A stretch of DNA of 64,000 nucleotides, from the sequence record NC_010811.2, one strand, 5' to 3'. Below the pieces are notes generated by a model. The model saw only the letters and a list, made by a program, of their open reading frames with translations, was not told where the DNA came from and ran no database searches. The position numbers and the translations under genes were made by a program. This document shows positions 1 to 64,000 of this stretch, piece after piece (positions within the stretch are counted from its first letter, which is position 1; each line of letters starts with the position of its first letter).

Positions 1-1230
1 AAAAGCAACAACCGGATCCTACCGGCCAACGCGCGAGCGGCTGACGTCGCTGAACGCGCCATCCAAGAAATTATCCCTGTGCAACAGCGTCGCTACTACG
101 ACGCATTCCGTCCGCAAGGGATCAAGGCGATCGCATATAATCGTCTGCAACAAGGACGTCCGTGCTCGTGTCAAGCTCAACGCAAGACCGTGAACGGACT
201 TCTGAACGAAGAAGGCAAAGCCAGTCCGGGTCTGATCAATCAGATGCTGACTGGCAATATGAGCTTCAACGTCACGCCGTATGGTCACGATCAGGGCCGT
301 GCGTATCCAGATGCGGCAGGGGCCGACGGACAGACGAGTCCACTGGCACCAGTCAACAAGAATCAGGGCGTGTTCGACATTGTGACTGCAGGCGGTGAGG
401 AGTTCCCGTTTGCGCACAGCGTACCTGACGAAGAAGCATTCGGCGACAACGGACCAAGCTCGCCAGTGGACATCGACTCGCTGGTTGCTGACTTCGACGT
501 GTCGGCCCTTGGATACTCCGACGTCGCCTGCCCAATCTGCTTCGGGAACGGATTCATCGGTGGCTACGCGCCGTTCAACAGCAATCGTATCGTGCTGACG
601 GTCACCGACTTGGTGCTGATCAACGGGACTATCGACACGACCGAGAAGCCGTTGGTGGCGCGTGACGTTCAAGGCTTCAATCAGAAGGTGGTTCTGCCGC
701 GAGGGGCGCTGGCCGTCGAATCGTTCACAGTGTGGAACGGATTGCGACCGGTTCCCGCCACCTTCCTCATTGACGGCGTGGCCGTGACCGGGGACGCTGC
801 GGTGCTCGCTCGCTGCGACGGCAAGCCGCATCTGCTGACCGCGCAGTTCACCGGGGACTTCACGCACCTGGAACTGCAATTCACGATGTCTGATCAAAGC
901 CTGTACTTTGAGCTGCCGCGTCGTCCGTCGACCAGTGACACCTCGCTGCTGGAACAGATGGAACCGTTCCAGATCATCCTCAGCCCGAACATCCCTCAGG
1001 TCGAGTCGATGGACGTGCTGGTGGAAGCGCAGTATGGCAAGACGCTGGTCGTGCAGAACGTCCATCCGTGGAACAGCCGTCAGCGCAACATTCTCGGATG
1101 GGAATGCCAAGTACGTGTGATCCAACCGCAGGAGATCTACCGCATCCTGCCACAGATGCCGCGTACGCTCAACAAGAATGCCGCCACCATGATGGCGCGC
1201 GACAACCGAACCGGTGTGTATCGCACCTAA
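1..1230 (+). CDS. Virion structural protein with Cys motifs (possible neck/head-completion protein); 5' end lies outside the window
   Basis: Frame is open from base 1 (KSNNRILPANARAAD...) to TAA at 1228-1230. Contains PCSC and CPICFGNGFIGGY motifs and sits among morphogenesis genes. Function is inferred from context. Confidence 0.45.
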   Translation, partial: KSNNRILPANARAADVAERAIQEIIPVQQRRYYDAFRPQGIKAIAYNRLQQGRPCSCQAQRKTVNGLLNEEGKASPGLINQMLTGNMSFNVTPYGHDQGRAYPDAAGADGQTSPLAPVNKNQGVFDIVTAGGEEFPFAHSVPDEEAFGDNGPSSPVDIDSLVADFDVSALGYSDVACPICFGNGFIGGYAPFNSNRIVLTVTDLVLINGTIDTTEKPLVARDVQGFNQKVVLPRGALAVESFTVWNGLRPVPATFLIDGVAVTGDAAVLARCDGKPHLLTAQFTGDFTHLELQFTMSDQSLYFELPRRPSTSDTSLLEQMEPFQIILSPNIPQVESMDVLVEAQYGKTLVVQNVHPWNSRQRNILGWECQVRVIQPQEIYRILPQMPRTLNKNAATMMARDNRTGVYRT

Positions 1231-1252
1231 TACAACAAACACTCAGACTGAC

Positions 1253-1861
1253 ATGGAATCGATTCAAGCCCTTGAAGTGCCGAAGCTGCGGTACCTGGAC
1301 GACGCTGTTCGCTTTCTAGCGGACATCAAGCTGCACACCACGGCCAGCGGTTGGAAGCGCGTTGAATTCTTCTACGAGAAGTACCGGCTGTTGGAAGCAG
1401 TGGAAGTGCAGGTCAGTCTGCAGTTCCCGGACCGGGGCGGACAGGTTATGGGCGGGTTGCTCACCACTCTGGCACGCCTCAAGCTGCAAGCCGCCGAGCA
1501 GCTCCAGATGCATTTGACTGCTCTCAACGAGGAAGCAGAAGCCAACATCAGTCCGCTGGCGTCGCGCTTCTGCCTGCAGTTGCGTTCCGAACTGCTGAAG
1601 ATGCGTGGCATCGGCCGCTTCATCGCCTCCTATTTGTACCGCGACGGCGCAACGTTCACTCACTACATCCAGTTGGCGGATGTGGGGCGCGCCAATCACG
1701 TGTATATCAGCTGTCACTTGGGGGAGAAGCGCTTCATCAAGCTGGCACACGAATTCGAGCTTCCGCCGTATGTGGCTAAGGACCCCGGACAGGCTGTGGT
1801 CACCGTGGACGATGCGGTGGCCGCCATCCGGCGACTCATCAAAGAGGAATTTGGGAAATGA
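1253..1861 (+). CDS. Hypothetical protein (probable virion/head protein)
   Basis: ATG at 1253 (MESIQALEVPKL); stop overlaps the next start (ATGA). Carries AxxRL-like segments (TLARLKLQAA, AAIRRL). Confidence 0.6.
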   Translation: MESIQALEVPKLRYLDDAVRFLADIKLHTTASGWKRVEFFYEKYRLLEAVEVQVSLQFPDRGGQVMGGLLTTLARLKLQAAEQLQMHLTALNEEAEANISPLASRFCLQLRSELLKMRGIGRFIASYLYRDGATFTHYIQLADVGRANHVYISCHLGEKRFIKLAHEFELPPYVAKDPGQAVVTVDDAVAAIRRLIKEEFGK

Positions 1862-2568
1862 AGAAAGCCACTGATCTGTTCCAAACACGTGATCGTGTTG
1901 TGGGACGTCGCGGTGCAAATGGCACTGAGCAACCTCAAGACCAGCCGTACGACAGCATGCAAGTGGATGATGAACTGCCGATCGGCATGTCGCGGGGCAA
2001 TCAATCGGATCACAGCGTGAACGATGTGGTGCAGCCCACGATTCCTGTGACTGGCGCCATCCGTCGTCTGCAGACGACTGCTGCCTCCAAGTATCCGCCG
2101 CTGCGTCAGCCACTGCCCAAGGAACCGCCCACGTACAACATCGTCGGGTACCATGCAACACCCATCGACAATTGGGCCTCGATCAAGGCGAAGGGACTGG
2201 CTATCGGCAAGTCGTCGCCCGCAGCGCAAGACTGGGTCGGTAAGTGGAGCGGCAAGGCCGTCTACTTCCATCTGCAGTTCCCTTCGCACGAGCTGGCGAA
2301 CGGCTACGACCCAGATACTGGCGAACCGTACACCATCACCATCGAGACCAAGCTGCATCACGGTGCGGAGTATTTCGTACCGGACGAAGATGCAGCGACC
2401 AACGTCGATGAGACGCCTGACGTCATCCGTCACAAAGGCTCGATCGCCGTCGGTTATCCAACGCCGCCCGGCGACTTCATCCGCGTACATCTGGTCGACA
2501 CGCTGGCCGCTCGCGCATGGGCCAAGGCCAATGTCAAGCGCTGGCCCGTTACCTTCCACAAGGTCTGA
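1858..2568 (+). CDS. Putative ADP-ribosyltransferase-fold protein with an N-terminal pro-region
   Basis: C-terminal ~150 aa has GYHATP..NWASIKAKGL, then AVYF and a downstream acidic FVPDED, resembling the H-Y-x ART core (YHGT..I...GL). It is preceded by the TGAIRRLQTTAA motif. Confidence 0.55.
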   Translation: MKKATDLFQTRDRVVGRRGANGTEQPQDQPYDSMQVDDELPIGMSRGNQSDHSVNDVVQPTIPVTGAIRRLQTTAASKYPPLRQPLPKEPPTYNIVGYHATPIDNWASIKAKGLAIGKSSPAAQDWVGKWSGKAVYFHLQFPSHELANGYDPDTGEPYTITIETKLHHGAEYFVPDEDAATNVDETPDVIRHKGSIAVGYPTPPGDFIRVHLVDTLAARAWAKANVKRWPVTFHKV

Positions 2569-2570
2569 TC

Positions 2571-4130
2571 ATGGCAACTCCTACTCCGCTCCTGTACAAC
2601 AAAGATCCGAACCAAGACACGATCATCGCGGCAGATGTCAGCCCGTGGCTATTGACGGGCGAAACGCTGACCAGTATCGCGCTGCTGCCGGTGTCTCCCA
2701 GCACCACGCCTGCGCTCACCGCTACACTGATCAGTGCGCCGAACATCACGCCCGCCAACATCACGCTGTCAGGGGGCGTAAACGGAGTTAGCTACGGATT
2801 CCAACTGCAGGTGACGACCAACGCGCGTGTGCTGCTGGTCCAAGTCGCCGCTTCCTGCTATTCCAATCAGCAGTTCGATCCGTACACAGCGCAGAATCCG
2901 TATGCGTACCAGGACCTTGTTGACCAGCTGGAAGTCGGTCAGTCTGCGGTGGGCACCGCGGTCTTCGCGTTCCCACCGCAGATCGATCCGAAGGGTGGCA
3001 ACGTCCGATACGAACTGCTGGCCGACGACGGCACCGTGTTCTCCACAGGCAACGCCTTCTCCTACGTGATCTCCAGCAACGGGCTGGCCAACATCGTGAA
3101 AGCGCAGTGCGTTGTGGTGGCGCCTACCACGTTGCCTCCGACGCTTCTGGGTCAGTCGTATCAACTGCGATACACGCTGGAGCTTCCGCAGTCGTCCGGC
3201 ATTCCTGCCGATCCACTGACCGGCAATCTTGGCCAGAACACGTTCTTCCAGTTCGAGAACATCACGATCGTGGACAACGTGAGCGTGCCGCTTGGTGCGC
3301 AGCCCACGGTCGAGCTCAAGGGCATGCCCGCGCATCTGTCGCTGGTCACGGACAAGATGTACGACAATGTGACGTTGGAGCTGCAAGCCAACAACCAGAC
3401 GCTGGCTGGTCCCAGTCCCATCACCGAATATCAGCGAACTGCTGACGGATGGGCATGGTCCGGTGTGCTGGACACGACGAACCTCACAGTGTCGCTGGTG
3501 CCTTACACCATCGTCTGGCGTTACTGGTCGTCCGCTGCGCCAAGCCTCGTGTATCAGGAAGCGACCGAGCTGTTCGTGGTGAATGCCAGCATGCTCACCG
3601 CCATGAACGATGTGCGCGCTCGCATCAACAAGGCGCATACCACGCTGTACGGAGCACCCGACATGCTATTCCCCAATCCCACCGTGATGACGTGGTTGCG
3701 TCGAGGCGCTGACATGTTCAACGGTGCGTACGGTCAGTTCACCGCCTTCACGATGACCAACGCGCTGGGCGTGATCCGCGAATACTGGCTGATCTGCGCT
3801 GAGAAAGCCGCGCTCGAAGCTCAACTGCTGGCCGAGGGTGAGAAGGCATTCAACTTCCAAGGCGCTGCCATCTCGTTGGACGTGGACCGGGTCACCGCCT
3901 ACGACAATCTGATCGGCAAGCTCCAGCAGCAGTTGGACACCGAACTCAAACCCATCAAGCAGAACCTCATCATCAAGGGCGTTACCAAGGGCGACGGATC
4001 GACCGATCCCACCAAGCTGCAAATCGGTGCGATCGGTGCAGTGGGCATCTCCATCACCAACGCCAACGTCTGGGGTCGCGCGGGTACGCCTTACGGTGCG
4101 TTCGGCCTCAACCCTGGAGGACTCACATGA
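2571..4130 (+). CDS. Putative head-tail connector/neck protein (multidomain)
   Basis: ATG at 2571. N-terminus KDPNQD..AADVSPWL..GETLTS resembles phage head-tail joining domains; beta-rich middle; helical C-terminus (EAQLLAEGEKAFNFQG..ISLDVDR). Structural context. Confidence 0.45.
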   Translation: MATPTPLLYNKDPNQDTIIAADVSPWLLTGETLTSIALLPVSPSTTPALTATLISAPNITPANITLSGGVNGVSYGFQLQVTTNARVLLVQVAASCYSNQQFDPYTAQNPYAYQDLVDQLEVGQSAVGTAVFAFPPQIDPKGGNVRYELLADDGTVFSTGNAFSYVISSNGLANIVKAQCVVVAPTTLPPTLLGQSYQLRYTLELPQSSGIPADPLTGNLGQNTFFQFENITIVDNVSVPLGAQPTVELKGMPAHLSLVTDKMYDNVTLELQANNQTLAGPSPITEYQRTADGWAWSGVLDTTNLTVSLVPYTIVWRYWSSAAPSLVYQEATELFVVNASMLTAMNDVRARINKAHTTLYGAPDMLFPNPTVMTWLRRGADMFNGAYGQFTAFTMTNALGVIREYWLICAEKAALEAQLLAEGEKAFNFQGAAISLDVDRVTAYDNLIGKLQQQLDTELKPIKQNLIIKGVTKGDGSTDPTKLQIGAIGAVGISITNANVWGRAGTPYGAFGLNPGGLT

Positions 4131-4519
4131 ATGACTTCGGCTCCTGGCTGTGGGAGCTTCTTCGCAGCCTGAAGTGGTCCGATCTTCCGCTGTTGGTGGC
4201 CTGCATCACTGGTCTGTGGCTGTTGTATCGTCTGCAAATGGCGCGCGACTCCTACGACCTGCGATGGTTGATTCTCGACAGCAAGACGCGGCAACCTTCC
4301 ATTCACAAGCTCGGTCAGCTGACGGCACTGGTCGTCAGCACCTGGGCATTCGTCTATCAGACCAATCACAATCAGCTGACCGACTGGTTGTTCATCGGCT
4401 ACTGTGGTGTGTGGGCCAGCTCTACGCTCATCAACTCGCGCATCAGCAAAGATCGCTTGCCAAACGTGAACGACGGCACTGCCCCAAGCGACGGTGATCC
4501 ACAGGCAAAGGATCATTGA
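4127..4519 (+). CDS. Small membrane protein (about 3 hydrophobic segments; holin-like)
   Basis: 130 aa with hydrophobic stretches LPLLVACITGLWLLY, LGQLTALVVSTWAFVY and WLFIGYCGVWASS. Confidence 0.55.
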   Translation: MNDFGSWLWELLRSLKWSDLPLLVACITGLWLLYRLQMARDSYDLRWLILDSKTRQPSIHKLGQLTALVVSTWAFVYQTNHNQLTDWLFIGYCGVWASSTLINSRISKDRLPNVNDGTAPSDGDPQAKDH

Positions 4520-4520
4520 C

Positions 4521-4528
4521 AATTTGAT
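4521..4528 (+). promoter_or_regulatory. AATTTGAT motif (putative phage late promoter)
   Basis: Intergenic copy about 97 nt before the ATG at 4626; recurs upstream of many structural genes. Confidence 0.5.
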
Positions 4529-4625
4529 GCTGTATGCGGCGCGTCTCTCCTCGCCGCGCTCGGAGGTTCCCTGCCTCCTTAGCCTCACTGATAATACGAA
4601 CACACCATAGCACAACAGGGATTAT

Positions 4626-4985
4626 ATGTTGAAGAATGCAGTACACCGTCTGCGGGCTACCGCCGTTCAAGAGCTGGAAGAAGAGCAAGAAGTCGTTGCT
4701 CAATTCGACCGCACCAAGGACAAGGAACTGCGAGATCTGCAAAACGCTATGCGTGGGGGTGGAGTCGTCTTCAAGTTGGATAAGTACCACCTCTACCATA
4801 AAACGAATCAACGGGAAGTCGCCGAGGAGTTGATGACTGTGTTGAAGATCTTGGATCAACTGGGCCACAAGGCTCGTGTTGTTCCCGGGGTCCTTGCACG
4901 TCCCACCTTCAGCGTGAAGTGTGAAACAGGTCTTGTTCTCCAGCGTCTCAACAACGACGTCCGCCTTTTCTTCTTTATTCCTTAA
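4626..4985 (+). CDS. Small hypothetical protein with AxxRL leader (putative internal head protein)
   Basis: Starts MLKNAVHRLRATA; 119 aa. Confidence 0.6.
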   Translation: MLKNAVHRLRATAVQELEEEQEVVAQFDRTKDKELRDLQNAMRGGGVVFKLDKYHLYHKTNQREVAEELMTVLKILDQLGHKARVVPGVLARPTFSVKCETGLVLQRLNNDVRLFFFIP

Positions 4986-4994
4986 GGAATCATC

Positions 4995-5489
4995 ATGAGT
5001 CAACAGATCAACCATACGCAAGCCAAAGCTGCGCTGACGGCTGCCGGTTTTCCGGTGTCGGCTGGCAGCAACTGGAACAACGTGGACCAAGGTTCGTGGG
5101 ACCAGTTCGCAGCCAGCGCTGCCTACGGAAAAGTCGCCTACGACCTGTACTCGACCAACTACGGTTTCTCGTTCCCCGTGATGCCGGACGCGGTGGCCAA
5201 TGCTGCTGCGAGCGGTGCCTACAGCGCCACTCTGGGTGTGACGCCGCTGACCGCTACGCATGCGGTTGCCATCACCAACTTCGCTTGGAATCTGGTGGAA
5301 ACCAACGGTCCGGGTACGTCGTACGTGTGGGACTTCGGCGACGGCACCGGCACGACGACTACCAGCACGGCAACGGGTCCTGCGAACCACACGTATGCAA
5401 CGGCTGGCTCGTACACGCCGAAGGTCACGGTCACGGTGGGTGGCGTTCCGCACCTCATCTCGGCCGCAGCTCCGGTCGTGGTGTCGTAA
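4995..5489 (+). CDS. PKD (Ig-like) domain protein, probable virion surface/decoration protein
   Basis: Canonical PKD signature YVWDFGDG...NHTYATAGSYTPKVTVT; SD-like AAGGA upstream. Confidence 0.8.
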   Translation: MSQQINHTQAKAALTAAGFPVSAGSNWNNVDQGSWDQFAASAAYGKVAYDLYSTNYGFSFPVMPDAVANAAASGAYSATLGVTPLTATHAVAITNFAWNLVETNGPGTSYVWDFGDGTGTTTTSTATGPANHTYATAGSYTPKVTVTVGGVPHLISAAAPVVVS

Positions 5490-5806
5490 TGTACGCCCGT
5501 CGCGTTCGTTCTCGAGCGCGAAACGGGTACGGCATATCCTCCATCCGGCGCGATTCGTATTCTACGGTGAACGGTATGAATACGAAAGCCGGATGGTGGG
5601 AACTCCATCGGCAAGTTGAGAAACGATCCGGTGGGCTATGCGAAGCCCGGATCGCCGGAGTGCGATGCGGTAAGCGCGGCAAGGACGTTCACCACATCGT
5701 AAAGCTGAGTGATGGCGGTACCAACTCGATGGCTAATCTTATCCATCTGTGTGAAGACTGCCATGACCGTAGACACAACCACATGTTCCGGAGACGGAAG
5801 AAATGA
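5489..5806 (+). CDS. Small HNH endonuclease
   Basis: ATG at 5489 overlaps the previous TAA. CEA..RC...DVHHIVKLSDGGTNSMANLIHLCEDCHDRRH is a zinc-binding HNH motif. Confidence 0.85.
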   Translation: MYARRVRSRARNGYGISSIRRDSYSTVNGMNTKAGWWELHRQVEKRSGGLCEARIAGVRCGKRGKDVHHIVKLSDGGTNSMANLIHLCEDCHDRRHNHMFRRRKK

Positions 5807-6114
5807 CGTACAACATCAGCGCAGCAACAAAGCGTCTCCAAGGTAGCTTGGAAGTCAATGCCAACAAACTGAAGACAGCCAAAGATGTGCATCGTGCACT
5901 GTCCTTCTACCCAGGTGTCGTGAAAGACAAGGGGATCATGGCCGAGCTTGCCGAAAAGGGGGATGCGCCAGCACCGAAGGATGCTTTCGTTGAGGTACGC
6001 GGGTCGCACATCGTTCCGAAGCATCTCGAGCACATGCACGATCTCGGGATCGAAATCGTATCGATCGAAGTTCTTGGTAGCGCTCATTACGAGCTGCAGG
6101 TGAAATTCCACTGA
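5803..6114 (+). CDS. Small hypothetical protein with AAxxRL leader (putative internal head protein)
   Basis: Starts MTYNISAATKRLQG; 103 aa. Confidence 0.65.
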   Translation: MTYNISAATKRLQGSLEVNANKLKTAKDVHRALSFYPGVVKDKGIMAELAEKGDAPAPKDAFVEVRGSHIVPKHLEHMHDLGIEIVSIEVLGSAHYELQVKFH

Positions 6115-6121
6115 AGACATC

Positions 6122-6508
6122 ATGGCCTACGACATCACAGCAGCAGTCAGCCGCTTGGCTGGCACCAAGTGTGCAGTGTTCGCCGATGCACACAGCGAAG
6201 CGGGTATCGCGCTGAAGGAGATCGCCAAGATCCTGGGTCCGCACTTCCTCAAGGACGAGCGGCCCGGCGAGCAGGTCATCATCTGGCGTACTTCTCAGTT
6301 CAAGGCTGAGCTGTCGCTGAACTTGGACGACGACGTGCTGGACTTCACGTTCAAGGACAAGGGCGCCACCGCTGGCTTCTCGGCCGAAGGCTACAACGCG
6401 CGAACCCTGTTCCAGGACATTCGGCACAACATCACGCAGTACCGTCCGACCAAGAAGGTGCCGACGGACGTGCAGATGGTTCGTGACAAGTTCGAACATC
6501 TGCAATAA
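6122..6508 (+). CDS. Small hypothetical protein with AAxxRL leader (putative internal head protein)
   Basis: Starts MAYDITAAVSRLAG; 128 aa. Confidence 0.65.
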   Translation: MAYDITAAVSRLAGTKCAVFADAHSEAGIALKEIAKILGPHFLKDERPGEQVIIWRTSQFKAELSLNLDDDVLDFTFKDKGATAGFSAEGYNARTLFQDIRHNITQYRPTKKVPTDVQMVRDKFEHLQ

Positions 6509-6517
6509 GGAACGATC

Positions 6518-7420
6518 ATGGATCAAGAACGACTGAAGCAACTCATCGCGCTGTTCCTCGAAGCAAACCCGGAACCCAGCGACGCGCAGTTCCACGCGTT
6601 CGCCGAGTCGCTGGGCGTGGACAAGGAAACGCTGGAAGCTGTGTGCTACGAAATGCTGGGCGCTGAAATTCAGCACGAGAAGGACGAAGGCGACGATCAG
6701 CAGTTGGAGGAGCTGGTGGAAGGCGTGTCCACGCACTTCCCTGAAGGCATCGAGGTCGAAGACTTCGGTGTGGTGCAGGCCACGGCGCGACTGCGCCTGA
6801 CCGCTGCTGAAATCGTCGAGCAAGAAGGCGGCGGACAGGGTGAAGTCGGTATCAGCGAACAGCAAGAAGTGTTGCAGGGTGAAGGCGACGCCGAAACCAC
6901 GGACACCGACAACCTGCTGTTGACGGATGGCGCTCCGGTCGGTGATACGACGGACGACGAGATGCAGGACAGCGCGTTGAACGACGGCGCAGGTCCGGGG
7001 GATACGGGTTTGGGCATCGACACGCAGAAGGCATTGCTGCTGAACGATGGGGCACCTGCTCTGCAGCTGGAAAGCGCTGCCCTGCGGCTGACCGCTGGTG
7101 AACGACCTGAAGTATTCGGGATGCCTGCTTACCATCTGTCCAAGAGCAGCGGCACGATCGACCAGCTTGGTCAGGTAGCCGACCGCAAGCCCGAGAAGAT
7201 CACTGGCATTGCAGTCAACACCCCGAAGGGCACAAAGAAGTTCTACTTCTACGGGTCTTCGTCGCTCACCAAGAAGGTCGGCGCCTTCATCAAGTTCAAG
7301 GGCATGAACGGCATCGTGGACGTGCTGGGCGTCATCGACAAGAACGGCAAGGTCAAGACCGGCCAAGAAGGTGCCACCTACGATCGTTCTGACCGGCGTC
7401 CGTACTACGTCTTTAAGTGA
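6518..7420 (+). CDS. Acidic pro-region plus basic C-terminal domain; putative head core/cargo protein
   Basis: About 190 aa rich in D/E with two internal motifs (ATARLRLTAA, SAALRLTA), then about 108 aa Lys-rich beta domain. Confidence 0.6.
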   Translation: MDQERLKQLIALFLEANPEPSDAQFHAFAESLGVDKETLEAVCYEMLGAEIQHEKDEGDDQQLEELVEGVSTHFPEGIEVEDFGVVQATARLRLTAAEIVEQEGGGQGEVGISEQQEVLQGEGDAETTDTDNLLLTDGAPVGDTTDDEMQDSALNDGAGPGDTGLGIDTQKALLLNDGAPALQLESAALRLTAGERPEVFGMPAYHLSKSSGTIDQLGQVADRKPEKITGIAVNTPKGTKKFYFYGSSSLTKKVGAFIKFKGMNGIVDVLGVIDKNGKVKTGQEGATYDRSDRRPYYVFK

Positions 7421-7427
7421 GGGACCC

Positions 7428-7727
7428 ATGTACGACATCAAAGCCGCGGTCAATCGCCTGCAGCTTACGGCCGACGCCAAGAGCACCATCATGATGCGTG
7501 TGGAGAAAGCGCTGGAAGCTGCGGGCATCGAGTGTGAGGTTGCTGGCAACAGCATTCAGGCGCCGCAGGCTCGCGTCCCGGAAGTCCTGCGTATCCTCAA
7601 GACGCTGGGCCTGCACTACATGGGGCCCCAGACGCGAGGCAATCACACGTTCAACTACAATCGCACGAGCAAGGAGTTGGGATGGATCGACTACTGCCCG
7701 CGTCGCGAACGTATCGACTTCGACTGA
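7428..7727 (+). CDS. Small hypothetical protein with AAxxRL leader
   Basis: ATG at 7428 after GAGGGA; MYDIKAAVNRLQLTA. Confidence 0.65.
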   Translation: MYDIKAAVNRLQLTADAKSTIMMRVEKALEAAGIECEVAGNSIQAPQARVPEVLRILKTLGLHYMGPQTRGNHTFNYNRTSKELGWIDYCPRRERIDFD

Positions 7728-7734
7728 GGGTTTC

Positions 7735-8067
7735 ATGATCTCAATCAGTGCTGCGCTTTTGCGCCTCGCGTCTACCGAAGTACAGGCCGGTTCCCCGTCC
7801 GCTGCCATCAACGCAATGGAATACGTTGAGCAGACGGTTCGCAAGGCAGGGCTGGCCGTGCAAGACATCGATCACCGGGACACGACTCACATCGCAATGA
7901 CCATCAGCGGTCAGTTCGTGCCGGTGCTCAATGCGCTGACCAAAGCCGGATTCGTTCCGGACCGTACGCAGAAAAAGGGCAGCTTCTACAAGCGGCAGGG
8001 CATGGGTACGATCCGAGTGACTGCCGGTGTCTCGTTCCGTGAAACCATCGTCATCTGTCTGGGTTGA
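7735..8067 (+). CDS. Small hypothetical protein with AAxxRL leader
   Basis: ATG at 7735 after GAGGG; MISISAALLRLASTEVQA. Confidence 0.65.
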   Translation: MISISAALLRLASTEVQAGSPSAAINAMEYVEQTVRKAGLAVQDIDHRDTTHIAMTISGQFVPVLNALTKAGFVPDRTQKKGSFYKRQGMGTIRVTAGVSFRETIVICLG

Positions 8068-8070
8068 CCT

Positions 8071-8778
8071 ATGAACAGTCCCTTCCTCTTCTCGCTGGGG
8101 GTGGCGGTTGCGGATCAGGCACGAGCTCCGCAGCCCACAAGCATTCCCCCAGCGCTCAATCCGTCGAACATCGATCTGTGGTCTGAAGCGGTGAATGGCG
8201 TGCGTGTGAAAGACGTGGTCCAGCATTGGGCACGTGCGCTCAATCGCTACCTGAACCTGTGCACTCAGAACGATCGCTTTCCGTTCCAGCAACTGCACAC
8301 GTCACCCAACGATCAGATCGTCGATATCCTCAAGGATGTGCGCCGTACGTTCGTCAAGTACGTGGACCGTCATCAACTGTATCAGAAGATGAAGATCCGC
8401 ACGGTCGATCGTCAGGTGCGCATGACCGAGACCGGGTTCGTAATCAGCGTGGTGGCGCATGGTCGCATCGAAGACCCGACGTTTCCGCAGATGCTCCTGG
8501 GTTTGAAGCCGACTGGTGATCAGTTCCCATTCGTGCAGCCGCGTCCTCGTTACGAAAAGCAACTCAACCAGTGGCTGAAGATGTGGGCCACCAATCCGGC
8601 GTACGACAATCCAGAGCGTTGGGAGCTGGGATTCGAAGTGAGCGTGCCCATGTTCCCGGATGTTCCGGGCAACGGCATTCCCACCAAGGACCAACTCCAG
8701 TACTTCATCCATCACATCCTGTGGTTGCCTGTCATGAAGGCGACCCGGCCCCGTGGCATCATGCATCGCTTGGTGTGA
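8071..8778 (+). CDS. Hypothetical protein
   Basis: 235-aa ORF tiling with its neighbours; phage-like codon usage; no recognised motif. Confidence 0.6.
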   Translation: MNSPFLFSLGVAVADQARAPQPTSIPPALNPSNIDLWSEAVNGVRVKDVVQHWARALNRYLNLCTQNDRFPFQQLHTSPNDQIVDILKDVRRTFVKYVDRHQLYQKMKIRTVDRQVRMTETGFVISVVAHGRIEDPTFPQMLLGLKPTGDQFPFVQPRPRYEKQLNQWLKMWATNPAYDNPERWELGFEVSVPMFPDVPGNGIPTKDQLQYFIHHILWLPVMKATRPRGIMHRLV

Positions 8779-8793
8779 CGGCGGTAAATAGGG

Positions 8794-8838
8794 AGGCTGC
8801 CCCGGCAATTACTGTCGCGGCAGCCTTCTTGCATTTTG
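8794..8838 (+). terminator. Putative intrinsic terminator
   Basis: AGGCTGCC (8794-8801) and GGCAGCCT (8819-8826) form a stem followed by a T-rich tail. Confidence 0.45.
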
Positions 8839-8852
8839 GACGCACACATCAC

Positions 8853-8860
8853 AATTTGAT
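8853..8860 (+). promoter_or_regulatory. AATTTGAT motif (putative late promoter)
   Basis: Intergenic, about 64 nt before the SNF2 ATG at 8925. Confidence 0.5.
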
Positions 8861-8924
8861 TGCAAATTTCCCCGATTTGTGGTATCAAATCGTAGTAGTC
8901 CAAAAACCGATAATGGAGCCCTAG

Positions 8925-11900
8925 ATGGCGAATCCAACAATGGTGCGCGCTGACGCAACACGTCTGCGTCCGACGACCAACCTCATCATTCCACCGGGAC
9001 TCACTCTCCCGCGTAAGGAACTGAAGCAGAACTTCATGTACGTGTACACCGGCGCCTTCACGGGCACGGGCAGCTCGTTCATGACGCGTTTGTGGGCTTC
9101 CTCTTTCTTCCCGAGCCTCACCAACAGTCCGAAGTTTGGCAAGACTCGTCCTCGCGCGGTTGCCGATGGGCTGGCCAAAGAACTGCCGATGAACTTCCTG
9201 CGGCTGAAGAAGGTGGACACGCCGAACGATCCGCACTTCGTGGCCAGCGTTCCGCTGTATCAGTTCGCGTCGCATAGCAGCGAACGCACGCTGCGCTTCC
9301 TCATGGACCTGTTCATGGGCCAGCGCTGGTCCAAGACCTTGATCCAGCACACCGCCGAGCAACTGGATGAGGTGAAGGAGTGGAACCAGCAAGCGGCAGA
9401 AGCGCCGAAGGACCAACTGAGCGAGCGCGTGCTGCCCGCATCCCACGTCATCAACAACATGCGGCTGGACGCTATGGGCAGCGAAGCGCTGCGTCAGTGT
9501 CTGCTGCAAGTGCGGATCCAGTCCAAGGGTCTGTACAACGTGATCTTTGCTGACTTCAAGATCCGCAAGGAAGAAGCTCAGCAGCTGACGACCACGGAAT
9601 GGTCGATGCTGCGGTCTATCGACCTGTATCCGTTGCTCCTGCACTGGGTGCGTACCACCTTCGGTGATCGTGGACAGGCGCCGGTCGCGAGCTTCCCGGT
9701 CTCGAAGATCGCGTTCAGCCTTCCGCCGTCGCATGTGGAAAGCGCTCGCGTCAACGACCTCGGCATTTCCGTGGGTCCTGACGGTGCTCCGTACTTCCTA
9801 CCCCGGTCAGTGGACAAGAACCAGACCATCCTGTACGAAGATCGTTACACGGGAGCGGGCACTCGCAACGACGGCAGCTTTGCGCTATTGGATACAGAGC
9901 AGGGCGCCGAAGCGATGAGCTCGGGCCACGAGCCGAAGACCAAGCTGCCGCACAACATGGTGGTAGCCGTCGACTGGCTGAACAACAAGTACAGCTACAC
10001 GAACACCGAAGGCATGCTGTCGGTGATGGACCTCACGCGATTCCAGCCGGCGAACGTGGCGCACATCCACGAGCTGCTGCATTCGCGATCCATCAACGAG
10101 AAGCACGTGTCGTGGTTTGTGTCGCTGGGCGAAGCCGCAGGCGTGCCGCTTACCGCCTTCGAGACGCTGCCGTCGGATTTGGAGGACGTGCAATCCGAGA
10201 CGATGAAGGAAACGCTGAGCCGCACCGCAGGTCCTCTGCTGTGGTTCAAGACCGCTCGTCAGTCGTATGCGCAGGACATCAACGATCTGGTGCCCTTCGC
10301 GTCGATCTCGGTGAACGGCTATAGCGCGATGCGTCCGCTGGCACGCTACTTCAAGCTGATCGAAGCGGCTGTGCGCAACAACATCGAACCCGTCTACCTG
10401 AAGTACAGTGTGATGACGGTGGCCGAGATGTTCTCGTGGCTGGTGCTCATCACGCACTACACAGACGATCTGCCGCGACTCAAGGCTGACGACGCAGCGT
10501 ATCGCCATGCCGCGCTCAATCAGCGCGTGGACCCGGACTACGAAGTTCCGAGCATCCCGCTGATGGCCCCAAACATGGGCTTCCTGCCGCACCAGAAGAA
10601 GGTGCGCAACCTGATGAAGGACAGCCCGGACTTCGCAATCATGCCGGTGCAGACGGGCGGCGGCAAGTCCATCCTTCTGCTGACCGACCTGCTGCTGGAG
10701 TTCAAGGCCAATCGCAACGAACCATATCTGGTGTTGTGTCCGTCGCACTTGGTGCCCAACTACGTGAAGGAAGCAGTGTACTTCACGGGCGGCAAGCTCA
10801 ACGTGATCGCCATCACCAATCCGGCCATCCGCCAGAACGGCTGGAAGCGGTTGCAGGCCATCATGATGGCGGCACCTCGCAACACGGTCGTGGTTGTGGC
10901 GCTGGACACGTTGAAGTTCCGTCCGCGTACTGTGTCGTACGGCACGACTCCGGTCGACGTGTTCCCGGTCATCGACTTCCTGCGTCAGTTCAAGTTCGGC
11001 TACGTGGCAATCGACGAGGCACACCGCATCAAGGGAGCGACTGCTCGCAACAAGTCAGTGATGGCACTGGTCGCTGACATTCCGAAGAAGCGTCTGGCGT
11101 CGGGCACCTTCGTGCACGATTCGCCGTCGGACTTGGCGATGACCATCGCTGCGTTGGATCCCACGCTGTTTGGTACGCGCGAGGAATTCAACGACAAGTA
11201 CGGGTTGGAGGTGCGTGGAGGCCGCGTTATCAAGTGGAAGCCCAACGCACAGCGCGAGATCATGCAGAAGATCCGCAGCCGCGTGGTGATCGCCGGTGCA
11301 ATGCGCAAGGAATGGGCTGCGTTCCTGCCCAAGAAGGTGGAATGGGTTGGTGGTGTCAACTTGACTCCGGCGCAGCAAGCAGTGTACGAAGATCTGTTGA
11401 ACAAGGTCATCGAGCAGATCGAGCAGGACGCCAAGACCAACAAGGCGTTGCAGGACTTCGTGAAGGGACGCCACGCCAAGGACAACGTCCGTGACGATGA
11501 AGCGGACGTGGAAGCCGAGGACGAAGTCGAAGACGAACGCGACGATGTGGATGAGGACGCTGGTGAAGATCTCAGCGCCATGCTCAACCCGTATCTCGCA
11601 CGCCTCGAACAGTTCTTGGTGGCACCGGGCAGCGATCCTTTGGGTGCAGCACTGCTCAAGGGTGAAGACCTGCTGAGCCCGAAGGTTGCGCTCATCTACA
11701 AGCGAATCCGCCTACACCTTGAGGGCGGTGAAGCTGATGGCAAACCATACGGTCCGTTCCCAGGCAAGGTCATCGTGTTCTGCAATCAGGTGGCCGCAGC
11801 CGAAGAGATCTTCAACAGCGCACCGCCTGATCTGAAGAAGAGTGGTCTGCTGTACAAGGCCAGCGACAAGGTGGAAATCCTGTCGCAGCTGGAGAACAAC

Positions 11901-13592
11901 CCCAACAAGAAGTGGGTGGTGGGTGTTGGTCAGTCGATGGAAGAAGGGCTGAACCTCCAGTTCGCGTCGCGTATCATCCGTGCGTCTACGGTGTGGAACC
12001 CCGGCAACCTCGAACAGTCCAATGCTCGTATCGAGCGTCCGGAGTTCAAGAAGGCCGAGACCCGTCCACAGATCTTCTTCGACACGATCGTTGCCAACCG
12101 TACGTTCGACATCTCGAAGACGGCGCGTCTCATCGCGAAGGTGATCGCCGCTGCCAAGTTCGAGAACGCGGACAGCCATCTGTACGACGAGATTCCGGAT
12201 GTGCCGGTCATTCCGATGACGCTGGACACGATCCGTACGATGAACACGTGGGAACGTGTCAGCGATACGAATCCGGGCTTGGTCGAGTACATGAAGGCGT
12301 TGCAGGTGTACCAGGAGGTTCGCAACAAGGACTACGATCAGTACAAGGAGGACTACATCAAGAAGTACGGTGAAGGTCCTGTCATGTCGCCGATCGAAGT
12401 CGCGCCGACGCCGCCGGATTCCAAGCTGCTCAAGTACACTCCGTACGTTCCAGGTCTCGGCCTGTACAACGAGAAGGAGTTGGGCCTCGTACGTCTGGAC
12501 GAAGCCATGAACGTGGTGACCACGGACGAAGAGGAGGAAGACGACGAGAAGGAAGTGCCGGAAGGGTATGTGGATCCGGCCATCGTCCAGCGCGTCAACG
12601 AGCTGAACGGCAGTCTTGCGCATACCGAATGGGGCGACGGCTACATCCGTGGTCTGCGTCCGGGTGCCAAGATGGTGACGGTAGAACTGCTGAACGGCTA
12701 TCGTGTTCGCGTGCAGCGGTCGCAGGTGTTCGTTGTGGGCCGCGCACTGACCTCGAACAAGGACATCCGCAACCAGATCCTGAAGGCGATCGGCGATCTT
12801 CCGGTGAGCACGCCAGCCGAAGTGCCAGCAGATCGCTGGATTCCGAGTACCAAAGCACTCGAGATCCAGAAGAAGCAGGCAGACAAGCTGCGTCAGAAGG
12901 AAGAGAAGCAAGAGCAGAAGGAGAAGGAATCGGCGCTCAACATCGAGCTCACCCTGTTCGTTGCCAACGGCTTCTTGGGCATCGACTATCTGCTGGACGA
13001 CGAGAACCACATGGCTACTCGCGTGTTGCAGGCAGCAGGCTTCCGTACGACCCCGGAGTACTACTATTCCAAGGTCGTGAACGCCAAGGCGCTCGAGAAT
13101 CAGTTCGCACTGTGGGCAGAGAAGGGTCTGCAGATCGACCCAATCGTGCTGAAGCAAGGTGTGGGCGACGCGTTCAACGAGATGCTGCGTCTGCTGAAGG
13201 CGGGCTTGGTGCGCAATCACACCGAGACCTACAAGGCAACGCGTCAAGCGCAGGTCGTCAACTTCTACCGGCTGGAACATCGTCCGAGCAACAAGAAGGA
13301 ACTGTTCAAGCCCTACCCGATCATTCAGGATGGTGTGGCGTACATCGCACTCCCTGCAACTGGTCAGGCAGCGACGCGACTGGCAATGCAGTACAAGCGT
13401 CCGTCGTATAAGTGGATCAAGAGCGAACCGACGCTGTCCTACTTCGGTTCCTTCCAACAGGTGGTGAGCATGCTGCAGAAGCTGGAAGCGCAGGGTGTGC
13501 ACATTTCCAACAAGAAGGAGCTGAACAAGGAACTGAGCCGCTTGAAGTTGATGAAAGTGCGCAAGGTCGAGGACGATAAGGCGCTTGTCTAA
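8925..13592 (+). CDS. Large SWI2/SNF2-family ATPase/helicase (1555 aa) with a Tudor-like insert
   Basis: Motif I VQTGGGKS, motif II IDEAH, motif III-like LASGT, HelicC region (VIVFC..., EGLNLQFASRII, WNPGNLEQSNARIER). About 540-aa unknown N-terminus; AHTEWGDGYI..VTVELLNG resembles a Tudor/SH3-like domain. Confidence 0.8.
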   Translation: MANPTMVRADATRLRPTTNLIIPPGLTLPRKELKQNFMYVYTGAFTGTGSSFMTRLWASSFFPSLTNSPKFGKTRPRAVADGLAKELPMNFLRLKKVDTPNDPHFVASVPLYQFASHSSERTLRFLMDLFMGQRWSKTLIQHTAEQLDEVKEWNQQAAEAPKDQLSERVLPASHVINNMRLDAMGSEALRQCLLQVRIQSKGLYNVIFADFKIRKEEAQQLTTTEWSMLRSIDLYPLLLHWVRTTFGDRGQAPVASFPVSKIAFSLPPSHVESARVNDLGISVGPDGAPYFLPRSVDKNQTILYEDRYTGAGTRNDGSFALLDTEQGAEAMSSGHEPKTKLPHNMVVAVDWLNNKYSYTNTEGMLSVMDLTRFQPANVAHIHELLHSRSINEKHVSWFVSLGEAAGVPLTAFETLPSDLEDVQSETMKETLSRTAGPLLWFKTARQSYAQDINDLVPFASISVNGYSAMRPLARYFKLIEAAVRNNIEPVYLKYSVMTVAEMFSWLVLITHYTDDLPRLKADDAAYRHAALNQRVDPDYEVPSIPLMAPNMGFLPHQKKVRNLMKDSPDFAIMPVQTGGGKSILLLTDLLLEFKANRNEPYLVLCPSHLVPNYVKEAVYFTGGKLNVIAITNPAIRQNGWKRLQAIMMAAPRNTVVVVALDTLKFRPRTVSYGTTPVDVFPVIDFLRQFKFGYVAIDEAHRIKGATARNKSVMALVADIPKKRLASGTFVHDSPSDLAMTIAALDPTLFGTREEFNDKYGLEVRGGRVIKWKPNAQREIMQKIRSRVVIAGAMRKEWAAFLPKKVEWVGGVNLTPAQQAVYEDLLNKVIEQIEQDAKTNKALQDFVKGRHAKDNVRDDEADVEAEDEVEDERDDVDEDAGEDLSAMLNPYLARLEQFLVAPGSDPLGAALLKGEDLLSPKVALIYKRIRLHLEGGEADGKPYGPFPGKVIVFCNQVAAAEEIFNSAPPDLKKSGLLYKASDKVEILSQLENNPNKKWVVGVGQSMEEGLNLQFASRIIRASTVWNPGNLEQSNARIERPEFKKAETRPQIFFDTIVANRTFDISKTARLIAKVIAAAKFENADSHLYDEIPDVPVIPMTLDTIRTMNTWERVSDTNPGLVEYMKALQVYQEVRNKDYDQYKEDYIKKYGEGPVMSPIEVAPTPPDSKLLKYTPYVPGLGLYNEKELGLVRLDEAMNVVTTDEEEEDDEKEVPEGYVDPAIVQRVNELNGSLAHTEWGDGYIRGLRPGAKMVTVELLNGYRVRVQRSQVFVVGRALTSNKDIRNQILKAIGDLPVSTPAEVPADRWIPSTKALEIQKKQADKLRQKEEKQEQKEKESALNIELTLFVANGFLGIDYLLDDENHMATRVLQAAGFRTTPEYYYSKVVNAKALENQFALWAEKGLQIDPIVLKQGVGDAFNEMLRLLKAGLVRNHTETYKATRQAQVVNFYRLEHRPSNKKELFKPYPIIQDGVAYIALPATGQAATRLAMQYKRPSYKWIKSEPTLSYFGSFQQVVSMLQKLEAQGVHISNKKELNKELSRLKLMKVRKVEDDKALV

Positions 13593-13598
13593 GTCTGC

Positions 13599-13606
13599 AA
13601 TTTGAT
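13599..13606 (+). promoter_or_regulatory. AATTTGAT motif (putative late promoter)
   Basis: CTGCAATTTGAT, about 57 nt before the ATG at 13664. Confidence 0.55.
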
Positions 13607-13663
13607 GGCGTTGGGCGGTTGCTTCCGCCCTCGCCCATCTACGTACCACTCAAGAGGATCAAC

Positions 13664-14143
13664 ATGAGCTTCGATTTCTCCAAGATCAAAGAAGCGGCTC
13701 GCGCCGCAGGCTACCTGCTGTCCGAAGGCGAGCACATCCTCGCGGAAGACTTCCAACATCTCGAGCACTGGGCCTTCTCGCACTTCGGTCTGAGCCGTCA
13801 AGACCTGCATTACGGTCTGGCGTATCCGGGCCTGCTGCCGAAGAACTTCCCGGGCCAGCCGGGTGCAGAACAAGCTCCCGCACCGGTTGCTGCTCCAATC
13901 CCGGAACCGACCAACGTGGAAGCTCCGGCTGCTGAACAAGCGCCGGACACACCGCAGGCACCGGAAGCGACGCCGGAACCGGCTGCTGAACAGGCACCGA
14001 CCCCGGAAGCTGCCCCGCAAGAACCGGCTGCTGAACAGCCTCCGGTCCAGGAACAGGCGCCGCAAGAACAACCGGCTGCTGAACAGCCTGCCGCTGAGCA
14101 AGCTCCGGCTGCTGAGCAACCGGCACAAGACGCTGCTCAATAA
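13664..14143 (+). CDS. Pro/Ala/Glu/Gln-rich low-complexity protein
   Basis: ATG after AAGAGGA. Folded-looking N-terminal ~60 aa followed by repeated PAAEQ/APE units. Confidence 0.65.
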   Translation: MSFDFSKIKEAARAAGYLLSEGEHILAEDFQHLEHWAFSHFGLSRQDLHYGLAYPGLLPKNFPGQPGAEQAPAPVAAPIPEPTNVEAPAAEQAPDTPQAPEATPEPAAEQAPTPEAAPQEPAAEQPPVQEQAPQEQPAAEQPAAEQAPAAEQPAQDAAQ

Positions 14144-14158
14144 TCTGGAGGCTAAGTC

Positions 14159-14557
14159 ATGGGCACCAAAGCTCTTGGGAACCGTGGCTCCTACTTCATG
14201 TCCGGCGCTGATGGTATCGGGGGCGTCGCTGTCCCCGACCCATCCGTCGGCTGGACGGCTGTCGTTAGCGAAGGCAGCGACGTCGTCCATCTCGGAGCCT
14301 CTGATTGTGCAGCGCCGAACGGTGGCGTTCGTGTTGGCTGGTCGTTCCAGGCGTCGGCTGGCGTGCAGATCGACATCTCGTGTGGTCCGCGTGCTAAGGC
14401 CGCTTCCAACGACCCCAATCAGAATCAGGGAGTTGTGTGGGACACGACCACGGTGGGCGCGCTGTCGGCCAATACCATCAAGACCATCACTTCCCCGTTC
14501 ACTGCAATCCGTATCACCTTTACCGGAGCAGCGGAAGTGTACATCTGCTCTCGCTAA
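14159..14557 (+). CDS. Hypothetical structural protein (beta-rich)
   Basis: GGAGG SD; 132 aa within the head operon. Confidence 0.55.
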   Translation: MGTKALGNRGSYFMSGADGIGGVAVPDPSVGWTAVVSEGSDVVHLGASDCAAPNGGVRVGWSFQASAGVQIDISCGPRAKAASNDPNQNQGVVWDTTTVGALSANTIKTITSPFTAIRITFTGAAEVYICSR

Positions 14558-14566
14558 GGAGGCGCT

Positions 14567-15367
14567 ATGGCAAAAGTGCCTCAAGCATTCACGCAGGCGA
14601 AGCGTGCGCAAGTGCGTAAGCCTCAGGTCGCATCCGAAACCTCGATGGAGGATGCAATCCTGACGCGTCAGGTCAACACCTATCAGCAATCCATCGAGAC
14701 GAAGGACGCGGAGCACGATCAGACGCTGCTGCACGGGTTGGATTTCACGACATGGTTGCCGTTCGCGGCTAAGACCTATCGTATCAGCCCGCGCATCGAG
14801 GACTACATCCTCGTCACGACCGTGATCTGTCCGTCGGAAATCCCGAACCGCAACGGCATCGCGTTCCCGACCTCGGAGCTGGTGACATTCCAGCCACCTC
14901 CGATGAACCGGATGGTGTACAAGGCGTGGGCTGGATGTCCGGTGCATCTGGAACACGATAACGAAGTTCACGAACGAGCCTACGGCGTGATCCTCGACAC
15001 GTCGTTCCACAAGGTGGAAGGCTACGGTGGCGGCAGCATCTGGAAGGTCATGGGGCTTCTGGCAATCGACAAGCAGAAGAATCCGGACATCGCCCAGGAA
15101 GTGCTGCAAGGGTCGATCGACACGTACTCCATGGGTGCGCTGGTTGACTACTTCACGTGCGGATACTGCGGAGCGGAGAACACTGGTCGCAATCGCTGTT
15201 CGCACATCACGTCTATCAAGGACGTGAACTTCAACCTGCACAAGGACTGGAATGGGAAGTCGCATCTCTCGTTCCTCAATGCGCATGGCATTCAACCGAT
15301 CGAGTGCTCCATCGTCCGTGATCCGGCGTGGGCTCCTGCACTCAGCGACGCCGTGAGGGAGTGGTGA
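14567..15367 (+). CDS. Putative prohead maturation protease with a Cys/His zinc-finger insert
   Basis: PNRNG.AF, PVHLEH, YSMG (candidate nucleophile Ser), CGYCG..RCSH and ECSIVRDPA resemble HK97/assemblin-type prohead proteases; lies upstream of the scaffold and MCP. Confidence 0.65.
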   Translation: MAKVPQAFTQAKRAQVRKPQVASETSMEDAILTRQVNTYQQSIETKDAEHDQTLLHGLDFTTWLPFAAKTYRISPRIEDYILVTTVICPSEIPNRNGIAFPTSELVTFQPPPMNRMVYKAWAGCPVHLEHDNEVHERAYGVILDTSFHKVEGYGGGSIWKVMGLLAIDKQKNPDIAQEVLQGSIDTYSMGALVDYFTCGYCGAENTGRNRCSHITSIKDVNFNLHKDWNGKSHLSFLNAHGIQPIECSIVRDPAWAPALSDAVREW

Positions 15368-15828
15368 TGTACGAGATCAAAGCGGCGGTTGACCGCCTGA
15401 AAGCAACGGAGGTCGTCGCTGGATACAGTGGCACGAAAGTCGGTGACCTCAACAAATATGTCCGCGCCCTGAACCCGAAAGTCAAACCCATTGGCAACTC
15501 GGGTATGGGCGGCGGTGGTCGTGCTGGTGAAGCTGCGTGCTTGGTATCGGCCGAAGACGCATTGGATTTGGTGAACGCCCTGATCAAAGACGGATGGACA
15601 GGACGCCGTACTTCGAAGAGGGCCGGTCCTCCAGGACGAGAAGCTACGAAGTACGAGTACATGATCTACCGTCCGAAGGACGATCTTCCGGGTCTTCCGT
15701 ACATCACCGTGTCGAAGCCCGCGTCCGATGGCAAATGTCGTATCCGCTTGAGCCAGGAAACTGCTGCTGCAATTCGTTCGCGTCGCAACAGCAAGTTCAT
15801 GTTCAATCCGGTCAAGCGTTACAAGTAA
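15367..15828 (+). CDS. Small basic hypothetical protein with AAxxRL leader
   Basis: MYEIKAAVDRLKATEVVA; start overlaps the protease stop. Confidence 0.65.
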   Translation: MYEIKAAVDRLKATEVVAGYSGTKVGDLNKYVRALNPKVKPIGNSGMGGGGRAGEAACLVSAEDALDLVNALIKDGWTGRRTSKRAGPPGREATKYEYMIYRPKDDLPGLPYITVSKPASDGKCRIRLSQETAAAIRSRRNSKFMFNPVKRYK

Positions 15829-15864
15829 TGAGTTCCTTGTCAGCTGACGAACAGCTGATCTTCA

Positions 15865-15901
15865 GACCCCGCCCTGCGCAAGCTCGGCGGGGTTTCTTTT
15901 T
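15865..15901 (+). terminator. Intrinsic terminator
   Basis: ACCCCGCC...GGCGGGGT stem followed by TTCTTTTT. Confidence 0.7.
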
Positions 15902-15922
15902 GACTAAAATCCCCCGTTCTGC

Positions 15923-15930
15923 AATTTGAC
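15923..15930 (+). promoter_or_regulatory. AATTTGAC variant (putative late promoter)
   Basis: CTGCAATTTGAC immediately after the terminator, about 73 nt before the ATG at 16004. Confidence 0.45.
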
Positions 15931-16003
15931 AATAGCGACAGGTTCAGAATGCGCGCGCAACCTAAATCTGCCTCGTTCCATCAATCTTCCTAGAGAGGAC
16001 TCT

Positions 16004-17554
16004 ATGGCCATTGGCACCCGCAAGAAGCGCGTGTTGGCAGCTAAGGACTTCAGCGGTCCGGGCTCCACCACCCACTTCCCCAACGATGAGAAGATGGCGG
16101 ACGTCAAGTCCGACGTCGAAGTCAAGAACAACCAGGATCCGCAGGACCTGCTGATCGATCCGGATGACGAGTCGGGTTCGACTCACTTCCGCAACGAGGA
16201 GAAGCTCAACGACAAGTCGAAGGGCAATCCCGCAACCGCCAAGGCCGTCAAGACCACGGCTGCCGAGGTGGACGTGGAACACGACGAAGCCGAAGGCTAC
16301 ACGCAAGACCTGTCGGCGCTGGACGAAGGTCTGCCGAAGAAGGGCGATGAAGCCGATCTGAAGGCAAGCACCAAGACCACCGCCGCCGAAGACTGCGACG
16401 ACAAGGGTCCGCAAGCTACCACGCACAGCCCGAACGGTGACGACGTGGCCGAGCCGGCGGAAGGCTACCTGACGAACGCTGAACTCGAAGACCTGGACGA
16501 AGAGTTCGAGGACGAAGAGGAAGTGGACGCAGACGCACTGGCCGACGACGCGGGCCAGAACCCGCAGCAATCGCTGCTGGACGTGACCGACGAGCTGGAA
16601 GAAGTCGACGCCGAGATGGAAATGGGTGACGACGAGCACGAGTTCACGGACGACGTGGAAGAAGACGACATCGCGGAAGCGGACGTCGACAGCATGCCGA
16701 TCCTGGACGTGGACGACGCCGACGATGACGGCGACGACGTGGTGTTCGCCAGCGTCGGCAATCGCCTGCACGTGATCAAGGGCAACCGCATCGTCGCTTC
16801 GATGGGCAAGAAGCTGGCAGCCAAGGCCAGTGTCGAGGACCTGTACCTGAGCGAGCAATTCCAAGACGCCTCGTACGCCGAGTTCTCGAAGCACGGCCTG
16901 CGCGCTGGTCTCCGCAAGATGGGCTTCGCTCTGGCCACGGTTGACGTGGCGAAGAACGAGCTGATCAACAAGCGCGTGGAAGCCAAGGCCAAGAAGGTGA
17001 CGGCTGCTGTTCGTCGTACGGCGCAAGCGTCGAACGATGCGCTGGGCCAATGCTTGGCGATCGCTGCAGTCGGCATCAACCGTCAGTACTTCAAGGACTC
17101 GCGCAACGAACTGCGCGCTGCTCTCGAAAGCGAACTGGCGGCTGCTGGTGTGCGCGGTGCACGTCAACTGCTGAAGACCGTGTTTGCCAAGCATGGCGTG
17201 TCCTACGCCAAGGACATCCTGACGCTGGCCAACTCGCTGGTCACCAAGCCGGAAGAAGTGCGCAACGCCTACGCTGAAGCTCTGGACCTGACGTCGGACG
17301 GCGAAGTCGAGGAGCTGGATGACATGGAAGGCGACGAGTTCGGTCAGCCGGCCAATCCGGACTTCATGACGGAAGCCGACCAGGACGAAGACTTCGTGGA
17401 TGAGTTCGAAGAAGAGATCGAAGCCCCGGAAACGGTGCATGCAGCTCTGGCACGACCCATCCATCGTCGTCAGAAGGTTCAGGCTGCCAGCTACTCGTCC
17501 GGCGCACAAGCTGTGCTGGCGGGCACGGCCAAGCTGCCGTTTGCGCAGTTCTAA
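16004..17554 (+). CDS. Putative prohead scaffold/core protein
   Basis: ATG after GAGAGGA. Very acidic N-terminal half and helical C-terminal half; lies between the protease and capsid genes; repeated TTAA/VTAA/VQAA motifs. Confidence 0.6.
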   Translation: MAIGTRKKRVLAAKDFSGPGSTTHFPNDEKMADVKSDVEVKNNQDPQDLLIDPDDESGSTHFRNEEKLNDKSKGNPATAKAVKTTAAEVDVEHDEAEGYTQDLSALDEGLPKKGDEADLKASTKTTAAEDCDDKGPQATTHSPNGDDVAEPAEGYLTNAELEDLDEEFEDEEEVDADALADDAGQNPQQSLLDVTDELEEVDAEMEMGDDEHEFTDDVEEDDIAEADVDSMPILDVDDADDDGDDVVFASVGNRLHVIKGNRIVASMGKKLAAKASVEDLYLSEQFQDASYAEFSKHGLRAGLRKMGFALATVDVAKNELINKRVEAKAKKVTAAVRRTAQASNDALGQCLAIAAVGINRQYFKDSRNELRAALESELAAAGVRGARQLLKTVFAKHGVSYAKDILTLANSLVTKPEEVRNAYAEALDLTSDGEVEELDDMEGDEFGQPANPDFMTEADQDEDFVDEFEEEIEAPETVHAALARPIHRRQKVQAASYSSGAQAVLAGTAKLPFAQF

Positions 17555-17567
17555 ACCCACAACCTGC

Positions 17568-17575
17568 ATTTTGAT
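17568..17575 (+). promoter_or_regulatory. ATTTTGAT variant (putative late promoter)
   Basis: CTGCATTTTGAT, about 62 nt before the ATG at 17638. Confidence 0.4.
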
Positions 17576-17637
17576 GGTGAGGGGCAGCGTCCAGCGGATG
17601 CAGGTCCCCACCAGAATTCTTCCCTTGGAGATTGAAT

Positions 17638-18378
17638 ATGATTTCTCGTCCGCTGACTCGTGTCGTTAACTCGGCCGAAATGAATGTGGCTCCGGGCGCT
17701 GTCATCCTGGCTGAAGGTCAGGCTCTGGTCCGCGCGAACGGCAATCTGCCTGCTGGCGTTCTGCCGGCCACCGGTACTGCAACCGACGTGTTCATGGGCT
17801 TCGCGTTCGCCGGTACCTCGGCTTACCCGTTCCCGGAACAGTACACCAACAAGGTCGAAAGCTTCATCGCTCCGGCCGCTGGCAACACCATCACGCTGAG
17901 CCAGACCCCGATCGCCGGTCAAGTGTTCATCCTGGATACGACCAACGGCACGCCGCTGGTTGCTGGCACCGACTTCACCGTGGCAGGCAACGTCGTCACG
18001 CTGTCGGGTACCAAGTTCAAGGCTGGCGACACGCTGGCTGTGACCTACAAGTACTCCATGACCGTGGTCCAGGCCGCTGCTCTGATGGGCAACACCCAGC
18101 CGGGCGGCTACGCGGGTGCCTACGTCGGTCAGATCGGTGTCGTGACGCGTGGCGTCGTGTACACGTCGGAATTCGACGCATCGGCTTCGTGGGCCACCGC
18201 GACCAAGAACACCGGCGGCGCTCTCGCAGCGACCGACATCGTTCTGGGTGCCAACGGCCAGCTCACGCTGCACGGCACGACCGCTGGCGCCAACGGCGTT
18301 GCGTTCCCGGGCGTCGTGATCGCTGTTCCTGGCGAATCGTACCCGTTCCTGGGTGTCGACTTCTCGGCTGCTGTCTAA
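17638..18378 (+). CDS. Putative head decoration/capsid-stabilising protein
   Basis: Directly upstream of the MCP with strong codon bias; G/A/T-rich and beta-structured; GGAG SD. Confidence 0.5.
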   Translation: MISRPLTRVVNSAEMNVAPGAVILAEGQALVRANGNLPAGVLPATGTATDVFMGFAFAGTSAYPFPEQYTNKVESFIAPAAGNTITLSQTPIAGQVFILDTTNGTPLVAGTDFTVAGNVVTLSGTKFKAGDTLAVTYKYSMTVVQAAALMGNTQPGGYAGAYVGQIGVVTRGVVYTSEFDASASWATATKNTGGALAATDIVLGANGQLTLHGTTAGANGVAFPGVVIAVPGESYPFLGVDFSAAV

Positions 18379-18411
18379 TAGACCGGCCTCAACAAACATC
18401 TGGAGCTAAAC

Positions 18412-19500
18412 ATGGTTCGTCAAAAGGTTAAGATTGCTGCTTCCAAGAAGCCGGTGGTTGCCGCAACCGAGTACAAGTTCGGCGGCTCGAATGAGCGCGC
18501 TGTGGGCGCCAACGGTGAACTGAACGCGAGCAACAAGCGCGATCTGATCAACCGCCAAATCCAATTCATCCAGGCCGCCTCGCGTGGCGAACTGGCTGCT
18601 GACGGTCAAGTGCTGAAGGCCGAAGCCGCCGCGCAAACCTCGAAAGAACTGGTGCAAGCTGCGTTCAACGACAGCGAAGCGCACCGCGTTCTGGGTGAGC
18701 GCATGGCCGACAGCCTGTACCAGACCTGCAACCGTCAGGGCTTCGCTCGTAAGTACCTGACCAAGATCACGGTCGAACAAGGCAGCATTCCGCGCTTCCC
18801 GGTCCGTCTGAAGAACGTGGTCGCCGCGTACTCGACGTCGCCGACGCAGATCCAGTCGCAAATCACGCTGGACAAGTGGCTGACCCCGCCCGAGCTGCAA
18901 CTGGTGGCTCGTCCGTTCATTCCCCTGAACGACCTGAACCAGTCGGCCGGCGACGTGCTGCAAGAGAAGTACGTGGAAGCCACCGAAGCCATCATGGTGT
19001 CGGAAGACCGCCTGTGGTACAACCTGGTGAACTCGATGGTGGGTGTCGACAACCCGCTGTCCATCATCAGCGGCTCGCTCACGCCGTACTCGTTCATGCA
19101 AGTGCAACAGAACGTGACGCGCTGGGGCCTGAAGGCACCGCACGTGCTGATCGCCAGCGATCTGTACGTCGACATCGTCGGCAACAGCGACTTCTACTTG
19201 GCCATCGACCCGGTCGCTCGCCACGAACTGCTGCTGACCGGTGAAATCGGCGTGATGTACGGCTGCACGATCACCTCGGACGCCTACCGCTTCCCGGAAC
19301 ACAAGGTGCTGAACCGCGGCGAATTCTTCGTCGTGGCCGACGCCCTGAACCATGGCGCGTACTCGGATCGCGGCGGTCTGCAATCGCAGCCGACCGACAT
19401 CACCGTGGAACGTGTGCCGGGCCGTGGCTGGGTGATGTACGAATCGCTCGCCATGTCGGTTGCCAACAGCACCTCGGTGGCGAAGGGTCTCCGCATCTAA
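18412..19500 (+). CDS. Major capsid protein (HK97-like fold, inferred)
   Basis: 362 aa with highly biased codons, following protease, scaffold and decoration genes. C-terminal pattern GEIGVMYGCTITSDAY...GEFFVVA...GWVMYESLAMSVAN resembles capsid proteins. Confidence 0.75.
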   Translation: MVRQKVKIAASKKPVVAATEYKFGGSNERAVGANGELNASNKRDLINRQIQFIQAASRGELAADGQVLKAEAAAQTSKELVQAAFNDSEAHRVLGERMADSLYQTCNRQGFARKYLTKITVEQGSIPRFPVRLKNVVAAYSTSPTQIQSQITLDKWLTPPELQLVARPFIPLNDLNQSAGDVLQEKYVEATEAIMVSEDRLWYNLVNSMVGVDNPLSIISGSLTPYSFMQVQQNVTRWGLKAPHVLIASDLYVDIVGNSDFYLAIDPVARHELLLTGEIGVMYGCTITSDAYRFPEHKVLNRGEFFVVADALNHGAYSDRGGLQSQPTDITVERVPGRGWVMYESLAMSVANSTSVAKGLRI

Positions 19501-19507
19501 GGACCTC

Positions 19508-19534
19508 GGAGGTGACGGCAAATCTGTCACCTCC
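19508..19534 (+). promoter_or_regulatory. Stem-loop downstream of the MCP gene (stabiliser/attenuator?)
   Basis: GGAGGTGAC and GTCACCTCC form a 9-bp inverted repeat without a U-tract. Confidence 0.4.
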
Positions 19535-19558
19535 TCAACCTGACAACTGGAGATCGAG

Positions 19559-20047
19559 ATGAAGTACAACCGAGCATTGGATTTTCTGATGACGGCTGCC
19601 GTCAAGTATGCGCAAGGCAAGCCGGAGCTGGCTGCCAAGTGCATGCACAAGGCCAGCCTCGAGCCGAGCTTCGCTCACGCCATTCGCATCCTCGAAGCGT
19701 CCAACGCCCAAGCCTATCAGGCGCAGGTGACGGCCAACGCTGAAGCCAAGGCCAAGGTGGAAGCCGAAGCCAAGGAAGACGAGGAACTCGAAGGGCTGGT
19801 GGGCGACGCCGACGACATGGAAGACGAGGAAGAGGCCGAAGAGGAAGTGGAAGCTGCCTCCGAGCCTGAAGGTGAACCGGGCGAAGTCGAAGACGAAGCC
19901 CTGGAAATCGAGGAAGCTGAAGAAGCTCCCCACGAGAAGTTCGCCAAGCTCCTGGCATCCATGAAGAAGCCGGCGAAAGCCACGGCTGCTGCAACCCCGG
20001 CTGTCGCCAAGAAGCCGGTGGCCGCTGCCAAGCGCGCTGCGAAGTAA
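19559..20047 (+). CDS. Hypothetical acidic head-associated protein
   Basis: 162 aa with a central E/D tract and an A/K-rich C-terminus. Confidence 0.6.
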   Translation: MKYNRALDFLMTAAVKYAQGKPELAAKCMHKASLEPSFAHAIRILEASNAQAYQAQVTANAEAKAKVEAEAKEDEELEGLVGDADDMEDEEEAEEEVEAASEPEGEPGEVEDEALEIEEAEEAPHEKFAKLLASMKKPAKATAAATPAVAKKPVAAAKRAAK

Positions 20048-20093
20048 TTCCCTGTCTCTAGAGACGGAGAAAGTCGGACCCCTTGGGTCCCCG

Positions 20094-20128
20094 GGCCCGG
20101 ACCTTTAACAAGGCTTCCGGGCCTTTTT
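20094..20128 (+). terminator. Intrinsic terminator
   Basis: GGCCCGGA...TCCGGGCC followed by TTTTT. Confidence 0.65.
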
Positions 20129-20142
20129 CATTTGGTGGGTCT

Positions 20143-20808
20143 ATGACCACGACGATTCAACCAATTGACTCATTCGTCTTCGCTGGGTTTCAGCAACGCT
20201 TCCAGCAAGTCTTCAATTGCCCTTGCCTGTTCATCAACCAGAACGACCGCACCAAGGTCATTGACCGGATCTTCGGACAAGGCAATCCGATCGAGTACCC
20301 ATACGCCTACTTCGTGATTCAGCGACTGTCTGCCAACAACGACAGCTACAATCCTCACCAGATGGGGCGTCGCGGGATCACCTTGAATGTGGACAGCGAA
20401 CAGACGATTCAGACTGTGCGCGTGCTGCCTACCACTTTCGAAGTGGAGGTCAACTACATCACCAACAAGATGGAGAGCACGGCGCAGGGATCGGTCATCG
20501 CGTTTGCACGGCGTTGGCTGCTCGCGCGGCGTTTCGGCTACCTGAAGTTCAGCATCAACTACGGCAATCTCCAGTTCGGTGTGGGAACCACTCTGCCTGA
20601 GGAGGTGCCTATTCCGCAGCGTGAGAACATCACTGAGACCGAAACCAAGTACGACGTGGTGACCACGATTGCAGTGCACGGTTACGTGAGTGAGCCGATG
20701 TTGGGACGTCAGGGCAAGGTCAACAAGGTGAACCTCAATCAGGGCATCCAGCTGCCGAAAGGACAGGTGGTCAGTACTCAGACCTTCACGTGGAACAAGC
20801 CTCAATAG
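20143..20808 (+). CDS. Putative tail completion/terminator protein
   Basis: ATG at 20143; 221 aa; lies between the head genes and the sheath. Function is inferred from position. Confidence 0.4.
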   Translation: MTTTIQPIDSFVFAGFQQRFQQVFNCPCLFINQNDRTKVIDRIFGQGNPIEYPYAYFVIQRLSANNDSYNPHQMGRRGITLNVDSEQTIQTVRVLPTTFEVEVNYITNKMESTAQGSVIAFARRWLLARRFGYLKFSINYGNLQFGVGTTLPEEVPIPQRENITETETKYDVVTTIAVHGYVSEPMLGRQGKVNKVNLNQGIQLPKGQVVSTQTFTWNKPQ

Positions 20809-20819
20809 CAACCAGCGTG

Positions 20820-20827
20820 AATTTGAT
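20820..20827 (+). promoter_or_regulatory. AATTTGAT motif (putative late promoter for the sheath operon)
   Basis: About 28 nt before the ATG at 20856. Confidence 0.5.
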
Positions 20828-20855
20828 AGTAGGAATTCAACTAAAGGAGTCAGCA

Positions 20856-21101
20856 ATGGCCCTCGTACGAAATGTCGGCAAAATGCCTCTGCATGTCGGC
20901 ATCATCCAGGAAGACGGATCGAAGACCACGATCCGAGTCATGCCTAGCATCAGCCGTAGCGTGAGCCTGCCGCCGGGATCGCAAATCGACCCGGTCTGGC
21001 TCGCACTTGAAGGTAAGGACCTCCGCGTATTCGACGATCCGAAACCGGTGACTGCCACAAACGACGCGCCAGACGTTCCGACGGAAACCGACAAGGAGTA
21101 A
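20856..21101 (+). CDS. Small hypothetical protein upstream of the sheath
   Basis: AAGGAG SD; MALVRNVGKMPLHVG; 81 aa. Confidence 0.65.
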   Translation: MALVRNVGKMPLHVGIIQEDGSKTTIRVMPSISRSVSLPPGSQIDPVWLALEGKDLRVFDDPKPVTATNDAPDVPTETDKE

Positions 21102-21104
21102 GTT

Positions 21105-23051
21105 ATGGGTACGATTTCCCCGAACCAATCGTCAAAGGTCATCGTCAACGAGATCAACCTCAGTCAGGTGATCGCCGGTGCTAGTACGTCGGTTGCGGCG
21201 CAGGTCATTGTCAGCGCGCAGGGCCCGACGCTGGCTCCGTTCAACAACACGAATCCGGATGCGTATCTGGCGACGGTTGGCAATCCGAACGCGCAAGTGT
21301 CGTTTGACCAGTACACGGCTCTCGACTACTTCAAGGAAGGCAGCAACCTCTGGTCGCTGCGCGTGGTGGGTGCCGGGGCGCTGTATAGCGCGCTGCTCAT
21401 GTACACCGACGGCACGAGCACCTTCCTGCGTCCGATCACGGCAGGCGTCGCTGATCCCACGCAGCCCAACTGGCCTGCGCTGTTGCCTCCAGGTTCGTTC
21501 ACGGCGCTGGCCCTGTTCTACCCGATCAACGGTCAAGGCGGCTACGGCAACAACACGGCGATCTCCATCGCCAGCTCCAACATCGCTTCGCCAACGGATC
21601 TGGCTGCGACCAGCGCGTCGACCGGCGGAACGATGGTGCCAGCCACCTATCAGTATCAGATCAGCGCTGTGTCCAAGTCGGGCGAAGCACTGGTGGCGCC
21701 CGCCGTCAACATCGTGATCGCAGCAGGAACTGTCACCAATAGCGTGACGCTCACGTGGACTGCAGTGCCGGGAGCTACGGCCTACAACATCTACGGCCGG
21801 ACCAGCGGCGCGCTGGGTCTCGTGGCGCAAGTGGGTGCAGGCAGTGGCACGATGACGTTCACCGACACGGGCGCTCCGCTGTCGAACCCCACGCAACAGC
21901 CGATTACCAACCCGGCAAACGTCACGACCAGCCCGTACTTCACGGTCAACGTGTTCAACACGGTGAACAGCTCGATCTACCCGGTCGAAACCTTCACCTG
22001 CACGTTGATGGAGAACACTGGTCCCAACGGACTGGAAACGGAAATCACGCAAGCGATCAACCCGTTCTCGTCGTGGGTACAGGTCACGTCCAACGTGCCG
22101 AACCTGTTGGTGCCTCCCTCGTCTGTGGGCAACGCCAGCGTGCAGAATCTGGCAGGCGGCAACAGCGGTGCGGCGCCTACCAGTCTGCAAGTTGCAGGCG
22201 CATGGGCCAAGTTCAGCAACAAGCAACTGTATCCGATCAACCTGCTGATCAACGGTGGTCACTCGACGCCGGACGTTCAACTGGCGATGGACTCGCTGGC
22301 TCAGCAACGCGGGGACTGCGTGGCACTGCTCGATGTACCGTCGGCCTCGCAGCAGTATCAGCAAGCGATCAACTATCGCAACCTGCAGCTGAACTTGAAC
22401 TCCACGTACTCGGCACTCTTCGCGCCGGATGTGCTGGAAGCCGACACGATCAACGGGAAGCAGCAATACGTCCCGTTCTCGGGCTGGGCCGCTGCACTGT
22501 GCGCACGCACCGATCGCGTCCAGAACCCGGCATGGTCCATCGCCGGTCTGAACCGCGGTCTGGTCAACGTGCTGAAGACGCGCTATGTGTACGACGAAGG
22601 CCAGATGAACCAACTGTTCCAGGCCCAAGTCAACTACACGCAGACGTTCATCGGTCAGGGCATCGCGCTGTGGGAACAGCAAACGATGAGCGCGCAGTTC
22701 TCGGCGCTGTCGTGGCTGTCGGTGCGTCGCATCGTGAACGTGATCAAGGTGTCGCTGTACAAGTTCCTGCTGTACTCGCTGCAGGAGCCGAACGACGACT
22801 TCCTGGGTCGCCAGATCGTGGAGAGCTGCTCGTCGTATCTGCAGAACATCCAGAACGCACGCGGCCTGTCGGCTTACAAGGTTGTGTCGGACTCCACCAA
22901 CAACTCTGCGGACGACTTCAACAGCGGCATCCGCAACGTCACGGTGGTTCTGATTCCGACTATCCCAGTGCACATCATCAATCTGCAAGTGGTGATCAGC
23001 AAGCAGGGCGTGTCGTTCTCGGAAGTGCTGTCGCAGGTGAATCCAGGCTAA
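21105..23051 (+). CDS. Tail sheath protein with an inserted Ig/FN3-like domain
   Basis: Sheath C-terminal motifs (DCVALLDVP, PFSGWAA..ARTD, WSIAGLNRG, WEQQT...LSVRR, LQEPND..L). Insert YQYQISAVS...LTWTAVPGATAYNIYGR resembles FN3. Confidence 0.9.
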   Translation: MGTISPNQSSKVIVNEINLSQVIAGASTSVAAQVIVSAQGPTLAPFNNTNPDAYLATVGNPNAQVSFDQYTALDYFKEGSNLWSLRVVGAGALYSALLMYTDGTSTFLRPITAGVADPTQPNWPALLPPGSFTALALFYPINGQGGYGNNTAISIASSNIASPTDLAATSASTGGTMVPATYQYQISAVSKSGEALVAPAVNIVIAAGTVTNSVTLTWTAVPGATAYNIYGRTSGALGLVAQVGAGSGTMTFTDTGAPLSNPTQQPITNPANVTTSPYFTVNVFNTVNSSIYPVETFTCTLMENTGPNGLETEITQAINPFSSWVQVTSNVPNLLVPPSSVGNASVQNLAGGNSGAAPTSLQVAGAWAKFSNKQLYPINLLINGGHSTPDVQLAMDSLAQQRGDCVALLDVPSASQQYQQAINYRNLQLNLNSTYSALFAPDVLEADTINGKQQYVPFSGWAAALCARTDRVQNPAWSIAGLNRGLVNVLKTRYVYDEGQMNQLFQAQVNYTQTFIGQGIALWEQQTMSAQFSALSWLSVRRIVNVIKVSLYKFLLYSLQEPNDDFLGRQIVESCSSYLQNIQNARGLSAYKVVSDSTNNSADDFNSGIRNVTVVLIPTIPVHIINLQVVISKQGVSFSEVLSQVNPG

Positions 23052-23057
23052 CGGGTT

Positions 23058-23075
23058 GGGAGGGTTCGCCCTCCC
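23058..23075 (+). promoter_or_regulatory. UUCG-loop hairpin after the sheath gene
   Basis: GGGAGGG-TTCG-CCCTCCC with no clear U-tract. Confidence 0.45.
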
Positions 23076-23100
23076 TGCCTAACGCTTATGGAGATCAAGC

Positions 23101-24132
23101 ATGGCAGATGAAAGTGAAGTGTTCAAGCCGAAGTCCTACGGCGAGCAGAACTGGAAGACCATCGAGAAGCGGCAGGAGATTAAGGAGCCTTCGGAAAGCA
23201 CGAAGCCCGTGGGTACAGGTGGCAAGCAGGGCTCCAATCAGTACCAGACGCAGTCGGCTCACAGTCCTGGGGCTCGTGAGCTGTTGCCGCAGAACGATGC
23301 GCAGTATGCGAGCGATCAGGCCAGCATGCGACCTGAAAGCACAAAGCGCGAATCGTTGTACGACGAGACCGCGGTCAAGTCGGGTCCCAGTCGCTTCCTA
23401 ACCGAAGCGGAGATCCGTGCTCGGGGCGGTCGAGTGTTGGCCGAACAGGCGCTTGAGCAAGCGCTGAAAACGATGGCGTCCAAGGGAGGCGTGTCTGATG
23501 CTACTGGCAATCCAAATGCAAATCTGGATGGGGGTATGGCGGCTAGTGATCCTCAGCCCAATGCTCAGCGCGTTCTCAACGGAAGCCGACTCGGCACCGA
23601 AGACGACAGCCTGACAAAGGATCAGGAGAACTACGGCACTGGATCCAACATGGATCGTGGGGCCGGAACGTCCACACCTCGTCCGTCGCGCAGTGTGTTG
23701 CCTCCGTTGTACGACACGGACACCAGCAGCTCGTATGCGCGCGAGACCAACGTGAACCGCAACACAACGGCCCGCGACCCCGAGCATATCTGGGACGTAT
23801 CGCAGCTGACGACGGGCGCCGTTCACCGGCTGACCGCCACGTCGACCATTGACAACGAGCCTGACGTCGGCGGTGGCATCAACATGACGGGCGAGGAAGG
23901 GTCGCGGCATACGTGTCCTGGCACGATCACCTGCACGGCAGCAGTCCAACGGCTGGCCAAGGACGTGCACGATGGGGACTTCGATCCTGCGGGGCGCGCC
24001 ACCGGCGATCGCATGATCACCAACGATCCCAAGAACACCGGCTATCTGAATGTCCACAGTTCGGAAGTGGATGCAGATGCCGACCCTCGTCTGTGGAACA
24101 TGGCTAATCAGCCCATGGGGCAAGCCGGATAA
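23101..24132 (+). CDS. Hypothetical, largely disordered protein with internal AxxRL motifs
   Basis: 343 aa, hydrophilic; contains TGAVHRLTA and TAAVQRLA. Confidence 0.6.
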   Translation: MADESEVFKPKSYGEQNWKTIEKRQEIKEPSESTKPVGTGGKQGSNQYQTQSAHSPGARELLPQNDAQYASDQASMRPESTKRESLYDETAVKSGPSRFLTEAEIRARGGRVLAEQALEQALKTMASKGGVSDATGNPNANLDGGMAASDPQPNAQRVLNGSRLGTEDDSLTKDQENYGTGSNMDRGAGTSTPRPSRSVLPPLYDTDTSSSYARETNVNRNTTARDPEHIWDVSQLTTGAVHRLTATSTIDNEPDVGGGINMTGEEGSRHTCPGTITCTAAVQRLAKDVHDGDFDPAGRATGDRMITNDPKNTGYLNVHSSEVDADADPRLWNMANQPMGQAG

Positions 24133-24150
24133 TCAATCAAGGAGTTTATT

Positions 24151-24660
24151 ATGGCACGTACCAGTGTCTATGATGTGACTGCGGTCGGAGATCCGGCGTT
24201 GTCGTGGAACTATGACCTGTTCCTGCCAGCGATCCCGGGCACGGCCGAGACTCGACAGCTCACGTGGCGATGCATGAGCACTGCGCTGCCGGGTTCGGAA
24301 GTGGATCGTGTGGATGTCCAATTGCACGGCGTTCAGCTCGTGTACATGGGCCGCCGCAACTGGAGCCACAGCTTCAACTCGACGTTCCTGGAAGCGATCG
24401 ACTGGGCAACGCGCGATGCGTTCGTCGCCTGGATGGAAGCTGGTCGTTCCTGGGTGCGCAACGCGGGCACCGAGAGCACCACGTACAAGGTCAACGGCCA
24501 GCTCGTGGTGTATGACGACATCCCCAACGTCGTCAAGACTGTTCAGGTCGTGGGCATGTGGCCGCAAGCCATTGCCGACGTGCCGCTGGACGGTTCGCAA
24601 GGTGGCGGTCACGTGTCGCTGGAAATCACGTGGGCGTACGACTACACGATCGACCTGTAA
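24151..24660 (+). CDS. Tail tube protein (T4 gp19-like)
   Basis: 169 aa with gp19-like pattern (WRCMSTALPG, YMGRRNWS..F.STFLE, W, YD, ..WPQAI.D..LD, TWAYDY); AAGGAG SD; downstream of the sheath. Confidence 0.8.
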   Translation: MARTSVYDVTAVGDPALSWNYDLFLPAIPGTAETRQLTWRCMSTALPGSEVDRVDVQLHGVQLVYMGRRNWSHSFNSTFLEAIDWATRDAFVAWMEAGRSWVRNAGTESTTYKVNGQLVVYDDIPNVVKTVQVVGMWPQAIADVPLDGSQGGGHVSLEITWAYDYTIDL

Positions 24661-24673
24661 TACCTGCTTCACC

Positions 24674-24704
24674 AAGGAGAGCTTCGGCTCTCCTTCTTCC
24701 TCTT
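24674..24704 (+). terminator. Terminator with a cUUCGg loop
   Basis: AAGGAGAGC-TTCG-GCTCTCCTT followed by a pyrimidine tract. Confidence 0.65.
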
Positions 24705-24824
24705 CTGCGTTCTGCAGACATAGCTTCATTGAAGGTTAGTGCAACGCTGACCGCCTCTCCACATCTTCATCTGCGACTTCCGTAAGAGGTCTTAGATGAT
24801 GCTGTCTACCAAGAGAGGTCTACA

Positions 24825-25383
24825 ATGAGCACCGTCAACTTCCCCTTCTCAGTACCAGTCAATTACTATACAGGAACTGGCATCAGTGCGCAGTTGTTTC
24901 GCTCTGAGTTCTACACGAATCTGCCAGTTACCACACAACATGTTGTAGCAGTCGCTACCACGGACACTGGAACCGCGCCCGCAGGTCTTTACCTGTTCCA
25001 AGGTCAAACGTGGCAGCTTGCCATACCATACGACAATCTCAATGATTTCATCATCGCAGGAGTATGGTCTGTACACTGACGGATCCATCTACTACGAGAT
25101 CGTGCTGAACGGAACGTTGACCGCTTCGTCATTCGCCAGTGCTGGGAACACGAGTCTAGCGTTGATCGACACGGCGGCTACCGGCATCACGGGAGGCCAA
25201 GTGGTGAAGTCGGGATACTTGTCAACGAACACTCGCATCAGTTCGTTCGCTCAGATCCAGCTGTATTTCCCACTGGTCTACAGCAGCTTGCTCAACACGC
25301 AAGACACGCTGACGGTTGTCGCCACCCAGATTACGACCAACTCGCACGCCGCAGCTACGATCGGCTGGAGTGAGTACTACTGA
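24825..25383 (+). pseudogene. Split fibre-like gene: ORF 24825-25079 (fibre N-terminal module) plus ORF to 25383 in the +1 frame
   Basis: The first ORF resembles the N-terminus of the 50143 fibre (GLY...W.LA.PYD). The second frame reads as a compact beta domain. Frames overlap near 25050-25080. Confidence 0.45.
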
Positions 25384-25393
25384 CGCATTCTGC

Positions 25394-25401
25394 AATTTGA
25401 T
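25394..25401 (+). promoter_or_regulatory. AATTTGAT motif (putative late promoter)
   Basis: CTGCAATTTGAT, about 57 nt before the ATG at 25459. Confidence 0.55.
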
Positions 25402-25458
25402 GGTATAACCCTCCGAGGTTCACTTCCGAAACATCCTGTTCACTTGACAGAGGAATTC

Positions 25459-26207
25459 ATGGATACCAATACCATTTCGATCACCGACTACCAAATGGTG
25501 AACAAGCGTCTGGCTCGCGTGGTCGTCGCTTTCACCGGCAACATGCAGAAGGAAGAAGTGCGCGATCGCATCGCTGAGCGCTTCGACAATCTGGCGACCG
25601 TGGTCCCCAACAGCTTCCAGGCCTGGTGAAGGCCAACGTGGCAGTCGGATTCCTGCGTGCCAACAAGGAAGTGCGCGTGGTCACCGAGAAGGAAGTCCGT
25701 GCATCGTATCGCACGCTGGCCTCCAACATCATGATGGACAACCGCGATCGCTCGCTGTGGGAAGTCAAGGAAGGCGACGGCGGCAAGTACCTGGCCCGCC
25801 ACGGCCACGAAGATCTGAGCGAGCTGGTGAGCGCCAAGGTGCACCATCGCCAAGACATCCCGAAGGTGCATCACATCGCAACGGCTGCTGCAGTCGCCGG
25901 TGAGTTCGCCACGTTCGTCAGCAAGACTGGCGAAGTGGAACACGGCTTCGTTCTGCAGGCCAACGCCACTCACGCCAAGGTGTTGCCGATCTCCACTCGT
26001 GTGCCGGAAGTCGTGGCCAACGTGCAGATCACCCAGCTGTCGCGCGTTCCGGTCCGTAAGTCGGTCCACGCGCAGATCGTGAAGGCTGGCATCATCTCGG
26101 CCGAGGAGAAGGCCAAGTCCAAGGAGTACTACGAGAAGCTGTACGGGTACGACGCCGACTATCTGGCGCAGGTCATCAACGAAATCGAGACGACGACCTT
26201 CGTCTAA
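25459..26207 (+). CDS. Probable single head/core protein interrupted by a -1 frameshift at about 25626
   Basis: MDTNTISITDY...SFQAW stops at TGA 25627-29; GTG at 25626 continues in the -1 frame (VKANVAVG...) with no SD. One extra G would join them into about 249 aa. Confidence 0.6.
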
Positions 26208-26220
26208 GCCGTGCCCAACG

Positions 26221-26250
26221 AAAAAGCCCCGCTAAATAGCGGGGCTTTTT
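26221..26250. terminator. Bidirectional intrinsic terminator between the convergent structural and replication blocks
   Basis: AAAAAGCCCCGCT-AAAT-AGCGGGGCTTTTT. Confidence 0.85.
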
Positions 26251-26261
26251 GCTTTGCTGCT

Positions 26262-26810
26262 TCAGTGAAGAATGCGCGGCACAGTCTGCTCGTCTTCATC
26301 GTCGCACGTGCAGTGCTTGGCGCAGGCCCCACAATCACCACAGATGGGGCCGCTGTGCTCTTCTTCATCCAACGTGGAAATCACGTCAATGACTTCATCG
26401 TCATCGTCGCTGTCCTCGTTGTCCTCCTCGTAAGGCAAATCCAGCAGCACCTCCTCTAGGATTTCGGCCTCCTCTTCTGGGTTCATCATGCACTGCGCTT
26501 CGGAGATCAGCTCCTGAAGCGAGTAGTAGCGCTTGTCAACCGGCATGCCGTCGCCGTCCCGCACTGCAAGCCCCTGATGCAAACAGTGCAGCGCATTCTT
26601 GGCACTCGCCGCCCACATGATGATCAGGAATTCAAACACCCCGTGCGGCAGCGGATCCGTCGGCTTCTTGCCAAGTGCCTTGAGCAGCAGGTCTTGCATA
26701 CTGATCAGCCATTCGAGGAACTCCGACTGAATGGGGCGCTCGGTATCCGCGTGCGGCCCCTCTTCATCCCATTCCTTCGCCTTCTTCAGCAGCTCAGTCA
26801 GAATCGCCAT
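26262..26810 (-). CDS. Hypothetical acidic protein with a Cys-rich C-terminus
   Basis: 182 aa; long E/D tract followed by CGDCGACAKHCTC. Confidence 0.6.
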   Translation of the reverse strand: MAILTELLKKAKEWDEEGPHADTERPIQSEFLEWLISMQDLLLKALGKKPTDPLPHGVFEFLIIMWAASAKNALHCLHQGLAVRDGDGMPVDKRYYSLQELISEAQCMMNPEEEAEILEEVLLDLPYEEDNEDSDDDDEVIDVISTLDEEEHSGPICGDCGACAKHCTCDDEDEQTVPRILH

Positions 26811-26812
26811 GT

Positions 26813-27028
26813 CTATTCCTTCTTGGGTAACATCGGTACTTCGTCTTCCACGTCGCCGGGAGCGATCACGAGATTGAGATAGCCCGCAGGCAGCGGTTCA
26901 CTGCCCGCTACATCCATCAGCGTAACGGCGCCGTTCGCGTCGCGCGTTCCGTACCAGTACTCATGCTTGAGAAGCAGAGGAAAGTACGCAACGACCGCGG
27001 CACTGGGTTTGATCTTGAAGTAGGGCAT
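26813..27028 (-). CDS. Small hypothetical protein
   Basis: 71 aa tiling between its neighbours. Confidence 0.55.
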   Translation of the reverse strand: MPYFKIKPSAAVVAYFPLLLKHEYWYGTRDANGAVTLMDVAGSEPLPAGYLNLVIAPGDVEDEVPMLPKKE

Positions 27029-27030
27029 GG

Positions 27031-28374
27031 TTAGAGGTCTGATGCTAGGTTGGGTACTTTGCTCACATCCTTGGACTTCTTGCCTTCACCGTCGATGGTG
27101 CCCAAGGCTGCGACGTCGGTCTGCGACACGTCATACACTCGCATGGTCGCGTAGTCGATGCGCACGGTGAACGGATACGACTGGCTGTTACGAGACTTAG
27201 GTTGCTCGATTGGCGTGATGCCAGTCTCCTTCGACTCTTTGGATGCAACCCACGTGAAGCTGTTGGAGCTATGTTCGGTGATCGCACGGCTGTAGCGGAT
27301 CTGGCCCGTATCGGACAACTGAGCAACGAGGATGTTGATGCAGTTCTCGTTCTCAGCGTTGATCTTGCACTGACGGGCGATGCCACCCAGAACCTGCCAT
27401 GCGTTGTCACCGTCCACTCCCTTCAGCAGCGAGATATAGTCGATGATCTTCGCGTCATACTTGTAGGCGGCGGTAGCTGACAACAGCTGATCGATCGTCA
27501 TGTCCTCTGACGGCTTGAACACGGTGAATCGACCGCCTGCGGCCTTTACCTTCTTCTCCCAGAGACGATGCCGACGGAACACCATGTCCTTCTCGGCTTG
27601 CGTCATCTTCTGGGTGATGATCTTGGTCAGATTCATCTTCGATGTGTAGGCCATGGCCCGGCACATCATTTCCCGATGCGACATTTCGAGCGGCACCATG
27701 AGCACCTTGTAGCCCATGCGCGCCATGTTCATGCCGATGTTCATCGTGAAGGTGGACTTGCCACCGCCAGACGTGGCAGCGACCGTCACCAGACCACCAC
27801 GCGCCAGTCCGCCGTTCACATCGTCGAACGCCTTGATGCCTGTCGGGATCAGATCTTCGCTGTTGTCTTCATACAGGATGCTCTTAACGATCTTGGACGT
27901 GTTGTTGTTACGTCCAAGATGCAGGAAGCTCTCGTCCGTCGACTTCCGACTGTTGACCAGATTGAACGCATGACCCACTTCCTGCGCTAGACGACTGATG
28001 TCGACCTTCGGCTTCTGGAATTCCTCGTTGATGTGGGCCGCGATGTTGTAGAAGCCGCGACCCTGCCGGAAGTGGTTGAGCATGGACACGGCCTTCTCGG
28101 CCTCGGCGCGTGTCTGGATGGTTGCTTGGCTGTTGCGTAGGTGGTCCCGTGCCTGATCGCTCAGATGTGGGTCCTCTACCAACAATCGGTAGGTTGGCGC
28201 TTCACCTGTTCGCGCCATATGCCCACTGATCGCCTCGTACACCTCGATCGACTCGGGGCTGTAGAAGTACGTATCGTCGACGGAAGAGATGAGGGTACCT
28301 GCAACCGTCTTGTCTTTGTGACACATCCCCCGGAGAACCGCAAGTTCTGCGCGGGGCGAAACGAGTTTCGCCAT
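27031..28374 (-). CDS. dnaB: Replicative DnaB-family helicase
   Basis: Walker A AATSGGGKST, H1a LMVPLEMS, Walker B IIDYISLL, LVAQL; DnaB-like N-terminus (AELAVL.GM). Confidence 0.9.
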   Translation of the reverse strand: MAKLVSPRAELAVLRGMCHKDKTVAGTLISSVDDTYFYSPESIEVYEAISGHMARTGEAPTYRLLVEDPHLSDQARDHLRNSQATIQTRAEAEKAVSMLNHFRQGRGFYNIAAHINEEFQKPKVDISRLAQEVGHAFNLVNSRKSTDESFLHLGRNNNTSKIVKSILYEDNSEDLIPTGIKAFDDVNGGLARGGLVTVAATSGGGKSTFTMNIGMNMARMGYKVLMVPLEMSHREMMCRAMAYTSKMNLTKIITQKMTQAEKDMVFRRHRLWEKKVKAAGGRFTVFKPSEDMTIDQLLSATAAYKYDAKIIDYISLLKGVDGDNAWQVLGGIARQCKINAENENCINILVAQLSDTGQIRYSRAITEHSSNSFTWVASKESKETGITPIEQPKSRNSQSYPFTVRIDYATMRVYDVSQTDVAALGTIDGEGKKSKDVSKVPNLASDL

Positions 28375-28389
28375 GGTAGTTCTTATGTG

Positions 28390-28566
28390 TTACTGGTCAG
28401 TGTTGCTATTTACAGGCGGCGGTTCAGCGACCACGTGTGACTGGATCAGTTCGCCGTTCGGCGTGCGATCAAACACCATTGACAGCTGAGCTTCAATCGG
28501 TTCACCGTCCTTGGCCGTCAACAGCCCGCGCCCTGTGCACCGGTTCATGTCCACAATCCAGTTCAT
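28390..28566 (-). CDS. Small hypothetical protein
   Basis: MNWIVDMNRC..., 58 aa; start overlaps the upstream stop; GGAGG SD. Confidence 0.45.
   Translation of the reverse strand: MNWIVDMNRCTGRGLLTAKDGEPIEAQLSMVFDRTPNGELIQSHVVAEPPPVNSNTDQ
28407..28413 (-). promoter_or_regulatory. GTAAATA motif (putative second promoter class)
   Basis: CTGTAAATAGC on the - strand, about 32 nt before the dnaB start. Confidence 0.45.
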
Positions 28567-29288
28567 AGCACCTCCACTTTCTTCTTCACGAGCTGCTCGC
28601 TGAAGTACGCAAGGCTGTGACACGGAACGTGCAGCACTGTGCTACACAGCGAGATGGGATCGGTACCTGCACCCACGACGATGCGCGGCACATACGAGAA
28701 CTTGTCCAGCAGATCACGCGCCTTCTCTACCTTTTGGCCTCCGCTGTTCACTGCCAGATTGGTCAGCACGATGAGCGTGGGCGGTGCCTGCAGTCCGCTG
28801 TCGTACTTGTTGAGCAGCGGATTGTCAAACCCTCCGTAGACCGGCCACCACACGATATTAGCTTTCGGCCCAAGCTGCTTCACATGCTGGAACGCGAGCC
28901 ACGCTGCGAAGTAGCGTGCCTTCACCTCGTCGGGATTGCCACACACGGTGTAGATGATGGGCAGTGTTGCGTCCTTCAGCCAGCGGCGCATACTGTCATT
29001 CTGCGTCTCGGCTTCCACGATCTTCTCGTTCAGCCGTTCGCTTTCCAGCGCAAATGGCACCGGATCCCAGCGGAACTTGGGCTGCTGCCACGTGCTGCGC
29101 GGTACCACATTCATCTCGTCAGTGCGCGGCACGTCAATGGCACGTGGCAGTTCGCCGGGTTCTGCTTCTGGGCGGGCACGCTTGCGAGCGGCGACCTGTG
29201 GCTCGTACTCGACTTCCATCGTCTTCTTGCGCGGAGGTGTGAACGGCTTTCCACGCTGACGATTCGTATTTCCTTTGATTGCGAGCAT
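28563..29288 (-). CDS. Possible degenerate DnaC-like helicase loader
   Basis: alpha/beta P-loop-like topology (IYTVCGN..., LIVLTNL, PRIVVG) near dnaB, but no intact Walker A. Confidence 0.35.
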   Translation of the reverse strand: MLAIKGNTNRQRGKPFTPPRKKTMEVEYEPQVAARKRARPEAEPGELPRAIDVPRTDEMNVVPRSTWQQPKFRWDPVPFALESERLNEKIVEAETQNDSMRRWLKDATLPIIYTVCGNPDEVKARYFAAWLAFQHVKQLGPKANIVWWPVYGGFDNPLLNKYDSGLQAPPTLIVLTNLAVNSGGQKVEKARDLLDKFSYVPRIVVGAGTDPISLCSTVLHVPCHSLAYFSEQLVKKKVEVL

Positions 29289-29290
29289 AG

Positions 29291-29503
29291 TTAGATGGGA
29301 ATGTGGATTTCGACCTGAAGCGTATCCGGCATTTTGCCGTTGAGGTTGGCGACTGCCAGCTCAAACGTAGGACCGGTACCCGTTACATCCGGACCCGTCC
29401 TATCATCTGTGTACAGGGTGATGGTATGCTGCCCACCTTCTTCCACGTGCTTGTAGTCGGCTGCGGTCAGTTGGAAGTTGTTGATCTTCAGCGTTGGGGT
29501 CAT
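29291..29503 (-). CDS. Small hypothetical protein
   Basis: 70 aa with ATGA overlap to the helicase. Confidence 0.5.
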   Translation of the reverse strand: MTPTLKINNFQLTAADYKHVEEGGQHTITLYTDDRTGPDVTGTGPTFELAVANLNGKMPDTLQVEIHIPI

Positions 29504-31029
29504 AGCTCCACCTTCATCTTTTGGTCTTTGCCTGCCAAATAGTCCTTCAGCGTCTGCTCATCAACGCGGGAGATTATGGGCTTGAACACCGGTTTCAGCA
29601 CCTGCCAGAACTCGGTACGCATGCACGCACGACGGATCTGCACATCATCCAGGAACAGGCGGATGATGGGCTGTGGCTTGCCATCGAACGGTGTGAGCAC
29701 GCGACTGAACCGCTGATTGGCGTTCGGCAGATTGCTGCTGGGCGTTACCTCGTACAAGGCGCTGGCCCGTGGGATGTTGGTACCCGTGGACAGCAACTTG
29801 ATGTTGCCAACGAGGATCTTGATGCGATACGTTCGCGCCTGCTGCAGGAACTTGTCGCGCTGATCCTTCTTCAAGCCGCCGAAGAACGGCTGTGCAATGG
29901 TCTTGCCTGCCATCTTGTTGATGGCCATGACCAGTGCCTTGATGGGGGTGATCTGCGCGAATGGGATCAACACCATGTGCCCGTTCTTCGCGTCCTTGAT
30001 CGCCCACTTGGCTATCAGCTTGAGGCGTGCTGGATCCTTCTCCAGACCAGACACCATACGCGTCCACATTACCTGACCCTTGGACGGTCGTGTGTAGCCG
30101 GTACGCACCAGTCGTACTTCAGGACGCAGGCGCTCGATCTTGGCCTCGTAAATCACAGGCCCCATGATGTCCCGCATCAGCACATAGCGGCCATCCTTAC
30201 GATCAGGCGTACCACTCAAGCCGATCTTCCAGCGGCAGTTCAGCTTGTTGAGGATCGACGCATACTGAGGAGCGGCCCCCGTATGAATCTCGTCGACCAT
30301 CACCACCGAAAACATGTCCCGGACCGCGCGAAGTAGTTTCTGCCCGGCTTCGCTGTAGAAGGTTTGGACGGTGACCAGGCAGATGTCGTACTTCTCGAAG
30401 TCTGCGAGTCGCTTTGCAATGCCGATCTGACTGGGTCGGCAAGTGGTAAGTGCTTCCTGCGTTTTTGAGCCAACGAAGGTCTCCTTGAAGCCCAACAGCC
30501 ACTCTCGCTGCGACGCCAGGATCATGGTCTTCTTGCCAATCTTGCAGATGGCCGCAGCACCCATAACAGTCTTACCACTACGCGGAGGCGCCTTGATCAC
30601 GCCTCGACGTTTCTCGATGATCGCTTGTACTGCCTCTTCCTGATACTTGCCCTTATACCGACCGGTGAATCGGATGCGACGTTCCATGGGCACGTCTGGG
30701 AAGTGCGACTTGACCTTGTACTCAACGCCCTCGCGATCCAGCACTTTAGACAGCGCACTCCAGTTACCGGTGGGCGTCTTCAGGTAACGCTTCTTGCCAA
30801 TCTTCACGGTCTCGCATAGACGAGCACCGCCTTGAAATGCTGCACACTCCTCGCACGTAGGCGTGATCTTGGTTTCGGACTGCAGTCGATCTTGCTTGAA
30901 CTCGCACTCGTTGCACGCCTTCTCGTTGAAGAAGTAGTGGGTGAAACTGTGCACCAGATCTTCTTGTACTGCGTTGGGGATCGCCTTCTTCGGGATGAAG
31001 AAGGACTCGCGTGCGTGGATGGTGATCAT
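29500..31029 (-). CDS. uvsW: SF2 DNA helicase, UvsW/XPB-like, with an N-terminal Cys motif
   Basis: Q motif YQEEAV, APPRSGKT, VDEIH, GLSGTPDRKDG, QRFSRVL; CNEC...CEEC at the N-terminus. Confidence 0.85.
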   Translation of the reverse strand: MITIHARESFFIPKKAIPNAVQEDLVHSFTHYFFNEKACNECEFKQDRLQSETKITPTCEECAAFQGGARLCETVKIGKKRYLKTPTGNWSALSKVLDREGVEYKVKSHFPDVPMERRIRFTGRYKGKYQEEAVQAIIEKRRGVIKAPPRSGKTVMGAAAICKIGKKTMILASQREWLLGFKETFVGSKTQEALTTCRPSQIGIAKRLADFEKYDICLVTVQTFYSEAGQKLLRAVRDMFSVVMVDEIHTGAAPQYASILNKLNCRWKIGLSGTPDRKDGRYVLMRDIMGPVIYEAKIERLRPEVRLVRTGYTRPSKGQVMWTRMVSGLEKDPARLKLIAKWAIKDAKNGHMVLIPFAQITPIKALVMAINKMAGKTIAQPFFGGLKKDQRDKFLQQARTYRIKILVGNIKLLSTGTNIPRASALYEVTPSSNLPNANQRFSRVLTPFDGKPQPIIRLFLDDVQIRRACMRTEFWQVLKPVFKPIISRVDEQTLKDYLAGKDQKMKVEL

Positions 31030-31032
31030 CCG

Positions 31033-31467
31033 TTAAGCCTTCTTCACGGTGAGAGTGACTTGCGTTGCCTCGCGGATGGTGTTGAGGTCCAGCGCCTGGA
31101 TCAACAGCTTGTCGAAACCCATGACATTGGTTGACGTCTCGGTGGCGGTCGACACTTCCAAGCGCAAAGTGTAGGGGTCCAACAGCGCGGGCTGTTCGCG
31201 CATCACCGCCTGCAGATCCAGCATCAGGCGCAGGGCCACGTCCTGCGTGGCAACCACCGTCCGCTTGTACGTGGTCAGGTCCTGGATGTACTCGACCAAG
31301 TCGGCGAGCGCCGCACTTGGCATGAAACTGTGGCCCGTGATCACAGCCTTGTCATAAGCCGACAGGTCGGCCGTGGATCGTACGCTGATGGCGCCGAGTA
31401 CAGAGAACGCGAGCAACGTGTACGATGTGCCTTGGACGTCGGTGCGGATCAGGAAGTGCTTTTGCAT
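31033..31467 (-). CDS. Hypothetical protein
   Basis: 144 aa; AAGGA SD. Confidence 0.55.
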   Translation of the reverse strand: MQKHFLIRTDVQGTSYTLLAFSVLGAISVRSTADLSAYDKAVITGHSFMPSAALADLVEYIQDLTTYKRTVVATQDVALRLMLDLQAVMREQPALLDPYTLRLEVSTATETSTNVMGFDKLLIQALDLNTIREATQVTLTVKKA

Positions 31468-31476
31468 GATGTGTCC

Positions 31477-32031
31477 TTAGATGACCTTGCCGCCTTGCGA
31501 CTGCGACAAGAGTGCCATGCTGTCGCGAAGCGTAGAGATGTGGTAGGAAGCCTTGTCGATGTCACCGATGATGGCATCGCACAGGCTGAGCAGGTCCTGA
31601 CCGTCGGTGATCAGGGTGTTGGCCGCTTTCTGCACACGGCGAATGAGCGCAGTGCGTTGCGCCTGATTGCTGTATTTACGCAGATGGCTATCGTACTGAG
31701 TGATCACGTGGCTCTGGATACTCTCCATTGCCTTCTCGACGACCTGGATGTGATAGCTGGCCTTTACCCGAATCTCGACGATACGCGAGCGTGCCTGCAT
31801 GTCGTTGGCCGCTGCGTTCATCAGACTGCTGGGGTTGTACATCTTGCTGGAGTACAGCTTGCGAGCGGTACGTGCGCTATGCAAGGCGAACACCTCGTTG
31901 CGATCCTTCTCGATGTCCAGTTTCTCTTCAGCCTTCTGCACAATGCGTCGGAAGGTTTTGTATGTGGGGTCGCTTCGGATCGTCGACAACAGACTGTCGA
32001 TGTCCACCCCATCTTTCTGTACGCGAGCCAT
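31477..32031 (-). CDS. Helical/coiled-coil protein (possibly UvsY-like recombination mediator)
   Basis: Likely start MARVQKD at 32031; all-alpha pattern; near the UvsW-like helicase. Function is speculative. Confidence 0.4.
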   Translation of the reverse strand: MARVQKDGVDIDSLLSTIRSDPTYKTFRRIVQKAEEKLDIEKDRNEVFALHSARTARKLYSSKMYNPSSLMNAAANDMQARSRIVEIRVKASYHIQVVEKAMESIQSHVITQYDSHLRKYSNQAQRTALIRRVQKAANTLITDGQDLLSLCDAIIGDIDKASYHISTLRDSMALLSQSQGGKVI

Positions 32032-32048
32032 TGCCATTCCTTGTCGGC

Positions 32049-32441
32049 CTACTGTTCTTCGAAGATTTCCTGCACCCGCTGATTGGCCTGTGGGCACAGC
32101 AGAAGCGTTCCCTTGTTGGGATAGTTGTAGATGATGAGGTGATCGGTCTTCAGCATGACCTCAACGTTGGCAGCTTTACCCGCCTGACTGTTGAGATGCG
32201 CCACCACGAAAGTGCCCCGATTCACAGTGTGGAACTGCGAGCGGAACCAGTAGCCCACACGCTCGTTGTCCACCACGCGACGCAGCCAGAATGCATCGAA
32301 CATGCATCCGTTTAGGGGAATCGGCTGGTCGACGATCACTGTGCAGGGATCGGTCACCTCCTTGAACAGGGCAAACCCTTCGCCAAGTGCGTAGAACAGG
32401 GTGGGCACCGCCACCAACGACAACTCCATTCGCTGCTCCAT
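32049..32441 (-). CDS. Hypothetical protein
   Basis: 130 aa; AGGAG SD. Confidence 0.55.
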   Translation of the reverse strand: MEQRMELSLVAVPTLFYALGEGFALFKEVTDPCTVIVDQPIPLNGCMFDAFWLRRVVDNERVGYWFRSQFHTVNRGTFVVAHLNSQAGKAANVEVMLKTDHLIIYNYPNKGTLLLCPQANQRVQEIFEEQ

Positions 32442-32442
32442 G

Positions 32443-33510
32443 TTAGCTCTCCTGATTGAGTGCGATCACGGAATAGCTGTCGGCGCGCTTCACCATGAGG
32501 AACGCGTCGTCCACCACCTTCAGCTGAAGCTCATCGCCCGAACCCTTCACCGCTTCGGCAAAGAACTCGTAGTCGATCTTCAGACTGAAGTCGGCCGCGG
32601 TCTTTGCCTTGCACAGCGCCTTGACTTGACCATTGTTGGTGACCACAGACATTTGCAGCTTGCCGTTCTTGGCCGTGATGCCAAGCTCTGGCCGTTCTTT
32701 GGTGGCTACCGCACGTGCGTTATCGAGGAACGCCATAACGTCGGCCTTGACGGCGGTCACCTTTGACCCATCGGCCTTCACCGCTTCCTTGGCCTTTTCC
32801 AACACCGACTCGATGCTGATCACTTCATCACCGTCAGCGGACGGCAGACTGAGGGCCACCTGTACCATCTTGTTTGACACCCACAGACTGGACTTGGTCA
32901 GATGCAGAACGCAGTCTACGCCCTTGAACACGTCGAGCACGGCGCGCATCGTGTCGAAGGGCAACACAGTCTGGAGATCACCCTGCACGTCGGTCGAACG
33001 TGCGAACGCCATGTGCGCCTGATCATAGCACGCAACGAACGTGGACTTGGCGCCTGCTTGAATGGCAAGTGGCATGAAGCTGCCGCCGCTGGCTTTCAGG
33101 CCGATGCTGGTCACGGTCTTCAGCAGCCACGTGCTGAGGTCCGCGCTCAGCTTCCACTTCTTGGCCTCTTCTTCCGGCTTGAAGTCTTCGATTTCCAAGG
33201 CGTCAACGGTTGACAAGCTGGCTTTGTACCGACCATCAACCAGCGTGAGCACGCCCTTCACCAGTTCCAGGGTCACTTCTTTGCGGCCACGCACGCTGTC
33301 CGACAGCGCGCTGATGGGCAGTGCAAACGTGGCGTCACCTTGGACGGTGCCTGGCAACTGAACGCGACACCGCGACAGCTCACTCGACGAGTGAAGATAC
33401 AGGCGCTTGTCCGTGGCCTGCAGCGTTATGGTGCCGGTCATGGGCGGTGCCAAGAGACTAGCGATACGCACTGCCTCTTGGATGATGGAACATTCGACTT
33501 GGGCTTTCAT
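32443..33510 (-). CDS. dnaN: DNA polymerase sliding clamp, beta-clamp (DnaN)-like
   Basis: 355 aa with three-domain beta-clamp-like periodicity (ITLQATDKRLYLHSS..., ACYD..HMAF, LKIDYEFF.EA.K..GDELQL); in the replication block. Confidence 0.7.
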   Translation of the reverse strand: MKAQVECSIIQEAVRIASLLAPPMTGTITLQATDKRLYLHSSSELSRCRVQLPGTVQGDATFALPISALSDSVRGRKEVTLELVKGVLTLVDGRYKASLSTVDALEIEDFKPEEEAKKWKLSADLSTWLLKTVTSIGLKASGGSFMPLAIQAGAKSTFVACYDQAHMAFARSTDVQGDLQTVLPFDTMRAVLDVFKGVDCVLHLTKSSLWVSNKMVQVALSLPSADGDEVISIESVLEKAKEAVKADGSKVTAVKADVMAFLDNARAVATKERPELGITAKNGKLQMSVVTNNGQVKALCKAKTAADFSLKIDYEFFAEAVKGSGDELQLKVVDDAFLMVKRADSYSVIALNQES

Positions 33511-33538
33511 CTTGTGTTGGTTAGGTGGTATGTGCTTC

Positions 33539-33545
33539 TATTTAC
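33539..33545 (-). promoter_or_regulatory. GTAAATA motif
   Basis: CCGTAAATAGA on the - strand, about 28 nt before the clamp start, right after a terminator. Confidence 0.5.
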
Positions 33546-33555
33546 GGCGCGCCAG

Positions 33556-33593
33556 CTAAAAGCGGCTGGTCCCCTATTGAAGAAGACCAGCCG
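33556..33593 (-). terminator. Intrinsic terminator (- strand)
   Basis: GCGGCTGGTC / GACCAGCCGC inverted repeat followed by TTTT on the - strand. Confidence 0.6.
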
Positions 33594-33607
33594 CCAGCGT
33601 CGTCGCC

Positions 33608-34519
33608 TTAGCGAACGGTGAGGTTCAGGGTAACCGGAGTGGTCAGCGTACTGGCCGCACCGAACTGCTGATACGAGATGTTGAAGGTGAAGGCATACGT
33701 TCCCGCAGCCGCATCCTTCAGCTTGAGGATACGCACCGTATCCCACATGACGGCACCGCCCGGCAACACCGACTGACCGCTGTTCTGCACCAGCACCGCC
33801 TTGAACTCGCCGCTGGAAGGATTGCTGACCACGGTCAACGCCAGCGCCACTGCCTGGTCGCCGAACAGCGCCGGGTTCTGGATCGATGCGGCCTGGAACA
33901 GCGCCATCCAGTTGAAGTCGAAGAACGCGCACTCGCCTTGCAACGTGCTGAGGTCCACCGCCGTGGCCCACGACAGGGCTTGCGGAGTGGTGGCCGGAGG
34001 AGGAGTCGGAGAGCTGCCTGCCACGATGTTCGTATCCAGGTTCCAGTTGAGCGCGTCGAGATACACGCCGCGCGAGTAGTGTTCCATGACCGTTGTCACC
34101 GGCATCGACCACCAAGCACCCATGTTCATCTTGATGGGATCGATGGGAACCAGCGACGGATAGCTGGCCCATGGCTTGACCACTTCACTGTCTTGCGACA
34201 ATGGGAAGTATCCGGCCATGAACTGCGTGACTCGCGTCTGCGACTTCAGATTGTCCGTCTGCGCGATGCCGGGAACCGTGGCAGGCAGCGTCACAACCTT
34301 CAGGTTCACCGTGTGGCCGGGCGATACCGTGAGCGTCGTTTCGCTGCCGTTGAACGTGGTCTCGGTGATAGGGAAGAAGCCAGCGACGCGGCCGGTGTCC
34401 GTGAGGTACGGCACCAGCGTCTGCGTGCTGGGATTGGCCAGCGGCAGGTCGAAGCGAATGCCGCTCGCGTTGGCGAACGCCGACAGGCGAGTGAGCTGAG
34501 AAGGGAGATTGGTAGCCAT
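33608..34519 (-). CDS. Putative virion structural protein (beta-rich, Ig-like C-terminus)
   Basis: MATNLPSQL; T/S/P-rich; C-terminal GTYAFTFNI...PVTLNLTV; in the operon downstream of an AATTTGAT motif. Confidence 0.5.
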   Translation of the reverse strand: MATNLPSQLTRLSAFANASGIRFDLPLANPSTQTLVPYLTDTGRVAGFFPITETTFNGSETTLTVSPGHTVNLKVVTLPATVPGIAQTDNLKSQTRVTQFMAGYFPLSQDSEVVKPWASYPSLVPIDPIKMNMGAWWSMPVTTVMEHYSRGVYLDALNWNLDTNIVAGSSPTPPPATTPQALSWATAVDLSTLQGECAFFDFNWMALFQAASIQNPALFGDQAVALALTVVSNPSSGEFKAVLVQNSGQSVLPGGAVMWDTVRILKLKDAAAGTYAFTFNISYQQFGAASTLTTPVTLNLTVR

Positions 34520-34527
34520 GATGGATG

Positions 34528-34902
34528 TCAAGAGATGATGTTCTGGACCTGAACGTAGGCCAAGTCAGGCCCCAGACAGGTGACGCCACATACGCAATTC
34601 CCACCCGACGGATCAGGCACCTCAATCACCCCAGTATCCGGATTCGTCTGCTGCGCCACGACCTCTCGCCAACAGATGCGAACTTCCTGCTGTTGACTCG
34701 TGACCAGCGCGGCCAACGATGAAGGCTCGGTTCCCGTTTGAAACTGGGAACTGATCGAGGGTTCCACCAAGGTGATGGTGGGCGCGGTCTGTGCATGCTG
34801 GAACTGACCGCCACTCAGCACAAGATTGCCGAGCGGAACGTCGATCACGGGTTGCGTATTCCCTTGCGGGACCAGATAGAGACGGACGTAAGACTGGGCC
34901 AT
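34528..34902 (-). CDS. Putative structural protein
   Basis: MAQSYVRLYL; 124 aa. Confidence 0.5.
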   Translation of the reverse strand: MAQSYVRLYLVPQGNTQPVIDVPLGNLVLSGGQFQHAQTAPTITLVEPSISSQFQTGTEPSSLAALVTSQQQEVRICWREVVAQQTNPDTGVIEVPDPSGGNCVCGVTCLGPDLAYVQVQNIIS

Positions 34903-34942
34903 GGACGTATTTGGGAGTGACAAAGATTGGGTGCGTTGCCCT

Positions 34943-34950
34943 ATCAAATT
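34943..34950 (-). promoter_or_regulatory. AATTTGAT motif (- strand)
   Basis: ATCAAATT on +, about 40 nt before the start at 34902. Confidence 0.45.
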
Positions 34951-35678
34951 TAGGTAGCCGCAATCTGCTGGCTGCTCTTGAGCACATACTGGATCTCGAA
35001 CGATTCAATCCCAGTAGCCTTGGAAACGATGTCGGCGGACGACAGACGACTGGCAGCCACTGCTGCCTTCAGCTCTTCAGCCTTCGGATTCTGCATGAGC
35101 AGCAGAATGTCCTGAAGCTTGAGATTGGCTTTCAGGAAGCGCAGGGCAGTGGTCTTTGGCGTGATGCCTGCCAAGTAGCCGATGCACACTTCGCGCACGC
35201 GCTTCTGCTGCTGATAGTTCTTCAGCCGGTAGAGCTGCGTCTGCAGATCGTTGAGCCAACTGGGTTTGGTCGCCGAGTTCACGTAGTCCATGATCGACGG
35301 ATCGTTCTTCTTGTACTCCCAGCCACTGATATTGGTCGTTGCCTGCTGAAGAGCAGCGGCCAACGCCGCGTCGAACGGCTTCTTCATCTTGTCGTTCCAC
35401 AGAACGTCGGAGATGTTGGTGGTGGACAGTGCGGCACGCGCATCGGTAACCAGAAAGATTAGATGCCCTTGTCGCGCCTTCACGTACTTCTCGAATGTAC
35501 GAAGCCCGTCAACTACCACAGGCCAAGCGGGCTGCTCGGCCACCGGCATGTCCACGTGCGTGACCGCGGTACGATAACCATGGCGCATGACCACGCTATG
35601 ACTCACGTTCAGAGCGCGGAGCGCCTGCGATACGTGCAACGGAGCTCGATCTACGATTCCAAATGCGGCTAATGCCAT
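34950..35678 (-). CDS. Hypothetical replication-block protein
   Basis: 242 aa, alpha/beta N-terminus and helical C-terminus; AGAGGA SD. Confidence 0.55.
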   Translation of the reverse strand: MALAAFGIVDRAPLHVSQALRALNVSHSVVMRHGYRTAVTHVDMPVAEQPAWPVVVDGLRTFEKYVKARQGHLIFLVTDARAALSTTNISDVLWNDKMKKPFDAALAAALQQATTNISGWEYKKNDPSIMDYVNSATKPSWLNDLQTQLYRLKNYQQQKRVREVCIGYLAGITPKTTALRFLKANLKLQDILLLMQNPKAEELKAAVAASRLSSADIVSKATGIESFEIQYVLKSSQQIAAT

Positions 35679-35706
35679 TCTCGTGTCCTCTTCTTATTCA
35701 ATGTTG

Positions 35707-37971
35707 CTAGTCACGAATCTGATCCGGATACCCTTGGACCAGCGTTGATTCTCCCCGACGCTTCACTACAGTGAACGCCGTTGCCCCTTCATACCGCTCG
35801 TTATGCGGCGTGATCACAATGATCGAAGGAATGAGTTGGTTTAGTGTTGTGAGCAGGTTCTTGAAGACTTCCTGCATTTCGGTTGACAGACGCGCACTAG
35901 GCTCGTCCAGGATCAGCACGTTGCAGCGTTTGCGCTCTGGTACGAATGCCAGCAACGCGCACACCAGCACCAGCGTGAAGAGTGTGGATTCTGCACCGGA
36001 CAGGCGGCGCACGTCGCTCGTCTGCACCTTCTTGCCGACCCGGCGGTGCACCAGCAACTGAATCTGCGTGTCCCACTTGAACTCGAACTTGAAGTTCTCG
36101 GGGAACACTGGCGCAGCAAAGCGATTGACCAAGGTCATCAGACGTTGGCTGATTGCTTCGATCGCCATCTTCTTCAGGTTCTTGTCCTGATATCCATTCA
36201 CCAGATGCTTCAGCGCTTCCTCTTCTTTCAGCTGGCGTTCGTACTCTTCTAGTCGCGGCTTGATCTCGCGCAACTGCTGGCGAATAGAAGTGTCGAGCTC
36301 TAGCTTGGTGCACGTGCGCGACCACTGTTCCTGCACCTTGTTCAGCTGAGGAATGCAGTCGTGCTGTTGCTTGAATCGTTCTTTGTCCTCGGCCGTCAGC
36401 TTCTTCAGCTGCTCGATCGTTTCCAAATGCGGGCGGAAGTGCTCGATCAGCGACAGCGACTTCTGAATGTCAGCAACCACTGCCTTCTGGTCACGTACCG
36501 ACAGGCCGGGCACCCCGGTGAACGGCGCTGGAGCCACGGGCAGCGCCTTGAGTTCAGCGCCCAACCGCTCCCACTTGTTTGTGGATTCCAGCTGCGACTG
36601 CAGGTCAGCGAGTTGCGCTTTCAGCTTCTTCAGCTTGCCACTTGTCTCACGCCGCTCGTTAACAGCTTCTTCGTAGTCCCGTGCCTGCTGATGACGACGC
36701 AGCTTGTCCTTGACCACGTCCAGCTTCTGGCGCAGAACTTCGGGATCCTTGATCTTGACGATCTGCCCGCAGGTCTCGCACTTGCCTTGCTTGAAACGCT
36801 GGGCGTGTTCCAACTGATGGATGTACGCGCGCTTCAGTGTGTCGAGTTCACCCTCGTCCTCAGCAGGTGCCGTCACCTGTTCGGGCAGCTTGATGCGCTT
36901 CAGGTCCTCGGCCAGTCGCTGTGTACGAGGTTCGAGGTCGTCGATCTGAGCTTGAAGCTGCGTGCGCTTCCCGCTATGGCGGGCGCAGCGCTTGAGTAGC
37001 GCGGCCAGCCCATAGGTGTCAATAGCCGTACGCGCCTTGACAGAAAGGCGGGACGCTGCTTGTTCGTATTCCGCATGTTGTTCTTGATACTGTTCCCAGC
37101 GAATGGCGTCACGCAGCTTGCCTTCTACTTCCTTCAGCTCTTTGCGTGCCCAGCGCTCGGCGCGATCCATCTGCTGTTCGCAAATGTCGCCGTGGCAGAT
37201 GTTGTCAAGCTGTTTGAGTTGCTGACTGCTGGCCGCAGCAAACTCGAAGAGGCGCGTCAGTTCTTGGACTGCGGACAGCTCTTCCTGCAACTTCTTCATC
37301 TGCCGACGATAGCGCTTCTGCCTGGTGAGCAACGCTTCGCGCTCGTCTCGCGGCAGGACTTGCGTGCGAAGCTTCTCGTACTGTGCACGTAGTTCATCGT
37401 ACGCGGCACGCACACGCTTCAGCTTCGCAAGCTCTGCTACGTATAGCTTGCGCTCGGCATCGATCTTGTCCAGGCCAAAGAAGCGAGTGAAGAAGTCCTT
37501 GCGCGCTGCGTTGTTGCCCATGACCAGCGGATGGGGAATACGCGAGTCCAGATGCACGTAGGTCGAATACTCTTCCGGCGTGATCGGGAACAGACGGCGC
37601 ATAGCGTCACGCGCTGCAGTCTGTGTACGGTACTCCTGCAGCTTGCCGTTCACCTTGATCTGCAGCTTGTCGCTGCGACCGTTGGACACTCGCTGCACCA
37701 GCACACGCTTACCGCTATGCGTGGTGAACGGCAGGCTGCGCACACCGCTCTTCAGCTTGTCAACCTTGAGGCCGACGATCGGTTCTTCGTACAGAATTTC
37801 AGCAGGAGCGCCTGCCAGCAGCGACTTGCCAACGCCGTTGCTGTTCTTGCTGGCCTTCGTGTGAACACGGTTCAGGCCGTAGATGGCGGTGAGTCCCGGC
37901 ACAATGGGCAACCGCACCTTGCCCGTGAACGGGCCGTAGCTTTCAAGACCGATAGCGCTGATGACGTTCAT
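35707..37971 (-). CDS. sbcC: SbcC/Rad50/T4 gp46-like ABC ATPase (recombination nuclease subunit)
   Basis: Walker A NGVGKS, coiled coil with zinc hook CETC, signature LSGAE, Walker B LILDEP, H-loop TPH. Confidence 0.9.
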   Translation of the reverse strand: MNVISAIGLESYGPFTGKVRLPIVPGLTAIYGLNRVHTKASKNSNGVGKSLLAGAPAEILYEEPIVGLKVDKLKSGVRSLPFTTHSGKRVLVQRVSNGRSDKLQIKVNGKLQEYRTQTAARDAMRRLFPITPEEYSTYVHLDSRIPHPLVMGNNAARKDFFTRFFGLDKIDAERKLYVAELAKLKRVRAAYDELRAQYEKLRTQVLPRDEREALLTRQKRYRRQMKKLQEELSAVQELTRLFEFAAASSQQLKQLDNICHGDICEQQMDRAERWARKELKEVEGKLRDAIRWEQYQEQHAEYEQAASRLSVKARTAIDTYGLAALLKRCARHSGKRTQLQAQIDDLEPRTQRLAEDLKRIKLPEQVTAPAEDEGELDTLKRAYIHQLEHAQRFKQGKCETCGQIVKIKDPEVLRQKLDVVKDKLRRHQQARDYEEAVNERRETSGKLKKLKAQLADLQSQLESTNKWERLGAELKALPVAPAPFTGVPGLSVRDQKAVVADIQKSLSLIEHFRPHLETIEQLKKLTAEDKERFKQQHDCIPQLNKVQEQWSRTCTKLELDTSIRQQLREIKPRLEEYERQLKEEEALKHLVNGYQDKNLKKMAIEAISQRLMTLVNRFAAPVFPENFKFEFKWDTQIQLLVHRRVGKKVQTSDVRRLSGAESTLFTLVLVCALLAFVPERKRCNVLILDEPSARLSTEMQEVFKNLLTTLNQLIPSIIVITPHNERYEGATAFTVVKRRGESTLVQGYPDQIRD

Positions 37972-38453
37972 TTTGATACGTGCTTCAGGCCCATTGCAGA
38001 TCGTGGGCCTTTGTGAAGGTTATTGGCTGCGGTGCGTGGTTGGATCTTGAAGTCGATGGGCAAGCCAGTCAGCGATCCAAGCCACTTGCTGAGAGCGATC
38101 GTATGGATCAACCACTTGGGGTCGAACTCCCACGCACCGGGAACGGTCATATTTACGCCGGGGAACTCGCGAGCAAAGTCATCGTCTGGCAGAATGAGGA
38201 CCACGTCCACATCCCGCCAGTCGGGTCGATCCATTGACGACCCAACGAGATAACAGGTCTCGCCGTAGGCTTCGCTCAGCTGCTGACATGCCAGCTCCAA
38301 CTGAAAGACGGCCGGGACTCCGATGTAGCACGCCTTCTTACGCTTGGGCGCAGGCGTTGGTGCCCCATCCGGGTCGGCCCGCACTACCGGTTTGCGACCA
38401 GTGCCCTTGCTGATGGACTTGATGCCGTCGTTGTCGAAGTTCTTAAAGTCCAT
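37968..38453 (-). CDS. Pol-beta superfamily (minimal) nucleotidyltransferase
   Basis: YLVGSS....DWRDVDVVLIL gives the GS plus DxD motif; downstream IDF supplies a third Asp candidate. Likely start MDFKNF at 38453. Confidence 0.7.
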   Translation of the reverse strand: MDFKNFDNDGIKSISKGTGRKPVVRADPDGAPTPAPKRKKACYIGVPAVFQLELACQQLSEAYGETCYLVGSSMDRPDWRDVDVVLILPDDDFAREFPGVNMTVPGAWEFDPKWLIHTIALSKWLGSLTGLPIDFKIQPRTAANNLHKGPRSAMGLKHVSK

Positions 38454-38724
38454 AGATGTTCTTTGCCTTTGAGATCTTGTTGAAGAACCAGCGTTCGAGG
38501 TACACTTCGGCCGTGGGTCCTCGCCCCTTTGCGTATCCGTAGACGACGCCGCTGTGTGCGTCAACTGCTCGGCTGCAGTCAGCCCAATTGTCCATCAGAT
38601 AGTCCACGTTGATCAGCGCCAAGTCGAAGTCAGGAACCGACACGCGAACCACATTCTCCAGCGGCGGGAAGATGTTCATCAACTTCCCGAATCGCACCAC
38701 ACCGTCTACCACCTTCTGTGTCAT
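38443..38724 (-). CDS. Hypothetical protein
   Basis: 93 aa overlapping its neighbours. Confidence 0.5.
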   Translation of the reverse strand: MTQKVVDGVVRFGKLMNIFPPLENVVRVSVPDFDLALINVDYLMDNWADCSRAVDAHSGVVYGYAKGRGPTAEVYLERWFFNKISKAKNIYGL

Positions 38725-39017
38725 GTGAATGCCTTCTTTGCTTTGATGATAACGCCTTCGGCCAGTCGTTGCGCTTTTGCTTCGCGCACGGTGTCCGGTC
38801 GTTCACCAAGCGATGTTCCAAGCATGTCCTTGTACGCCTCACGTCCTGAATGAGTAGCAGCCACAAACCCATCGCTGCCTTTGACCAGGATGTTCGCGGC
38901 CAATCCTTGATCTACCAGCGTGTTGCAGGCGTCACGTGACAACAGATCGCCGGCCCACAAAGGGCCGTCCTCTACCAGCGAGATCAGCTGATATTGTTCA
39001 GTGTTGCTAAGGACCAT
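38721..39017 (-). CDS. Hypothetical protein
   Basis: MVLSNTEQY, preceded by GGGGAG. Confidence 0.5.
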   Translation of the reverse strand: MVLSNTEQYQLISLVEDGPLWAGDLLSRDACNTLVDQGLAANILVKGSDGFVAATHSGREAYKDMLGTSLGERPDTVREAKAQRLAEGVIIKAKKAFT

Positions 39018-39042
39018 GATACTCCCCCGAGTACGTAGGTTG

Positions 39043-39312
39043 TCAGCTTTGACTGCTGTGTTCTTTCTTGATCCCGTCGAAGGAGATCTGCAAGTCAATC
39101 ATCTCCTCCGGCCCTGCGTGGACCACGCTGTCGACCGGGCCACCGGCGGATGGATACCAACTGCCGATCGCCTTTTCCTTGTGAACTGCTTCGGGCCACT
39201 GCTTCAGGAATTGGCTGGGAACGAGAGGACTTAAATCGACGACCTCCACCTCTACCGTTGAGCGTGCCCACCGGCGTCGCAATCGTCGTCGATCATGTGC
39301 GTTCCCGCTCAT
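39043..39312 (-). CDS. Hypothetical protein
   Basis: 89 aa with ATGA overlap to the clamp loader stop. Confidence 0.4.
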   Translation of the reverse strand: MSGNAHDRRRLRRRWARSTVEVEVVDLSPLVPSQFLKQWPEAVHKEKAIGSWYPSAGGPVDSVVHAGPEEMIDLQISFDGIKKEHSSQS

Positions 39313-40397
39313 TTGAACTTCTCCATGAGGAAGTACAGCTCGGACGACATGAGGTCGGTAGCCGGAACAGCGAACGACGTGGCCTGTCCCTGAATACGGA
39401 CCATCGTTGCATTGACCGCGGCCAACGTGCCCAGCGTCAGCTTCAGGTTCTTGGTGGCGCCGTGTACCTTGCGATTAGCGTTCGACCACCAGATCTTCTT
39501 GTGCTTGCCGACCACCGCCACGTTCAGCATGAAGGCTGCGATCCACGCGCACTTCTTGACGAAGGAGTAAGGATCACTGACGTCGAGCAGTGCGCGTTGG
39601 ACAGCGGCGTATTGCTTGCTGTACACGCCGATCATCAGATCAGCAGCCAGCTCATCGTCCGGGGACTCGACACTGGAGATGAGATCGGCCAGATGCTCGG
39701 TGCCCAGCTTCTTCGGCTTCTTGTCCAGGCCCTCGTAATACTGCTGGAGCGCTTGCATGAGGTTGGCCAGCGTACGCATCTCGCGATTGCAGCCACGGAC
39801 CAGCGCCTTGAGCACGGTGCGTTCCTCGTCCATCGCATAGCTCATGCCTTCGCCCTTAGCGATGCGCACGGCCTGCTTCAGCAGATCGCTTTCCGACGGT
39901 TCTTGCAGGACGAACTGCGTACATCGACTGAGAATGGCCTTGCCCGTGCGCGTGGTACCGAACTTCTCCGGCTCCATGCTACAGATGATCCACAGCGTGT
40001 CGGGCGACGGCTCTTCCAGCGTCTTCAGCAGGGCCTGCGCCGCCACCTGATTGGACACGATCTGCTGTGCTTCATCGATGAGGATAATGCGCTTGTTGCG
40101 TTGCGGGCGGAAGCGCGAGTTGCGAATCAGGTCACGAACCGCGTCCACCCCGCGTTCGTCGGCGGCATCCACTTCTTTGTAGTCGGTCTGCTTTTCGACC
40201 GGCAACTCGTTCAGTGCGTGCGCCACGCAACGACCAAGCGTGGTCTTGCCAGCCGACGGCGGGCCGAAGAAGGCAATAGCCGACGGGATCTTGCCGCTAG
40301 ACAGCATGCCCTTGAGGCGGGTCACGATCTTTTCCTGGCCAATCACGCGGTCCAGAGTAGTCGGGCGATATTTGCGATGGAAGGCTACTTGAGTCAT
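39309..40397 (-). CDS. dnaX: Clamp loader AAA+ subunit, DNA Pol III gamma/tau-like
   Basis: FHRKYRPTTLDRVIGQE, Walker A GPPSAGKTT, Walker B LIDEAQ, ALLKTLEEP, ILSRCTQF (SRC motif). Confidence 0.9.
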   Translation of the reverse strand: MTQVAFHRKYRPTTLDRVIGQEKIVTRLKGMLSSGKIPSAIAFFGPPSAGKTTLGRCVAHALNELPVEKQTDYKEVDAADERGVDAVRDLIRNSRFRPQRNKRIILIDEAQQIVSNQVAAQALLKTLEEPSPDTLWIICSMEPEKFGTTRTGKAILSRCTQFVLQEPSESDLLKQAVRIAKGEGMSYAMDEERTVLKALVRGCNREMRTLANLMQALQQYYEGLDKKPKKLGTEHLADLISSVESPDDELAADLMIGVYSKQYAAVQRALLDVSDPYSFVKKCAWIAAFMLNVAVVGKHKKIWWSNANRKVHGATKNLKLTLGTLAAVNATMVRIQGQATSFAVPATDLMSSELYFLMEKFK

Positions 40398-40645
40398 CAG
40401 TCTTGTGCCGATTGGGGTTTGGTGGTTGTGTCGAATGGGAACAGCGCACGCGACACAGCGCGATGCACTTCGAGATGTGCCTTGACTTCGCGTGCGACGC
40501 GGGTCCATGCCGGACTGTACAGAAGGACGCCGTACACAGAACCGTCCGGATTGGGATCTGCGCCATGCGCCACGCTCGAGTCGGGATCGATGCCGCGAAT
40601 GCGACACAGTTCACGCGCCGCAACTTCTAGCTGCTTGTCATTCAT
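40397..40645 (-). CDS. Small hypothetical protein
   Basis: 82 aa; TGATG overlap with the dnaX-like start. Confidence 0.5.
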   Translation of the reverse strand: MNDKQLEVAARELCRIRGIDPDSSVAHGADPNPDGSVYGVLLYSPAWTRVAREVKAHLEVHRAVSRALFPFDTTTKPQSAQD

Positions 40646-40907
40646 CGTCGTCTTCCTCTTCCAGACTTGCCTTGTAGCGTTCGACTTCCTTGTTCAGCAT
40701 GAGCTCCACGTCGTTCGCAATCTGCGAGTAGACAGCGCGGCGCGTCTGCCGTGCGTCATCGTCAGGACCCAGATCGTGAGTCTCCGTGACGGTGATGGAC
40801 AGCGGTTCGAAGCGAGTGACCTGCACTGTTCGACTCACTGTGACGGTGATTTGCGTTGGAGTGCGCTGCGGTTTAAGCGGCTTCTTGGTCTTTGGGCGGC
40901 GTTGCAC
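40638..40907 (-). CDS. Small hypothetical protein
   Basis: 89 aa; basic N-terminus and acidic C-terminus. Confidence 0.5.
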   Translation of the reverse strand: MQRRPKTKKPLKPQRTPTQITVTVSRTVQVTRFEPLSITVTETHDLGPDDDARQTRRAVYSQIANDVELMLNKEVERYKASLEEEDDDE

Positions 40908-41046
40908 TGTGTGACTCCAGATATTCGGTGAGCAGTTCTTCCCACTGCTCGCGTGGTCGGTATTGAGTGTTCTTCTTTCGGTTGTAGTTGAACTCGAAAT
41001 CTTCGAGCTCCTGCGCCTTCTCTTTCAGGAAATCTTTCAACTGCAT
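40873..41046 (-). CDS. Small hypothetical protein (57 aa, not in the ORF track)
   Basis: My translation: MQLKDFLKEKAQELEDFEFNYNRKKNTQYRPREQWEELLTEYLESHSATPPKDQEAA*; GGGG SD-like upstream. Confidence 0.5.
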   Translation of the reverse strand: MQLKDFLKEKAQELEDFEFNYNRKKNTQYRPREQWEELLTEYLESHSATPPKDQEAA

Positions 41047-41054
41047 TCTAACCC

Positions 41055-41984
41055 CTATTTACGGCGTTTGGCTTCAGCATCCAGCTTGTCCTGTGCGCGC
41101 TGCGCGTGACCGCGGATCGGCACATGACCCTTATTCTTTCCAAGGTTGTAGGCGGACAGCAGCTCGCGGCGCACTTGCTTGTCATCCATCTTGCTGCAGA
41201 CTGGGCAGTACTCACCCTTGCAACGACCCCAATCCATCAACGCCAACACTTCGGACTTGGACGCAGCGTCTAGTGCCGCGCGATGCATCTTCTTGTAGCG
41301 AGACAGACGTTGCTTCACACGCTTGCGCGTTTCGTCGGTCAGCGGTCGCACCCACAGCACCGGGTCCGTGGTCACCGGATTGTCACGCAGGATGAAAGCG
41401 TCAGCATATCCAGCGATCTTCAACCCGTACTGCAATTCGACCAGCACTGCGTACGTCTCGATCTGTTCGCGGTAGGTAGCTCCTGGATCTTTCTTCTTGC
41501 CCGGCGCGCCCTTTACGCTCGTCGTCTTGAAGTCGACAATCCAAAGGCGTCCTTCCTTGTCCTTGTAGATGGCGTCGATGTGACCGTGGATGCCCTTGTA
41601 GTCGATCTCCACTTCATGATACTGCGTCGGATGGTCGCAGCATTCATGAACGTATGACATGCGATGCCACTTCTTGCAGTGCGTGCAGTGGTAGTCAGCG
41701 AGCAGCTGTCCGCTGCGGCTGAGGAAGTTCTGAAGCACTTCGTGAACAACAGTTCCCACTCGCGTGTAGAAAGCAGAGCCAAAGTCTTCCAACCCATACA
41801 ATCCACGCGATGCATGGTTGATGAAGAAGGAAGTGGGGCAGAATGGCATCTGCGACGGACGCAGATAAAGAACGCGGGACGGGCTGGTCTTCGTCAGGAA
41901 CGTCTGGTTTTTGATCAGACGCTTGAAAACACCAACGAAGTCAGAGGCCAGCGTGTGATTTGAGAGTGGGCGGATTTCGATCAT
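41055..41984 (-). CDS. Cas4-like/RecB-family PD-(D/E)XK nuclease with an extra Zn ribbon
   Basis: PSQ..FCP, GT.VH, GHIDAI...IVDFKTT, QIETY (QxxxY), C-terminal C....CPVC; insert CTHC...CCD. Confidence 0.8.
   Translation of the reverse strand: MIEIRPLSNHTLASDFVGVFKRLIKNQTFLTKTSPSRVLYLRPSQMPFCPTSFFINHASRGLYGLEDFGSAFYTRVGTVVHEVLQNFLSRSGQLLADYHCTHCKKWHRMSYVHECCDHPTQYHEVEIDYKGIHGHIDAIYKDKEGRLWIVDFKTTSVKGAPGKKKDPGATYREQIETYAVLVELQYGLKIAGYADAFILRDNPVTTDPVLWVRPLTDETRKRVKQRLSRYKKMHRAALDAASKSEVLALMDWGRCKGEYCPVCSKMDDKQVRRELLSAYNLGKNKGHVPIRGHAQRAQDKLDAEAKRRK
41056..41062 (-). promoter_or_regulatory. GTAAATA motif
   Basis: CCGTAAATAGG on the - strand, about 9 nt before the start at 41046; overlaps the stop of the upstream gene. 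Confidence 0.4.
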
Positions 41985-42008
41985 GCAGTGTCCTTCAGGG
42001 CTTACCTA

Positions 42009-42015
42009 TATTTAC
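42009..42015 (-). promoter_or_regulatory. GTAAATA motif
   Basis: CAGTAAATATAG on the - strand, about 24 nt before the start at 41984. Confidence 0.5.
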
Positions 42016-42023
42016 TGGGTGCC

Positions 42024-42050
42024 ATCAAATTCACCTGTCGCAAATTTGAT
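42024..42050. promoter_or_regulatory. Back-to-back AATTTGAT motifs (divergent)
   Basis: ATCAAATT at 42024-42031 (- strand) and AATTTGAT at 42043-42050 (+ strand) in the 98-nt divergent gap. Confidence 0.5.
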
Positions 42051-42082
42051 GTCAGCAGTATCCATGATCTAATGGAGTCCAT

Positions 42083-45000
42083 ATGAAGATTTCTTTGACG
42101 CAGGCTGGTGTCAACCTGCTGAATTCCAATCAAGGGCCAGTCACCGTCACCAGCTTCCAAGTGGGTGCGGGCTTCGGCTATACGCCCTCGCTTTCCGACA
42201 CAGCGCTGCACGGCGCCCTGCTGTTCACGGGACAGCCGACGGCACCAGTCGCCGTCAACGCCAACGTCGTCAAGTATTCTGCCTATCTCGATTTCAATCT
42301 GGGGCCGTTCGCCTTCGGTGAAGTCGGTCTGTTCGTCGGCAACACCCTGTTCGCACTGGCAGCAGCTGATGAGCTGATCCAAAAGCTGGCGACCGGCAGC
42401 ACGCCTGGGAACAGTGTACGCATCGACATGTATCTGTCGATGGTTGGTCAGAATTACGCGATGTGGTTGAATCTGGCCACCTCCAACAACGAGTTCCAGA
42501 TGGCAATTCTGCCGTCGGTGGACAATCTGCCGCCGTCGTCGCAAGCAGTGCCCAACGCCTATGTGGTGAGCGGCAACGCCCAGAGTTCGGCGTTCATGGC
42601 GTACACCGATCAGAACGGCTTCTGGAATTTCGACGCATACGCCTACTTCAATCAGGCGTCGGTTGTGATCACCGGGGCAACGGCCACCAGCATCACGATC
42701 GGACTGGGTTCGTATCTGCCGGGCTTCACGCCGTCCTATCCGGGATCGGTGCTGCTGGAATTCAGCAGCGGGCAGAACTACAGCATCTGCCGTCAGGTCA
42801 CTTCGACTGTGATCTCGGGGTCCAACGTCACGATCAGCTTCAGCACCCCACTCATGGTGTTGCCTGCCGCTGGCGACAGCGTCACGTTCTTCGGTCGCCA
42901 GCAACTGAGCACGACCATCCCAAATCTGCCGATCGCAACCAGCACGACTCTGGGCGCGGTGATCGTTGGCACGAGCTTGACGGTGGACGCCACGGGCCTC
43001 ATCAATGTGGCGCCAACCGCGTATCCTGTCTCGTCGGTGAACGGCAAGACGGGAGCTGTCGTGCTCACGGCGACGGACATCAGCGGGTTTGCAACCGTCG
43101 CGCGTACAGGTTTGTACAGCGATCTGATTGGCGCTCCGGGGGCCTACACGTTGCCCGTTGCCACTACGACCACGTTGGGCGGCGTCAAAGTGCCGACCAC
43201 CGGTAATCTGTCGGTTGATGGAACGGGCAACCTGAGTCTGGGCTTCAATCCGGTCAAGTCGGTGAATACCAATCTGCCTGATGCCAATGGCAACGTGACG
43301 ATCAACATCCCGACGCCTCCGCCGCAGGTAGTGTACATCGGTCTGGTGCAGCCAGCCGCAATCGCCAGTGGACAGGACTTCAACCAGATGCAGACTACTG
43401 GCCTGTTCTACGCGACGGATGCGGTAGCCAGTTCGCTGATCAACGCGCCAATCACTACGACGGGCGGTACGCTGGACATCGAACCGTTCTCGACGACGGC
43501 AAGTGGTGGCGATGTGATCCAACGATACACAACGCAAGACACTATCTACTGGCGACGCTATGTCCAGTCGTCCAACACGTGGACGTCGTGGGTTGGTACC
43601 ATCACCAGCGCAGGAGCCATTCCGGTGGCGACGTCGACTGTTCTGGGTGGAATCAAGGTAGGCGCCAACCTGACGGTGACTGGAGACGGCACGCTGTCTG
43701 CTACTCCTTACTCACTGCCAACGGCCAGCAGCACGGTTCTGGGTGGGATCAAGGTGGGCAGCGGTCTGTCGATCGATGGCAGCGGGGTGTTGAGTGCGTC
43801 GAGCAGCTTGACGGCTCCCAATATCATGTACAATGGAAGCGGCGAGTTTGGGGCCACTGGCTGGACGGTACCTGCCAACTTCGCGTTCGTACGTGATCCG
43901 TCCTACGGTCCACTGTTCCAGAACACGAGTGCGCTGACTACTGCCAGCTTCACGCTCAGCACACCGAAGGTTACGGTAGATCCCAACGTCAGTCATTACG
44001 CGTCGGTAGATTTGACGGTGGGCTTGTCCGCGGGTAACGTTACACTGAATCTCATCTCGTACGACGGCAGCAACAATCCGACCACAGTTGCTACGCAGAC
44101 GTTCACCGCGGCGTCTGTGTTCTCGCGTCAGTTTGTTGGCGGATTCTTGCCGTCAAACGCGGTGACTGCGGCGGTCACCATAGTTGGTGCGGGAGTCAGT
44201 GCCAACATCGCGGGCATCCAGGTGCGTCGCGTGAAGCTGGAAGCTGCGTCGTCGCCGAGTGCCTACTCCGTGGAAGCCGATGTGGTTCCCGCAACGACTA
44301 CGGCCTTGGGTTTGGTGAAGGTGGGCGCCAACTTGGCGGTGGCCGCAGATGGAACGCTGTCGGCCACCGCCCAGCCGTTGAGTCCGGCGACCACCACGAC
44401 GCTTGGTGGGGTACAGATTCCGGTCGCAAGCAGTCTGTCGGTGGATGGAGCGGGCAATCTGTCGTTCGTGCAGAACGCCAACATGCTGTCCAACAGCAGC
44501 GGTGGAAGCGGCACGTTGGGCTGGAACATTCCAGCGTCGTTCTCCGTAGTGAATAGCTACGGCCCGATCTTCATTAGCAACACCACGCTCAGCGGCGTGT
44601 CGACGGGTATCATCACCCCGAAAGCGCCTGCGCTGGCAAGCACGACCTACACCCTGTCAGGCGACATCTACAACGTGAGCACGGCTGGCACCATCCAGCT
44701 GGCGATCGTTGCCTACGACAGTGGCGGCACGATGATTGGGTCTGGCGCTTTTGCGTCTTCCAGCAACGCGCCGAATGGTGGGTGGAGTCGTATCAGCGTA
44801 ACAGGAACTACGCCCGCAGGCACTGCATTCTTGGCTGCAGACGTGTTCTTGAGTGGAGTGAGCGCACCTGTGAGCGGGGTTGCATTCCGTCGCCTGAAGC
44901 TGGAATTGGGGTCCACGCCTACTGCCTACTCTGTGGAAGGCGACATCCTGACGGCTACGACCACGATGACTGGTCTGGTGAAGGGTGGTGGAACCAACAT

Positions 45001-45757
45001 CACCATCGCGGCTGATGGGACGTTGAACGTGCCGACTGGCGCCGGTTATTCGTTGCCGGTTGCTACCGCTTCAGTGTTGGGTGGCGTTAAGCCTAGCACT
45101 GGACTCGCGGTAGACGGCACGGGTGTACTGACCTTGGCGCCGGGTGGCACTACAGCACAGTGGGTACTCGGCAACGGTACGGTCAGCAACACGCTGTCAG
45201 GCACTGCCACGATCAACGGTACAATCAACGTAGGTACCGACTCCGCGATCAGCATGAACGGGGCCAGCAACTCGATCTTGCAGTTGAAGACGACTAGCTA
45301 TAACCGGTTGATGTATCTTGAGAACGGAGCCGGTAACATCATCTTCGCGGTCAGTAATGGCAGCTTTGGTGCTACGTCAACGCTAATGACCATTAGCGGT
45401 ACCGGTATGGTGTCAGCCACCGATTTCACGGCAACGTCAGATCGTAACGCCAAGACCGACATACAACCTCTGGTTGGTGCACGAGCGCTTGTGCTCGGCA
45501 TGCAGGGCATGTCGTTCACGATGAAGGCCAGTGGGAAGAAGAGCGTGGGCTTCATCGCGCAGGACTTCCAGCCCCATCAGTATCTGAAGGACTTGGTGCA
45601 TACGAACGAAGACGGCACGCTGTCGCTGTCTTACGGACCCGTGAGCGCGGTACTGGTCGAAGCGTTCAAGGAGCAAGACGAAGAGCTCCAGATGCTGAAG
45701 CTCCGCATCAAGCAGCTGGAAGCGCTGGTCGACAATCTGGTTGGCGATAGTAAGTAA
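42083..45757 (+). CDS. Tail fibre protein with C-terminal peptidase S74-type intramolecular chaperone
   Basis: Tail-collar-like N-terminus (KISLTQAG), LPxAT..LGGVKVG repeats, a knob-like segment (DFN....G.FY...WRRY..WTSW), two CBM-like repeats (N...N.SG..GW...RR.KLE), and SDRNAKTDI...GFIAQD...Y......EAFKEQ plus a coiled coil. Confidence 0.85.
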   Translation: MKISLTQAGVNLLNSNQGPVTVTSFQVGAGFGYTPSLSDTALHGALLFTGQPTAPVAVNANVVKYSAYLDFNLGPFAFGEVGLFVGNTLFALAAADELIQKLATGSTPGNSVRIDMYLSMVGQNYAMWLNLATSNNEFQMAILPSVDNLPPSSQAVPNAYVVSGNAQSSAFMAYTDQNGFWNFDAYAYFNQASVVITGATATSITIGLGSYLPGFTPSYPGSVLLEFSSGQNYSICRQVTSTVISGSNVTISFSTPLMVLPAAGDSVTFFGRQQLSTTIPNLPIATSTTLGAVIVGTSLTVDATGLINVAPTAYPVSSVNGKTGAVVLTATDISGFATVARTGLYSDLIGAPGAYTLPVATTTTLGGVKVPTTGNLSVDGTGNLSLGFNPVKSVNTNLPDANGNVTINIPTPPPQVVYIGLVQPAAIASGQDFNQMQTTGLFYATDAVASSLINAPITTTGGTLDIEPFSTTASGGDVIQRYTTQDTIYWRRYVQSSNTWTSWVGTITSAGAIPVATSTVLGGIKVGANLTVTGDGTLSATPYSLPTASSTVLGGIKVGSGLSIDGSGVLSASSSLTAPNIMYNGSGEFGATGWTVPANFAFVRDPSYGPLFQNTSALTTASFTLSTPKVTVDPNVSHYASVDLTVGLSAGNVTLNLISYDGSNNPTTVATQTFTAASVFSRQFVGGFLPSNAVTAAVTIVGAGVSANIAGIQVRRVKLEAASSPSAYSVEADVVPATTTALGLVKVGANLAVAADGTLSATAQPLSPATTTTLGGVQIPVASSLSVDGAGNLSFVQNANMLSNSSGGSGTLGWNIPASFSVVNSYGPIFISNTTLSGVSTGIITPKAPALASTTYTLSGDIYNVSTAGTIQLAIVAYDSGGTMIGSGAFASSSNAPNGGWSRISVTGTTPAGTAFLAADVFLSGVSAPVSGVAFRRLKLELGSTPTAYSVEGDILTATTTMTGLVKGGGTNITIAADGTLNVPTGAGYSLPVATASVLGGVKPSTGLAVDGTGVLTLAPGGTTAQWVLGNGTVSNTLSGTATINGTINVGTDSAISMNGASNSILQLKTTSYNRLMYLENGAGNIIFAVSNGSFGATSTLMTISGTGMVSATDFTATSDRNAKTDIQPLVGARALVLGMQGMSFTMKASGKKSVGFIAQDFQPHQYLKDLVHTNEDGTLSLSYGPVSAVLVEAFKEQDEELQMLKLRIKQLEALVDNLVGDSK

Positions 45758-45762
45758 GGGAT

Positions 45763-45780
45763 GGGGCTTCGGCCCCTTCC
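45763..45780 (+). promoter_or_regulatory. cUUCGg hairpin after the fibre gene
   Basis: GGGGC-TTCG-GCCCC. Confidence 0.45.
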
Positions 45781-45797
45781 TATCAATTGGAGGACTG

Positions 45798-46331
45798 ATG
45801 GCAACCCCTGCTCTACCACTCAAGCTGTCTCAAGTCTGGTCTGAGATAAATCTCAAAACTGGAACAGGGAATAATCTGAACAATCCTCTGTGCATAGCCC
45901 TTCGTAATCAAGGGAACTGGCCTAACCCGCCTTCAACTGCGCTTCCCATTCTGCTGTCGCAGCTCGCAAGTAAGACTGCGTTGGTGACCCTACAAGCCAC
46001 GACGACGAGTGACGGTAACAGTGTGTTCGGCACTATTTGGCAAGGTGCAGGAAGTCAGTTCACTGCGGGCACCACATTCGGTTCCATCTCCGGCGCCTCC
46101 AGCTCTGTGCTTACGCTGAACAACTCCTTGCACGTGTACACTGGTTCGCTGTCGGTTATGGTGTTCACAAGCAACTGGAGTACGCTGGTAATGAACAAGT
46201 CCTACGCGTACAACGGAGCTTCGGGCAACAACGACACGTGGTGGACGTCCGGTGTAGCTCTTGGGCTTTCTGGCAGTACGACCCTACAACTTCGTCATAG
46301 GTCACTAGACATTAACGGATCTAACCCATGA
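45798..46331 (+). CDS. Putative tail-fibre tip/adhesin protein (paralog A)
   Basis: GGAGG SD; MATPALPLKLSQVWSEIN; S/T/G/N-rich; lower GC than the flanks; directly after the fibre gene. Confidence 0.5.
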   Translation: MATPALPLKLSQVWSEINLKTGTGNNLNNPLCIALRNQGNWPNPPSTALPILLSQLASKTALVTLQATTTSDGNSVFGTIWQGAGSQFTAGTTFGSISGASSSVLTLNNSLHVYTGSLSVMVFTSNWSTLVMNKSYAYNGASGNNDTWWTSGVALGLSGSTTLQLRHRSLDINGSNP

Positions 46332-46905
46332 CTCTACCTTCGGGCAGCTTCAGCTTATCTCAAGTGTGGAGCGAGATCAATGTGCAGTTCTACTCGCCGC
46401 CAGGAGGATTCCTCGGTTCACAATCTGACAAATACTCCAGTCCGCTATTTGGCGAGCAGTGGCTGGGGCTCGGCTAACGTTCCGATCAAATCGTTGCCAA
46501 TAAGTACGGCCGATTTGCGAGGTAAGACGGCGTACATGTGGGTACAGGCGACTGTCATATACGACTCGTCAAGTGCCGTACTGACGTTCGGCAGAAGCAA
46601 CGTCATCTGGGGCTACTTCCGGTTCTCAATTCGTAGACTCCGGAGTCTACGTCTACGGCCTGTACAATCAATTCAGCACCTTCAACTATTCTAGTCTCAT
46701 CCTGAACAATTCGTATAACTATAAGAGCAGCATTCGGGTGTTCATGTACGATAGCAATTGGGCCACGCTATACAACGGCATGACCTTCAACTACAGCGCA
46801 AGCCAAAGCAGCGGCGGAATCGCTGAATTCAACGGACCAACTGGTGTCAACTTCTTCACGTCGGGCGACCAAAATCAGGTGCGCAACTTCGTGATCTTAA
46901 TCTAG
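46328..46905 (+). pseudogene. Tail-fibre tip/adhesin paralog B, split across three frames
   Basis: MTLPSGSFSLSQVWSEIN (frame 1); NLTNTP..SLPISTADLRGKTA..VQAT (frame 2); GSQF..LILNNS..SNWATL..(frame 3, TAG at 46903-05). Each segment aligns by eye with paralog A. Confidence 0.65.
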
Positions 46906-46915
46906 GGGATTCTAT

Positions 46916-47287
46916 ATGTCTCGATTCAAGCTTCTCTGTCTTTGGGCGATCATCACCGTGATGAGTCCCGTTCTGCTGTTCGCCATGCTGGTGCAGGCCA
47001 GTCTAGGCAGCGACCGTCGGGCGAAGGCCATGGCCATTGCCTACGACGAATGCGGAAACGCGCTGTTCGGTGGTCCGCCGCAGCAGACCATCAGTGCGCG
47101 GACCGGCAACGCGCTGATCCTTGGAGATGAGTGGGGAAAGTGGGTGGCGCCCATCATTGATGCGTTCTTCGGGCGCGGCCATTGTCTGTCGAATGTGGAT
47201 GTGCCACCCACCTCGCTGGACGAGGATCAACGGGTGGCGATCCGACAGGCATACAAAGACCAAGAGTTGGACAACTGTCCGTACTAG
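46916..47287 (+). CDS. Hypothetical membrane-associated protein
   Basis: Hydrophobic N-terminus; AIAYDECGNALFGG..QTISARTG...WVAPIIDAFFGRGHC. Confidence 0.6.
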   Translation: MSRFKLLCLWAIITVMSPVLLFAMLVQASLGSDRRAKAMAIAYDECGNALFGGPPQQTISARTGNALILGDEWGKWVAPIIDAFFGRGHCLSNVDVPPTSLDEDQRVAIRQAYKDQELDNCPY

Positions 47288-48190
47288 CCGAACAGTCCCT
47301 TGGTCTTCGGGTAGAGGAACAGGTGGTAGTCGTGATAGTTCCGCGTCAACCACTTGTTCTTCGACTTCGTACGACGTAACTTCCACTGGTCGGGGGATGC
47401 AGGAGGCAAGGCTTCCGTAACCAACGTGACGAGCTTTCTATTGAGGCGGAGATGTTCCTGATGCACTGTCAGGTATGTCTTCGCCTCTTTGTCTTTTGGC
47501 CATCCACTTTGTGACTGACCCGTACTCATTCAGCAGCTTCTTGACCCGAGCTGGCTTCATGTTGGGAAGCGGCATGATGTTGTCGCCCGGGTCCCCAAGA
47601 AGCGTCTGGTACGCAATCATCTGACGCGGCAACACGCCAAACTTCTTGACGCAATCTTCCTCCGTGATGAAGCGAGGTTTGGACTTGCCGTCCTTGCCCT
47701 TTGCGCTGCTGTCGTACAAGCGAACGGATGGCCGCAGATACTGATAGGCGTCCTTGTCTTTCGTCCCACAGATCACTGTGTGTTCGTTGCCGAACGCATG
47801 AGCCACCGAACACAACACGTCGTCCGCTTCGTACTTCGGGGGCTGATAGTAGGCGAGTCCCACTTCGTCGAACAGCTGATAGATGCCGGGTAGCGCGCCG
47901 TACACTTGGTCCCGCAGGTCTCCGCGCACTGGACCGTTCTCCGCGTCATGCTGGCCGTCATTCAGACGACCTTCTCGACGGTTCGCCTTGTACTCTGGAT
48001 ACAGCTTGTTGCGGAACAGGCGTGCGCCGTCGAACGCAACGAGCGTGGCATGCGCCTTCAACTGTAGCGCATCCTTCATCACCATTGCCAGAACGTCGTA
48101 TGGCAAACCCTCTGCCATCGGCAGTATGCTCTTGTAGACGTGTGCCGCTCGCCACAAGTACCAGTTCCCGTCCACTACGAAGATCCGCAT
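47284..48190 (-). CDS. 5'-3' exonuclease (FEN/Pol I N-terminal/T4 RNase H family), frameshifted at about 47495
   Basis: VVDGNWY, VAFDG, R..LYPEYKANR, YEADDVL, TKDKD..Q, LLGDPGDNI. The C-terminus (HQEHLRLNRKLVTL) lies in the next frame and joins if one A is removed from the A4 run. Confidence 0.85.
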
Positions 48191-48483
48191 TAGTGCACCC
48201 GTGTCGAATGTGTGCCGGTGGTCTTCACATCGACCACCAGAATCAGCTCGTCGTCCCACTCATCTGCGGGCAACAGTGCTGCGTTCATGATGCGTGCTTC
48301 ATACTGCGGTCCAAACTTCGTCTTCAGACTGCGGTCCACGCGCTCGATCCACTGATCTGCGTCGGTTGTCAGATCAACGGCTGTGCTGTTCTTGATGCGA
48401 CGCTCCAGCCATCCGATGACTTGCGGGCGATCGCCGATCAAGGCCACGTTGTCCGTCACTGTGTAGCTCACAAATGTTCGCAT
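48190..48483 (-). CDS. Small hypothetical protein
   Basis: 97 aa; AAGGAG SD; TAATG overlap with the exonuclease. Confidence 0.6.
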   Translation of the reverse strand: MRTFVSYTVTDNVALIGDRPQVIGWLERRIKNSTAVDLTTDADQWIERVDRSLKTKFGPQYEARIMNAALLPADEWDDELILVVDVKTTGTHSTRVH

Positions 48484-48504
48484 TTGAGTTCTCCTTCTAC
48501 TCCA

Positions 48505-48511
48505 TATTTAC
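48505..48511 (-). promoter_or_regulatory. GTAAATA motif
   Basis: TAGTAAATATGG on the - strand, about 21 nt before the start at 48483. Confidence 0.5.
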
Positions 48512-48535
48512 TACGGGCGCGCATGGCTAACCTCA

Positions 48536-48543
48536 AATTTGAT
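48536..48543 (+). promoter_or_regulatory. AATTTGAT motif (lysis/fibre operon)
   Basis: About 69 nt before the holin ATG. Confidence 0.5.
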
Positions 48544-48612
48544 TTCATGTGGTGGGAGTTCATTTGGCCGATGCAGCAAGGTCGGCGGTAGCATTACTGA
48601 TAAGGATAGAGT

Positions 48613-48993
48613 ATGACGTCTGGAGATCATGATCCATTCCAGGAGCCACTATCCACGTACCTTTGGGTCGTTGGATTGGCATTGCTCGGTGGTCTAGTGA
48701 AATATCTGAACCATGTCGAGCGATTCCGATGGCTAATCCTGGTCCGGGACCTTGTGACCGCCGGGTTCTGCGGGTTGCTTACGTTTTGGATGTGTCAGTG
48801 GTTGAACGTGAGTGGTCCGTTGAGCGCTGTGCTCATTGCTACCTCCGGTCTGATGGGGACACGTTTGCTAAAAGAGCTGGAAACCTTCTACAAGATTCGC
48901 ATGGGTATGATTGCGAATCCGGTACCAGAAGGACCTTCAGTCCAGCCACCCCACAGCCTCGCGTCGGCCCCCACAGAAGGAGATCCGAAGTGA
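48613..48993 (+). CDS. Holin (LydA-like/superfamily III)
   Basis: Three hydrophobic segments with a LLGGLVKYL...AGFCGLLTFWMC...SGLMG pattern; two genes before the lysin. Confidence 0.7.
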   Translation: MTSGDHDPFQEPLSTYLWVVGLALLGGLVKYLNHVERFRWLILVRDLVTAGFCGLLTFWMCQWLNVSGPLSAVLIATSGLMGTRLLKELETFYKIRMGMIANPVPEGPSVQPPHSLASAPTEGDPK

Positions 48994-49478
48994 AGACCCA
49001 GCAACTGTCACAGGTCCGTTCGCGCAACCGTACTCGCATTTCTCACTTGCACTTTGCGGACCGTGTGTTTTCATTTCTGTCGTTGGCCCTTGTGCCGCTC
49101 ATGGGAGCAGTTGCCCTGAGTTGGGTGTTTACGAACCCGCCGACAGCCACCGTCAATCTTCAGAAACCGTTCGTCGAGTATGTGGGGCCAGACAATTCGT
49201 TCTCGGCCCCGGATGTGGAGATCGCCTTGCCTATGGGTAAGGCATTCTTCTATTACTATCTAGCGGACAGCGATGGAAATCCGGCGTATGTGTGGCCTAG
49301 TCATCGAATGGAAGGCCAGACGCTCCAGCTACACCCCAAGCTGGACATGCCACGTATGCGCCCGGGGACTTACGTGCTACAAGCCAAAATCGTGTATCCG
49401 CTGAATCCGTTCAAGAACGGCGAGCTGAACGTAAGTCTAGCAACTATCGATGCGGCTCCATCGGTCCAAGGACTTTGA
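48990..49478 (+). CDS. Single-pass membrane protein of the lysis cassette (antiholin/spanin-like?)
   Basis: GTG overlaps the holin stop; one TM segment (VFSFLSLALVPLMGAVALSWVF) followed by an Ig-like domain. Confidence 0.5.
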   Translation: MKTQQLSQVRSRNRTRISHLHFADRVFSFLSLALVPLMGAVALSWVFTNPPTATVNLQKPFVEYVGPDNSFSAPDVEIALPMGKAFFYYYLADSDGNPAYVWPSHRMEGQTLQLHPKLDMPRMRPGTYVLQAKIVYPLNPFKNGELNVSLATIDAAPSVQGL

Positions 49479-49479
49479 C

Positions 49480-50127
49480 ATGGCTCAAGTAACCGACAGT
49501 CAGCTTCTACAGCTGAACGGTCGTCTGAAGAACGCAGCGGACCTCGCGGCCTCAATCAACGAGGCCGCTGCGCGCTTCTCGATCGACCAATCACTTCGTC
49601 GGCTGCGCTACTTCGTGGCGCAGTCGTTCTTCGAAACGATGAGCTACACCACGTGGGTCGAGAATCTCACGTACACCACGCCTCAACGGCTGGTCGCAGT
49701 GTGGCCCAGCCGCTTCACCATGAATCAAGCAGACACGACTCGTGCCTATGCTCCAAGCTACATCAACAATCCCCAGAAGCTGGCGGGATTGGTGTATGGC
49801 GGGCGTATGGGTAACGGTGTGTGGCCCGCGTCCAACGACGCCTACACGTATCGTGGACGCGGCGCGTTCCACTTGACAGGACAAGCCAACTACAATCAGT
49901 ACAGCATCTTCATGTACGGCGATCTCCGCATCGTCGACAATCCAGACCTTGTAGCCGAGCCAACTGACGCGTTCATGAGCGCGGGATGGTTCTGGCAGAC
50001 ACGAGGTCTGAATCAGCTCGCAGATCAGGATGCGTACACCAAGGCCACTGTCGTCATCAACGGAAGTGCGTCGACCGTGCCGCAACGTCTGCAGGTGCTC
50101 AACCAAGTGAACCAGATCATCACGTAG
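49480..50127 (+). CDS. Glycoside hydrolase family 19 lysin (chitinase-class endolysin)
   Basis: YFVAQ..FET...ENLTY, YGGRMGN, YRGRG...LTG..NY, PDLV, SAGWFW...LN..AD, VING. Confidence 0.9.
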   Translation: MAQVTDSQLLQLNGRLKNAADLAASINEAAARFSIDQSLRRLRYFVAQSFFETMSYTTWVENLTYTTPQRLVAVWPSRFTMNQADTTRAYAPSYINNPQKLAGLVYGGRMGNGVWPASNDAYTYRGRGAFHLTGQANYNQYSIFMYGDLRIVDNPDLVAEPTDAFMSAGWFWQTRGLNQLADQDAYTKATVVINGSASTVPQRLQVLNQVNQIIT

Positions 50128-50142
50128 CAAGCAGGAATAGAT

Positions 50143-53100
50143 ATGTCGATCCTATCGTATCCGATCACCGTCGTCACAGGTTCGCTTCAAACGTACAACA
50201 TCCGAGCTCGTTGGGTCAGCCAGCTACCGCTGGAGGCACTAGGCTCGGTTGACGCCTGCGTGTTGCAGGAAGCGGTGGGACCGGCTGCTCCTGGCCTCTA
50301 TTGGTGGACGGGACGTGTGTGGATGCTGGCCGTCCCGTACGACAGTGTGACTGACGCCATCATTCATGACGGCGAAATGACGATCGGCTACAATCTGTCC
50401 CAGCCTCTGGTGCTGGGCAGTGCAGCCGACACTGTCAACATGTGGCGCAACGGCCAGCCGCTGCCCGGCAACACGATCGCACCGGACGACAGCGTTTGGG
50501 CAGGCATCGTTTCGCCCAATCCCAGCGTGGTTGGCGTCACCAGCGTCAACCACAAGACGGCTGATGCCAACGGGGATGTGGAAGTCGGCATCTCCGACAT
50601 TCCAGGGCTGACCACCGAACTGGCTGCACGCATCAAGACGGTGAACAGCGTTGGACCTGATTCGAACGGCGACGTGGCCGTGACCTTGGCCGGACTGCCG
50701 GATACGAATTTCGTTCCCAGCCCGGCTATTGACGGATTCACGCTTGTCTATCAGACGGCGAGCGGCAAATGGGTACCGTCACGCTACGTGCCGAGCGCCG
50801 TTCGCACGGTGAACAGCACGACACCCGACGTCAATGGAAACGTGATCGTGAAGGCGTCCGCCGCCGAGACGGTTACGCCCACCAACGTGAGTCTGGTGGC
50901 GAACGACGGATCGACGACCGGCAACATCCTGCTAAAGACGGTCCAGGGGACTGGCGCGCTGACTGTGGCCGACAACGGTACGCATGTGACGCTGGACGTT
51001 CCGCAGACTGTGACCGCAGTTCAGGCGGCGACTGCCACTGGCGGCACGACGCTCATCGCGAACGACGGCAGCACGACGCACATCGCGCAGATCAAGCAGT
51101 TGGTGGCAGGCGTCAACGTTCAGCTGTCTTCCGACGGCCAGACGGTGACCATCAACGCCACGAACAGCTCCGGAGGTGGCGGCACGCTGACCGCAGTTCA
51201 GTCCACGGGCACTGGCATCTCGCTGGTGAACTACGATGGGACGAGCGGTTCTACCATCGCACTCATCAAGTCGGTTGTTGCGGGCTCAGGTATCACCATA
51301 GTCCAGGATGCTCAGCTGCAGACGCTGACCATCGCTGCGATCGCGCAAGTGCCTCCGGTCACCTCGGTTAACACGAAGACCGGTGACGTGGTGCTGACCG
51401 CGGCCGACATCACGGGCTTCGCAACCGTCGCCTACACAGGCAACTACAACGATCTGCAAAACAAGCCTGCGGCCTACGTGTTGCCTCCTGCCACGGCCAC
51501 TGTCCTGGGCGGGATCAAGGTTGGTTCCAACTTGGCGGTGGCTGCTGATGGTACGTTGTCGGCAACCGCGCAACCGTTGGCTCCGGCCACGACCACTACT
51601 CTCGGTGGTGTGATCGTCGGTGCAGGGCTCAACGTGGCGGCAGACGGCACGCTGTCGGTCAGCGGATCTGGTGTGGTCAACAGCGTGAACAGCGCAAGTG
51701 GTGCGTTGACCATCGCACAGGGTTCCGGTATCAGCGTGAGCACCGTTGGCCAGACCATCACTATCAGTGCGACCGGCGCGGGAAGCGTTACGAGTGTTGG
51801 TCTGTCGCTGCCTGCTGCTCTGTTCACAGTCAGTGGCAGTCCGGTGACTAGCACAGGAACGCTGACTGGAACGCTGAACAACCAGAATCCGAACTGGGTT
51901 TGGGCGGGTCCTGGATCTGGCGTGGCGGCTGCCCCTACGTTCCGTGCATTGGTGGCTGCTGATCTGCCGGTTGCTACGTCCACTGTGCCGGGCACCATGT
52001 ATCCTGGACCAGGACTGGCAGTTGACGGGACCGGTAAGCTGACGATCGTCCAATCGGGTGTCGTCACGTCGTTCAACACGCGGACTGGCGACATCACTCT
52101 GCAGTTGTCTGATATCACGAACGCAGGAGGTGCGGTTCTCGCCAGTCCAGCGTTCACTGGAACGCCGACCGCTCCTACACCGCTGTCCAGCGACAACAGC
52201 ACGCGATTGGCAACCACTGCATTCGTGCAGGCATCGTTCGCTCCGCTGGCAAGTCCAGCGCTGGTGGGCACGCCGACCGCACCGACTGCGGCCACTGGAA
52301 CTGCGACTACTCAATTGGCGACCACCGCATTCGTCAATCGAGACTTCGCGCCGATCGCAAGCCCAACGTTCACAGGCACGCCCAAGGCGCCGACGCAGAC
52401 TGCAGGTGACAACACGACGGCTCTGGCTACGACGGCCTTCGTTCAAGCTGCGATCAGTGGGGCGGTGGCAGGCGTAACGAGCTTCAACAGCCGCACGGGT
52501 GCAGTCACGCTGCAAGCAGGTGATGTGACGGGTGTGGGTGGCGCACTGCTCGCAAGTCCTGCGTTCACGGGAACACCGACAGCGCCCACGGCAACTGCTG
52601 GCACCAACACCACGCAACTCGCAACTACGGCATTCGTGCAGGCTGCGATCGCCAGTGTTCCCGCAGGAGTGTCGTCGTTCAACACGCGTCAAGGTGCAGT
52701 CGTTCTGCAGCCTGCGGACGTGACAGGAGTTGGGGGTGCGCTGCTGGCGAGCCCTGCGTTCACCGGAACGCCGACAGCGCCCACGGCGACTGCTGGAACC
52801 AACACAACGCAGATCGCTACGACGGCGTTTGTCCAAGCGGCGATCACCAGTGGCGTTCCGATCGCCACTACGACCACGTTGGGCGGCGTCATCGTTAAGG
52901 CAGGTTTGACCGTTGACGCATCGGGCAATCTGTCTGCAAACGTGACGACGGTTGCTGGTCGCACTGGAGACGTGGTGTTGGCGGTGGGCGATGTTAGCGG
53001 TGCAGCCTCGCTGTCGTCGCCTGCATTCACCGGAACTCCGACCGCACCTACGGCAGCTTCGGGCACCAACAACACGCAGATCGCAACGACGACGTTTGCC

Positions 53101-54903
53101 AACACAGCAGCTACACAGACGGAGACTTCTCTCAACCTGTCGGCTGGTGGTTCCATCAGTTTGGGTGGTGGTTCGCAAGTGCTGACCACGATCTTCACCG
53201 GAACACTGACGGCAAACACCACAGTTGTGCTTCCGGCGCCGGGTCGTTGGACGTTCTACAACAACACGAGCGGCGCGTTCACCGTCACACTGTCTAACGG
53301 TGCGGGCTCCACGTTTGTGTTGCCGCAGACGGCGAGCGTTACCGTGATCAGTGATGCAACGCTGGGAGTGATTCCCGCCATCACCACTGGTCTCACGCAA
53401 TCCACGTCGGACAACAGCACGAACCTTGCGACCACGGCCTTCGTTAAGGCTGCGATCTCAGGAAGCGTGTCCGGGGTGTCGTCGTTCAACACGCGGACTG
53501 GTGCAGTCACGTTGCAAGCAAGCGACGTGACCGGCGTTGGCGGGGCACTGCTGTCTGGTGCTGCGTTCACTGGGGCGGTCACCGTTCCTACGCCTTCCAC
53601 TGGTGACAACTCGACCAACGCGGCGACCACTGCATTCGTGCAGACTTCGCGCCTCAACGGAACGTCGATCTCGCTGTCGAGCGCCAACGTCACGTTGACT
53701 GCAGCGCAGTACGGAACGCGAATCATCCTGCTGAACGGTACGTTGACTGCGAACGTCAGCGTGACATTCCCCACAAGCGGTTCGTGGGAAGTGTACAACG
53801 CGACGACGGGTGGGTTTACCGTCACGTTGACCAACGGCAGCGGCACGACGTTGACTCTGGCGCAGAACAACAGCGCCACGATCATGTCGTACAGCGGCGG
53901 CATTACCAACAGCAACTCGGTGGCCGGTGTGTTGCCTGTTGCAACGACCACGACACTGGGCGGCGTCATCGTTCCGGCGGCGGGCGGTCTGTTGGTGGAT
54001 GGCAGCGGTAATCTGTCGGTGGTGGTCGCCACTAGCTCGGCGCGTGGTGTGGTGAGTCAGGGTACTGGCGTATCCATCAACGCGAGCGGTGTGCTGTCTG
54101 CTAACGTGGTTTCTGTCGCAGGCAAGACGGGAGCGGTGACGTTGGTGGTGGGTGATGTTAGCGGCGCGGCAGCATTGGCCAGCCCCTCGTTCACGGGGAC
54201 TCCGACGGCGCCGACTGCTGCGGCCAGCACCAACACTACTCAACTGGCGACCACTGCATTCGTGCGGAACGCTGTCGCAGGTGTGACTACGGTGTCGCTC
54301 ACCAACGTCAACGTGACGTTGACCGCGGATCAGGCGGCGGCTGCCATTATCAAGCTGAGCGGAACGTTGACGGGTAACGTGCAGATCACGTTCCCAACCA
54401 GCGGATGGTGGGAGGTGTACAACACGACGACGGGCAGCTTCACTGTGACGCTGACCAACGGGACGGGTAGCAACATCACCATCCCGCAGAATCAGATGTT
54501 GAACGTGGTGAGCGACGCAACGAGCGGTATGCTGCTGGATGGTGCGGCGGCTATCGCCCGGATAAGCGTCAACGTGCAGGGAAGTCCAGCGGTGGGATCG
54601 GAAATCTTCTATCCGGTGACCAACGCGCTGACGCTTCCAGCCAATCTCGTGGGAACCAACGCCTATGGGACGGGGACCAGCGGCAGCAGCGCGCCGTACA
54701 CGGTCAACGTCTACAAGTACGTTGGGAACTCTGCGAGTGGCACGCAGGTGGGCACCATCACCATCAATCCTGGATCTGCGTCCACCTTCAGCACTGTAGG
54801 CGGTACGAGTGTGTCGTATGCGGCGGGAGATCGACTGAGTTATCAGTTCCCAACCGCCAATCTTGCCCTGTTCGCGGCAACGTTGCTGGGTACATGGCAG
54901 TAA
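50143..54903 (+). CDS. Long repeat-rich tail/virion fibre protein (1586 aa)
   Basis: V.SVN/SFN.RTGxVxL repeats, LGGV repeats, 8 full ASPxFTGTPTAPT...TxxATTAFV repeats and three LxGTLTxN..FP..G.W..YN domains. Confidence 0.8.
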   Translation: MSILSYPITVVTGSLQTYNIRARWVSQLPLEALGSVDACVLQEAVGPAAPGLYWWTGRVWMLAVPYDSVTDAIIHDGEMTIGYNLSQPLVLGSAADTVNMWRNGQPLPGNTIAPDDSVWAGIVSPNPSVVGVTSVNHKTADANGDVEVGISDIPGLTTELAARIKTVNSVGPDSNGDVAVTLAGLPDTNFVPSPAIDGFTLVYQTASGKWVPSRYVPSAVRTVNSTTPDVNGNVIVKASAAETVTPTNVSLVANDGSTTGNILLKTVQGTGALTVADNGTHVTLDVPQTVTAVQAATATGGTTLIANDGSTTHIAQIKQLVAGVNVQLSSDGQTVTINATNSSGGGGTLTAVQSTGTGISLVNYDGTSGSTIALIKSVVAGSGITIVQDAQLQTLTIAAIAQVPPVTSVNTKTGDVVLTAADITGFATVAYTGNYNDLQNKPAAYVLPPATATVLGGIKVGSNLAVAADGTLSATAQPLAPATTTTLGGVIVGAGLNVAADGTLSVSGSGVVNSVNSASGALTIAQGSGISVSTVGQTITISATGAGSVTSVGLSLPAALFTVSGSPVTSTGTLTGTLNNQNPNWVWAGPGSGVAAAPTFRALVAADLPVATSTVPGTMYPGPGLAVDGTGKLTIVQSGVVTSFNTRTGDITLQLSDITNAGGAVLASPAFTGTPTAPTPLSSDNSTRLATTAFVQASFAPLASPALVGTPTAPTAATGTATTQLATTAFVNRDFAPIASPTFTGTPKAPTQTAGDNTTALATTAFVQAAISGAVAGVTSFNSRTGAVTLQAGDVTGVGGALLASPAFTGTPTAPTATAGTNTTQLATTAFVQAAIASVPAGVSSFNTRQGAVVLQPADVTGVGGALLASPAFTGTPTAPTATAGTNTTQIATTAFVQAAITSGVPIATTTTLGGVIVKAGLTVDASGNLSANVTTVAGRTGDVVLAVGDVSGAASLSSPAFTGTPTAPTAASGTNNTQIATTTFANTAATQTETSLNLSAGGSISLGGGSQVLTTIFTGTLTANTTVVLPAPGRWTFYNNTSGAFTVTLSNGAGSTFVLPQTASVTVISDATLGVIPAITTGLTQSTSDNSTNLATTAFVKAAISGSVSGVSSFNTRTGAVTLQASDVTGVGGALLSGAAFTGAVTVPTPSTGDNSTNAATTAFVQTSRLNGTSISLSSANVTLTAAQYGTRIILLNGTLTANVSVTFPTSGSWEVYNATTGGFTVTLTNGSGTTLTLAQNNSATIMSYSGGITNSNSVAGVLPVATTTTLGGVIVPAAGGLLVDGSGNLSVVVATSSARGVVSQGTGVSINASGVLSANVVSVAGKTGAVTLVVGDVSGAAALASPSFTGTPTAPTAAASTNTTQLATTAFVRNAVAGVTTVSLTNVNVTLTADQAAAAIIKLSGTLTGNVQITFPTSGWWEVYNTTTGSFTVTLTNGTGSNITIPQNQMLNVVSDATSGMLLDGAAAIARISVNVQGSPAVGSEIFYPVTNALTLPANLVGTNAYGTGTSGSSAPYTVNVYKYVGNSASGTQVGTITINPGSASTFSTVGGTSVSYAAGDRLSYQFPTANLALFAATLLGTWQ
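52135..54275 (+). repeat. Imperfect coding repeats (ASPAFTGTPTAPT...ATTAFV), about 8 full plus 1 partial
   Basis: Counted from the translation of ORF 50143. Confidence 0.75.
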
Positions 54904-54913
54904 GGAGAGCAGA

Positions 54914-57151
54914 ATGGCCTTGAAGTTCGTTGAAGGCTTTGAAACGACGCGTGATGATAACGACTTTCGCACCCGTGGGTGGCTGGCTGCGCCCACGAAG
55001 CGATACGCGTCGCTGGCTCCTGCGAAGACCACGATCGGTGTGACGGGGCTGCGTCGCTTCATCAACAACGGGAGCGACGCAGCCACTACGGTCGGGGTTA
55101 CGGGGGCCACAGACATCGGATACCTGAACACAGGCATCACCGTGAATCAGGCATGGACTGCAGGTGGATTCAGCTGGGGAGCGTCAGCTACTCACTACAG
55201 TGGATCTGCCATCCAGATCGGTGCTGCCGGGACTGGCGGTCCTTCGGGACAGGCGCTCGGATGCATTGACTTTGACGGGACGAACTACTGGGCGTGCACG
55301 TCGGCAACCAAGATCGCCAAGTCCACGGATTTGCTGAACTGGACGAACACGACGGCACAGCCGTCAGGCATCACGCTGTCGTCCACAGTGTCGTTCATGG
55401 GTAGTGGCACGGTTATGGTCGTTCCACAGACCGCCACTCCAACGACGCTTGCGGTGTCGTATACCACGAACGGCGGAACGTCGTGGGCCACACAGACGCT
55501 GGCTACCGGCATCACCACGACGACCGGCGCGCAGTATGGCATTGGGTTCGCTACCGGCAACCCCACGTATCCGCACGGCATCCTCATCGGTATCAGCGAC
55601 AACTCGGCAGCCAATGGGCTGTACATTGGAACGTTGGGTGGTACGTTCGTTCAGGTGATTGGAGGAACGGCCTACACCATGGGCTTCTTTGTTCCACGGC
55701 CCGTGGTCGTTAACGGATACATCTACACGACGGACGCTTCTAACAACGCGACTAGCGCTGGCTTCTACAGCGCTCCAGTGTCGGGCGCCATAAACACCGC
55801 AGGCGCGTGGACTAAGTGGGCGTTGAACAATGTGCCGAATCCGTCGCAGCTCGCATACTTTCAAGGCGCGGACCTGTTCATTATCGGTTCGGTGACCAAC
55901 GGCGCATTTACGATACCCAACACAGGAGGCGTTGGAACACCAGTACCTCCGACTGCGGCCACCACCGCAAGCAATCCGTACACAGCGGCGGGTGTCTACG
56001 GAATCGCAGCGTCCAGCAGCACCGCGGTCATCTTCCCAGATGCGTTGAACTCGATCAGCGCCAACAACACGATCCTCACGTCTACGGATGGAGTGACTTG
56101 GAGCCCTCAGTTCAAGATCTGGCCAAACTTGGGTGGAACCACGCTCAATGGATGGTGCACTGTGTTCTACGACGGAACACAGTACGTGGCGGTGGGCGCC
56201 GTTGGCAGTACCGCGCATTCGCAGATCTTGATCTCGACCGACGATGGGGTGAACAACTGGCGCATTCGCTATGCGTCAGACACGTCATCCAACGGCACGA
56301 CCGGCGGATTCAGCGGACTGGGAGTGTGTACGGCCAGCGCAGCACCTACTAGCGGAGGAACGTGGACCGCGGGCACCAACGCAGCGTGGCTCAATACGAC
56401 TGTTCCGTCTGCGGGATCGGCCACCGTCAGCTTCTTCACCACAACCAACAGTGCGACGGCAGCCAGTACCAAGTCGGTGACGACGAGTGGCGCACTCACG
56501 CACTACTACAACATCCAGGCTGTTGCAGTAGCGGGGACCACGAACAGCTTCAACATCAGTTGGTATGTGGACGGCGTGCTGTCTGCTACCAGTTCCAACG
56601 TGGCGCTGGGCACTGGAACCGGTGACACCACGTCGCTGCTCATACTCAACTTCCCACGGTCTGGCGGTTGGCAGCAGTTCGACGACGTGTACTTGACCCT
56701 GGACAACGGTGTTGGCATGACCGGAGTACAGACCATCTACTGTACTGCTCGTCGCCCGACCAATGATGTCCAGGATCAATGGGCACCTACCGGTCAAGCA
56801 ACGAACAGTCTGGCTACCAATCAGCAGGCGTTGAGTTCGCGAAGCGATCGCTATGTGTCCACGTACACAGACGGCGCACAGGACAAGTATTCGTCTTCAG
56901 ACGCGGTGCAGACCACGTACAAAGTGAAGGCCGTCCAGATCGAGGGATACTTCAAGCGACTGTCTACGGTCAGTCCTACCGCAAAGGTGAGTTTGATTAG
57001 CAACGGTCAGCAAGTGGACTCTACGGCGGTGACCGTCGGGACCACGGACATCTTGGCGTCGGCCATCGTGGAAAACGATCCCAATGGTAACATCGCGTGG
57101 ACGCCGGGTTCAGTATCCAACACGCAGTTCTCAGTTACGAAGGTCTCCTAA
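54914..57151 (+). CDS. Putative fibre-associated/receptor-binding protein with beta-propeller-like repeats (paralog 1)
   Basis: AAGGAG SD; MALKFVEGFET; DG..YW/YV and S.DG..W BNR-like motifs; T/G/S-rich. Confidence 0.6.
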   Translation: MALKFVEGFETTRDDNDFRTRGWLAAPTKRYASLAPAKTTIGVTGLRRFINNGSDAATTVGVTGATDIGYLNTGITVNQAWTAGGFSWGASATHYSGSAIQIGAAGTGGPSGQALGCIDFDGTNYWACTSATKIAKSTDLLNWTNTTAQPSGITLSSTVSFMGSGTVMVVPQTATPTTLAVSYTTNGGTSWATQTLATGITTTTGAQYGIGFATGNPTYPHGILIGISDNSAANGLYIGTLGGTFVQVIGGTAYTMGFFVPRPVVVNGYIYTTDASNNATSAGFYSAPVSGAINTAGAWTKWALNNVPNPSQLAYFQGADLFIIGSVTNGAFTIPNTGGVGTPVPPTAATTASNPYTAAGVYGIAASSSTAVIFPDALNSISANNTILTSTDGVTWSPQFKIWPNLGGTTLNGWCTVFYDGTQYVAVGAVGSTAHSQILISTDDGVNNWRIRYASDTSSNGTTGGFSGLGVCTASAAPTSGGTWTAGTNAAWLNTTVPSAGSATVSFFTTTNSATAASTKSVTTSGALTHYYNIQAVAVAGTTNSFNISWYVDGVLSATSSNVALGTGTGDTTSLLILNFPRSGGWQQFDDVYLTLDNGVGMTGVQTIYCTARRPTNDVQDQWAPTGQATNSLATNQQALSSRSDRYVSTYTDGAQDKYSSSDAVQTTYKVKAVQIEGYFKRLSTVSPTAKVSLISNGQQVDSTAVTVGTTDILASAIVENDPNGNIAWTPGSVSNTQFSVTKVS

Positions 57152-57172
57152 GAGATCAGCTTGGAGATAGAA

Positions 57173-59368
57173 ATGACCCTCAAGTATATGAACGGGTTCG
57201 AAACGTGCCGCGACGATTCCGATCTTCGCGCACAGGGTTGGCTGGCCAGCCCCACGTCGGACTATGTAGGTTTTCCAGGAGCGTCGACCAGTGTGGGCGC
57301 CGTCGGCCTGCGTCAGTGGTCAGCAGCGTCTGCAGGCGCAAACGTCGTTGGCGTAGCAGCGGCGGCGGACCCCGGCTATCTGAACACTGGCATCACCGTG
57401 AACCAAGCGTGGACTGCTGGCGGTTTCACTTTCAACGCCAATGCCACCTTCTACGGTGGAACTGCTGGAAACGCCATTGGTTCATTTATTGGAGCCAGTC
57501 AGTACCCGAACCAGATTGTGTACGACGGTACGCAATACTGGGCAATTCAGACCAATCCACTGCAAGTGGTGACGTCTACTGACCTTGTGAAATGGACAGC
57601 TACTCCCGCTCAGCCTTCCGGCTTGAGTGCTACGACTGCCAACAGCGTGTCGTACATGGGTGGAGGCGTGGTCATGGTAGTGACCGCGGGTTCGGCTTCG
57701 GTGTCCTGCTTGTACACGTCGAACAACGGAGTGTCGTGGTCAACGCAGAACTTCGGTGCGTCGGGCGGCGGCTCCATATACGGGGCCGGATGTGCGACGG
57801 GGAACGCCACCTATCCGCACTGCGTCGCCATCAACAGCAGCGCTACGTCCAGCTTCAACGGAGTGTGGGTGGGGACGCTGGGTGGCACCATGACGCAGGT
57901 GACGTCTGGTGGCTATGCGGCAACCGGTCTTCTGTCGCGACCCAAGGTCATCAACGGATACATCATCTGCACGCTGGGCAACAACGGAGTGTACAGTGCG
58001 CAGGCGTCAAACGCCAGCCTCAACACCACTGGCGCGTGGACAAAGTGGACGTACACTGGGCAGAACTTGACTGACGTCAACTACTTCCAGCCAGCGAATG
58101 CTTGGTTCGTGTCTGGTCACCAAGCGGGGGTCGTCAGCATCCCAAATACGGGCGGTGCCGGAACTCCAGTGCCTCCGACCACGGGATCGGGCACCAGTGT
58201 GTACGCAAACCCTGTGTATGGGCTGATGGTGAGCAGCACAAACATCACGCTTGCGGTATTCTCAAACGCCACAGGCAACGTATCGCTGCTCACCTCGACG
58301 ACAGGTGCATCAGGCAGTTGGGTGAACACGTCGCGCGTTCTTCCGTATTTGGGTGCCAGCGTCAACGGCTGGAAGGACGTGTACTACGATGGAACGAAAT
58401 ACATCGTGTGCAGCTACGCAAGCAGCGCAGCGACGTCAGCTTGCATTGCGACCACCAGTGACGGGTTGAAAGACTGGCAGGTCAAGTACATGAGCGATGT
58501 GACGCCCGGCACTACGGGCGGATTCAGTGGACTTGGCGTGTGTGCTGCAACTGCGGCTCCCACATCAGGCAGCGCGTGGACGCAGGTTGGAGGCGTTGCA
58601 TGGCTGAATTGCAGCACGCCGTCTGCGGGCAGTTCCACGATTTCGCTGTACACAGCGGCGGGAACTAGTGCCAACTTGACAGCGACGCAGTCGTCGTCCA
58701 TCCTCACGCATTCGTATGAAGTGCGAGCAGTAGCAGCGGCCACCGCCAACAGCTTCAACATCTCGTTCTACATCGACGGCACACTGCAGGGGACGACGGC
58801 GTCGCCAGTGGCGTTCGGTTCGGGAACCAGCGACACAACGTCGCTGCTCATCCTCAATATGCCACGCTCCGGTAACTGGCAGCAGTTCGACGACGTGGTG
58901 CTGACGTTGGACGATGGGCTGGGTATCGTTGGGCCGCTGGGTCCCATCAACATCGTGTCTCGGCGTCCAACTGCTGACGTCAGCACGCAGTGGACACGTG
59001 TTGGCACAGCAGCCAGCAACGCGCTGTCGGTGAATCAGAATGCGCTCAGCTCGCAAAGCTCGAACTACGTGAACACCTACACCGACGGTGGGAAGGACGT
59101 GTATTCGTCAACGGATACTGTCCCATCCAACTACAAGGTGAAGGCGGTCCAGGTGGAAGCGTACTTTGCCAAGCTGGGGACCAGTGCGCCGGTTGCAAAC
59201 GTCGGCATCAAGAGCGGATCCACTGAAAGCGACAGCGCGAATTTGACTGTGACGTCGGCCAACGCCACCTACGTATCGTCTATCGCGCAGACGGATCCAA
59301 GCACGGGCGCTGCCTGGACACAGACGGGAGCCAACAACTCACAGTTCGTCATCAACAAGGTGAGCTAA
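57173..59368 (+). CDS. Putative fibre-associated/receptor-binding protein (paralog 2)
   Basis: MTLKYMNGFET; colinear with paralog 1 from end to end (DxGYLNTGITVNQAWTAGGF, GGFSGLGVC, PRSGxWQQFDD, YKVKAVQ, KVS*). Confidence 0.65.
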   Translation: MTLKYMNGFETCRDDSDLRAQGWLASPTSDYVGFPGASTSVGAVGLRQWSAASAGANVVGVAAAADPGYLNTGITVNQAWTAGGFTFNANATFYGGTAGNAIGSFIGASQYPNQIVYDGTQYWAIQTNPLQVVTSTDLVKWTATPAQPSGLSATTANSVSYMGGGVVMVVTAGSASVSCLYTSNNGVSWSTQNFGASGGGSIYGAGCATGNATYPHCVAINSSATSSFNGVWVGTLGGTMTQVTSGGYAATGLLSRPKVINGYIICTLGNNGVYSAQASNASLNTTGAWTKWTYTGQNLTDVNYFQPANAWFVSGHQAGVVSIPNTGGAGTPVPPTTGSGTSVYANPVYGLMVSSTNITLAVFSNATGNVSLLTSTTGASGSWVNTSRVLPYLGASVNGWKDVYYDGTKYIVCSYASSAATSACIATTSDGLKDWQVKYMSDVTPGTTGGFSGLGVCAATAAPTSGSAWTQVGGVAWLNCSTPSAGSSTISLYTAAGTSANLTATQSSSILTHSYEVRAVAAATANSFNISFYIDGTLQGTTASPVAFGSGTSDTTSLLILNMPRSGNWQQFDDVVLTLDDGLGIVGPLGPINIVSRRPTADVSTQWTRVGTAASNALSVNQNALSSQSSNYVNTYTDGGKDVYSSTDTVPSNYKVKAVQVEAYFAKLGTSAPVANVGIKSGSTESDSANLTVTSANATYVSSIAQTDPSTGAAWTQTGANNSQFVINKVS

Positions 59369-59369
59369 G

Positions 59370-59627
59370 ATGGCTTCTAATCCCAATGAGAACCTATATG
59401 CGAAGGCCATAGCCGAGCAGGTTGTCTGGGTGGCTGGGGTACCTGCTGAAGCGATCGCGGTCGCTCAGCAGATACTCGTCGTGCAGATGACGGAACCGAA
59501 GGCGCAGGCTGTTGCCGAAAACGTGCTGCTGGTACCCGGTGTCCAGGCGCAGGCGCTGGCCGTCGCCGAACAGTGGCTGTTGGGGGCGCCGACCTACGTA
59601 CAGACCGCTACATGGTGGACAAGTTGA
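59370..59627 (+). CDS. Small protein with an internal repeat (QA.A(V/I)AEQ.L.V)
   Basis: 85 aa; the AKAIAEQ/AIAVAQQ/AQAVAEN/ALAVAEQ unit occurs four times. Confidence 0.55.
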   Translation: MASNPNENLYAKAIAEQVVWVAGVPAEAIAVAQQILVVQMTEPKAQAVAENVLLVPGVQAQALAVAEQWLLGAPTYVQTATWWTS

Positions 59628-59638
59628 ACGAGGAACGT

Positions 59639-60343
59639 ATGCCGAAGATCAAAGCTGAAAAGCAAGCAACTGATCCACCAAAGAACGACAAGGACTTCAC
59701 GTGGCAGAGGAACATGGAGAAGAAGTATAAGGGCGCACCTAAGCGCAATCCAGGATCCGCGCCACCTGAAGGAACCTTCAGCAAGAGTCCTTCGCAGATC
59801 GCCAACGATCTGAAGATGCATTCGAAGGACTACGGGCAAGCGAGTCGTCGGCTGAACAGCTACATCAACCGACAAGGTCGCAATCTTCAGGGAGCGGATC
59901 GTGCGCGACTGTACGATGCGAAGGAACACCTGAAGAATGCCTACGGCCGTCAGGAACATAAGCCGAAGCAGCAGACGGCAGACAGCAGCGCAGGGCCTGC
60001 CCTGTACTGTTTGACGAAAGGACACAACCTTGACGATGGGACAGTGGATTTGCTGACGTCTGTCCCAGATCTACGGGAGAAACAAGCCGTGAACGATCAT
60101 CAGCTACTTGCAGCATGTGCTCGCCTGAAGGCCAGCGTATTGAACTCGGAACAGGATCCGAATCAGCGCATGTCGTCGGTTGAAGTGCAAAGCGACAGCA
60201 CAGTAGTTCCCAACCTGGAAGAGACCAACATCGCAGAATCCACATCTACCATTGATGGACTGGACACTGCGTTCGAGGAGGGACAGGGCGGGGCACCCAT
60301 CAACATCAACGCAGCGCTTCACCGTTTGCAGTCGCCAGTCTGA
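59639..60343 (+). CDS. DUF3175-like N-terminal domain protein with AAxxRL motifs
   Basis: GTFS.SP.QIA..LK...RRLN.YINRQGRNL...RARL..AK..L resembles DUF3175 (from memory); C-terminal LAACARLKA and ININAALHRL. Confidence 0.5.
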   Translation: MPKIKAEKQATDPPKNDKDFTWQRNMEKKYKGAPKRNPGSAPPEGTFSKSPSQIANDLKMHSKDYGQASRRLNSYINRQGRNLQGADRARLYDAKEHLKNAYGRQEHKPKQQTADSSAGPALYCLTKGHNLDDGTVDLLTSVPDLREKQAVNDHQLLAACARLKASVLNSEQDPNQRMSSVEVQSDSTVVPNLEETNIAESTSTIDGLDTAFEEGQGGAPININAALHRLQSPV

Positions 60344-60362
60344 TTGTTGTCAAGGCAGCTAC

Positions 60363-60370
60363 AATTTGAT
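60363..60370 (+). promoter_or_regulatory. AATTTGAT motif
   Basis: About 56 nt before the ATG at 60427. Confidence 0.45.
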
Positions 60371-60426
60371 TTCGGGGGTGGGGGCACCGCCGTTATCTAT
60401 TCTAGCTGCATTGACTGGGACTCAAA

Positions 60427-60639
60427 ATGGACGACATTGATCGCATCCAAGACCGCTACGATCACGAGCATCAACAGGCTATCAATAAGATCCGAGAACG
60501 GGCGAAGAAGTCCTTGATGCCGACGGGGCATTGTTTCTTCTGCGGAGAACAGGTGAAGCATCCGCTTCTCTTCTGTGATTCTTTCTGTCGAGACGACTAC
60601 GAGCGTGAACAACGAAGTCGCCGTATCAACGGTTTGTGA
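60427..60639 (+). CDS. Small C4 zinc-finger protein (DksA/TraR-like architecture)
   Basis: MDDIDRIQD helical N-terminus followed by CFFCG...FCDSFC. Confidence 0.65.
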   Translation: MDDIDRIQDRYDHEHQQAINKIRERAKKSLMPTGHCFFCGEQVKHPLLFCDSFCRDDYEREQRSRRINGL

Positions 60640-60641
60640 TG

Positions 60642-60671
60642 CAAGGGCCTCCTAATTAGGAGGCCCTTTGT
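60642..60671 (+). terminator. Intrinsic terminator
   Basis: Perfect palindrome AAGGGCCTCCTAATTAGGAGGCCCTT followed by T-rich sequence. Confidence 0.7.
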
Positions 60672-60684
60672 CGTTTGACCTGCG

Positions 60685-60692
60685 AATTTGAT
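60685..60692 (+). promoter_or_regulatory. AATTTGAT motif
   Basis: CTGCGAATTTGAT after the terminator, about 38 nt before the ATG at 60731. Confidence 0.55.
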
Positions 60693-60730
60693 AGCAACAC
60701 AAGCCGCCAACTGAAGTCAAAGGATTGGTC

Positions 60731-63700
60731 ATGGATCTCGTCATCAAACAACAGGCTTCGGGCACTGGATTGCCCGCAGTCACGGAACAATCAACATCTA
60801 CGTACCAAGCTGGGTCCATCATCACCCAGACCATTCTTCTGCAACCCACGGGAACGACGGGAAGCACGTATTCGTCGCCAGTGGGCTTTAGCCATCTCTC
60901 GCTGACGGTGACTGGCGCAGTTCAGTTGACGGGAACGCGGGCGGGTAACACCAGCTATCTGAATCAGATCGTCAATCAGTCGATCTCGATCGACGATACC
61001 GTGGACTCGTTTGTTGTGACCAACACGACGAACGTGGCGGTCACGGCGAAGATGACGTACACGGTGGCCATCACCAACGCGACGCCTCTCCCATCGCTGG
61101 TGATCAGCGTCAATGGGATGACGGGAGCGGTGACGGTTGATGCAGCCAATCTGCCGGGACTTGCTACAGTGGCGAAGACCGGACTGTACACTGATCTGGC
61201 AGGAGCGCCAGTGTTGGCGCCAGTTGCAACGTCGGGCAGCTACACCGACCTCACGAACAAGCCGACGATCCCAGCAGCGCAGGTCAACAGCGACTGGAAT
61301 TCGACTGGGGGGCTGTCGCAGATCCTGAATCGTCCGACGCTGGCCGCAGTGGCCACGAGTGGTCTGTATAGCGACCTGACTGGGAAGCCAGTTCTGGCCA
61401 CGGTTGCGACGAGTGGGCTGTACAGCGATCTCACTGGAAAGCCTGCGCTGAAGGCAGTGGCAACCACGGGCAGCTATGCCGATCTGCTAAACGTTCCCAC
61501 GTTCGCCACGGTTGCTACGAGCGGCCTGTACAGCGACCTCACGGGAAAGCCAGTGTTGGCGACGGTTGCCACTAGCGGTTCTTATGTTGATCTGACGAAC
61601 AAGCCTGCATTCGCTGCAGTCGCAACGTCGGGCAGCTACACGGATCTGCTGAACAAGCCAGTGTTGGCACAAGTCGCGTCCAGTGGTCTGTATAGTGACC
61701 TGATCGGCGCTCCGTCGTTGGCCGCAGTCGCCACGAGCGGCAGCTATCTGGATCTGCTGAACAAGCCCGCGTTGAAGCCAGTAGCGACGAGTGGTGCGTA
61801 CGCTGACCTCACTGGGACTCCGACGCTGGCAACGGTCGCGCTCAGCGGTTCGTACACGGATCTCTTGAACAAGCCTGCTGACTATTCGCTGCCTGCGGCT
61901 ACTGCGGTTTCGCTTGGCGGTGTGAAGATCGGCGCTGGCATCACTGTGACGGTGGATGGCACGATCAGTGCGTCGACCGGTGGTGTGTCGAGTGTTGGTT
62001 TGGCGATGCCGTCGGACTTCACGGTGACCAACAACCCGCTGACGGCAAACGGCACGCTCATCGTCAATCGTCTGGCGCAAAACGCCAATACGTTCCTTGC
62101 AGGTCCAATCTCAGGGAATGCTGCGATTCCCGGCTATCGTACGATTCAGTGGTCGGATCTGCCAGTAGCCACCACGCTCAATCCAGGAGTTGTGCGTCTT
62201 GGGTCCGGCGTCAACTACACAGGCGGCGCACTCAACGCAAACGTGACGACAGTTGCAGGTCGTACGGGTGACGTGTTGCTGGCAGCTACCGACGTGAGCG
62301 GACTGGCTACTGTTGCGCGTACTGGCAACTACAGCGACCTGAACGGACTCCCGTCGCCATACGTTCTGCCTACGGCCAGCGGCACGGTGTTGGGTGGCAT
62401 CAAGGTGGGAGCCAATCTGTCCATCGACGGAAACGGGGTGCTCAGTGCACAGAACTCGTTCGTGTTGCAACCGGCCACTTCGTCAGTGCTCGGTGGAGTG
62501 AAGATTGGAGCCAACGTGAGCGTGGCTGGTGACGGTACGATCAGCGTTGCTGCTCCGTACACGCTGCCTGTTGCCACATCCACGGTGTTGGGCGGTGTGA
62601 AGCAGGGCACCAACGTGAGCGTGGCTGGCGACGGGACGTTGAGTGTGGCGACCGCCAGCAGCACGGTTCTGGGTCTGGTGAAGGGTGGTGGAACCAACAT
62701 CACCATCGCAACGGACGGAACGCTGAATGTACCGACGGGCGCTGGCTACACTTTGCCAATCGCCACGACTAGTGTCGTTGGCGGTGTGCAAGTGGGCAAT
62801 GGTCTGGCTGTGACCGCAGGCGGATTGCTGTCTACCAACATCCAGACGGTGGCTGGCGTCAGCCCTGTGTCTGGTGATGTGCCGCTGGCTGTCGCCAACA
62901 TCACTGGCGCCGCGCCGCTGGCAAGTCCGACGTTCACGGGCGCACCTGCTGGTCCGACGCCTACGGCCGGCGATCAGAGCACGAAGCTGGCAACCACGCA
63001 ATTCGCCTACAATCTTGTGTCTGGTGTACAGACCGTGAACGTGGCGGGCGGGGTAGATGTGACGTTGACTCCGACGCAGTATGGAGCGGGCATTCTTCTG
63101 CTGAGCGGTGCGCTCACTGCGAACATCAACCTCATCCTTCCGGCGCAAGGAGGCAACTACACCATCTACAACGGGACGACGGGCGGGTTCACAGTCACTG
63201 CCAAGGCATCGGGCGCTACAGGCACCACGGTAGCTATGGTGTCCGGCCAGACCTACAGCCTGATGTGTGATGGGACGAATGTTCGTGCGCTGGGGGGTGG
63301 AGCAGGGTCCACCTTCTTCTCACGCACTTCGTTCTCCGCCACTGCTGGACAAACGACGTTCAACGTCACGTATCCGCCGGGCGCACTCATCGCGATCGTG
63401 AATGGTGCCGTGGTGTCTACCGCCAACTACACGGCAAACGACGGGGCGACCGTAGTCTTCAATCAGGCGTTGGACGGTACCGAAGAAGTCGTGTTCTTGG
63501 TGTGGACCGCGTTTGCGGTAGCCAACGCGCTGCCGTTGAGCGGCGGAACGATGGCAGGTCCCATCACGTTGACGGGCAACGATACGTCGGTCACACAGGC
63601 GACCGCGGACAGCAGCACGAAGCTGGCCACTACGGCGTTCGTTCACACGGTGGTCGCCAGTGTGGCGCTGGCGCGCGCCGTAGTAACGCTGGGCAACCTC

Positions 63701-64000
63701 ACCGCCAGCCAAGTGTCCAACACCGATCTGTCGACGGTTGGGTTCACCAATCAGACGCAGGTGGTGAGTCTGGTGCGAGTGGACACGGGAGCAAGCGACC
63801 AGTATCAGGTGCAGATCATTGAGACTGTGTCGGGTGTAGAAACTGTTGTCTATCAGTCGATCGTTGAGACCGGCCCTATGAAGGATCTGGTGCCGTTCAC
63901 CATCGATCGTACGGTGTCCAACAGCACGCTCACGTTGCGAGTGACGGCCACCACGGCCACCACTGGCACCACGGTCCGACTGGTAAGTCAAGGAGTGTAA
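60731..64000 (+). CDS. Repeat-rich tail/virion fibre protein (about 1089 aa)
   Basis: ATG after AAGGA; 18-aa repeats, LPxAT..LGGVK repeats and ASPTFTG repeats; TAA at 63998-64000. Confidence 0.8.
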   Translation: MDLVIKQQASGTGLPAVTEQSTSTYQAGSIITQTILLQPTGTTGSTYSSPVGFSHLSLTVTGAVQLTGTRAGNTSYLNQIVNQSISIDDTVDSFVVTNTTNVAVTAKMTYTVAITNATPLPSLVISVNGMTGAVTVDAANLPGLATVAKTGLYTDLAGAPVLAPVATSGSYTDLTNKPTIPAAQVNSDWNSTGGLSQILNRPTLAAVATSGLYSDLTGKPVLATVATSGLYSDLTGKPALKAVATTGSYADLLNVPTFATVATSGLYSDLTGKPVLATVATSGSYVDLTNKPAFAAVATSGSYTDLLNKPVLAQVASSGLYSDLIGAPSLAAVATSGSYLDLLNKPALKPVATSGAYADLTGTPTLATVALSGSYTDLLNKPADYSLPAATAVSLGGVKIGAGITVTVDGTISASTGGVSSVGLAMPSDFTVTNNPLTANGTLIVNRLAQNANTFLAGPISGNAAIPGYRTIQWSDLPVATTLNPGVVRLGSGVNYTGGALNANVTTVAGRTGDVLLAATDVSGLATVARTGNYSDLNGLPSPYVLPTASGTVLGGIKVGANLSIDGNGVLSAQNSFVLQPATSSVLGGVKIGANVSVAGDGTISVAAPYTLPVATSTVLGGVKQGTNVSVAGDGTLSVATASSTVLGLVKGGGTNITIATDGTLNVPTGAGYTLPIATTSVVGGVQVGNGLAVTAGGLLSTNIQTVAGVSPVSGDVPLAVANITGAAPLASPTFTGAPAGPTPTAGDQSTKLATTQFAYNLVSGVQTVNVAGGVDVTLTPTQYGAGILLLSGALTANINLILPAQGGNYTIYNGTTGGFTVTAKASGATGTTVAMVSGQTYSLMCDGTNVRALGGGAGSTFFSRTSFSATAGQTTFNVTYPPGALIAIVNGAVVSTANYTANDGATVVFNQALDGTEEVVFLVWTAFAVANALPLSGGTMAGPITLTGNDTSVTQATADSSTKLATTAFVHTVVASVALARAVVTLGNLTASQVSNTDLSTVGFTNQTQVVSLVRVDTGASDQYQVQIIETVSGVETVVYQSIVETGPMKDLVPFTIDRTVSNSTLTLRVTATTATTGTTVRLVSQGV
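61151..61870 (+). repeat. 12 imperfect 54-nt (18-aa) coding repeats, consensus KPxLAxVATSG(L/S)YxDL(T/L)(G/N)
   Basis: Counted from the translation; one unrelated 24-aa insert after copy 2. Confidence 0.8.

Follow-up and report, generated by a model that had tools for sequence, protein, structure and literature searches.

The internal proteins of phage T4 are diverse and share only a capsid targeting sequence (PMC3012670). In SPN3US, which is phiKZ-like, a single protease, gp245, processes a large number of head proteins by cutting after A-X-E; short N-terminal propeptides of 20–24 residues exist in this phage, and most propeptides are 111–254 residues long. Encapsulins load their cargo by means of a short conserved peptide which, held on a flexible tether, docks the cargo inside an HK97-fold shell. 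To our knowledge, how jumbo phages choose their head-internal proteins is little understood beyond T4 and the phiKZ group.

Here we describe a peptide tag in the Ralstonia jumbo phage phiRSL1, starting from a window of 64,000 nucleotides (bases 62001–126000 of NC_010811.2) which codes for 74 proteins. An initial annotation had noticed the tag on unrelated proteins of this window, and all the strings that it quoted are indeed there, at the positions given. The tag is about 12 residues long (an 11–12 residue motif) and is common to about 15 otherwise unrelated phiRSL1 proteins. The core reads A-x-x-R-L, and 5–6 positions before the Arg there is an aliphatic residue; after the Arg come, 3–4 positions on, an Ala and then Thr, Ser or Asp.

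The tag is a real and conserved signal, which is non-random and operates at the peptide level. The string A..RL starts at residues 3–10 in 6 of the 74 window proteins, compared to 0.23 in shuffled sequences (Poisson 1.7e-7), and the extended pattern gives 13 matches in the window, against 1.26 ± 1.08 in shuffles. A model trained on the window finds new copies in ORF112 and ORF210, with scores above those of every off-frame match, while a model trained on the relatives alone recovers the copy in ORF109. For identical residues of the tag, the codon is the same in 29% of cases, as expected at random; since the codons are not conserved, selection acts on the peptide. This codon analysis rules out a DNA repeat and a translation-initiation signal. 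A secretion signal is also ruled out, as the tag has no hydrophobic core.

The tag had been proposed to be an amphipathic helix, a claim which we do not retain. The helical hydrophobic moment is only 0.33–0.44, and in the AlphaFold (AF2) model of ORF120 the leader is unstructured (residues 1–24, pLDDT <50) while the domain that follows is well defined (residues 28–119, pLDDT about 90). A helical conformation is not established.

The clade that carries the tag consists of phiRSL1, the Saruman-like Burkholderia phages, Motura and many metagenomic genomes of 210–250 kb. We found the tag in BcepSaruman (Saruman below), in Motura and in about 10 metagenomic relatives; together, these relatives of phiRSL1 provide dozens of further carriers, and Motura has no fewer than 13 N-terminal copies within 40 kb. 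In the form found in the relatives, the stretch between Ala-Ala and Arg-Leu has one residue fewer; this form is missed by the ungapped scoring matrix, and the relatives' copies were identified by inspection. Of the clade's N-terminal leaders, 39 distinct ones were compared column by column. Two phages that are more distant, PaBG (where we looked near the protease gene) and GR7B, lack the tag. A particle proteome with processing has been published for PaBG, which cannot serve as a proxy for the tag carriers since PaBG lacks the tag near its protease gene. The carrier repertoire differs greatly among the relatives, as expected for accessory cargo.

Outside the window, phiRSL1 has copies of the tag in ORF109, ORF111, ORF112 and ORF210, the last of which is tagged at both ends. 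ORF109, a NUDIX hydrolase, is encoded in a metabolic block that immediately precedes the head genes; the tag occupies residues 1–13 and the NUDIX domain residues 27–146, an arrangement that is alike in phiRSL1 and Saruman. The tag also corrects the start of the ORF111 gene. The features of the window are collected in Table 1.

Table 1. Tag carriers and head genes in the phiRSL1 window (nucleotide positions in the window).
Feature	Coordinates	Strand	Tag position	Description
ORF116	1214..1861	+	1454-1492, 1811-1849 (two weak tag-like strings)	Doubtful member
ORF117	1858..2568	+	2044-2082	Disordered N-terminal part, tag, then C-terminal domain of ~160 aa
ORF120	4626..4985	+	4626-4664 (N-terminal)	Tag, acidic linker, then folded alpha/beta domain
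ORF123	5803..6114	+	5812-5850 (N-terminal)	Small protein
ORF124	6122..6508	+	6131-6169 (N-terminal)	Tag, variable linker, conserved acidic-Ala-Gly junction, then domain
ORF125	6518..7420	+	6773-6811 (tag 1), 7064-7102 (tag 2)	Conserved N-domain, tag 1, acidic linker, tag 2, extra C-terminal domain
ORF126	7428..7727	+	7434-7472 (N-terminal)	
ORF127	7735..8067	+	7741-7779 (N-terminal)	
ORF132	14567..15367	+		Prohead serine protease, T4 gp21/assemblin fold
ORF133	15367..15828	+	15373-15411 (N-terminal)	
ORF134	15926..17554	+		Acidic; scaffold-positioned, between protease and capsid protein (from sequence and position)
ORF136	18412..19500	+	without tag	Major capsid protein; conserved small-x-Glu site near residue 20
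ORF141	23101..24132	+	23806-23844, 23929-23967	Long disordered N-terminal region, then the two tags
ORF186	59612..60343	+	60101-60139 (internal), 60302-60340 (C-terminal)	

Apart from the tag, the carriers have no common ancestry that we could detect: their bodies are unrelated, and the tag is an appendage that lies outside the fold. In blastp comparisons among carriers, similarity is confined to 10–15 residues, and hhalign comparisons of the profiles of the leaderless bodies give probabilities of at most 2%, in agreement with the initial annotation, which had described the motif as shared by unrelated proteins. The carriers of the window have no family match in Pfam, PHROGs or PADLOC, and none matches a known family of internal head proteins, anti-defence proteins or effectors. 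A Pfam scan of 28 carriers from the relatives returned just four weak single matches, all under the curated cut-offs; no MuF domain was detected with Pfam in the phiRSL1 carriers or in the relatives' carriers that were scanned. A sequence search of ORF117 against solved structures gave no match, and a fold comparison of the ORF120 domain no informative one. That the shared string is a functionless remnant, either of a paralogous family or of a DNA-level repeat, is suggested by weak similarity between a few pairs of bodies (ORF127/133, E 8e-4; ORF111/124, E 2e-3). We regard this explanation as most improbable, considering the profile comparisons, the NUDIX fold of one carrier, the random codons, the fact that the tag is the sole invariant part across 28 carriers, and its occurrence at one or the other end of proteins.

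The tag is located at the N-terminus, at the C-terminus or within disordered linkers, sometimes twice in the same protein. Copies at the extreme C-terminus are seen in ORF186, ORF210, Saruman gp090, gp094 and gp099 and two proteins of the metagenomic relative L009. In orthologous genes, the points of gene splitting or fusion coincide exactly with the tag. The L009 orthologue of ORF125 (246 aa, 53% identity over residues 1–193) and Saruman gp090 both end directly after the tag; similarly, the L009 orthologue of ORF117 is a protein of 70 aa that aligns to residues 3–74 and stops directly after its own tag. Saruman gp094 is also terminated by a tag, but its similarity to ORF117 is undetectable. 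Saruman gp077 and the L009 protein encoded at 7487–7837 start with the tag of ORF141 and matching next residues, their similarity to ORF141 being weak at the level of the whole protein. The ORF141 gene lies between the sheath and tube genes, and that of ORF186 among fibre genes. As for ORF116, the first of its strings is missing in Saruman gp095, and the second, conserved in L009, apparently lies within a folded domain.

Word-index searches for homologues of ORF120 and ORF124 yielded almost none, and an exhaustive search was used instead. The tag is kept in the ORF120 orthologues P0002 and Saruman gp092, and in eight of eight representatives of the ORF124 family, in which 0–10 aa of linker separate the tag from the conserved acidic site. 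The RefSeq start of ORF126 (7491) omits the tag, and the ATG at 7428 has a Shine-Dalgarno sequence upstream; the RefSeq start of ORF133 (15328) precedes the leader, and here too the ATG at 15367 has a Shine-Dalgarno sequence.

The matches concentrate in and around the head-assembly genes. Of those to the extended pattern, 10 lie in the late (+) block (8385 aa) and 2 in ORF171–188 (7325 aa), and the replication block (5142 aa) has 1. In the replication block, where the initial annotation had not seen the motif, this single match is a weak regex match in ORF160. In the whole 231-kb genome, 8 of the 9 N-terminal copies fall within record positions 58.2–77.4 kb and the ninth comes after the gene of the portal, ORF211; no carrier was found among about 100 small early genes. 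The core structural proteins, including the capsid protein and the scaffold-like protein, do not bear the tag, and neither do the baseplate and tail proteins ORF194–205.

It may be that the tag is a short linear motif that binds a hub in the cytoplasm (a chaperone of the phage or the host, an unfoldase or degradation machine, or an assembly factor) and has nothing to do with packaging. Motifs of this kind are typically independent of position and present several times in disordered regions, one of the carriers is a metabolic-type enzyme encoded outside the structural operon, and the N-terminus of a T4 head protein is reported to direct proteins to a chaperonin. However, the carrier genes are closely grouped with those of the portal, protease, connector, sheath and tube, and the early and replication genes contribute nothing but the ORF160 match, which makes this proposal unlikely.

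ORF132, encoded next to carriers, matches phrog_18299 (E 7e-113) and 78 viral prohead proteases, and its residues His130 and Ser188 are found without exception in 34 homologues. A sequence search of ORF132 against solved structures gave no match; the best PDB match of its AF2 model (pLDDT 83) is T4 gp21 (5jbl), with a probability of 0.99, and none other is above noise. Base 15367 is common to the stop codon of ORF132 and the ATG of the carrier ORF133, an overlap by which the two genes are translationally coupled. A tag-bearing gene also directly adjoins the protease gene in the relatives L016, L021, L019 and L011. ORF134 is conserved in all relatives, and its position and acidic character make it a candidate receptor of the tag.

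The initial annotation considered the tag as a peptide leader and a candidate code for capsid targeting and cleavage. The tag is more than an N-terminal leader, with copies at C-termini and in disordered linkers as well, and just 27 of the 52 leaders examined in the clade have a cleavage-like small-x-acidic site after them, a modest enrichment over a background of 30%. In phiRSL1, a small-x-Glu/Asp site comes after 6 of the 8 N-terminal leaders; about half of the leaders of the clade, including most of those of Motura, have no acidic cleavage-like site nearby. A related proposal is that the tag is a mere recognition element (an exosite) for the prohead protease ORF132, which would mark the points where precursors of several domains are cut and play no role in targeting. 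The presence of the tag at domain junctions and where orthologues are split into separate genes, the protease gene being adjacent and coupled to a carrier, and the precedent of SPN3US-type proteases, which cut after a short motif, are all consistent with this proposal. We still find it improbable: the copies at the extreme C-terminus leave nothing downstream to be released, the tag is missing from the capsid and scaffold-like proteins, although these should be the main substrates, and the distance from the tag to the acidic site is variable.

The C-terminal and linker copies, the doublets and the split and fusion points are better explained by a docking peptide than by a pure cleavage code. 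The explanation that we favor, with a probability of about 50%, is that the tag is a position-independent docking peptide which brings a variable group of proteins into the prohead, where some are then trimmed by the protease. The tag, which lies in a flexible region of each carrier and outside its fold, would most likely bind one component of the prohead, namely ORF134 or else the shell or portal on the inside. Binding would enclose in the head various small proteins, not always the same ones, together with at least one enzyme, the NUDIX hydrolase; ORF132 would probably remove the tag where a small-x-Glu/Asp site comes after it, and the enclosed proteins would leave with the DNA at infection.

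ORF141 and ORF186 being encoded beside tail genes and ORF109 in a metabolic block, the head is a tentative assignment of the target compartment. The tag could load the tail (the tube lumen or the baseplate) instead of the head, like the N-terminal signals of the payloads of contractile injection systems. Besides ORF141 and ORF186, a second cluster of carriers just past the sheath and tube genes in several relatives points in this direction. We consider tail loading quite unlikely, since the genes of the connector, protease and portal are the neighbours of most carriers and the ORF194–205 baseplate and tail proteins are untagged.

If docking inside the prohead is the function of the tag, as we propose, candidate packaged proteins can be listed throughout the clade from sequence alone, the tag being defined by its sequence. 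Among the approximately 15 carriers of phiRSL1, the NUDIX hydrolase is the only one with an assigned function, and it is natural to consider the carriers as candidate factors of early host takeover or anti-defence. In addition, the tag corrects the starts of ORF126, ORF133 and ORF111 and accounts for domain boundaries in several uncharacterised proteins.

As with the portal-associated MuF-domain polymorphic toxins and the Dar head proteins of phage P1, the carriers would be variable proteins that travel in the head and are delivered with the DNA, but those systems use a folded adaptor domain or specific partners, and Pfam detected no MuF domain in the phiRSL1 carriers. The resemblance to SPN3US is that a cleavage-like small-x-Glu/Asp site often follows the phiRSL1 tag and is also seen near residue 20 of the capsid protein; the shared element in SPN3US is a three-residue cut site, whereas here it is an 11–12 residue motif upstream of any possible cut.

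Like the cargo-loading peptides of encapsulins, the tag of the phiRSL1 clade lies apart from the fold, at either terminus or in repeated copies within a disordered region. A tentative extension of our proposal, to which we give rather low odds, is that the tag acts as a natural cargo-loading peptide of this kind, which would bind the inner side of the HK97-fold shell or the scaffold from any position in the protein, with no need for cleavage; the clade would thereby deliver a rapidly changing arsenal of enzymes, such as the NUDIX hydrolase, and small proteins to the host before gene expression. Shell or scaffold binding, if true, would connect the assembly of phage heads to the way in which encapsulins take up cargo. 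Unlike an encapsulin, phiRSL1 is a tailed phage, since portal, terminase, sheath and tube genes are annotated, and has a terminase, a scaffold, a portal and a protease; docking to its shell is putative.

The T4 internal proteins, which the initial annotation cited as an analogue, are an apt one: they are likewise diverse and have only the targeting sequence in common, which in T4 is taken off by the prohead protease gp21. In both cases, unrelated proteins bear one short terminal peptide (the two were compared by description, not letter by letter), the head module includes a protease of the gp21 fold, and the cargo set varies among relatives. The differences are that phiRSL1 belongs to another clade and has another capsid (that of a T=27 jumbo phage), that its carriers have no homology to the families of T4 internal proteins (no match in PHROGs or Pfam), and that the tag can also be C-terminal, internal or duplicated, its removal being putative and half of the leaders lacking an acidic site nearby. 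The tag is most likely an address label that loads its carriers into the virus particle, in a new version of the T4 trick.

The best-supported reading of the short tag shared by otherwise unrelated phiRSL1 proteins (about 12 residues, core A-x-x-R-L) is that it is a docking peptide that recruits accessory proteins while the particle is being assembled, most likely to the prohead. The core begins at residues 3-10 in 6 of the 74 proteins of the window, compared to 0.23 expected from shuffles (Poisson 1.7e-7), and an extended pattern matches 13 times, compared to 1.26 +/- 1.08 in shuffles. The strings quoted in the initial annotation, which read the tag as a candidate capsid-targeting and cleavage code for injected cargo, are each found at the position that it reported. 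Ten extended matches belong to the late block and two to ORF171-188; the remaining one is in the replication block, in whose proteins the initial annotation had seen no copy of the motif.

A scoring matrix obtained from the window copies was used for a six-frame scan of the whole phiRSL1 genome (NC_010811.2 / AB366653.2, to which the window is 100% identical over record bases 62001-126000; the rest of the genome was used for tag scanning only). The best 16 matches are all in annotated frames, and ORF112 as well as the N-terminus of ORF210, whose gene is immediately 3' of the portal gene, proved to have copies that were not used for training. A matrix built from relatives alone recovered the N-terminal tag of ORF109. 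Of the nine N-terminal copies in the genome (231 kb), all but one fall within record 58.2-77.4 kb. At identical residues, tag copies share the codon in 29% of the cases, which is just the value expected from codon usage and indicates that the peptide is under selection, not the DNA. Outside the window, a possible tag variant follows an internal Met of ORF208, 10 residues into the annotated ORF, in the neighbourhood of tail and baseplate genes.

Some RefSeq gene starts look wrong. That of ORF126, at 7491, cuts off the leader (the N-terminal tag copy), and that of ORF133, at 15328, is a GTG lying within the protease gene. The true start of ORF111 is probably the Met at record 60211, where the Shine-Dalgarno sequence is good.

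The tag is found in every relative sampled: BcepSaruman (Saruman), the Logan contig L009, twelve IMG/VR loci around protease homologues, and Achromobacter phage Motura, which has at least 13 N-terminal copies within 40 kb. In 39 distinct N-terminal leaders, numbered from the Arg (A at -3 and R-L being preset by the search pattern), we observed Leu or Ile at -5 (27/39), Asn at -4 (19/39), Ala at -2 (22/39) and +3 (26/39), and Thr, Asp or Ser at +4 (32/39). Of 65 coding-strand matches in relatives, 30 have a Met 3-7 residues upstream of the core; on non-coding strands such a Met is almost never seen. The ORF124 family has eight representatives among 1.8 billion library proteins, and each of them keeps the tag. 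It is absent from PaBG and Vibrio GR7B, whose protease homologues are more distant (34% and 45% identity, respectively), and is thus clade-specific. Saruman gp075, a carrier of 576 residues, is tagged at the N-terminus and again at internal sites, and contains a short His/Pro/Lys/Tyr-rich motif repeated three times; related N-termini occur in two relatives' loci (L013 and L016).

That the carriers are unrelated apart from the tag, as first proposed, is borne out: in all-against-all blastp the similarity is confined to 10-15 tag residues, bar a few weak longer matches, and, with their leaders removed, ORF133, ORF127 and ORF126 are not matched by a profile built from the ORF124 family (probability 2% or less). 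ORF109 is the sole carrier with a recognisable enzymatic fold; its tag (residues 1-13) precedes the NUDIX domain (27-146), as in its Saruman orthologue gp100. AlphaFold models the ORF120 domain with a pLDDT of about 90, and residues 1-24 with less than 50. Each protein thus has the tag as an appendage outside its fold. Among the relatives' carriers (alignment A2, n=28), the lethal-factor-type domain family ATLF of Pfam is matched by one protein (E 6e-4) and HicA by a second (E 9e-3), in each case weakly and only once.

The tag is more than an N-terminal leader: it also occurs at the C-terminal end of ORF186 and ORF210 (the latter is tagged at both ends) and in linkers, internal copies having been listed in the initial annotation as well. 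ORF125 has two copies, one on each side of an acidic linker, then an extra domain, whereas its counterparts, the L009 orthologue (53% identity, residues 1-193) and Saruman gp090, terminate directly after the tag. ORF117 runs on beyond the tag into a 160-residue domain, while its L009 orthologue, of 70 residues, terminates at the tag; so does Saruman gp094, whose similarity to ORF117 is not detectable. Saruman gp099, the counterpart of ORF112, terminates after the tag. The first copy in ORF141 is 240 residues into the protein and matches, with the next residues, the leader of Saruman gp077 and of an L009 protein. These comparisons show that genes of this clade split and fuse at the tag.

Table. 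Blocks and genes of phiRSL1 and Saruman discussed here (window positions unless stated; blocks, strands and the functions of ORF118, 129, 132, 136, 140 and 142 from the annotation)
Feature	Gene	Position	Strand	Remark
Morphogenesis block	ORF115-146		+	
Replication block	ORF147-170		-	
Fibre and lysis block	ORF171-188		+	
NUDIX hydrolase, tag as N-terminal extension	ORF109	record 58252-58755 (L004 8252-8755)		outside window
	ORF111	record 60166-60627		
Connector	ORF118		+	
Small predicted membrane protein	ORF119	4127-4519		phrog_1322; within head gene block
HNH endonuclease	ORF122	5489-5806		within head gene block, also in Saruman and Motura
Tag carrier	ORF126	7428-7727		
SNF2/DEAD helicase, 1555 aa	ORF129	8925-13592	+	phrog_62, E 7e-301
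Prohead protease	ORF132		+	
Tag carrier	ORF133	15328-15828		
Annotated 'ATPase'	ORF134	15926-17554		
Major capsid protein	ORF136	18412-19500	+	
Sheath	ORF140		+	
Tube	ORF142		+	
Possible tag variant	ORF208	record 146554-147672		
Tag carrier	Saruman gp075	L008 12566-14296		

For ORF132, matches were found to the head maturation protease family phrog_18299 and to 78 viral prohead proteases; the sole credible PDB match of its model (pLDDT 83) is T4 gp21 (probability 0.99), and His130 and Ser188 are invariant in its homologues. Its stop codon overlaps the start codon of the carrier ORF133 by one base. Two homologues, P0061 of Burkholderia phage BCSR5 and H38 of phage NCTB, are labelled 'endolysin' in public records, which is probably a misannotation. 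To judge by its place, with the protease on one side and the capsid protein on the other, and by its very acidic N-terminal half, ORF134 looks like a scaffolding protein. The helicase ORF129, which has no tag, is encoded amid the head genes, a location conserved in Saruman, Motura and L009. Like the large antirestriction proteins known from other phages, it could be an enzyme that is packaged in the head.

The protease gp245 of phage SPN3US cleaves after A-X-E, some of the resulting propeptides having 20-24 residues, and T4 propeptides direct proteins into the prohead core (PMC10052503). With the cleavage pattern derived from that study, a small-x-Glu/Asp site is found a few residues downstream of 6 of 8 phiRSL1 N-terminal leaders. 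Clade-wide, however, such a site is present in just 27 of 52 leaders, compared to 30% of background windows. Judging from these sequences, leader cleavage is plausible in some carriers but is not demonstrable as a general property. Members of the ORF124 family have linkers of differing length, each followed by a conserved acidic-Ala-Gly junction. The first 20 or so residues of ORF136 show conservation in nine relatives; the small-x-Glu site in which they end, near residue 20 (Gln in one relative), is a candidate maturation cut.

In the docking reading, recruitment of the tagged accessory proteins would be followed by trimming of some of them by the protease. That the carriers are packaged and ejected, which component acts as their receptor and whether head or tail is the compartment are all inferred. 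No prior description of the motif was found in the literature searched, which did not include the two primary phiRSL1 papers. The nearest known system is the capsid targeting sequence of T4, which is the sole common feature of a highly diverse set of internal proteins (PMC3012670). Unlike the T4 sequence, the phiRSL1 tag is a conserved motif of 11-12 residues, it is used at either protein end and inside linkers, and its carriers have no homology to known internal proteins.

Follow-up and report, generated by a model that had tools for sequence, protein, structure and literature searches.

ORF117 of the Ralstonia jumbo phage phiRSL1 is best explained, with moderate probability, as a virion-delivered ADP-ribosyltransferase (ART) of the H-Y type, carried on a head- or neck-targeting module and directed at a host target that would more likely be nucleic acid. 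The window in which I analysed it is 64,000 nucleotides of NC_010811.2, and the features discussed below are collected in Table 1. Work on phiRSL1 has included its use in the biocontrol of bacterial wilt. The ORF117 product is annotated as a 'hypothetical protein', RefSeq gives ORF135 as a virion structural protein, and PHROGs, NCBIfam and PADLOC assign no family to ORF117. I found no mention of ORF117 in the papers searched, and a search for RNA-seq data on phiRSL1 infection returned metagenomes only. Only 25 virion proteins have been reported for this phage (PMC5348500).

Table 1. Features of ORF117 and its neighbours, with positions given in the 64,000-nucleotide window.
Feature	Position	Strand	Basis or remark
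ORF117 CDS, 236 aa + TGA stop	1858..2568	+	ATG start; RSL1_ORF117 / YP_001949992.1
ORF116, conserved upstream partner gene	1214..1861	+	coupled to ORF117
ORF118, head-tail connector/adaptor gene	2571..4130	+	PHROG 17327, E 5e-136; Pfam Gp77, 31 bits
aa 1-60, acidic hydrophilic part of conserved module	1858..2037	+	alignment with homologues, composition
Leader, aa 61-76, TIPVTGAIRRLQTTAA, core A-x-x-R-L-x-x-T	2038..2085	+	homology to GNAT-bearing proteins stops here
ADP-ribosyltransferase domain, aa 77-236, unnamed H-Y-[D/E] family	2086..2565	+	AF2, Foldseek, VIA-align, profile
H99-A100-T101, strand-1 H-x-T NAD+-binding motif	2152..2160	+	invariant
Y136, strand-2 triad tyrosine (AVYFH)	2263..2265	+	invariant
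D176-E177, nearly invariant acidic pair, strand 4 end	2383..2388	+	candidate catalytic acid, off canonical strand-5 position

The open reading frame on which a first-pass annotation had commented, from the DNA letters alone, is real, and every string quoted from its translation is present: GAIRRLQTTAA at aa 66-76, SKYPP at aa 77-81, GYHATP at aa 97-102, NWASIKAKGL at aa 105-114, AVYF at aa 134-137 and FVPDED at aa 173-178. A purine-rich AGAGGAA lies about 10 nt 5' of the ORF117 ATG, which overlaps the TGA of ORF116 as ATGA and so couples the two genes translationally. ORF117 is also translationally coupled to ORF118, whose ATG starts 2 nt after its end; position 2571 is likely the true start of ORF118, as opposed to the annotated 2517, because homologues start at the equivalent position. 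The homologue P0002 is 79% identical to ORF117, with an overall dN/dS of 0.14. ORF116-like sequences, recognised by eye in translations, stand 5' of the connector slot in BcepSauron, BCSR5, L005, L014 and L015, and L025 has an ORF of similar size at that position. The protease, major head, sheath and tube genes follow 12-24 kb downstream of ORF117 (the annotated head protease, ORF132, has no Pfam match). With a coupled partner and an adjoining connector gene as well, the earlier description of the setting as a virion gene cluster is a fair one.

An ART-like C-terminal domain had been proposed for this protein, and fold prediction bears this out. AF2 predicts aa 77-236 as a confident fold (pLDDT 92.6, pTM 0.85), and all matches to the domain model in Foldseek and VIA-align are ARTs, with DarT at the top; the whole protein run as a single sequence was uninformative (pLDDT 36). 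Comparison with Swiss-Prot models returned the same order of relatives, and the split beta-sheet NAD+-binding core of the superfamily is recognisable by structure comparison. It is thus close to certain that the C-terminal domain of ORF117 has the ART fold. At the level of profiles, matches were obtained to DarT1 (E 4.7e-4) and Tpt1 (2.5e-3) and, weakly, to diphtheria toxin, exotoxin A and PARP2. For this domain 40 representative relatives were retrieved (E down to 2e-66), and the ART motifs occur far beyond chance. PARP was the only Pfam family found for ORF117 at E<=1, with the PARP catalytic domain (PF00644) scoring 11.6-12.1 bits against a cut-off of 26.7 and covering aa 94-137 only; 18 of 36 members of the ART family touch the same model. 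A scan of IMG/VR with the closer alignment subset found one locus only.

The H-Y-[E/D/Q] division of the superfamily is recognised by H-x-S/T on strand 1 and a tyrosine on strand 2, and in ORF117 and its relatives (36 sequences) H99, T101 and Y136 are invariant. H99-A100-T101 aligns to HFT of DarT1, HGT of Tpt1 and HGS of ART-PolyVal, and Y136 aligns to YVH of Tpt1 and GFYF of ART-PolyVal; the H and Y align to DarT1 as well. G113 is likewise invariant among relatives, and I109, G117, Q124, D176 and E177 are conserved in at least 90% of them. These data support the earlier suggestion that ORF117 belongs to the H-Y-x ARTs, where DarT and Tpt1 are its nearest relatives, and to a different clade from the R-S-E enzyme T4 Alt.

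The remaining member of the catalytic triad, in this division an acidic or polar residue where strand 5 starts, is less clear. In a weak DarT1 HMM alignment, whose second segment is not significant alone (i-Evalue 90), the canonical strand-5 glutamate falls on S194, a variable column, and D176-E177 stands 17 residues before it. Since the canonical position is, by this alignment, not conserved, the acidic pair within FVPDED becomes a candidate catalytic element, short of an established one. Could ORF117 then be an inactive ART fold that binds NAD+ or ADP-ribose, or purely decorates a small head or neck protein? The poorly conserved strand-5 position in the weak DarT1 alignment would fit such a role, as would the existence of a presumably functional relative (P0035) that has the N-terminal module and no cargo. 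However, the H-x-T motif, the tyrosine, the glycines and the acidic pair are kept, invariant or nearly so, in relatives down to 24% identity to ORF117, the ART domain has a dN/dS of 0.17, and both H-Y-D variants and the Glu-less Tpt1 are active ARTs (PMC5512222; PMC9503650). I therefore regard an inactive fold as very unlikely. Judged from its sequence, ORF117 is likely to be an active enzyme, predicted to be NAD+-dependent.

The region before the ART domain had been read as a disordered pro-region. It is indeed a separate module, and its boundary lies at A76|S77 as placed, but it is not a mere pro-peptide, because it occurs as a free-standing 69-aa gene (P0035) in the same genomic slot and its sequence is more tightly constrained than that of the ART domain (dN/dS 0.10 for aa 1-76 versus 0.17). 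The first 60 residues are hydrophilic (GRAVY -1.15), 72% of them are disorder-promoting, and structure prediction gives low confidence across them. Nonetheless, an alignment of five homologues has 20 invariant columns, and positions invariant among the homologues include L7, Q9, T10, R13, P41, G43, M44, S50, V54, N55 and V57-P60. The module is a lineage-specific, selected element. A word-index search with aa 1-80 returned ORF117 and P0002 only, and the only matches of a phmmer search of ORF117 against PDB, to haemagglutinin in the N-terminal region, were discarded as chance.

Besides the cargo-less P0035, module 1 is shared by P0040, P0041 and L015:3995-4705, all of which bear GNAT cargo: the C-terminal domain of P0041 is a GNAT above the Pfam cut-off, and the cargo of the other two is not an ART and is read as GNAT from motifs or from a paralogue's weak match. 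P0040, P0041, P0035 and the L015:3995-5285 gene pair all stand 5' of a connector homologue (511-522 aa); in L015 the module gene is separated from the connector by a leader-only GNAT paralogue. A conserved module that carries a GNAT, or nothing, in the same connector-adjacent slot argues that ORF117 is delivered with the virus particle, and I consider association with the virion probable. When the pro-region was compared by hhalign with the slot proteins BcepSauron gp093 and BCSR5 QRE00257, these had, motif apart, no significant homology to module 1.

The motif in question is the leader, A-x-x-R-L-x-x-T/S. Because homology to the GNAT proteins ends at the leader and the ART begins next, the segment is possibly a docking peptide or processing site. 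More than ten other small proteins of phiRSL1 start with this motif. It is found at the N-termini of ORF111, 112, 120, 123, 124, 126, 127 and 133 and internally in ORF125. It is also at the extreme N-terminus of one ART homologue (P0003), while in ORF117 it is internal (aa 67-74) and in some slot proteins C-terminal. N-terminal-type matches number 25 in phiRSL1 versus 6 in a reversed-genome control; about 12 of the 25 belong to real genes, which cluster between 60 and 78 kb of the phage record; in window terms the cluster opens some 2 kb ahead of the first position and extends to position 15.4 kb. The leader is also abundant in BcepSauron, BCSR5, Motura and metagenomic relatives. A cleavage site of the T4/phiKZ-like x-x-E type after the leader was rejected as a general rule, because T-E or A-E follows several phiRSL1 leaders but not those of the relatives, and across the phages compared I found no consistent protease-type cleavage motif or acidic P1 after the leader. 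Cleavage of ORF117 is possible, though less likely than not.

ART domains of the ORF117 type also occur within giant proteins beside portal genes. One (P0038) is a MuF fusion; another (P0006) directly follows Portal_Mu and carries a 2H phosphoesterase and a CCA/poly(A)-polymerase head domain; a third (P0004) combines six ART-PolyVal domains with the ORF117-type domain near Portal_T4 and an S77 prohead protease. P0009 is 1.8 kb from a terminase gene and P0021 is 4.5 kb from a portal gene. About 44% of phage ARTs are in head-gene contexts (PMC9503650 section 3.7.1). Because the module-1 slot swaps cargo and ART relatives are found beside portal genes or fused to MuF, the first-pass suggestion of an Alt analogue from the H-Y clade is supported by context.

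Two relatives lie away from head genes, P0003 beside replication genes and LIS04_213 near an RNA-repair-type nucleotidyltransferase gene, and they fit the idea that ORF117 is never packaged and acts late within the cell, either as a Tpt1-like RNA 2'-/5'-phosphate ART working in RNA repair with the macrodomain ORF054 or as a modifier of phage structural proteins or DNA during assembly. The Tpt1-like HxT motif, a Y-x-H-L that aligns to YVHLS of Tpt1 and the domains fused in P0006 point the same way. Furthermore, ORF054 (record 25897-26433, the genome's only macrodomain, some 38 kb from ORF117) is of the Appr-1''-pase type, which belongs to the KptA-2H-Macro pathway (PMC9503650). However, ORF117 is missing the N-terminal RNA-binding lobe of Tpt1 and has no match to Pfam PTS_2-RNA, P0006 itself directly follows a portal gene, and a swappable-cargo module in the connector slot, with portal and MuF relatives, is hard to square with housekeeping repair. 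An unpackaged enzyme is thus distinctly unlikely, and I return to a particle-borne ART.

What, then, would a delivered enzyme modify? By analogy with its relatives, the chance that the target is nucleic acid is about even. Delivery could be the same and the target a host protein such as RNA polymerase or a translation factor, in which case ORF117 would truly correspond in function to T4 Alt or the polyvalent-protein ARTs. T4 Alt itself is the precedent (PMC5512222), the replacement cargo in sister phages is a GNAT, and it has been proposed that phage GNATs and the ARTs of polyvalent proteins act on host proteins, for instance RNAP (PMC7824862 section 3.4.4; PMC5512222). PARP, exotoxin A and diphtheria toxin, moreover, are among the profile matches. 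Against this, every measure puts the nucleic-acid-directed DarT and Tpt1 closest in fold, the P0006 fusion is an RNA-end context, and the strand-5 glutamate position of protein-modifying H-Y-E enzymes is, in the weak alignment, not conserved in the ORF117 family. A protein target is therefore improbable, and the preferred reading keeps nucleic acid, or a nucleic-acid end, as the more likely target.

In that preferred reading, ORF117, which lies in the head/neck gene block of phiRSL1, consists of two modules. The first would tie the passenger to the assembling head or neck; it may act as a docking or capsid-targeting peptide, with the head protease possibly cutting near A76|S77. Module 2 would be an NAD+-dependent ADP-ribosyltransferase, its nearest solved relatives being the DNA-modifying DarT and the RNA-phosphate-modifying Tpt1/KptA, that rides in the particle, passes into the cell along with the phage DNA and there ADP-ribosylates a target of the host. 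That phiRSL1 also encodes NAD salvage (pncB, NUDIX) and the macrodomain ORF054 counts in favour of this reading. A broader proposal, which I judge rather unlikely, is that in the RSL1/Saruman/Motura jumbo phages the previously undescribed A-x-x-R-L-x-x-T/S leader, alone or after the acidic module of about 60 aa, is a general address label that would direct cargo (small proteins, the DarT/Tpt1-like ART, GNATs) to the particle, that the pre-connector slot is an effector-exchange cassette, and that ORF117 would be the first virion-delivered nucleic-acid ADP-ribosyltransferase, a DarT-type weapon turned on the host. In any case ORF117 is a small and tractable ART from the other half of the superfamily than T4 Alt, closest to enzymes that ADP-ribosylate DNA or RNA. 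If it is delivered and nucleic-acid-directed, DarT chemistry, used in bacterial anti-phage defence, would also serve host takeover by phage. The cargo-swapping module and leader make it possible to test how phages of this group select the content of their particles, and could become a tool for loading foreign proteins into phage heads in laboratory strains.

Compared with known systems, ORF117 is only 11-18% identical to DarT (PDB 7omu, 7omv, 8baq), the ssDNA thymidine/guanosine ADP-ribosyltransferase of DarTG, and Pfam DarT (PF14487) matched neither the phiRSL1 genome at E 0.001, in a search whose controls were silent, nor ORF117 at E 1. DarT has a catalytic glutamate on strand 5 where ORF117, by the weak alignment, has the variable S194; 8baq has an alanine at this place, which I take to be an inactivating mutation. 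DarT is half of a chromosomal toxin-antitoxin pair, whereas ORF117 is a phage head-module gene with no adjacent DarG-type macrodomain antitoxin, its neighbours being ORF116 and the connector. For Tpt1/KptA (PDB 8tfz, 8tg4, 9ld6), only the NAD+ lobe aligns to ORF117, over 85-98 residues; the N-terminal RNA-binding lobe with its catalytic Arg/His residues is called absent because strand 1 starts after only about 20 residues of the domain (aa 77-96). PTS_2-RNA (PF01885) matched neither ORF117 nor, at E 0.001, the phiRSL1 genome (controls were positive in three genomes), and it has sub-threshold matches in 3 of 36 ART family members.

The R-S-E enzymes Alt and VIP2 are marked by Arg on strand 1, S-T-S, and E-x-E ahead of strand 5. 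Strand 1 of ORF117 has His, no R-S-E Pfam model matched at E<=1, and no E-x-E stands before KGSIAV, which is read as strand 5 via the weak DarT1 alignment. T4 Alt and the ARTs of MuF and polyvalent proteins nevertheless offer a parallel for the predicted life cycle of ORF117, that of an ART encoded among head genes, borne by the particle and let into the host cell together with the DNA. Published work already predicts phage ARTs packaged in the head; to our knowledge the experimental cases are almost confined to T4 Alt and the others are genomic predictions. With hhalign, the ORF117 ART profile aligns to Motura gp162 and to the ART-PolyVal (PF18760) repeats at the H (and Y) motifs only. Polyvalent proteins are large virion-delivered polypeptides that combine several unrelated effector domains, often with MuF; P0004, P0006 and P0038 fit that definition (Iyer et al. 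2017), and ORF117, with one effector domain and no MuF, falls outside it. ART and GNAT domains co-occur within injected polyvalent proteins, a pairing that matches the cargo swap in the ORF117 slot (PMC5512222). Unlike Alt and the MuF ARTs, ORF117 has as its carrier a 76-aa lineage-specific module with a short leader. For the leader, the closest parallels may be the T4 internal proteins with their capsid-targeting sequence and the phiKZ/SPN3US ejection proteins with their pro-peptides. The cleavage motifs of T4 and phiKZ are Glu-specific, and A-x-x-R-L-x-x-T/S is unrelated to them, but in these systems, too, a short N-terminal signal stands on many small head-adjacent proteins and can precede an enzymatic cargo, much as the leader would in phiRSL1.

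ORF117 lies between ORF116, whose stop codon overlaps its ATG (ATGA), and the head-tail connector/adaptor gene ORF118 (PHROG 17327, E 5e-136; Pfam Gp77 N-terminal domain). Over its first 8 kb the window shows 100% identity to positions 62001-70000 of the record of Ralstonia phage phiRSL1, a jumbo myovirus of 231 kb. Genes for the head protease, major head protein, sheath and tube follow within 12-24 kb downstream, and on the upstream side are nucleotide and NAD-salvage genes (pncB, NUDIX). Two bases separate the TGA of ORF117 from an ATG at 2571. ORF118 is annotated from 2517, an overlap of 51 nt with ORF117; its homologues in the jumbo phages BcepSauron, BCSR5 and Motura and in the loci L005 and L015 start at the position corresponding to 2571, which is probably the true start, the annotated one being too early. 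Two metagenomic ORF116 homologues (L014 and L015, 444-455 aa) are about twice the length of ORF116.

Features of phiRSL1 and related loci, with coordinates
Feature	Coordinates	Strand	Annotation or evidence
RSL1_ORF117	window 1858-2568	+	236 aa; "hypothetical protein"
Leader-bearing genes	window 4626-8067 and 15328-15828; phage record 60166-61115 and about 148676	- (about 148676)	motif match
ORF121	window 4995-5806		PKD domain; Pfam PKD_4, E 2.9e-8
ORF054 macrodomain	phage record 25897-26433 (L016:1378-1914), outside window		Pfam Macro 21.4 bits, E 3.4e-5; annotated appr-1-pase family
Long ORF116 homologues	L014:1320-2654; L015:1724-3091		
Tandem paralogues, read as GNATs	L015:3995-5285		IMG/VR jumbo-phage contig
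Achromobacter phage Motura gp162	L009:5187-5711		174 aa

The first-pass annotation argued for an ADP-ribosyltransferase (ART) on the H-Y side of the superfamily. All strings that it quoted occur in ORF117 where it placed them, and, judged by their conservation, the C-terminal motifs are not a chance occurrence. An exhaustive phmmer search identified 40 representative relatives, with E-values down to 2e-66, not counting the near-identical P0002. Across a 36-sequence alignment H99, T101, G113 and Y136 are invariant, and conservation reaches 90% or more at I109, G117, Q124, D176 and E177. With this alignment as input, AlphaFold2 modelled residues 66-236 at pLDDT 92.6 and pTM 0.85, and a Foldseek search of the PDB with the model returned only ARTs, with DarT first (E about 3e-4), Tpt1/KptA next and, behind these, PARPs and toxins of the pertussis and cholera types; searches of Swiss-Prot models, AlphaFold clusters, BFVD and the ESM Atlas concur. 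Independently, the family sequence profile matched DarT1 (E 4.7e-4) and Tpt1 (2.5e-3), with weak matches also to diphtheria toxin, exotoxin A and PARP2, every match being confined to the Y-H-x-T...GL segment, and half of the aligned members (18/36) carry a sub-threshold Pfam PARP match. Structure and profile together thus establish the ART fold and its placement on the H-Y side.

No curated family in Pfam, PHROGs, NCBIfam or PADLOC claims ORF117; in Pfam only PARP appears, below threshold, and the DarT and Tpt1 models match nothing in the phiRSL1 genome. The domain belongs to neither family: Tpt1 has an N-terminal RNA-binding lobe and DarT an adjacent macrodomain partner, whereas ORF117 has neither. 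In its second, weak segment the DarT1 alignment places the variable S194 at the strand-5 position, which in DarT holds the catalytic Glu and in the 8baq chain is Ala. The acidic pair D176-E177 lies 17 residues before S194, just past strand 4 in the model. Either this pair may supply the catalytic acid or ORF117 may be Glu-independent, like Tpt1.

Ahead of the ART, the first-pass annotation saw a cleavable-looking pro-region. The N-terminal 60 residues are acidic and hydrophilic, but the region is a module rather than a linker, with 20 invariant positions in its alignment, ending in V-x-x-A-x-x-R-L-x-x-T, and homologues that carry a GNAT or no cargo. ART homology to other family members starts at S77-K78, and the boundary thus agrees with the one proposed near SKYPP. 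In comparison with a metagenomic homologue of 79% identity, residues 1-76 have a dN/dS of 0.10 and the ART domain one of 0.17. In phmmer searches P0040, P0041 and P0035 match only residues 3-76. Beyond the module P0040 and P0041 run into a domain other than an ART, in P0041 a GNAT acetyltransferase (above the Pfam cut-off) and in P0040 one with a similar GNAT-like motif; P0035, of 69 aa, ends directly past the leader, the motif A-x-x-R-L-x-x-T/S that closes the module. The tandem paralogues of L015 comprise one gene with the full 75-aa module and one with about 10 residues ahead of the leader (LSVQSSIRRLQMTA) and a weak, sub-threshold GNAT match; this second gene suggests that the leader is the smallest element to be retained. 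An ORF118 homologue of 511-522 aa lies downstream of all of these genes; P0041, P0040 and P0035 directly abut it, and the P0035 contig has a phiRSL1-like gene order. The connector-side slot therefore has three states: no cargo, GNAT and ART.

The leader is also found well beyond ORF117. It stands at the extreme N-terminus of ORF111, 112, 120, 123, 124, 126, 127 and 133 and of a gene at 148.7 kb of the record, and ORF125 has two internal copies; N-terminal-type matches number 25 in phiRSL1 vs 6 in a reversed-genome control. At least 11 phiRSL1 proteins were reckoned to have it in their first 20 residues, a list that includes the two internal copies of ORF125. No recognisable Pfam domain was found in any of these proteins. 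ORF133 is the next gene after the head protease. The HNH endonuclease gene ORF122 follows the PKD gene ORF121 amid a run of leader-bearing genes, and BCSR5 has two PKD-type paralogues at the matching place. Near the connector genes of BcepSauron, BCSR5, Motura and metagenomic relatives the motif is just as frequent, and the slot gene of the three named phages encodes an acidic protein containing it. In BcepSauron and BCSR5, the two tested for module homology, the leader is at the very C-terminus and no significant homology to the module was found beyond it. The long ORF116 homologues have leaders at their own N-termini (MKTKATQRLKAS in L014, MKINAGRRLKATA in L015), and in the ART homologue P0003 the leader forms the first residues. 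Motura gp162 starts with the same leader, MEIQAAVRLQAS, immediately followed by LYHGTT. It has a weak match (E 0.18) to the rifampin ART family Arr-ms and may represent a second leader-plus-minimal-ART close to a connector gene.

Several ART relatives also neighbour head genes. P0038 (2371 aa) joins MuF, an ORF117-type ART and an HD domain, and is preceded by a 509-aa gene that I take as a putative portal. P0004 (1538 aa), with six ART-PolyVal domains and one ORF117-type ART, has Portal_T4 and an S77 prohead protease encoded nearby; P0009 lies 1.8 kb from a terminase gene and P0021 4.5 kb from a portal gene. P0006 (1552 aa), encoded directly after Portal_Mu on an ENA contig, runs from a 2H/LigT phosphoesterase through an ORF117-type ART to a CCA/poly(A)-polymerase head domain, and resembles a set of RNA-end-processing enzymes that is apparently packaged in a phage head. 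Two relatives, P0003 and LIS04_213 of a Listeria phage, lie outside head contexts.

The most economical reading is that ORF117 is a small head/neck-module protein carrying an ART passenger; its packaging, cleavage, activity and target are what I infer. A nucleic-acid target seems somewhat more likely than a protein one because of the nearest folds and the 2H/CCA fusion. The phiRSL1 genome encodes no NADAR or ARH homologue, and the ORF054 macrodomain could be the eraser or processor of the ORF117 product. In the papers searched, I found no description of this DarT/Tpt1-like family, which has no curated model, of the MuF-independent carrier module or of cassette-like cargo exchange at the connector slot. 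ORF117 would function in parallel to MuF-effector fusions and T4 Alt. Gene neighbourhoods led Iyer et al. (PMC9503650, section 3.7.1) to argue for head packaging of about 44% of phage ARTs, above all in myoviruses, and Iyer et al. (2017; PMC5512222) described injected polyvalent proteins with ART and GNAT domains side by side. Given these precedents, ORF117 belongs to an already known kind, as a variant of it.

Follow-up and report, generated by a model that had tools for sequence, protein, structure and literature searches.

The box AATTTGAT of the giant (jumbo) Ralstonia phage phiRSL1 is probably the core of the late-class promoter of this phage, with the host RNA polymerase (RNAP) and the phage sigma-like protein ORF224 together as its likeliest reader. 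It is a real, strand-oriented signal ahead of the genes that build the particle and burst the cell, both in phiRSL1 and in its relatives. The stretch of DNA analysed here (the window, 64,000 nucleotides) corresponds to bases 62,001-126,000 of the phiRSL1 genome, and positions refer to the window unless they are given as genome positions.

Since T4 it has been textbook knowledge that a phage sigma factor can redirect host RNAP to a late promoter made of one box. One-box late control by a phage sigma is of this familiar kind; the sequence AATTTGAT is new. For phiRSL1, which is a candidate for the biocontrol of bacterial wilt, and for its relatives, the analysis provides a map of about 20 candidate late promoters, each with a likely start point, together with a candidate sigma factor, and it corrects several start codons that annotation had put on a TTG within the box.

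Placement of the box

Exact copies of AATTTGAT lie in the window at 4521, 8853, 13599, 20820, 25394, 42043, 48536, 60363 and 60685 on the plus strand and at 34943-50 and 42024-31 on the minus strand, with one-mismatch copies at 15923 (AATTTGAC) and 17568 (ATTTTGAT). These are the 13 sites of a preliminary description, all of them present at the correct coordinates. The count of 11 exact copies compares with an expectation of 0.58 +/- 0.75 and a maximum of 3 in 100 dinucleotide shuffles. The whole genome holds 17 exact copies, and the word is not equally common in coding sequences: 15 of the 17 fall in intergenic DNA, which makes up 8% of phiRSL1 bases. Every one of these 15 is oriented toward the next gene and lies 14-97 nt 5' of the start codon; the narrower range reported before, 28-97 nt, is right for the window. 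Across 280 letter permutations of AATTTGAT the mean count is 0.46, and the second-highest count belongs to the overlapping word ATTTGATA (5 copies). The 7-mer AATTTGA is the top intergenic-enriched word of its length in the phiRSL1 genome, with 21 of 25 copies intergenic (binomial p ~1e-19).

The box at 4521..4528 (plus strand) is intergenic, after the stop codon of ORF119 and 97 nt ahead of ORF120 in the head module. That at 8853..8860 (plus) lies 64 nt before ORF129, a 1555-aa helicase-like protein of the head operon, and is directly preceded by a hairpin with a T-rich tail. The tetramer CTGC, described earlier as a frequent prefix, precedes the box exactly at four of the 13 sites and not at the rest: (i) 13599..13606 (plus, AATTTGAT), 57 nt from the likely ATG start of ORF130, where a GC-rich stem-loop without a T run begins directly after the box; (ii) 15923..15930 (plus, AATTTGAC), ahead of the ATPase gene ORF134; (iii) 17568..17575 (plus, ATTTTGAT), 62 nt from ORF135 (virion protein), which is followed by ORF136 (major head protein); and (iv) 25394..25401 (plus, AATTTGAT), ahead of ORF145/ORF146, with an orthologous site in BcepSauron. 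The RefSeq start of ORF134, a TTG at 15926, falls within the box and the likely start is the ATG at 16004; the orthologous box site is retained in Motura, BcepSauron and IMG/VR loci. Downstream of the 17568 box there is a stem-loop, and both box and stem-loop are retained at the orthologous gap of relatives. The box at 20820..20827 (plus) stands 28 nt from the likely start codon of ORF139, with the tail sheath gene ORF140 next in line.

On the minus strand, the box at 34943..34950 separates ORF160 from ORF159 in the replication module; the RefSeq TTG start of ORF159 falls within it, and orthologous sites exist in BCSR5 and BcepSauron. The window has two divergent intergenic regions, 41,985-42,082 and 48,484-48,612, and in each of them either strand has a single copy that faces the gene it precedes. 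Promoters must exist in such regions, which supports the promoter reading. In the first, of 98 bp, the minus-strand copy (42024..42031; 39 nt to ORF170, Cas4-like; GTAAATA box 8 nt downstream) stands back to back with a plus-strand copy (42043..42050; 32 nt to ORF171, tail fibre) that has orthologous sites in BCSR5, Motura and BcepSauron. In the second, the plus-strand copy at 48536..48543 lies 69 nt from ORF179 (holin) of the lysis cassette and has orthologous sites in BCSR5 and Motura. It is overlapped by a minus-strand box, AATTTGAG at 48532..48539, which lies 48 nt from ORF178/ORF177 (exonuclease), is followed by a GTAAATA box and was absent from the earlier list.

Two further plus-strand boxes lie at 60363..60370, 56 nt from ORF187 (DksA/TraR-like zinc finger), and at 60685..60692, 32-38 nt from ORF188 (tail fibre); the latter starts 16 nt after a strong intrinsic terminator with an 11-pair stem (60643-60668). 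The proposed position of the box right after a terminator is borne out formally at this site and by eye at 8853 and at genome position 56535, and is not general. A copy of AATTTGAC at 59240..59247 (plus; PWM score 16.9), likewise new to the list, lies within ORF184, 122 nt from ORF185, and is possibly an internal promoter, the weakest call of the set.

The box had been placed upstream of structural and lysis operons, which is correct for those operons; its range is nevertheless wider. Boxes of the AATTTGAT type also precede ORF170, ORF159, ORF178, ORF258, the topoisomerase IB gene and the sigma operon. Non-virion genes lie downstream of 8 of the 21 phiRSL1 box sites, so that 'late' is a label by association.

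Sequence around the box and its reading as a promoter

Placement, orientation, conservation in relatives, the lack of a T4 consensus and the scarcity of sigma70-type promoters in the structural region all support the earlier suggestion of a promoter, and the box is likely to be a core promoter. Where it comes closest to a start codon, at genome 152,675 (minus strand; 14 nt) and 161,554 (17 nt), there is no room for a separate -10 box. A -35 element had not been seen, and at the 21 phiRSL1 sites the information content stays below 0.36 bit at each position from -40 to -5; no position is conserved from -40 to -5 or from +12 to +47 around the boxes. A canonical sigma70 promoter (TTGACA-N17-TATAAT) was rejected for this want of information upstream of the box and for the scarcity of consensus sites, a consensus scan returning 0 sigma70-type sites against 4.8 expected in the structural region (4,000-23,999) and 2 against 6.1 expected at 44,001-64,000.

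Immediately before the box, position -1 is C in 11 of the 21 phiRSL1 sites and T in none, and 3' of the box there is a weak G/A-G-Y-R tail. A purine stands four bases past the word at 20 of 21 phiRSL1 sites (96 of 117 across six genomes), and the base before it is a pyrimidine at 17 of 21 phiRSL1 sites. This pyrimidine-purine pair, 3-4 nt past the box, hints indirectly at the start site.

The proposed promoter would consist of a single -10-like box without a -35 partner, used by the rifampicin-sensitive host RNAP. AATTT would occupy positions -11 to -7, retaining A(-11) and T(-7), the bases flipped out by region 2 of sigma70-family proteins. The letters G-A-T would form the discriminator at -6 to -4, and the start site would be the conserved purine 4 nt past the word, with the pyrimidine before it. 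Many transcripts would open with a GC-rich stem-loop without a T run, which is probably mRNA-stabilising. The stem-loops often begin at the first base after the word; if 5'-terminal, they would suit a start site nearer the box than the one proposed. A box of 12-16 bp could be used as a late-specific expression signal for engineering.

It is improbable that the word acts instead in RNA, as a processing site for an endonuclease (host RNase E or a phage enzyme) before a protective stem-loop, by which long late transcripts would be cut into stable gene-sized mRNAs. RNase E prefers RAUUW / RN-WUU, which the core AAUUU matches, and stem-loops without a T run follow many copies both in phiRSL1 and at the orthologous sites of relatives, with a terminator-like hairpin after the box in one BcepSauron case. 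However, the mean folding energy 3' of the sites, -11.8 kcal/mol, is no different from the genome background of -12.0 +/- 3.9. Little upstream RNA should reach those copies that directly follow strong terminators (60,643-60,668 before 60,685; also genome 56,535), and the two divergent regions, with one copy per strand, have no space for another promoter. Neither a word of eight fixed letters nor a position 6 that is phage-specific, differing between two Burkholderia phages, suits the loose specificity of RNase E.

Slightly less likely still is a binding site for a late regulator, an activator or a repressor (Mu C/Mor-like or P2 Ogr-like), with the core promoter elsewhere. Words of this sort, short, AT-rich and oriented in front of late operons, are typical of activator sites too, and phiRSL1 encodes small zinc-finger and HTH proteins, with ORF187 (phrog_54, DksA-like) lying between two boxes. 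Yet there is no second conserved element at a fixed distance on either side, distances of 14-18 nt to start codons offer no space for a downstream core promoter, and the box is neither a repeat nor a palindrome, unlike most dimeric activator sites.

The candidate sigma factor ORF224

A phage sigma factor or RNAP encoded outside the window had been suspected of recognising the box. The second option falls away, as phiRSL1 encodes no RNAP and its growth is abolished by 5 ug/ml rifampicin (PMC5468394); for the first there is a sigma-like gene outside the window, ORF224 (324 aa; genome 159,775-160,749). The prospect that ORF224 is the protein that reads AATTTGAT is slightly better than even.

ORF224 gives the only Sigma70_r2 (PF04542) match in the genome, at 20-23 bits, below the 24-bit cut-off, and matches phrog_17569 ('RNA polymerase sigma factor') with an E-value of 9e-117. 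Pfam searches of all six frames of the phiRSL1 genome return no match to Sigma70 r3, r4 (PF04545) or r4_2 (PF08281). The AlphaFold model has a mean pLDDT of 83 (56-70 over the C-terminal 75 residues), and its top Foldseek matches are all sigma70 chains. Residues 6-250 align to residues 95-448 of E. coli sigma70 with Z 12-14 over 218-236 residues; the structural alignments stop at sigma70 residue 450-490, apart from one loose alignment that extends to 545. The predicted fold is that of sigma70 regions 1.2, the non-conserved region and region 2, and region 4 is not detectable in the model, which is consistent with a promoter lacking a -35 box. The pair offers a compact system for studying how a region-4-less sigma recognises a promoter via region 2, and perhaps region 1.2.

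The sequence AATTTNA(T) precedes the sigma operon in phiRSL1 (as a AATTTGAC box), BcepSauron and Motura, and also in 15 distinct IMG/VR (metagenomic) loci that encode a sigma with at least 46% identity. If a sigma gene stands behind a promoter of its own class, its synthesis has to be primed by some other route. In a plausible cascade, read-through from a GTAAATA ('middle') promoter further upstream would supply the first ORF224, which would then boost its own operon via the AATTTGAC box and switch on head, tail, fibre and lysis genes together with a few replication and recombination genes. The read-through step is suggested only by the lack of an obvious terminator in genome 161,537-161,843.

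The GTAAATA box is a second intergenic signal of phiRSL1 (19 of 35 copies intergenic). It marks replication and nucleotide-metabolism genes, never virion genes, and stands in tandem with AATTTGAT-type boxes ahead of ORF170 and ORF178. As the CTGTAAATA / GTAAATA 'middle' promoter of Lu11-, PaBG- and Erwinia-type jumbo phages, it resembles AATTTGAT in being single-box and strand-oriented, but is a different word ahead of a different gene set.

The presence of this box bears on a possible, though rather doubtful, alternative, that AATTTGAT is a promoter read by another factor while ORF224 serves the GTAAATA class or something else. Candidates for the other factor are a small gp55/gp33-like pair that has escaped recognition and the host sigma70 holoenzyme remodelled by phage proteins. 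With two single-box motifs and one recognisable sigma the pairing could be reversed, and it is GTAAATA that has 6 of 8 letters in common with the T4 late box and is the motif most widely common to more distant relatives carrying the ORF224 sigma family. The sigma operon stands behind an AATTTNA box, so in a simple cascade the sigma would be a product of the class and not its cause; against this, sigma autoregulation is common. phiRSL1 is one of the 'group 2' jumbo phages, which encode a sigma but no RNAP and have a gp23-type capsid, and group 2 phages also have gp33 orthologs and minimal sigmas (Iyer et al., PMC7824862), which would suit another factor. On the other hand, the search with Pfam r2, r3, r4 and r4_2 in all six frames finds no second sigma-like gene in phiRSL1, and the conserved neighbours ORF223, ORF225 and ORF226 have no transcription-factor match.

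Known systems and related phages

With ORF224 as candidate reader, one close parallel is the T4-type late promoter (TATAAATA; gp55 + gp33 + gp45 clamp), likewise a single AT-rich 8-bp box near -10 without a -35 element, ahead of virion and lysis genes (for phiRSL1, by RefSeq annotation). Both would be served by host core RNAP together with a region-4-less sigma of the phage. ORF157 of phiRSL1 is annotated as a clamp-like gene. The box sequence differs from that of T4, and the earlier label 'non-T4' is apt: TATAAATA has 0 matches in the window. gp55 has ~185 aa and is roughly region 2 alone, whereas the longer ORF224 has a predicted fold that includes region 1.2 and the non-conserved region besides region 2; unlike in T4, the sigma operon of phiRSL1 itself bears the box.

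Extended -10 or '-35-less' promoters of the sigma70 family, such as Thermus phage middle/late and phiEco32 gp36-dependent promoters, form a second parallel. They too have one box, whose positions can be aligned with A(-11) and T(-7), a conserved stretch from box to start and a pyrimidine-purine start signature. In contrast with them, the phiRSL1 box is without TG at -15/-14, its hexamer would be cAATTT as against TATAAT, its discriminator is unusual in having a conserved G-A-T, and the reader is a candidate only.

In five related jumbo phages the words AATTTGA, AATTTCAT and AATTT[T/A/C]A are enriched between genes, ahead of orthologous genes. AATTTGA is intergenic in 9 of 12 copies in BCSR5, AATTTCA in 12 of 25 in Motura, and AATTTTA and AATTTAA in 17 of 20 and 6 of 10, respectively, in BcepSauron; the IMG/VR genomes G001 and G002 have similar words. 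The motif is far commoner on orthologs of motif-bearing phiRSL1 genes than on other orthologs (Fisher p 2e-5 in BcepSauron, 1e-3 in BCSR5, 0.015 in Motura), and the gaps ahead of ORF134 and ORF135 orthologs retain box and stem-loop in IMG/VR contigs. BCSR5 and BcepSauron, both phages of Burkholderia, have a different preferred base at box position 6, which argues that the preference is phage-specified.

Taken jointly, these features might describe one late-transcription device common to a clade of RNAP-less jumbo phages, although so broad a reading is unlikely to hold in full. The clade would consist of phiRSL1, Sarumanvirus, Motura, BCSR5 and many uncultured relatives, and would perhaps extend to Lu11. 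In such a device (i) a region-4-less sigma that keeps region 1.2 would read a -10-like AATTT with a lineage-tunable discriminator, (ii) the sigma would sit in a self-amplifying loop behind its own promoter, and (iii) the T-rich box may be read only on phage DNA with hypermodified thymine, giving self/non-self discrimination.

An apparent covariation between sigma residues 7-24 and box position 6, considered in six genomes, was dropped because G stands at the sigma-operon site of many 'other'-type sigmas. The drift of the promoter word itself can be traced across the phage clade, with G, C or T/A at position 6.

Placement of the putative late box

The window corresponds to bases 62,001-126,000 of the 231,255-bp genome (58% G+C) and is 100% identical to the Ralstonia phage phiRSL1 records AB366653.2 and NC_010811.2. 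By the RefSeq annotation, ORF115-146 form the head and tail modules of the window and ORF147-170 a replication module in inverted orientation; the window also holds tail-fibre genes, the lysis cassette (ORF179-181) and further fibre genes up to ORF188. Every site of AATTTGAT or a variant listed in the preliminary description is present, and the box itself is confirmed: the 8-mer has 11 exact copies in the window, against 0.58 expected, and 17 in the genome. The description had asked how often the word falls within genes. A new gene prediction, which matches RefSeq well, gives 323 genes and a coding share of 92%; measured against it, 15 of the 17 exact genome copies fall between genes and the other two within ORF011 and the portal gene. 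Among all 7-mers of the genome, AATTTGA has the highest intergenic enrichment, with 21 copies out of 25 lying between genes (p about 1e-19). Permutations of the letters of AATTTGAT average 0.46 copies, the runner-up word overlaps the motif and none comes near its count. These enrichment and permutation statistics exclude chance or a compositional artefact as the source of the box.

The intergenic copies are all oriented towards the downstream gene, with the start codon 14-97 nt away. In a position-weight scan, intergenic sites score 12 to 23 and are set apart from the coding background; the scan adds two sites missing from the original list, AATTTGAG at 48532 on the minus strand and AATTTGAC at 59240. 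The proposed association with structural and lysis operons holds for most sites but not for 8 of 21, where the next gene is a non-virion one: the topoisomerase IB gene, ORF159, ORF170, ORF178, ORF226 (leading to the sigma-like gene), ORF258, ORF299 and ORF342. The label 'late' is provisional and derives from what the downstream genes encode.

Two short palindromes, AATTTG..CAAATT and CGATTTG..CAAATCG, follow the 8853 box and are built from its letters (8853-8891), and at 48532-48543 opposed boxes overlap via an AATT palindrome. Such arrangements may allow mutual exclusion of divergent promoters. The RefSeq starts of ORF115 (genome 61,950), ORF134 (15926) and ORF159 (34947, minus strand) are TTG codons inside a AATTTGAT/C box, and those of ORF130 (13619) and ORF139 (20790) lie upstream of a better ATG with a ribosome-binding site; the annotated N-termini of all five are probably too long.

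The box as a probable core promoter

Alignment of 21 phiRSL1 sites gives the consensus c-y-n-C AATTTGAT G/A-G/T-Y-R. Upstream of the word, positions -40 to -5 all carry at most 0.36 bit in this alignment, which bears out the earlier remark that no -35 element is obvious; a sigma54 promoter is rejected, as -24 is not conserved. Downstream, conservation does not extend past the fourth base. That base is a purine at 20 of the 21 sites (and at 96 of 117 across six related genomes), preceded by a pyrimidine at 17 of 21. A pyrimidine-purine pair is the usual signature of a transcription start site. With +1 placed at this purine, AATTT would span -11 to -7 and G-A-T would occupy -6 to -4. Region 2 of sigma70-family proteins captures two bases, the A at -11 and the T at -7.

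The spacing between box and gene can be very short. The ORF215 start codon comes just 14 nt after the word at genome 152,675 (minus strand), with the ribosome-binding site beginning 5 nt after the word, and the copy at genome 161,554 stands 17 nt from its start codon, so a separate downstream -10 element has no room. This bears on the possibility that the box is an activator site with the core promoter elsewhere: start codons 14-18 nt away argue against it, and no second conserved element was found. In both of the window's divergent intergenic regions (98 and 129 bp) there is one box on each strand. Boxes also follow terminators, as had been noted: the 60685 box lies 16 nt past an 11-pair terminator, and the 8853 and genome 56,535 boxes stand past hairpins with T-rich tails. 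The box could alternatively mark an RNA processing site, given the likeness of AAUUU to the sites that RNase E prefers and the stem-loops that follow some boxes; the positions after terminators and in divergent regions, together with eight fixed letters and a phage-specific sixth base, are evidence against such a role.

Sigma70-type promoters are rarer than expected in the two stretches scanned: a sigma70-consensus scan returns no sites in 4,000-23,999, against 4.8 +/- 2.1 expected, and two in 44,001-64,000, against 6.1 expected. The T4 late word was not found in the window, in keeping with the suggested non-T4 nature of the box. Taken with the spacing, the divergent regions, the terminators and the related phages described below, the interpretation of the box as a promoter, probably a core promoter, is well supported.

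GC-rich stem-loops without T runs directly follow the boxes at 13599, 17568, 4521, genome 61,947 and genome 230,685. Among 28 IMG/VR capsid-gene loci, those of closer relatives have the word or near variants (e.g. xGTTTTATGG) and then a stem-loop in the gaps that precede the ORF134 and ORF135 orthologs; before the ORF135 ortholog the stem-loop is kept in place with unrelated sequence. Downstream structure is rejected as a general feature of the box: the mean folding energy equals the genome background, and it is single strong stem-loops that are conserved in place.

A candidate sigma factor and lineage-specific words

The preliminary description placed the reader of the box, a phage sigma factor or RNA polymerase, outside the window. 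The polymerase is excluded: phiRSL1 encodes none and its growth is abolished by 5 ug/ml rifampicin (PMC5468394), and host RNA polymerase is therefore needed. A sigma-like gene does lie outside the window (ORF224, genome 159,775-160,749), and is a plausible, unproven reader of the late box. In the whole genome, Sigma70_r2 finds a match in ORF224 alone (20-23 bits, slightly below the cut-off); sigma regions 3, 4 and 4_2 have no match in any frame of the genome. The PHROG family of ORF224 is phrog_17569 ('RNA polymerase sigma factor'), and metagenomes contain at least 240 relatives, many of them on contigs >200 kb. An AlphaFold model built with 33 homologs has a mean pLDDT of 83, exceeding 90 over most of residues 30-250, and its top Foldseek matches are all sigma70 chains. 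VIA-align places residues 6-250 onto residues 95-448 of E. coli sigma70 (218-236 residues), with Z scores of 12-14 that, by the tool's own note, helical proteins can reach by chance; the aligned span comprises region 1.2, a shortened non-conserved region and regions 2.1-2.4. The sigma assignment is sound because the Foldseek list is uniform and the Pfam and PHROG matches agree with it. The last 75 residues are helical and poorly modelled, extending at most into region 3. A comparison of the ORF224 sequence with solved structures gave chance matches only (chlorite dismutase, E > 0.01). Regions 1.2 and 2 without region 4, as modelled, would suit a -10-like box with a conserved discriminator and no -35 element. 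Among the sigma neighbours scanned with Pfam and PHROGs, ORF223, ORF225, ORF226 and ORF229 yielded no second transcription factor, and ORF228 is a polynucleotide kinase/phosphatase.

Searching with ORF224 (tblastn) identifies BcepSauron and BcepSaruman (57% identity), BCSR5 (47%) and Achromobacter phage Motura (47%). BcepSauron, BCSR5, Motura and four large IMG/VR genomes (G001-G004; sigma identity 61%, 56%, 37% and 33%) were compared. The exact AATTTGAT 8-mer is rare in these relatives, but related words are top or high among their intergenic-enriched words: AATTTGA in BCSR5 (9/12 copies intergenic) and G002 (11/19), AATTTCA in G002 (15/33) and BcepSauron (6/15), AATTTCA(T) in Motura (12/25), AATTTTA in Motura (4/4), BcepSauron (17/20) and G001 (18/38), and AATTTAA in BcepSauron (6/10) and G001 (24/56). 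The clade thus has a common core, AATTT-N-A(T), whose sixth base depends on the lineage. In G003 and G004, with sigmas 33-37% identical, other words are enriched. Each phage's own word precedes orthologs of motif-bearing phiRSL1 genes more often than other orthologs: 9/14 vs 10/99 in BcepSauron (p = 2e-5), 4/13 vs 2/107 in BCSR5 (p = 1e-3) and 5/13 vs 9/91 in Motura (p = 0.015). By these counts, box placement is orthologous across the relatives. BCSR5 and BcepSauron share the host genus Burkholderia and differ in the sixth base, so the reader is probably phage-encoded rather than a host enzyme. Across six genomes, 17 sigma alignment columns tell 'G-only' from 'non-G' phages, and 5 of them lie within residues 7-24, which correspond to region 1.2. 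Covariation of sigma and promoter was dropped: in IMG/VR loci, 'non-G'-type sigmas often occur with G at the sigma-operon site.

The evidence for the box is stronger than a reader of the sequence alone could see. A literature search on AATTTGAT, on RSL1 promoters or sigma factors and on the named relatives found no description, with an earlier report possible in Yamada et al. 2010. Judged by sequence, the late box is a new sequence class of a well-known form of phage regulation, conserved across one clade of jumbo phages. Its reach may extend to the PaBG/Lu11 group. In Lu11 (capsid protein 34% identical), AATTTAA, AATTTTT and AATTTAT words occur before head and sheath genes, at 5,790-5,830, 6,225-6,245 and 12,820-12,840 of locus L126 (Lu11 28,465-47,520); the Lu11 record annotates no promoter or regulatory features in the head/tail region.

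A second box and a proposed order of expression

GTAAATA, usually c-a-GTAAATA-g/a, ranks second in intergenic enrichment in phiRSL1 (19 of 35 copies) and heads the list of intergenic 7-mers in Motura, BCSR5, G001 and G002. Every copy points to the gene that follows, whose start is 7-60 nt away; these genes serve replication, recombination or nucleotide metabolism, and none is a virion gene. In the window they lie at 28407-28413, 33539-33545, 41056-41062, 42009-42015 and 48505-48511 on the minus strand and at 8784-8790 on the plus strand. Ahead of ORF170 and ORF178, two of the eight non-virion genes behind a late box, GTAAATA and AATTTGA stand in tandem. GTAAATA is probably a 'middle' promoter class, of the CTGTAAATA type of Erwinia-type jumbo phages.

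No GTAAATA lies directly upstream of the phiRSL1 sigma gene. Its operon, ORF226-225-224, has AATTTGAC 17 nt ahead of ORF226, and BcepSauron (AATTTGAT) and Motura likewise have a sigma-operon box; in 15 distinct IMG/VR loci whose sigma is at least 46% identical, the lead gene of the operon has AATTTNA(T) 15-37 nt ahead of it. In the 300 bp upstream of the phiRSL1 box there are small ORFs on the minus strand that lack annotation, and no terminator is obvious; read-through from the GTAAATA promoter at genome 164,258 could therefore start off sigma synthesis. It is unlikely that ORF224 reads GTAAATA instead. With ORF224 acting on the late box, the order would run from middle box to sigma to late box, with positive feedback.

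The ORF228-ORF226 'gap' (genome 161,537-161,843, minus strand) holds two small unannotated ORFs, one hydrophobic and one arginine-rich, and the AATTTGAC box shares bases with the TGA stop of the second; the opposite-strand annotation ORF227 looks questionable. ORF187 (60427-60639, plus strand) encodes a 70-aa DksA/TraR-like C4 zinc-finger protein (phrog_54, E 2e-12) and has its own AATTTGAT box and terminator. DksA/TraR family proteins bind the secondary channel of RNA polymerase, so ORF187 may modulate the host polymerase late in infection. In BcepSauron, positions 1,984-27,855 (loci L011-L012) carry about 20 near-identical copies of cGTCAACAATA(A/C)CC, all on one strand, each with a GC-rich hairpin before it and GGTTATT-like words about 20 nt after; this array within the first 28 kb looks like one of early promoters. 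Finally, CTAACCA in phiRSL1 is intergenic in 9 of 13 copies, 0-16 nt before the start codons of genes without a Shine-Dalgarno (SD) sequence (for example genome 56,567, 55,634, 27,437, 95,518 (minus) and 194,716 (minus), and window 33518 (minus)), which suggests a non-SD translation-initiation element.
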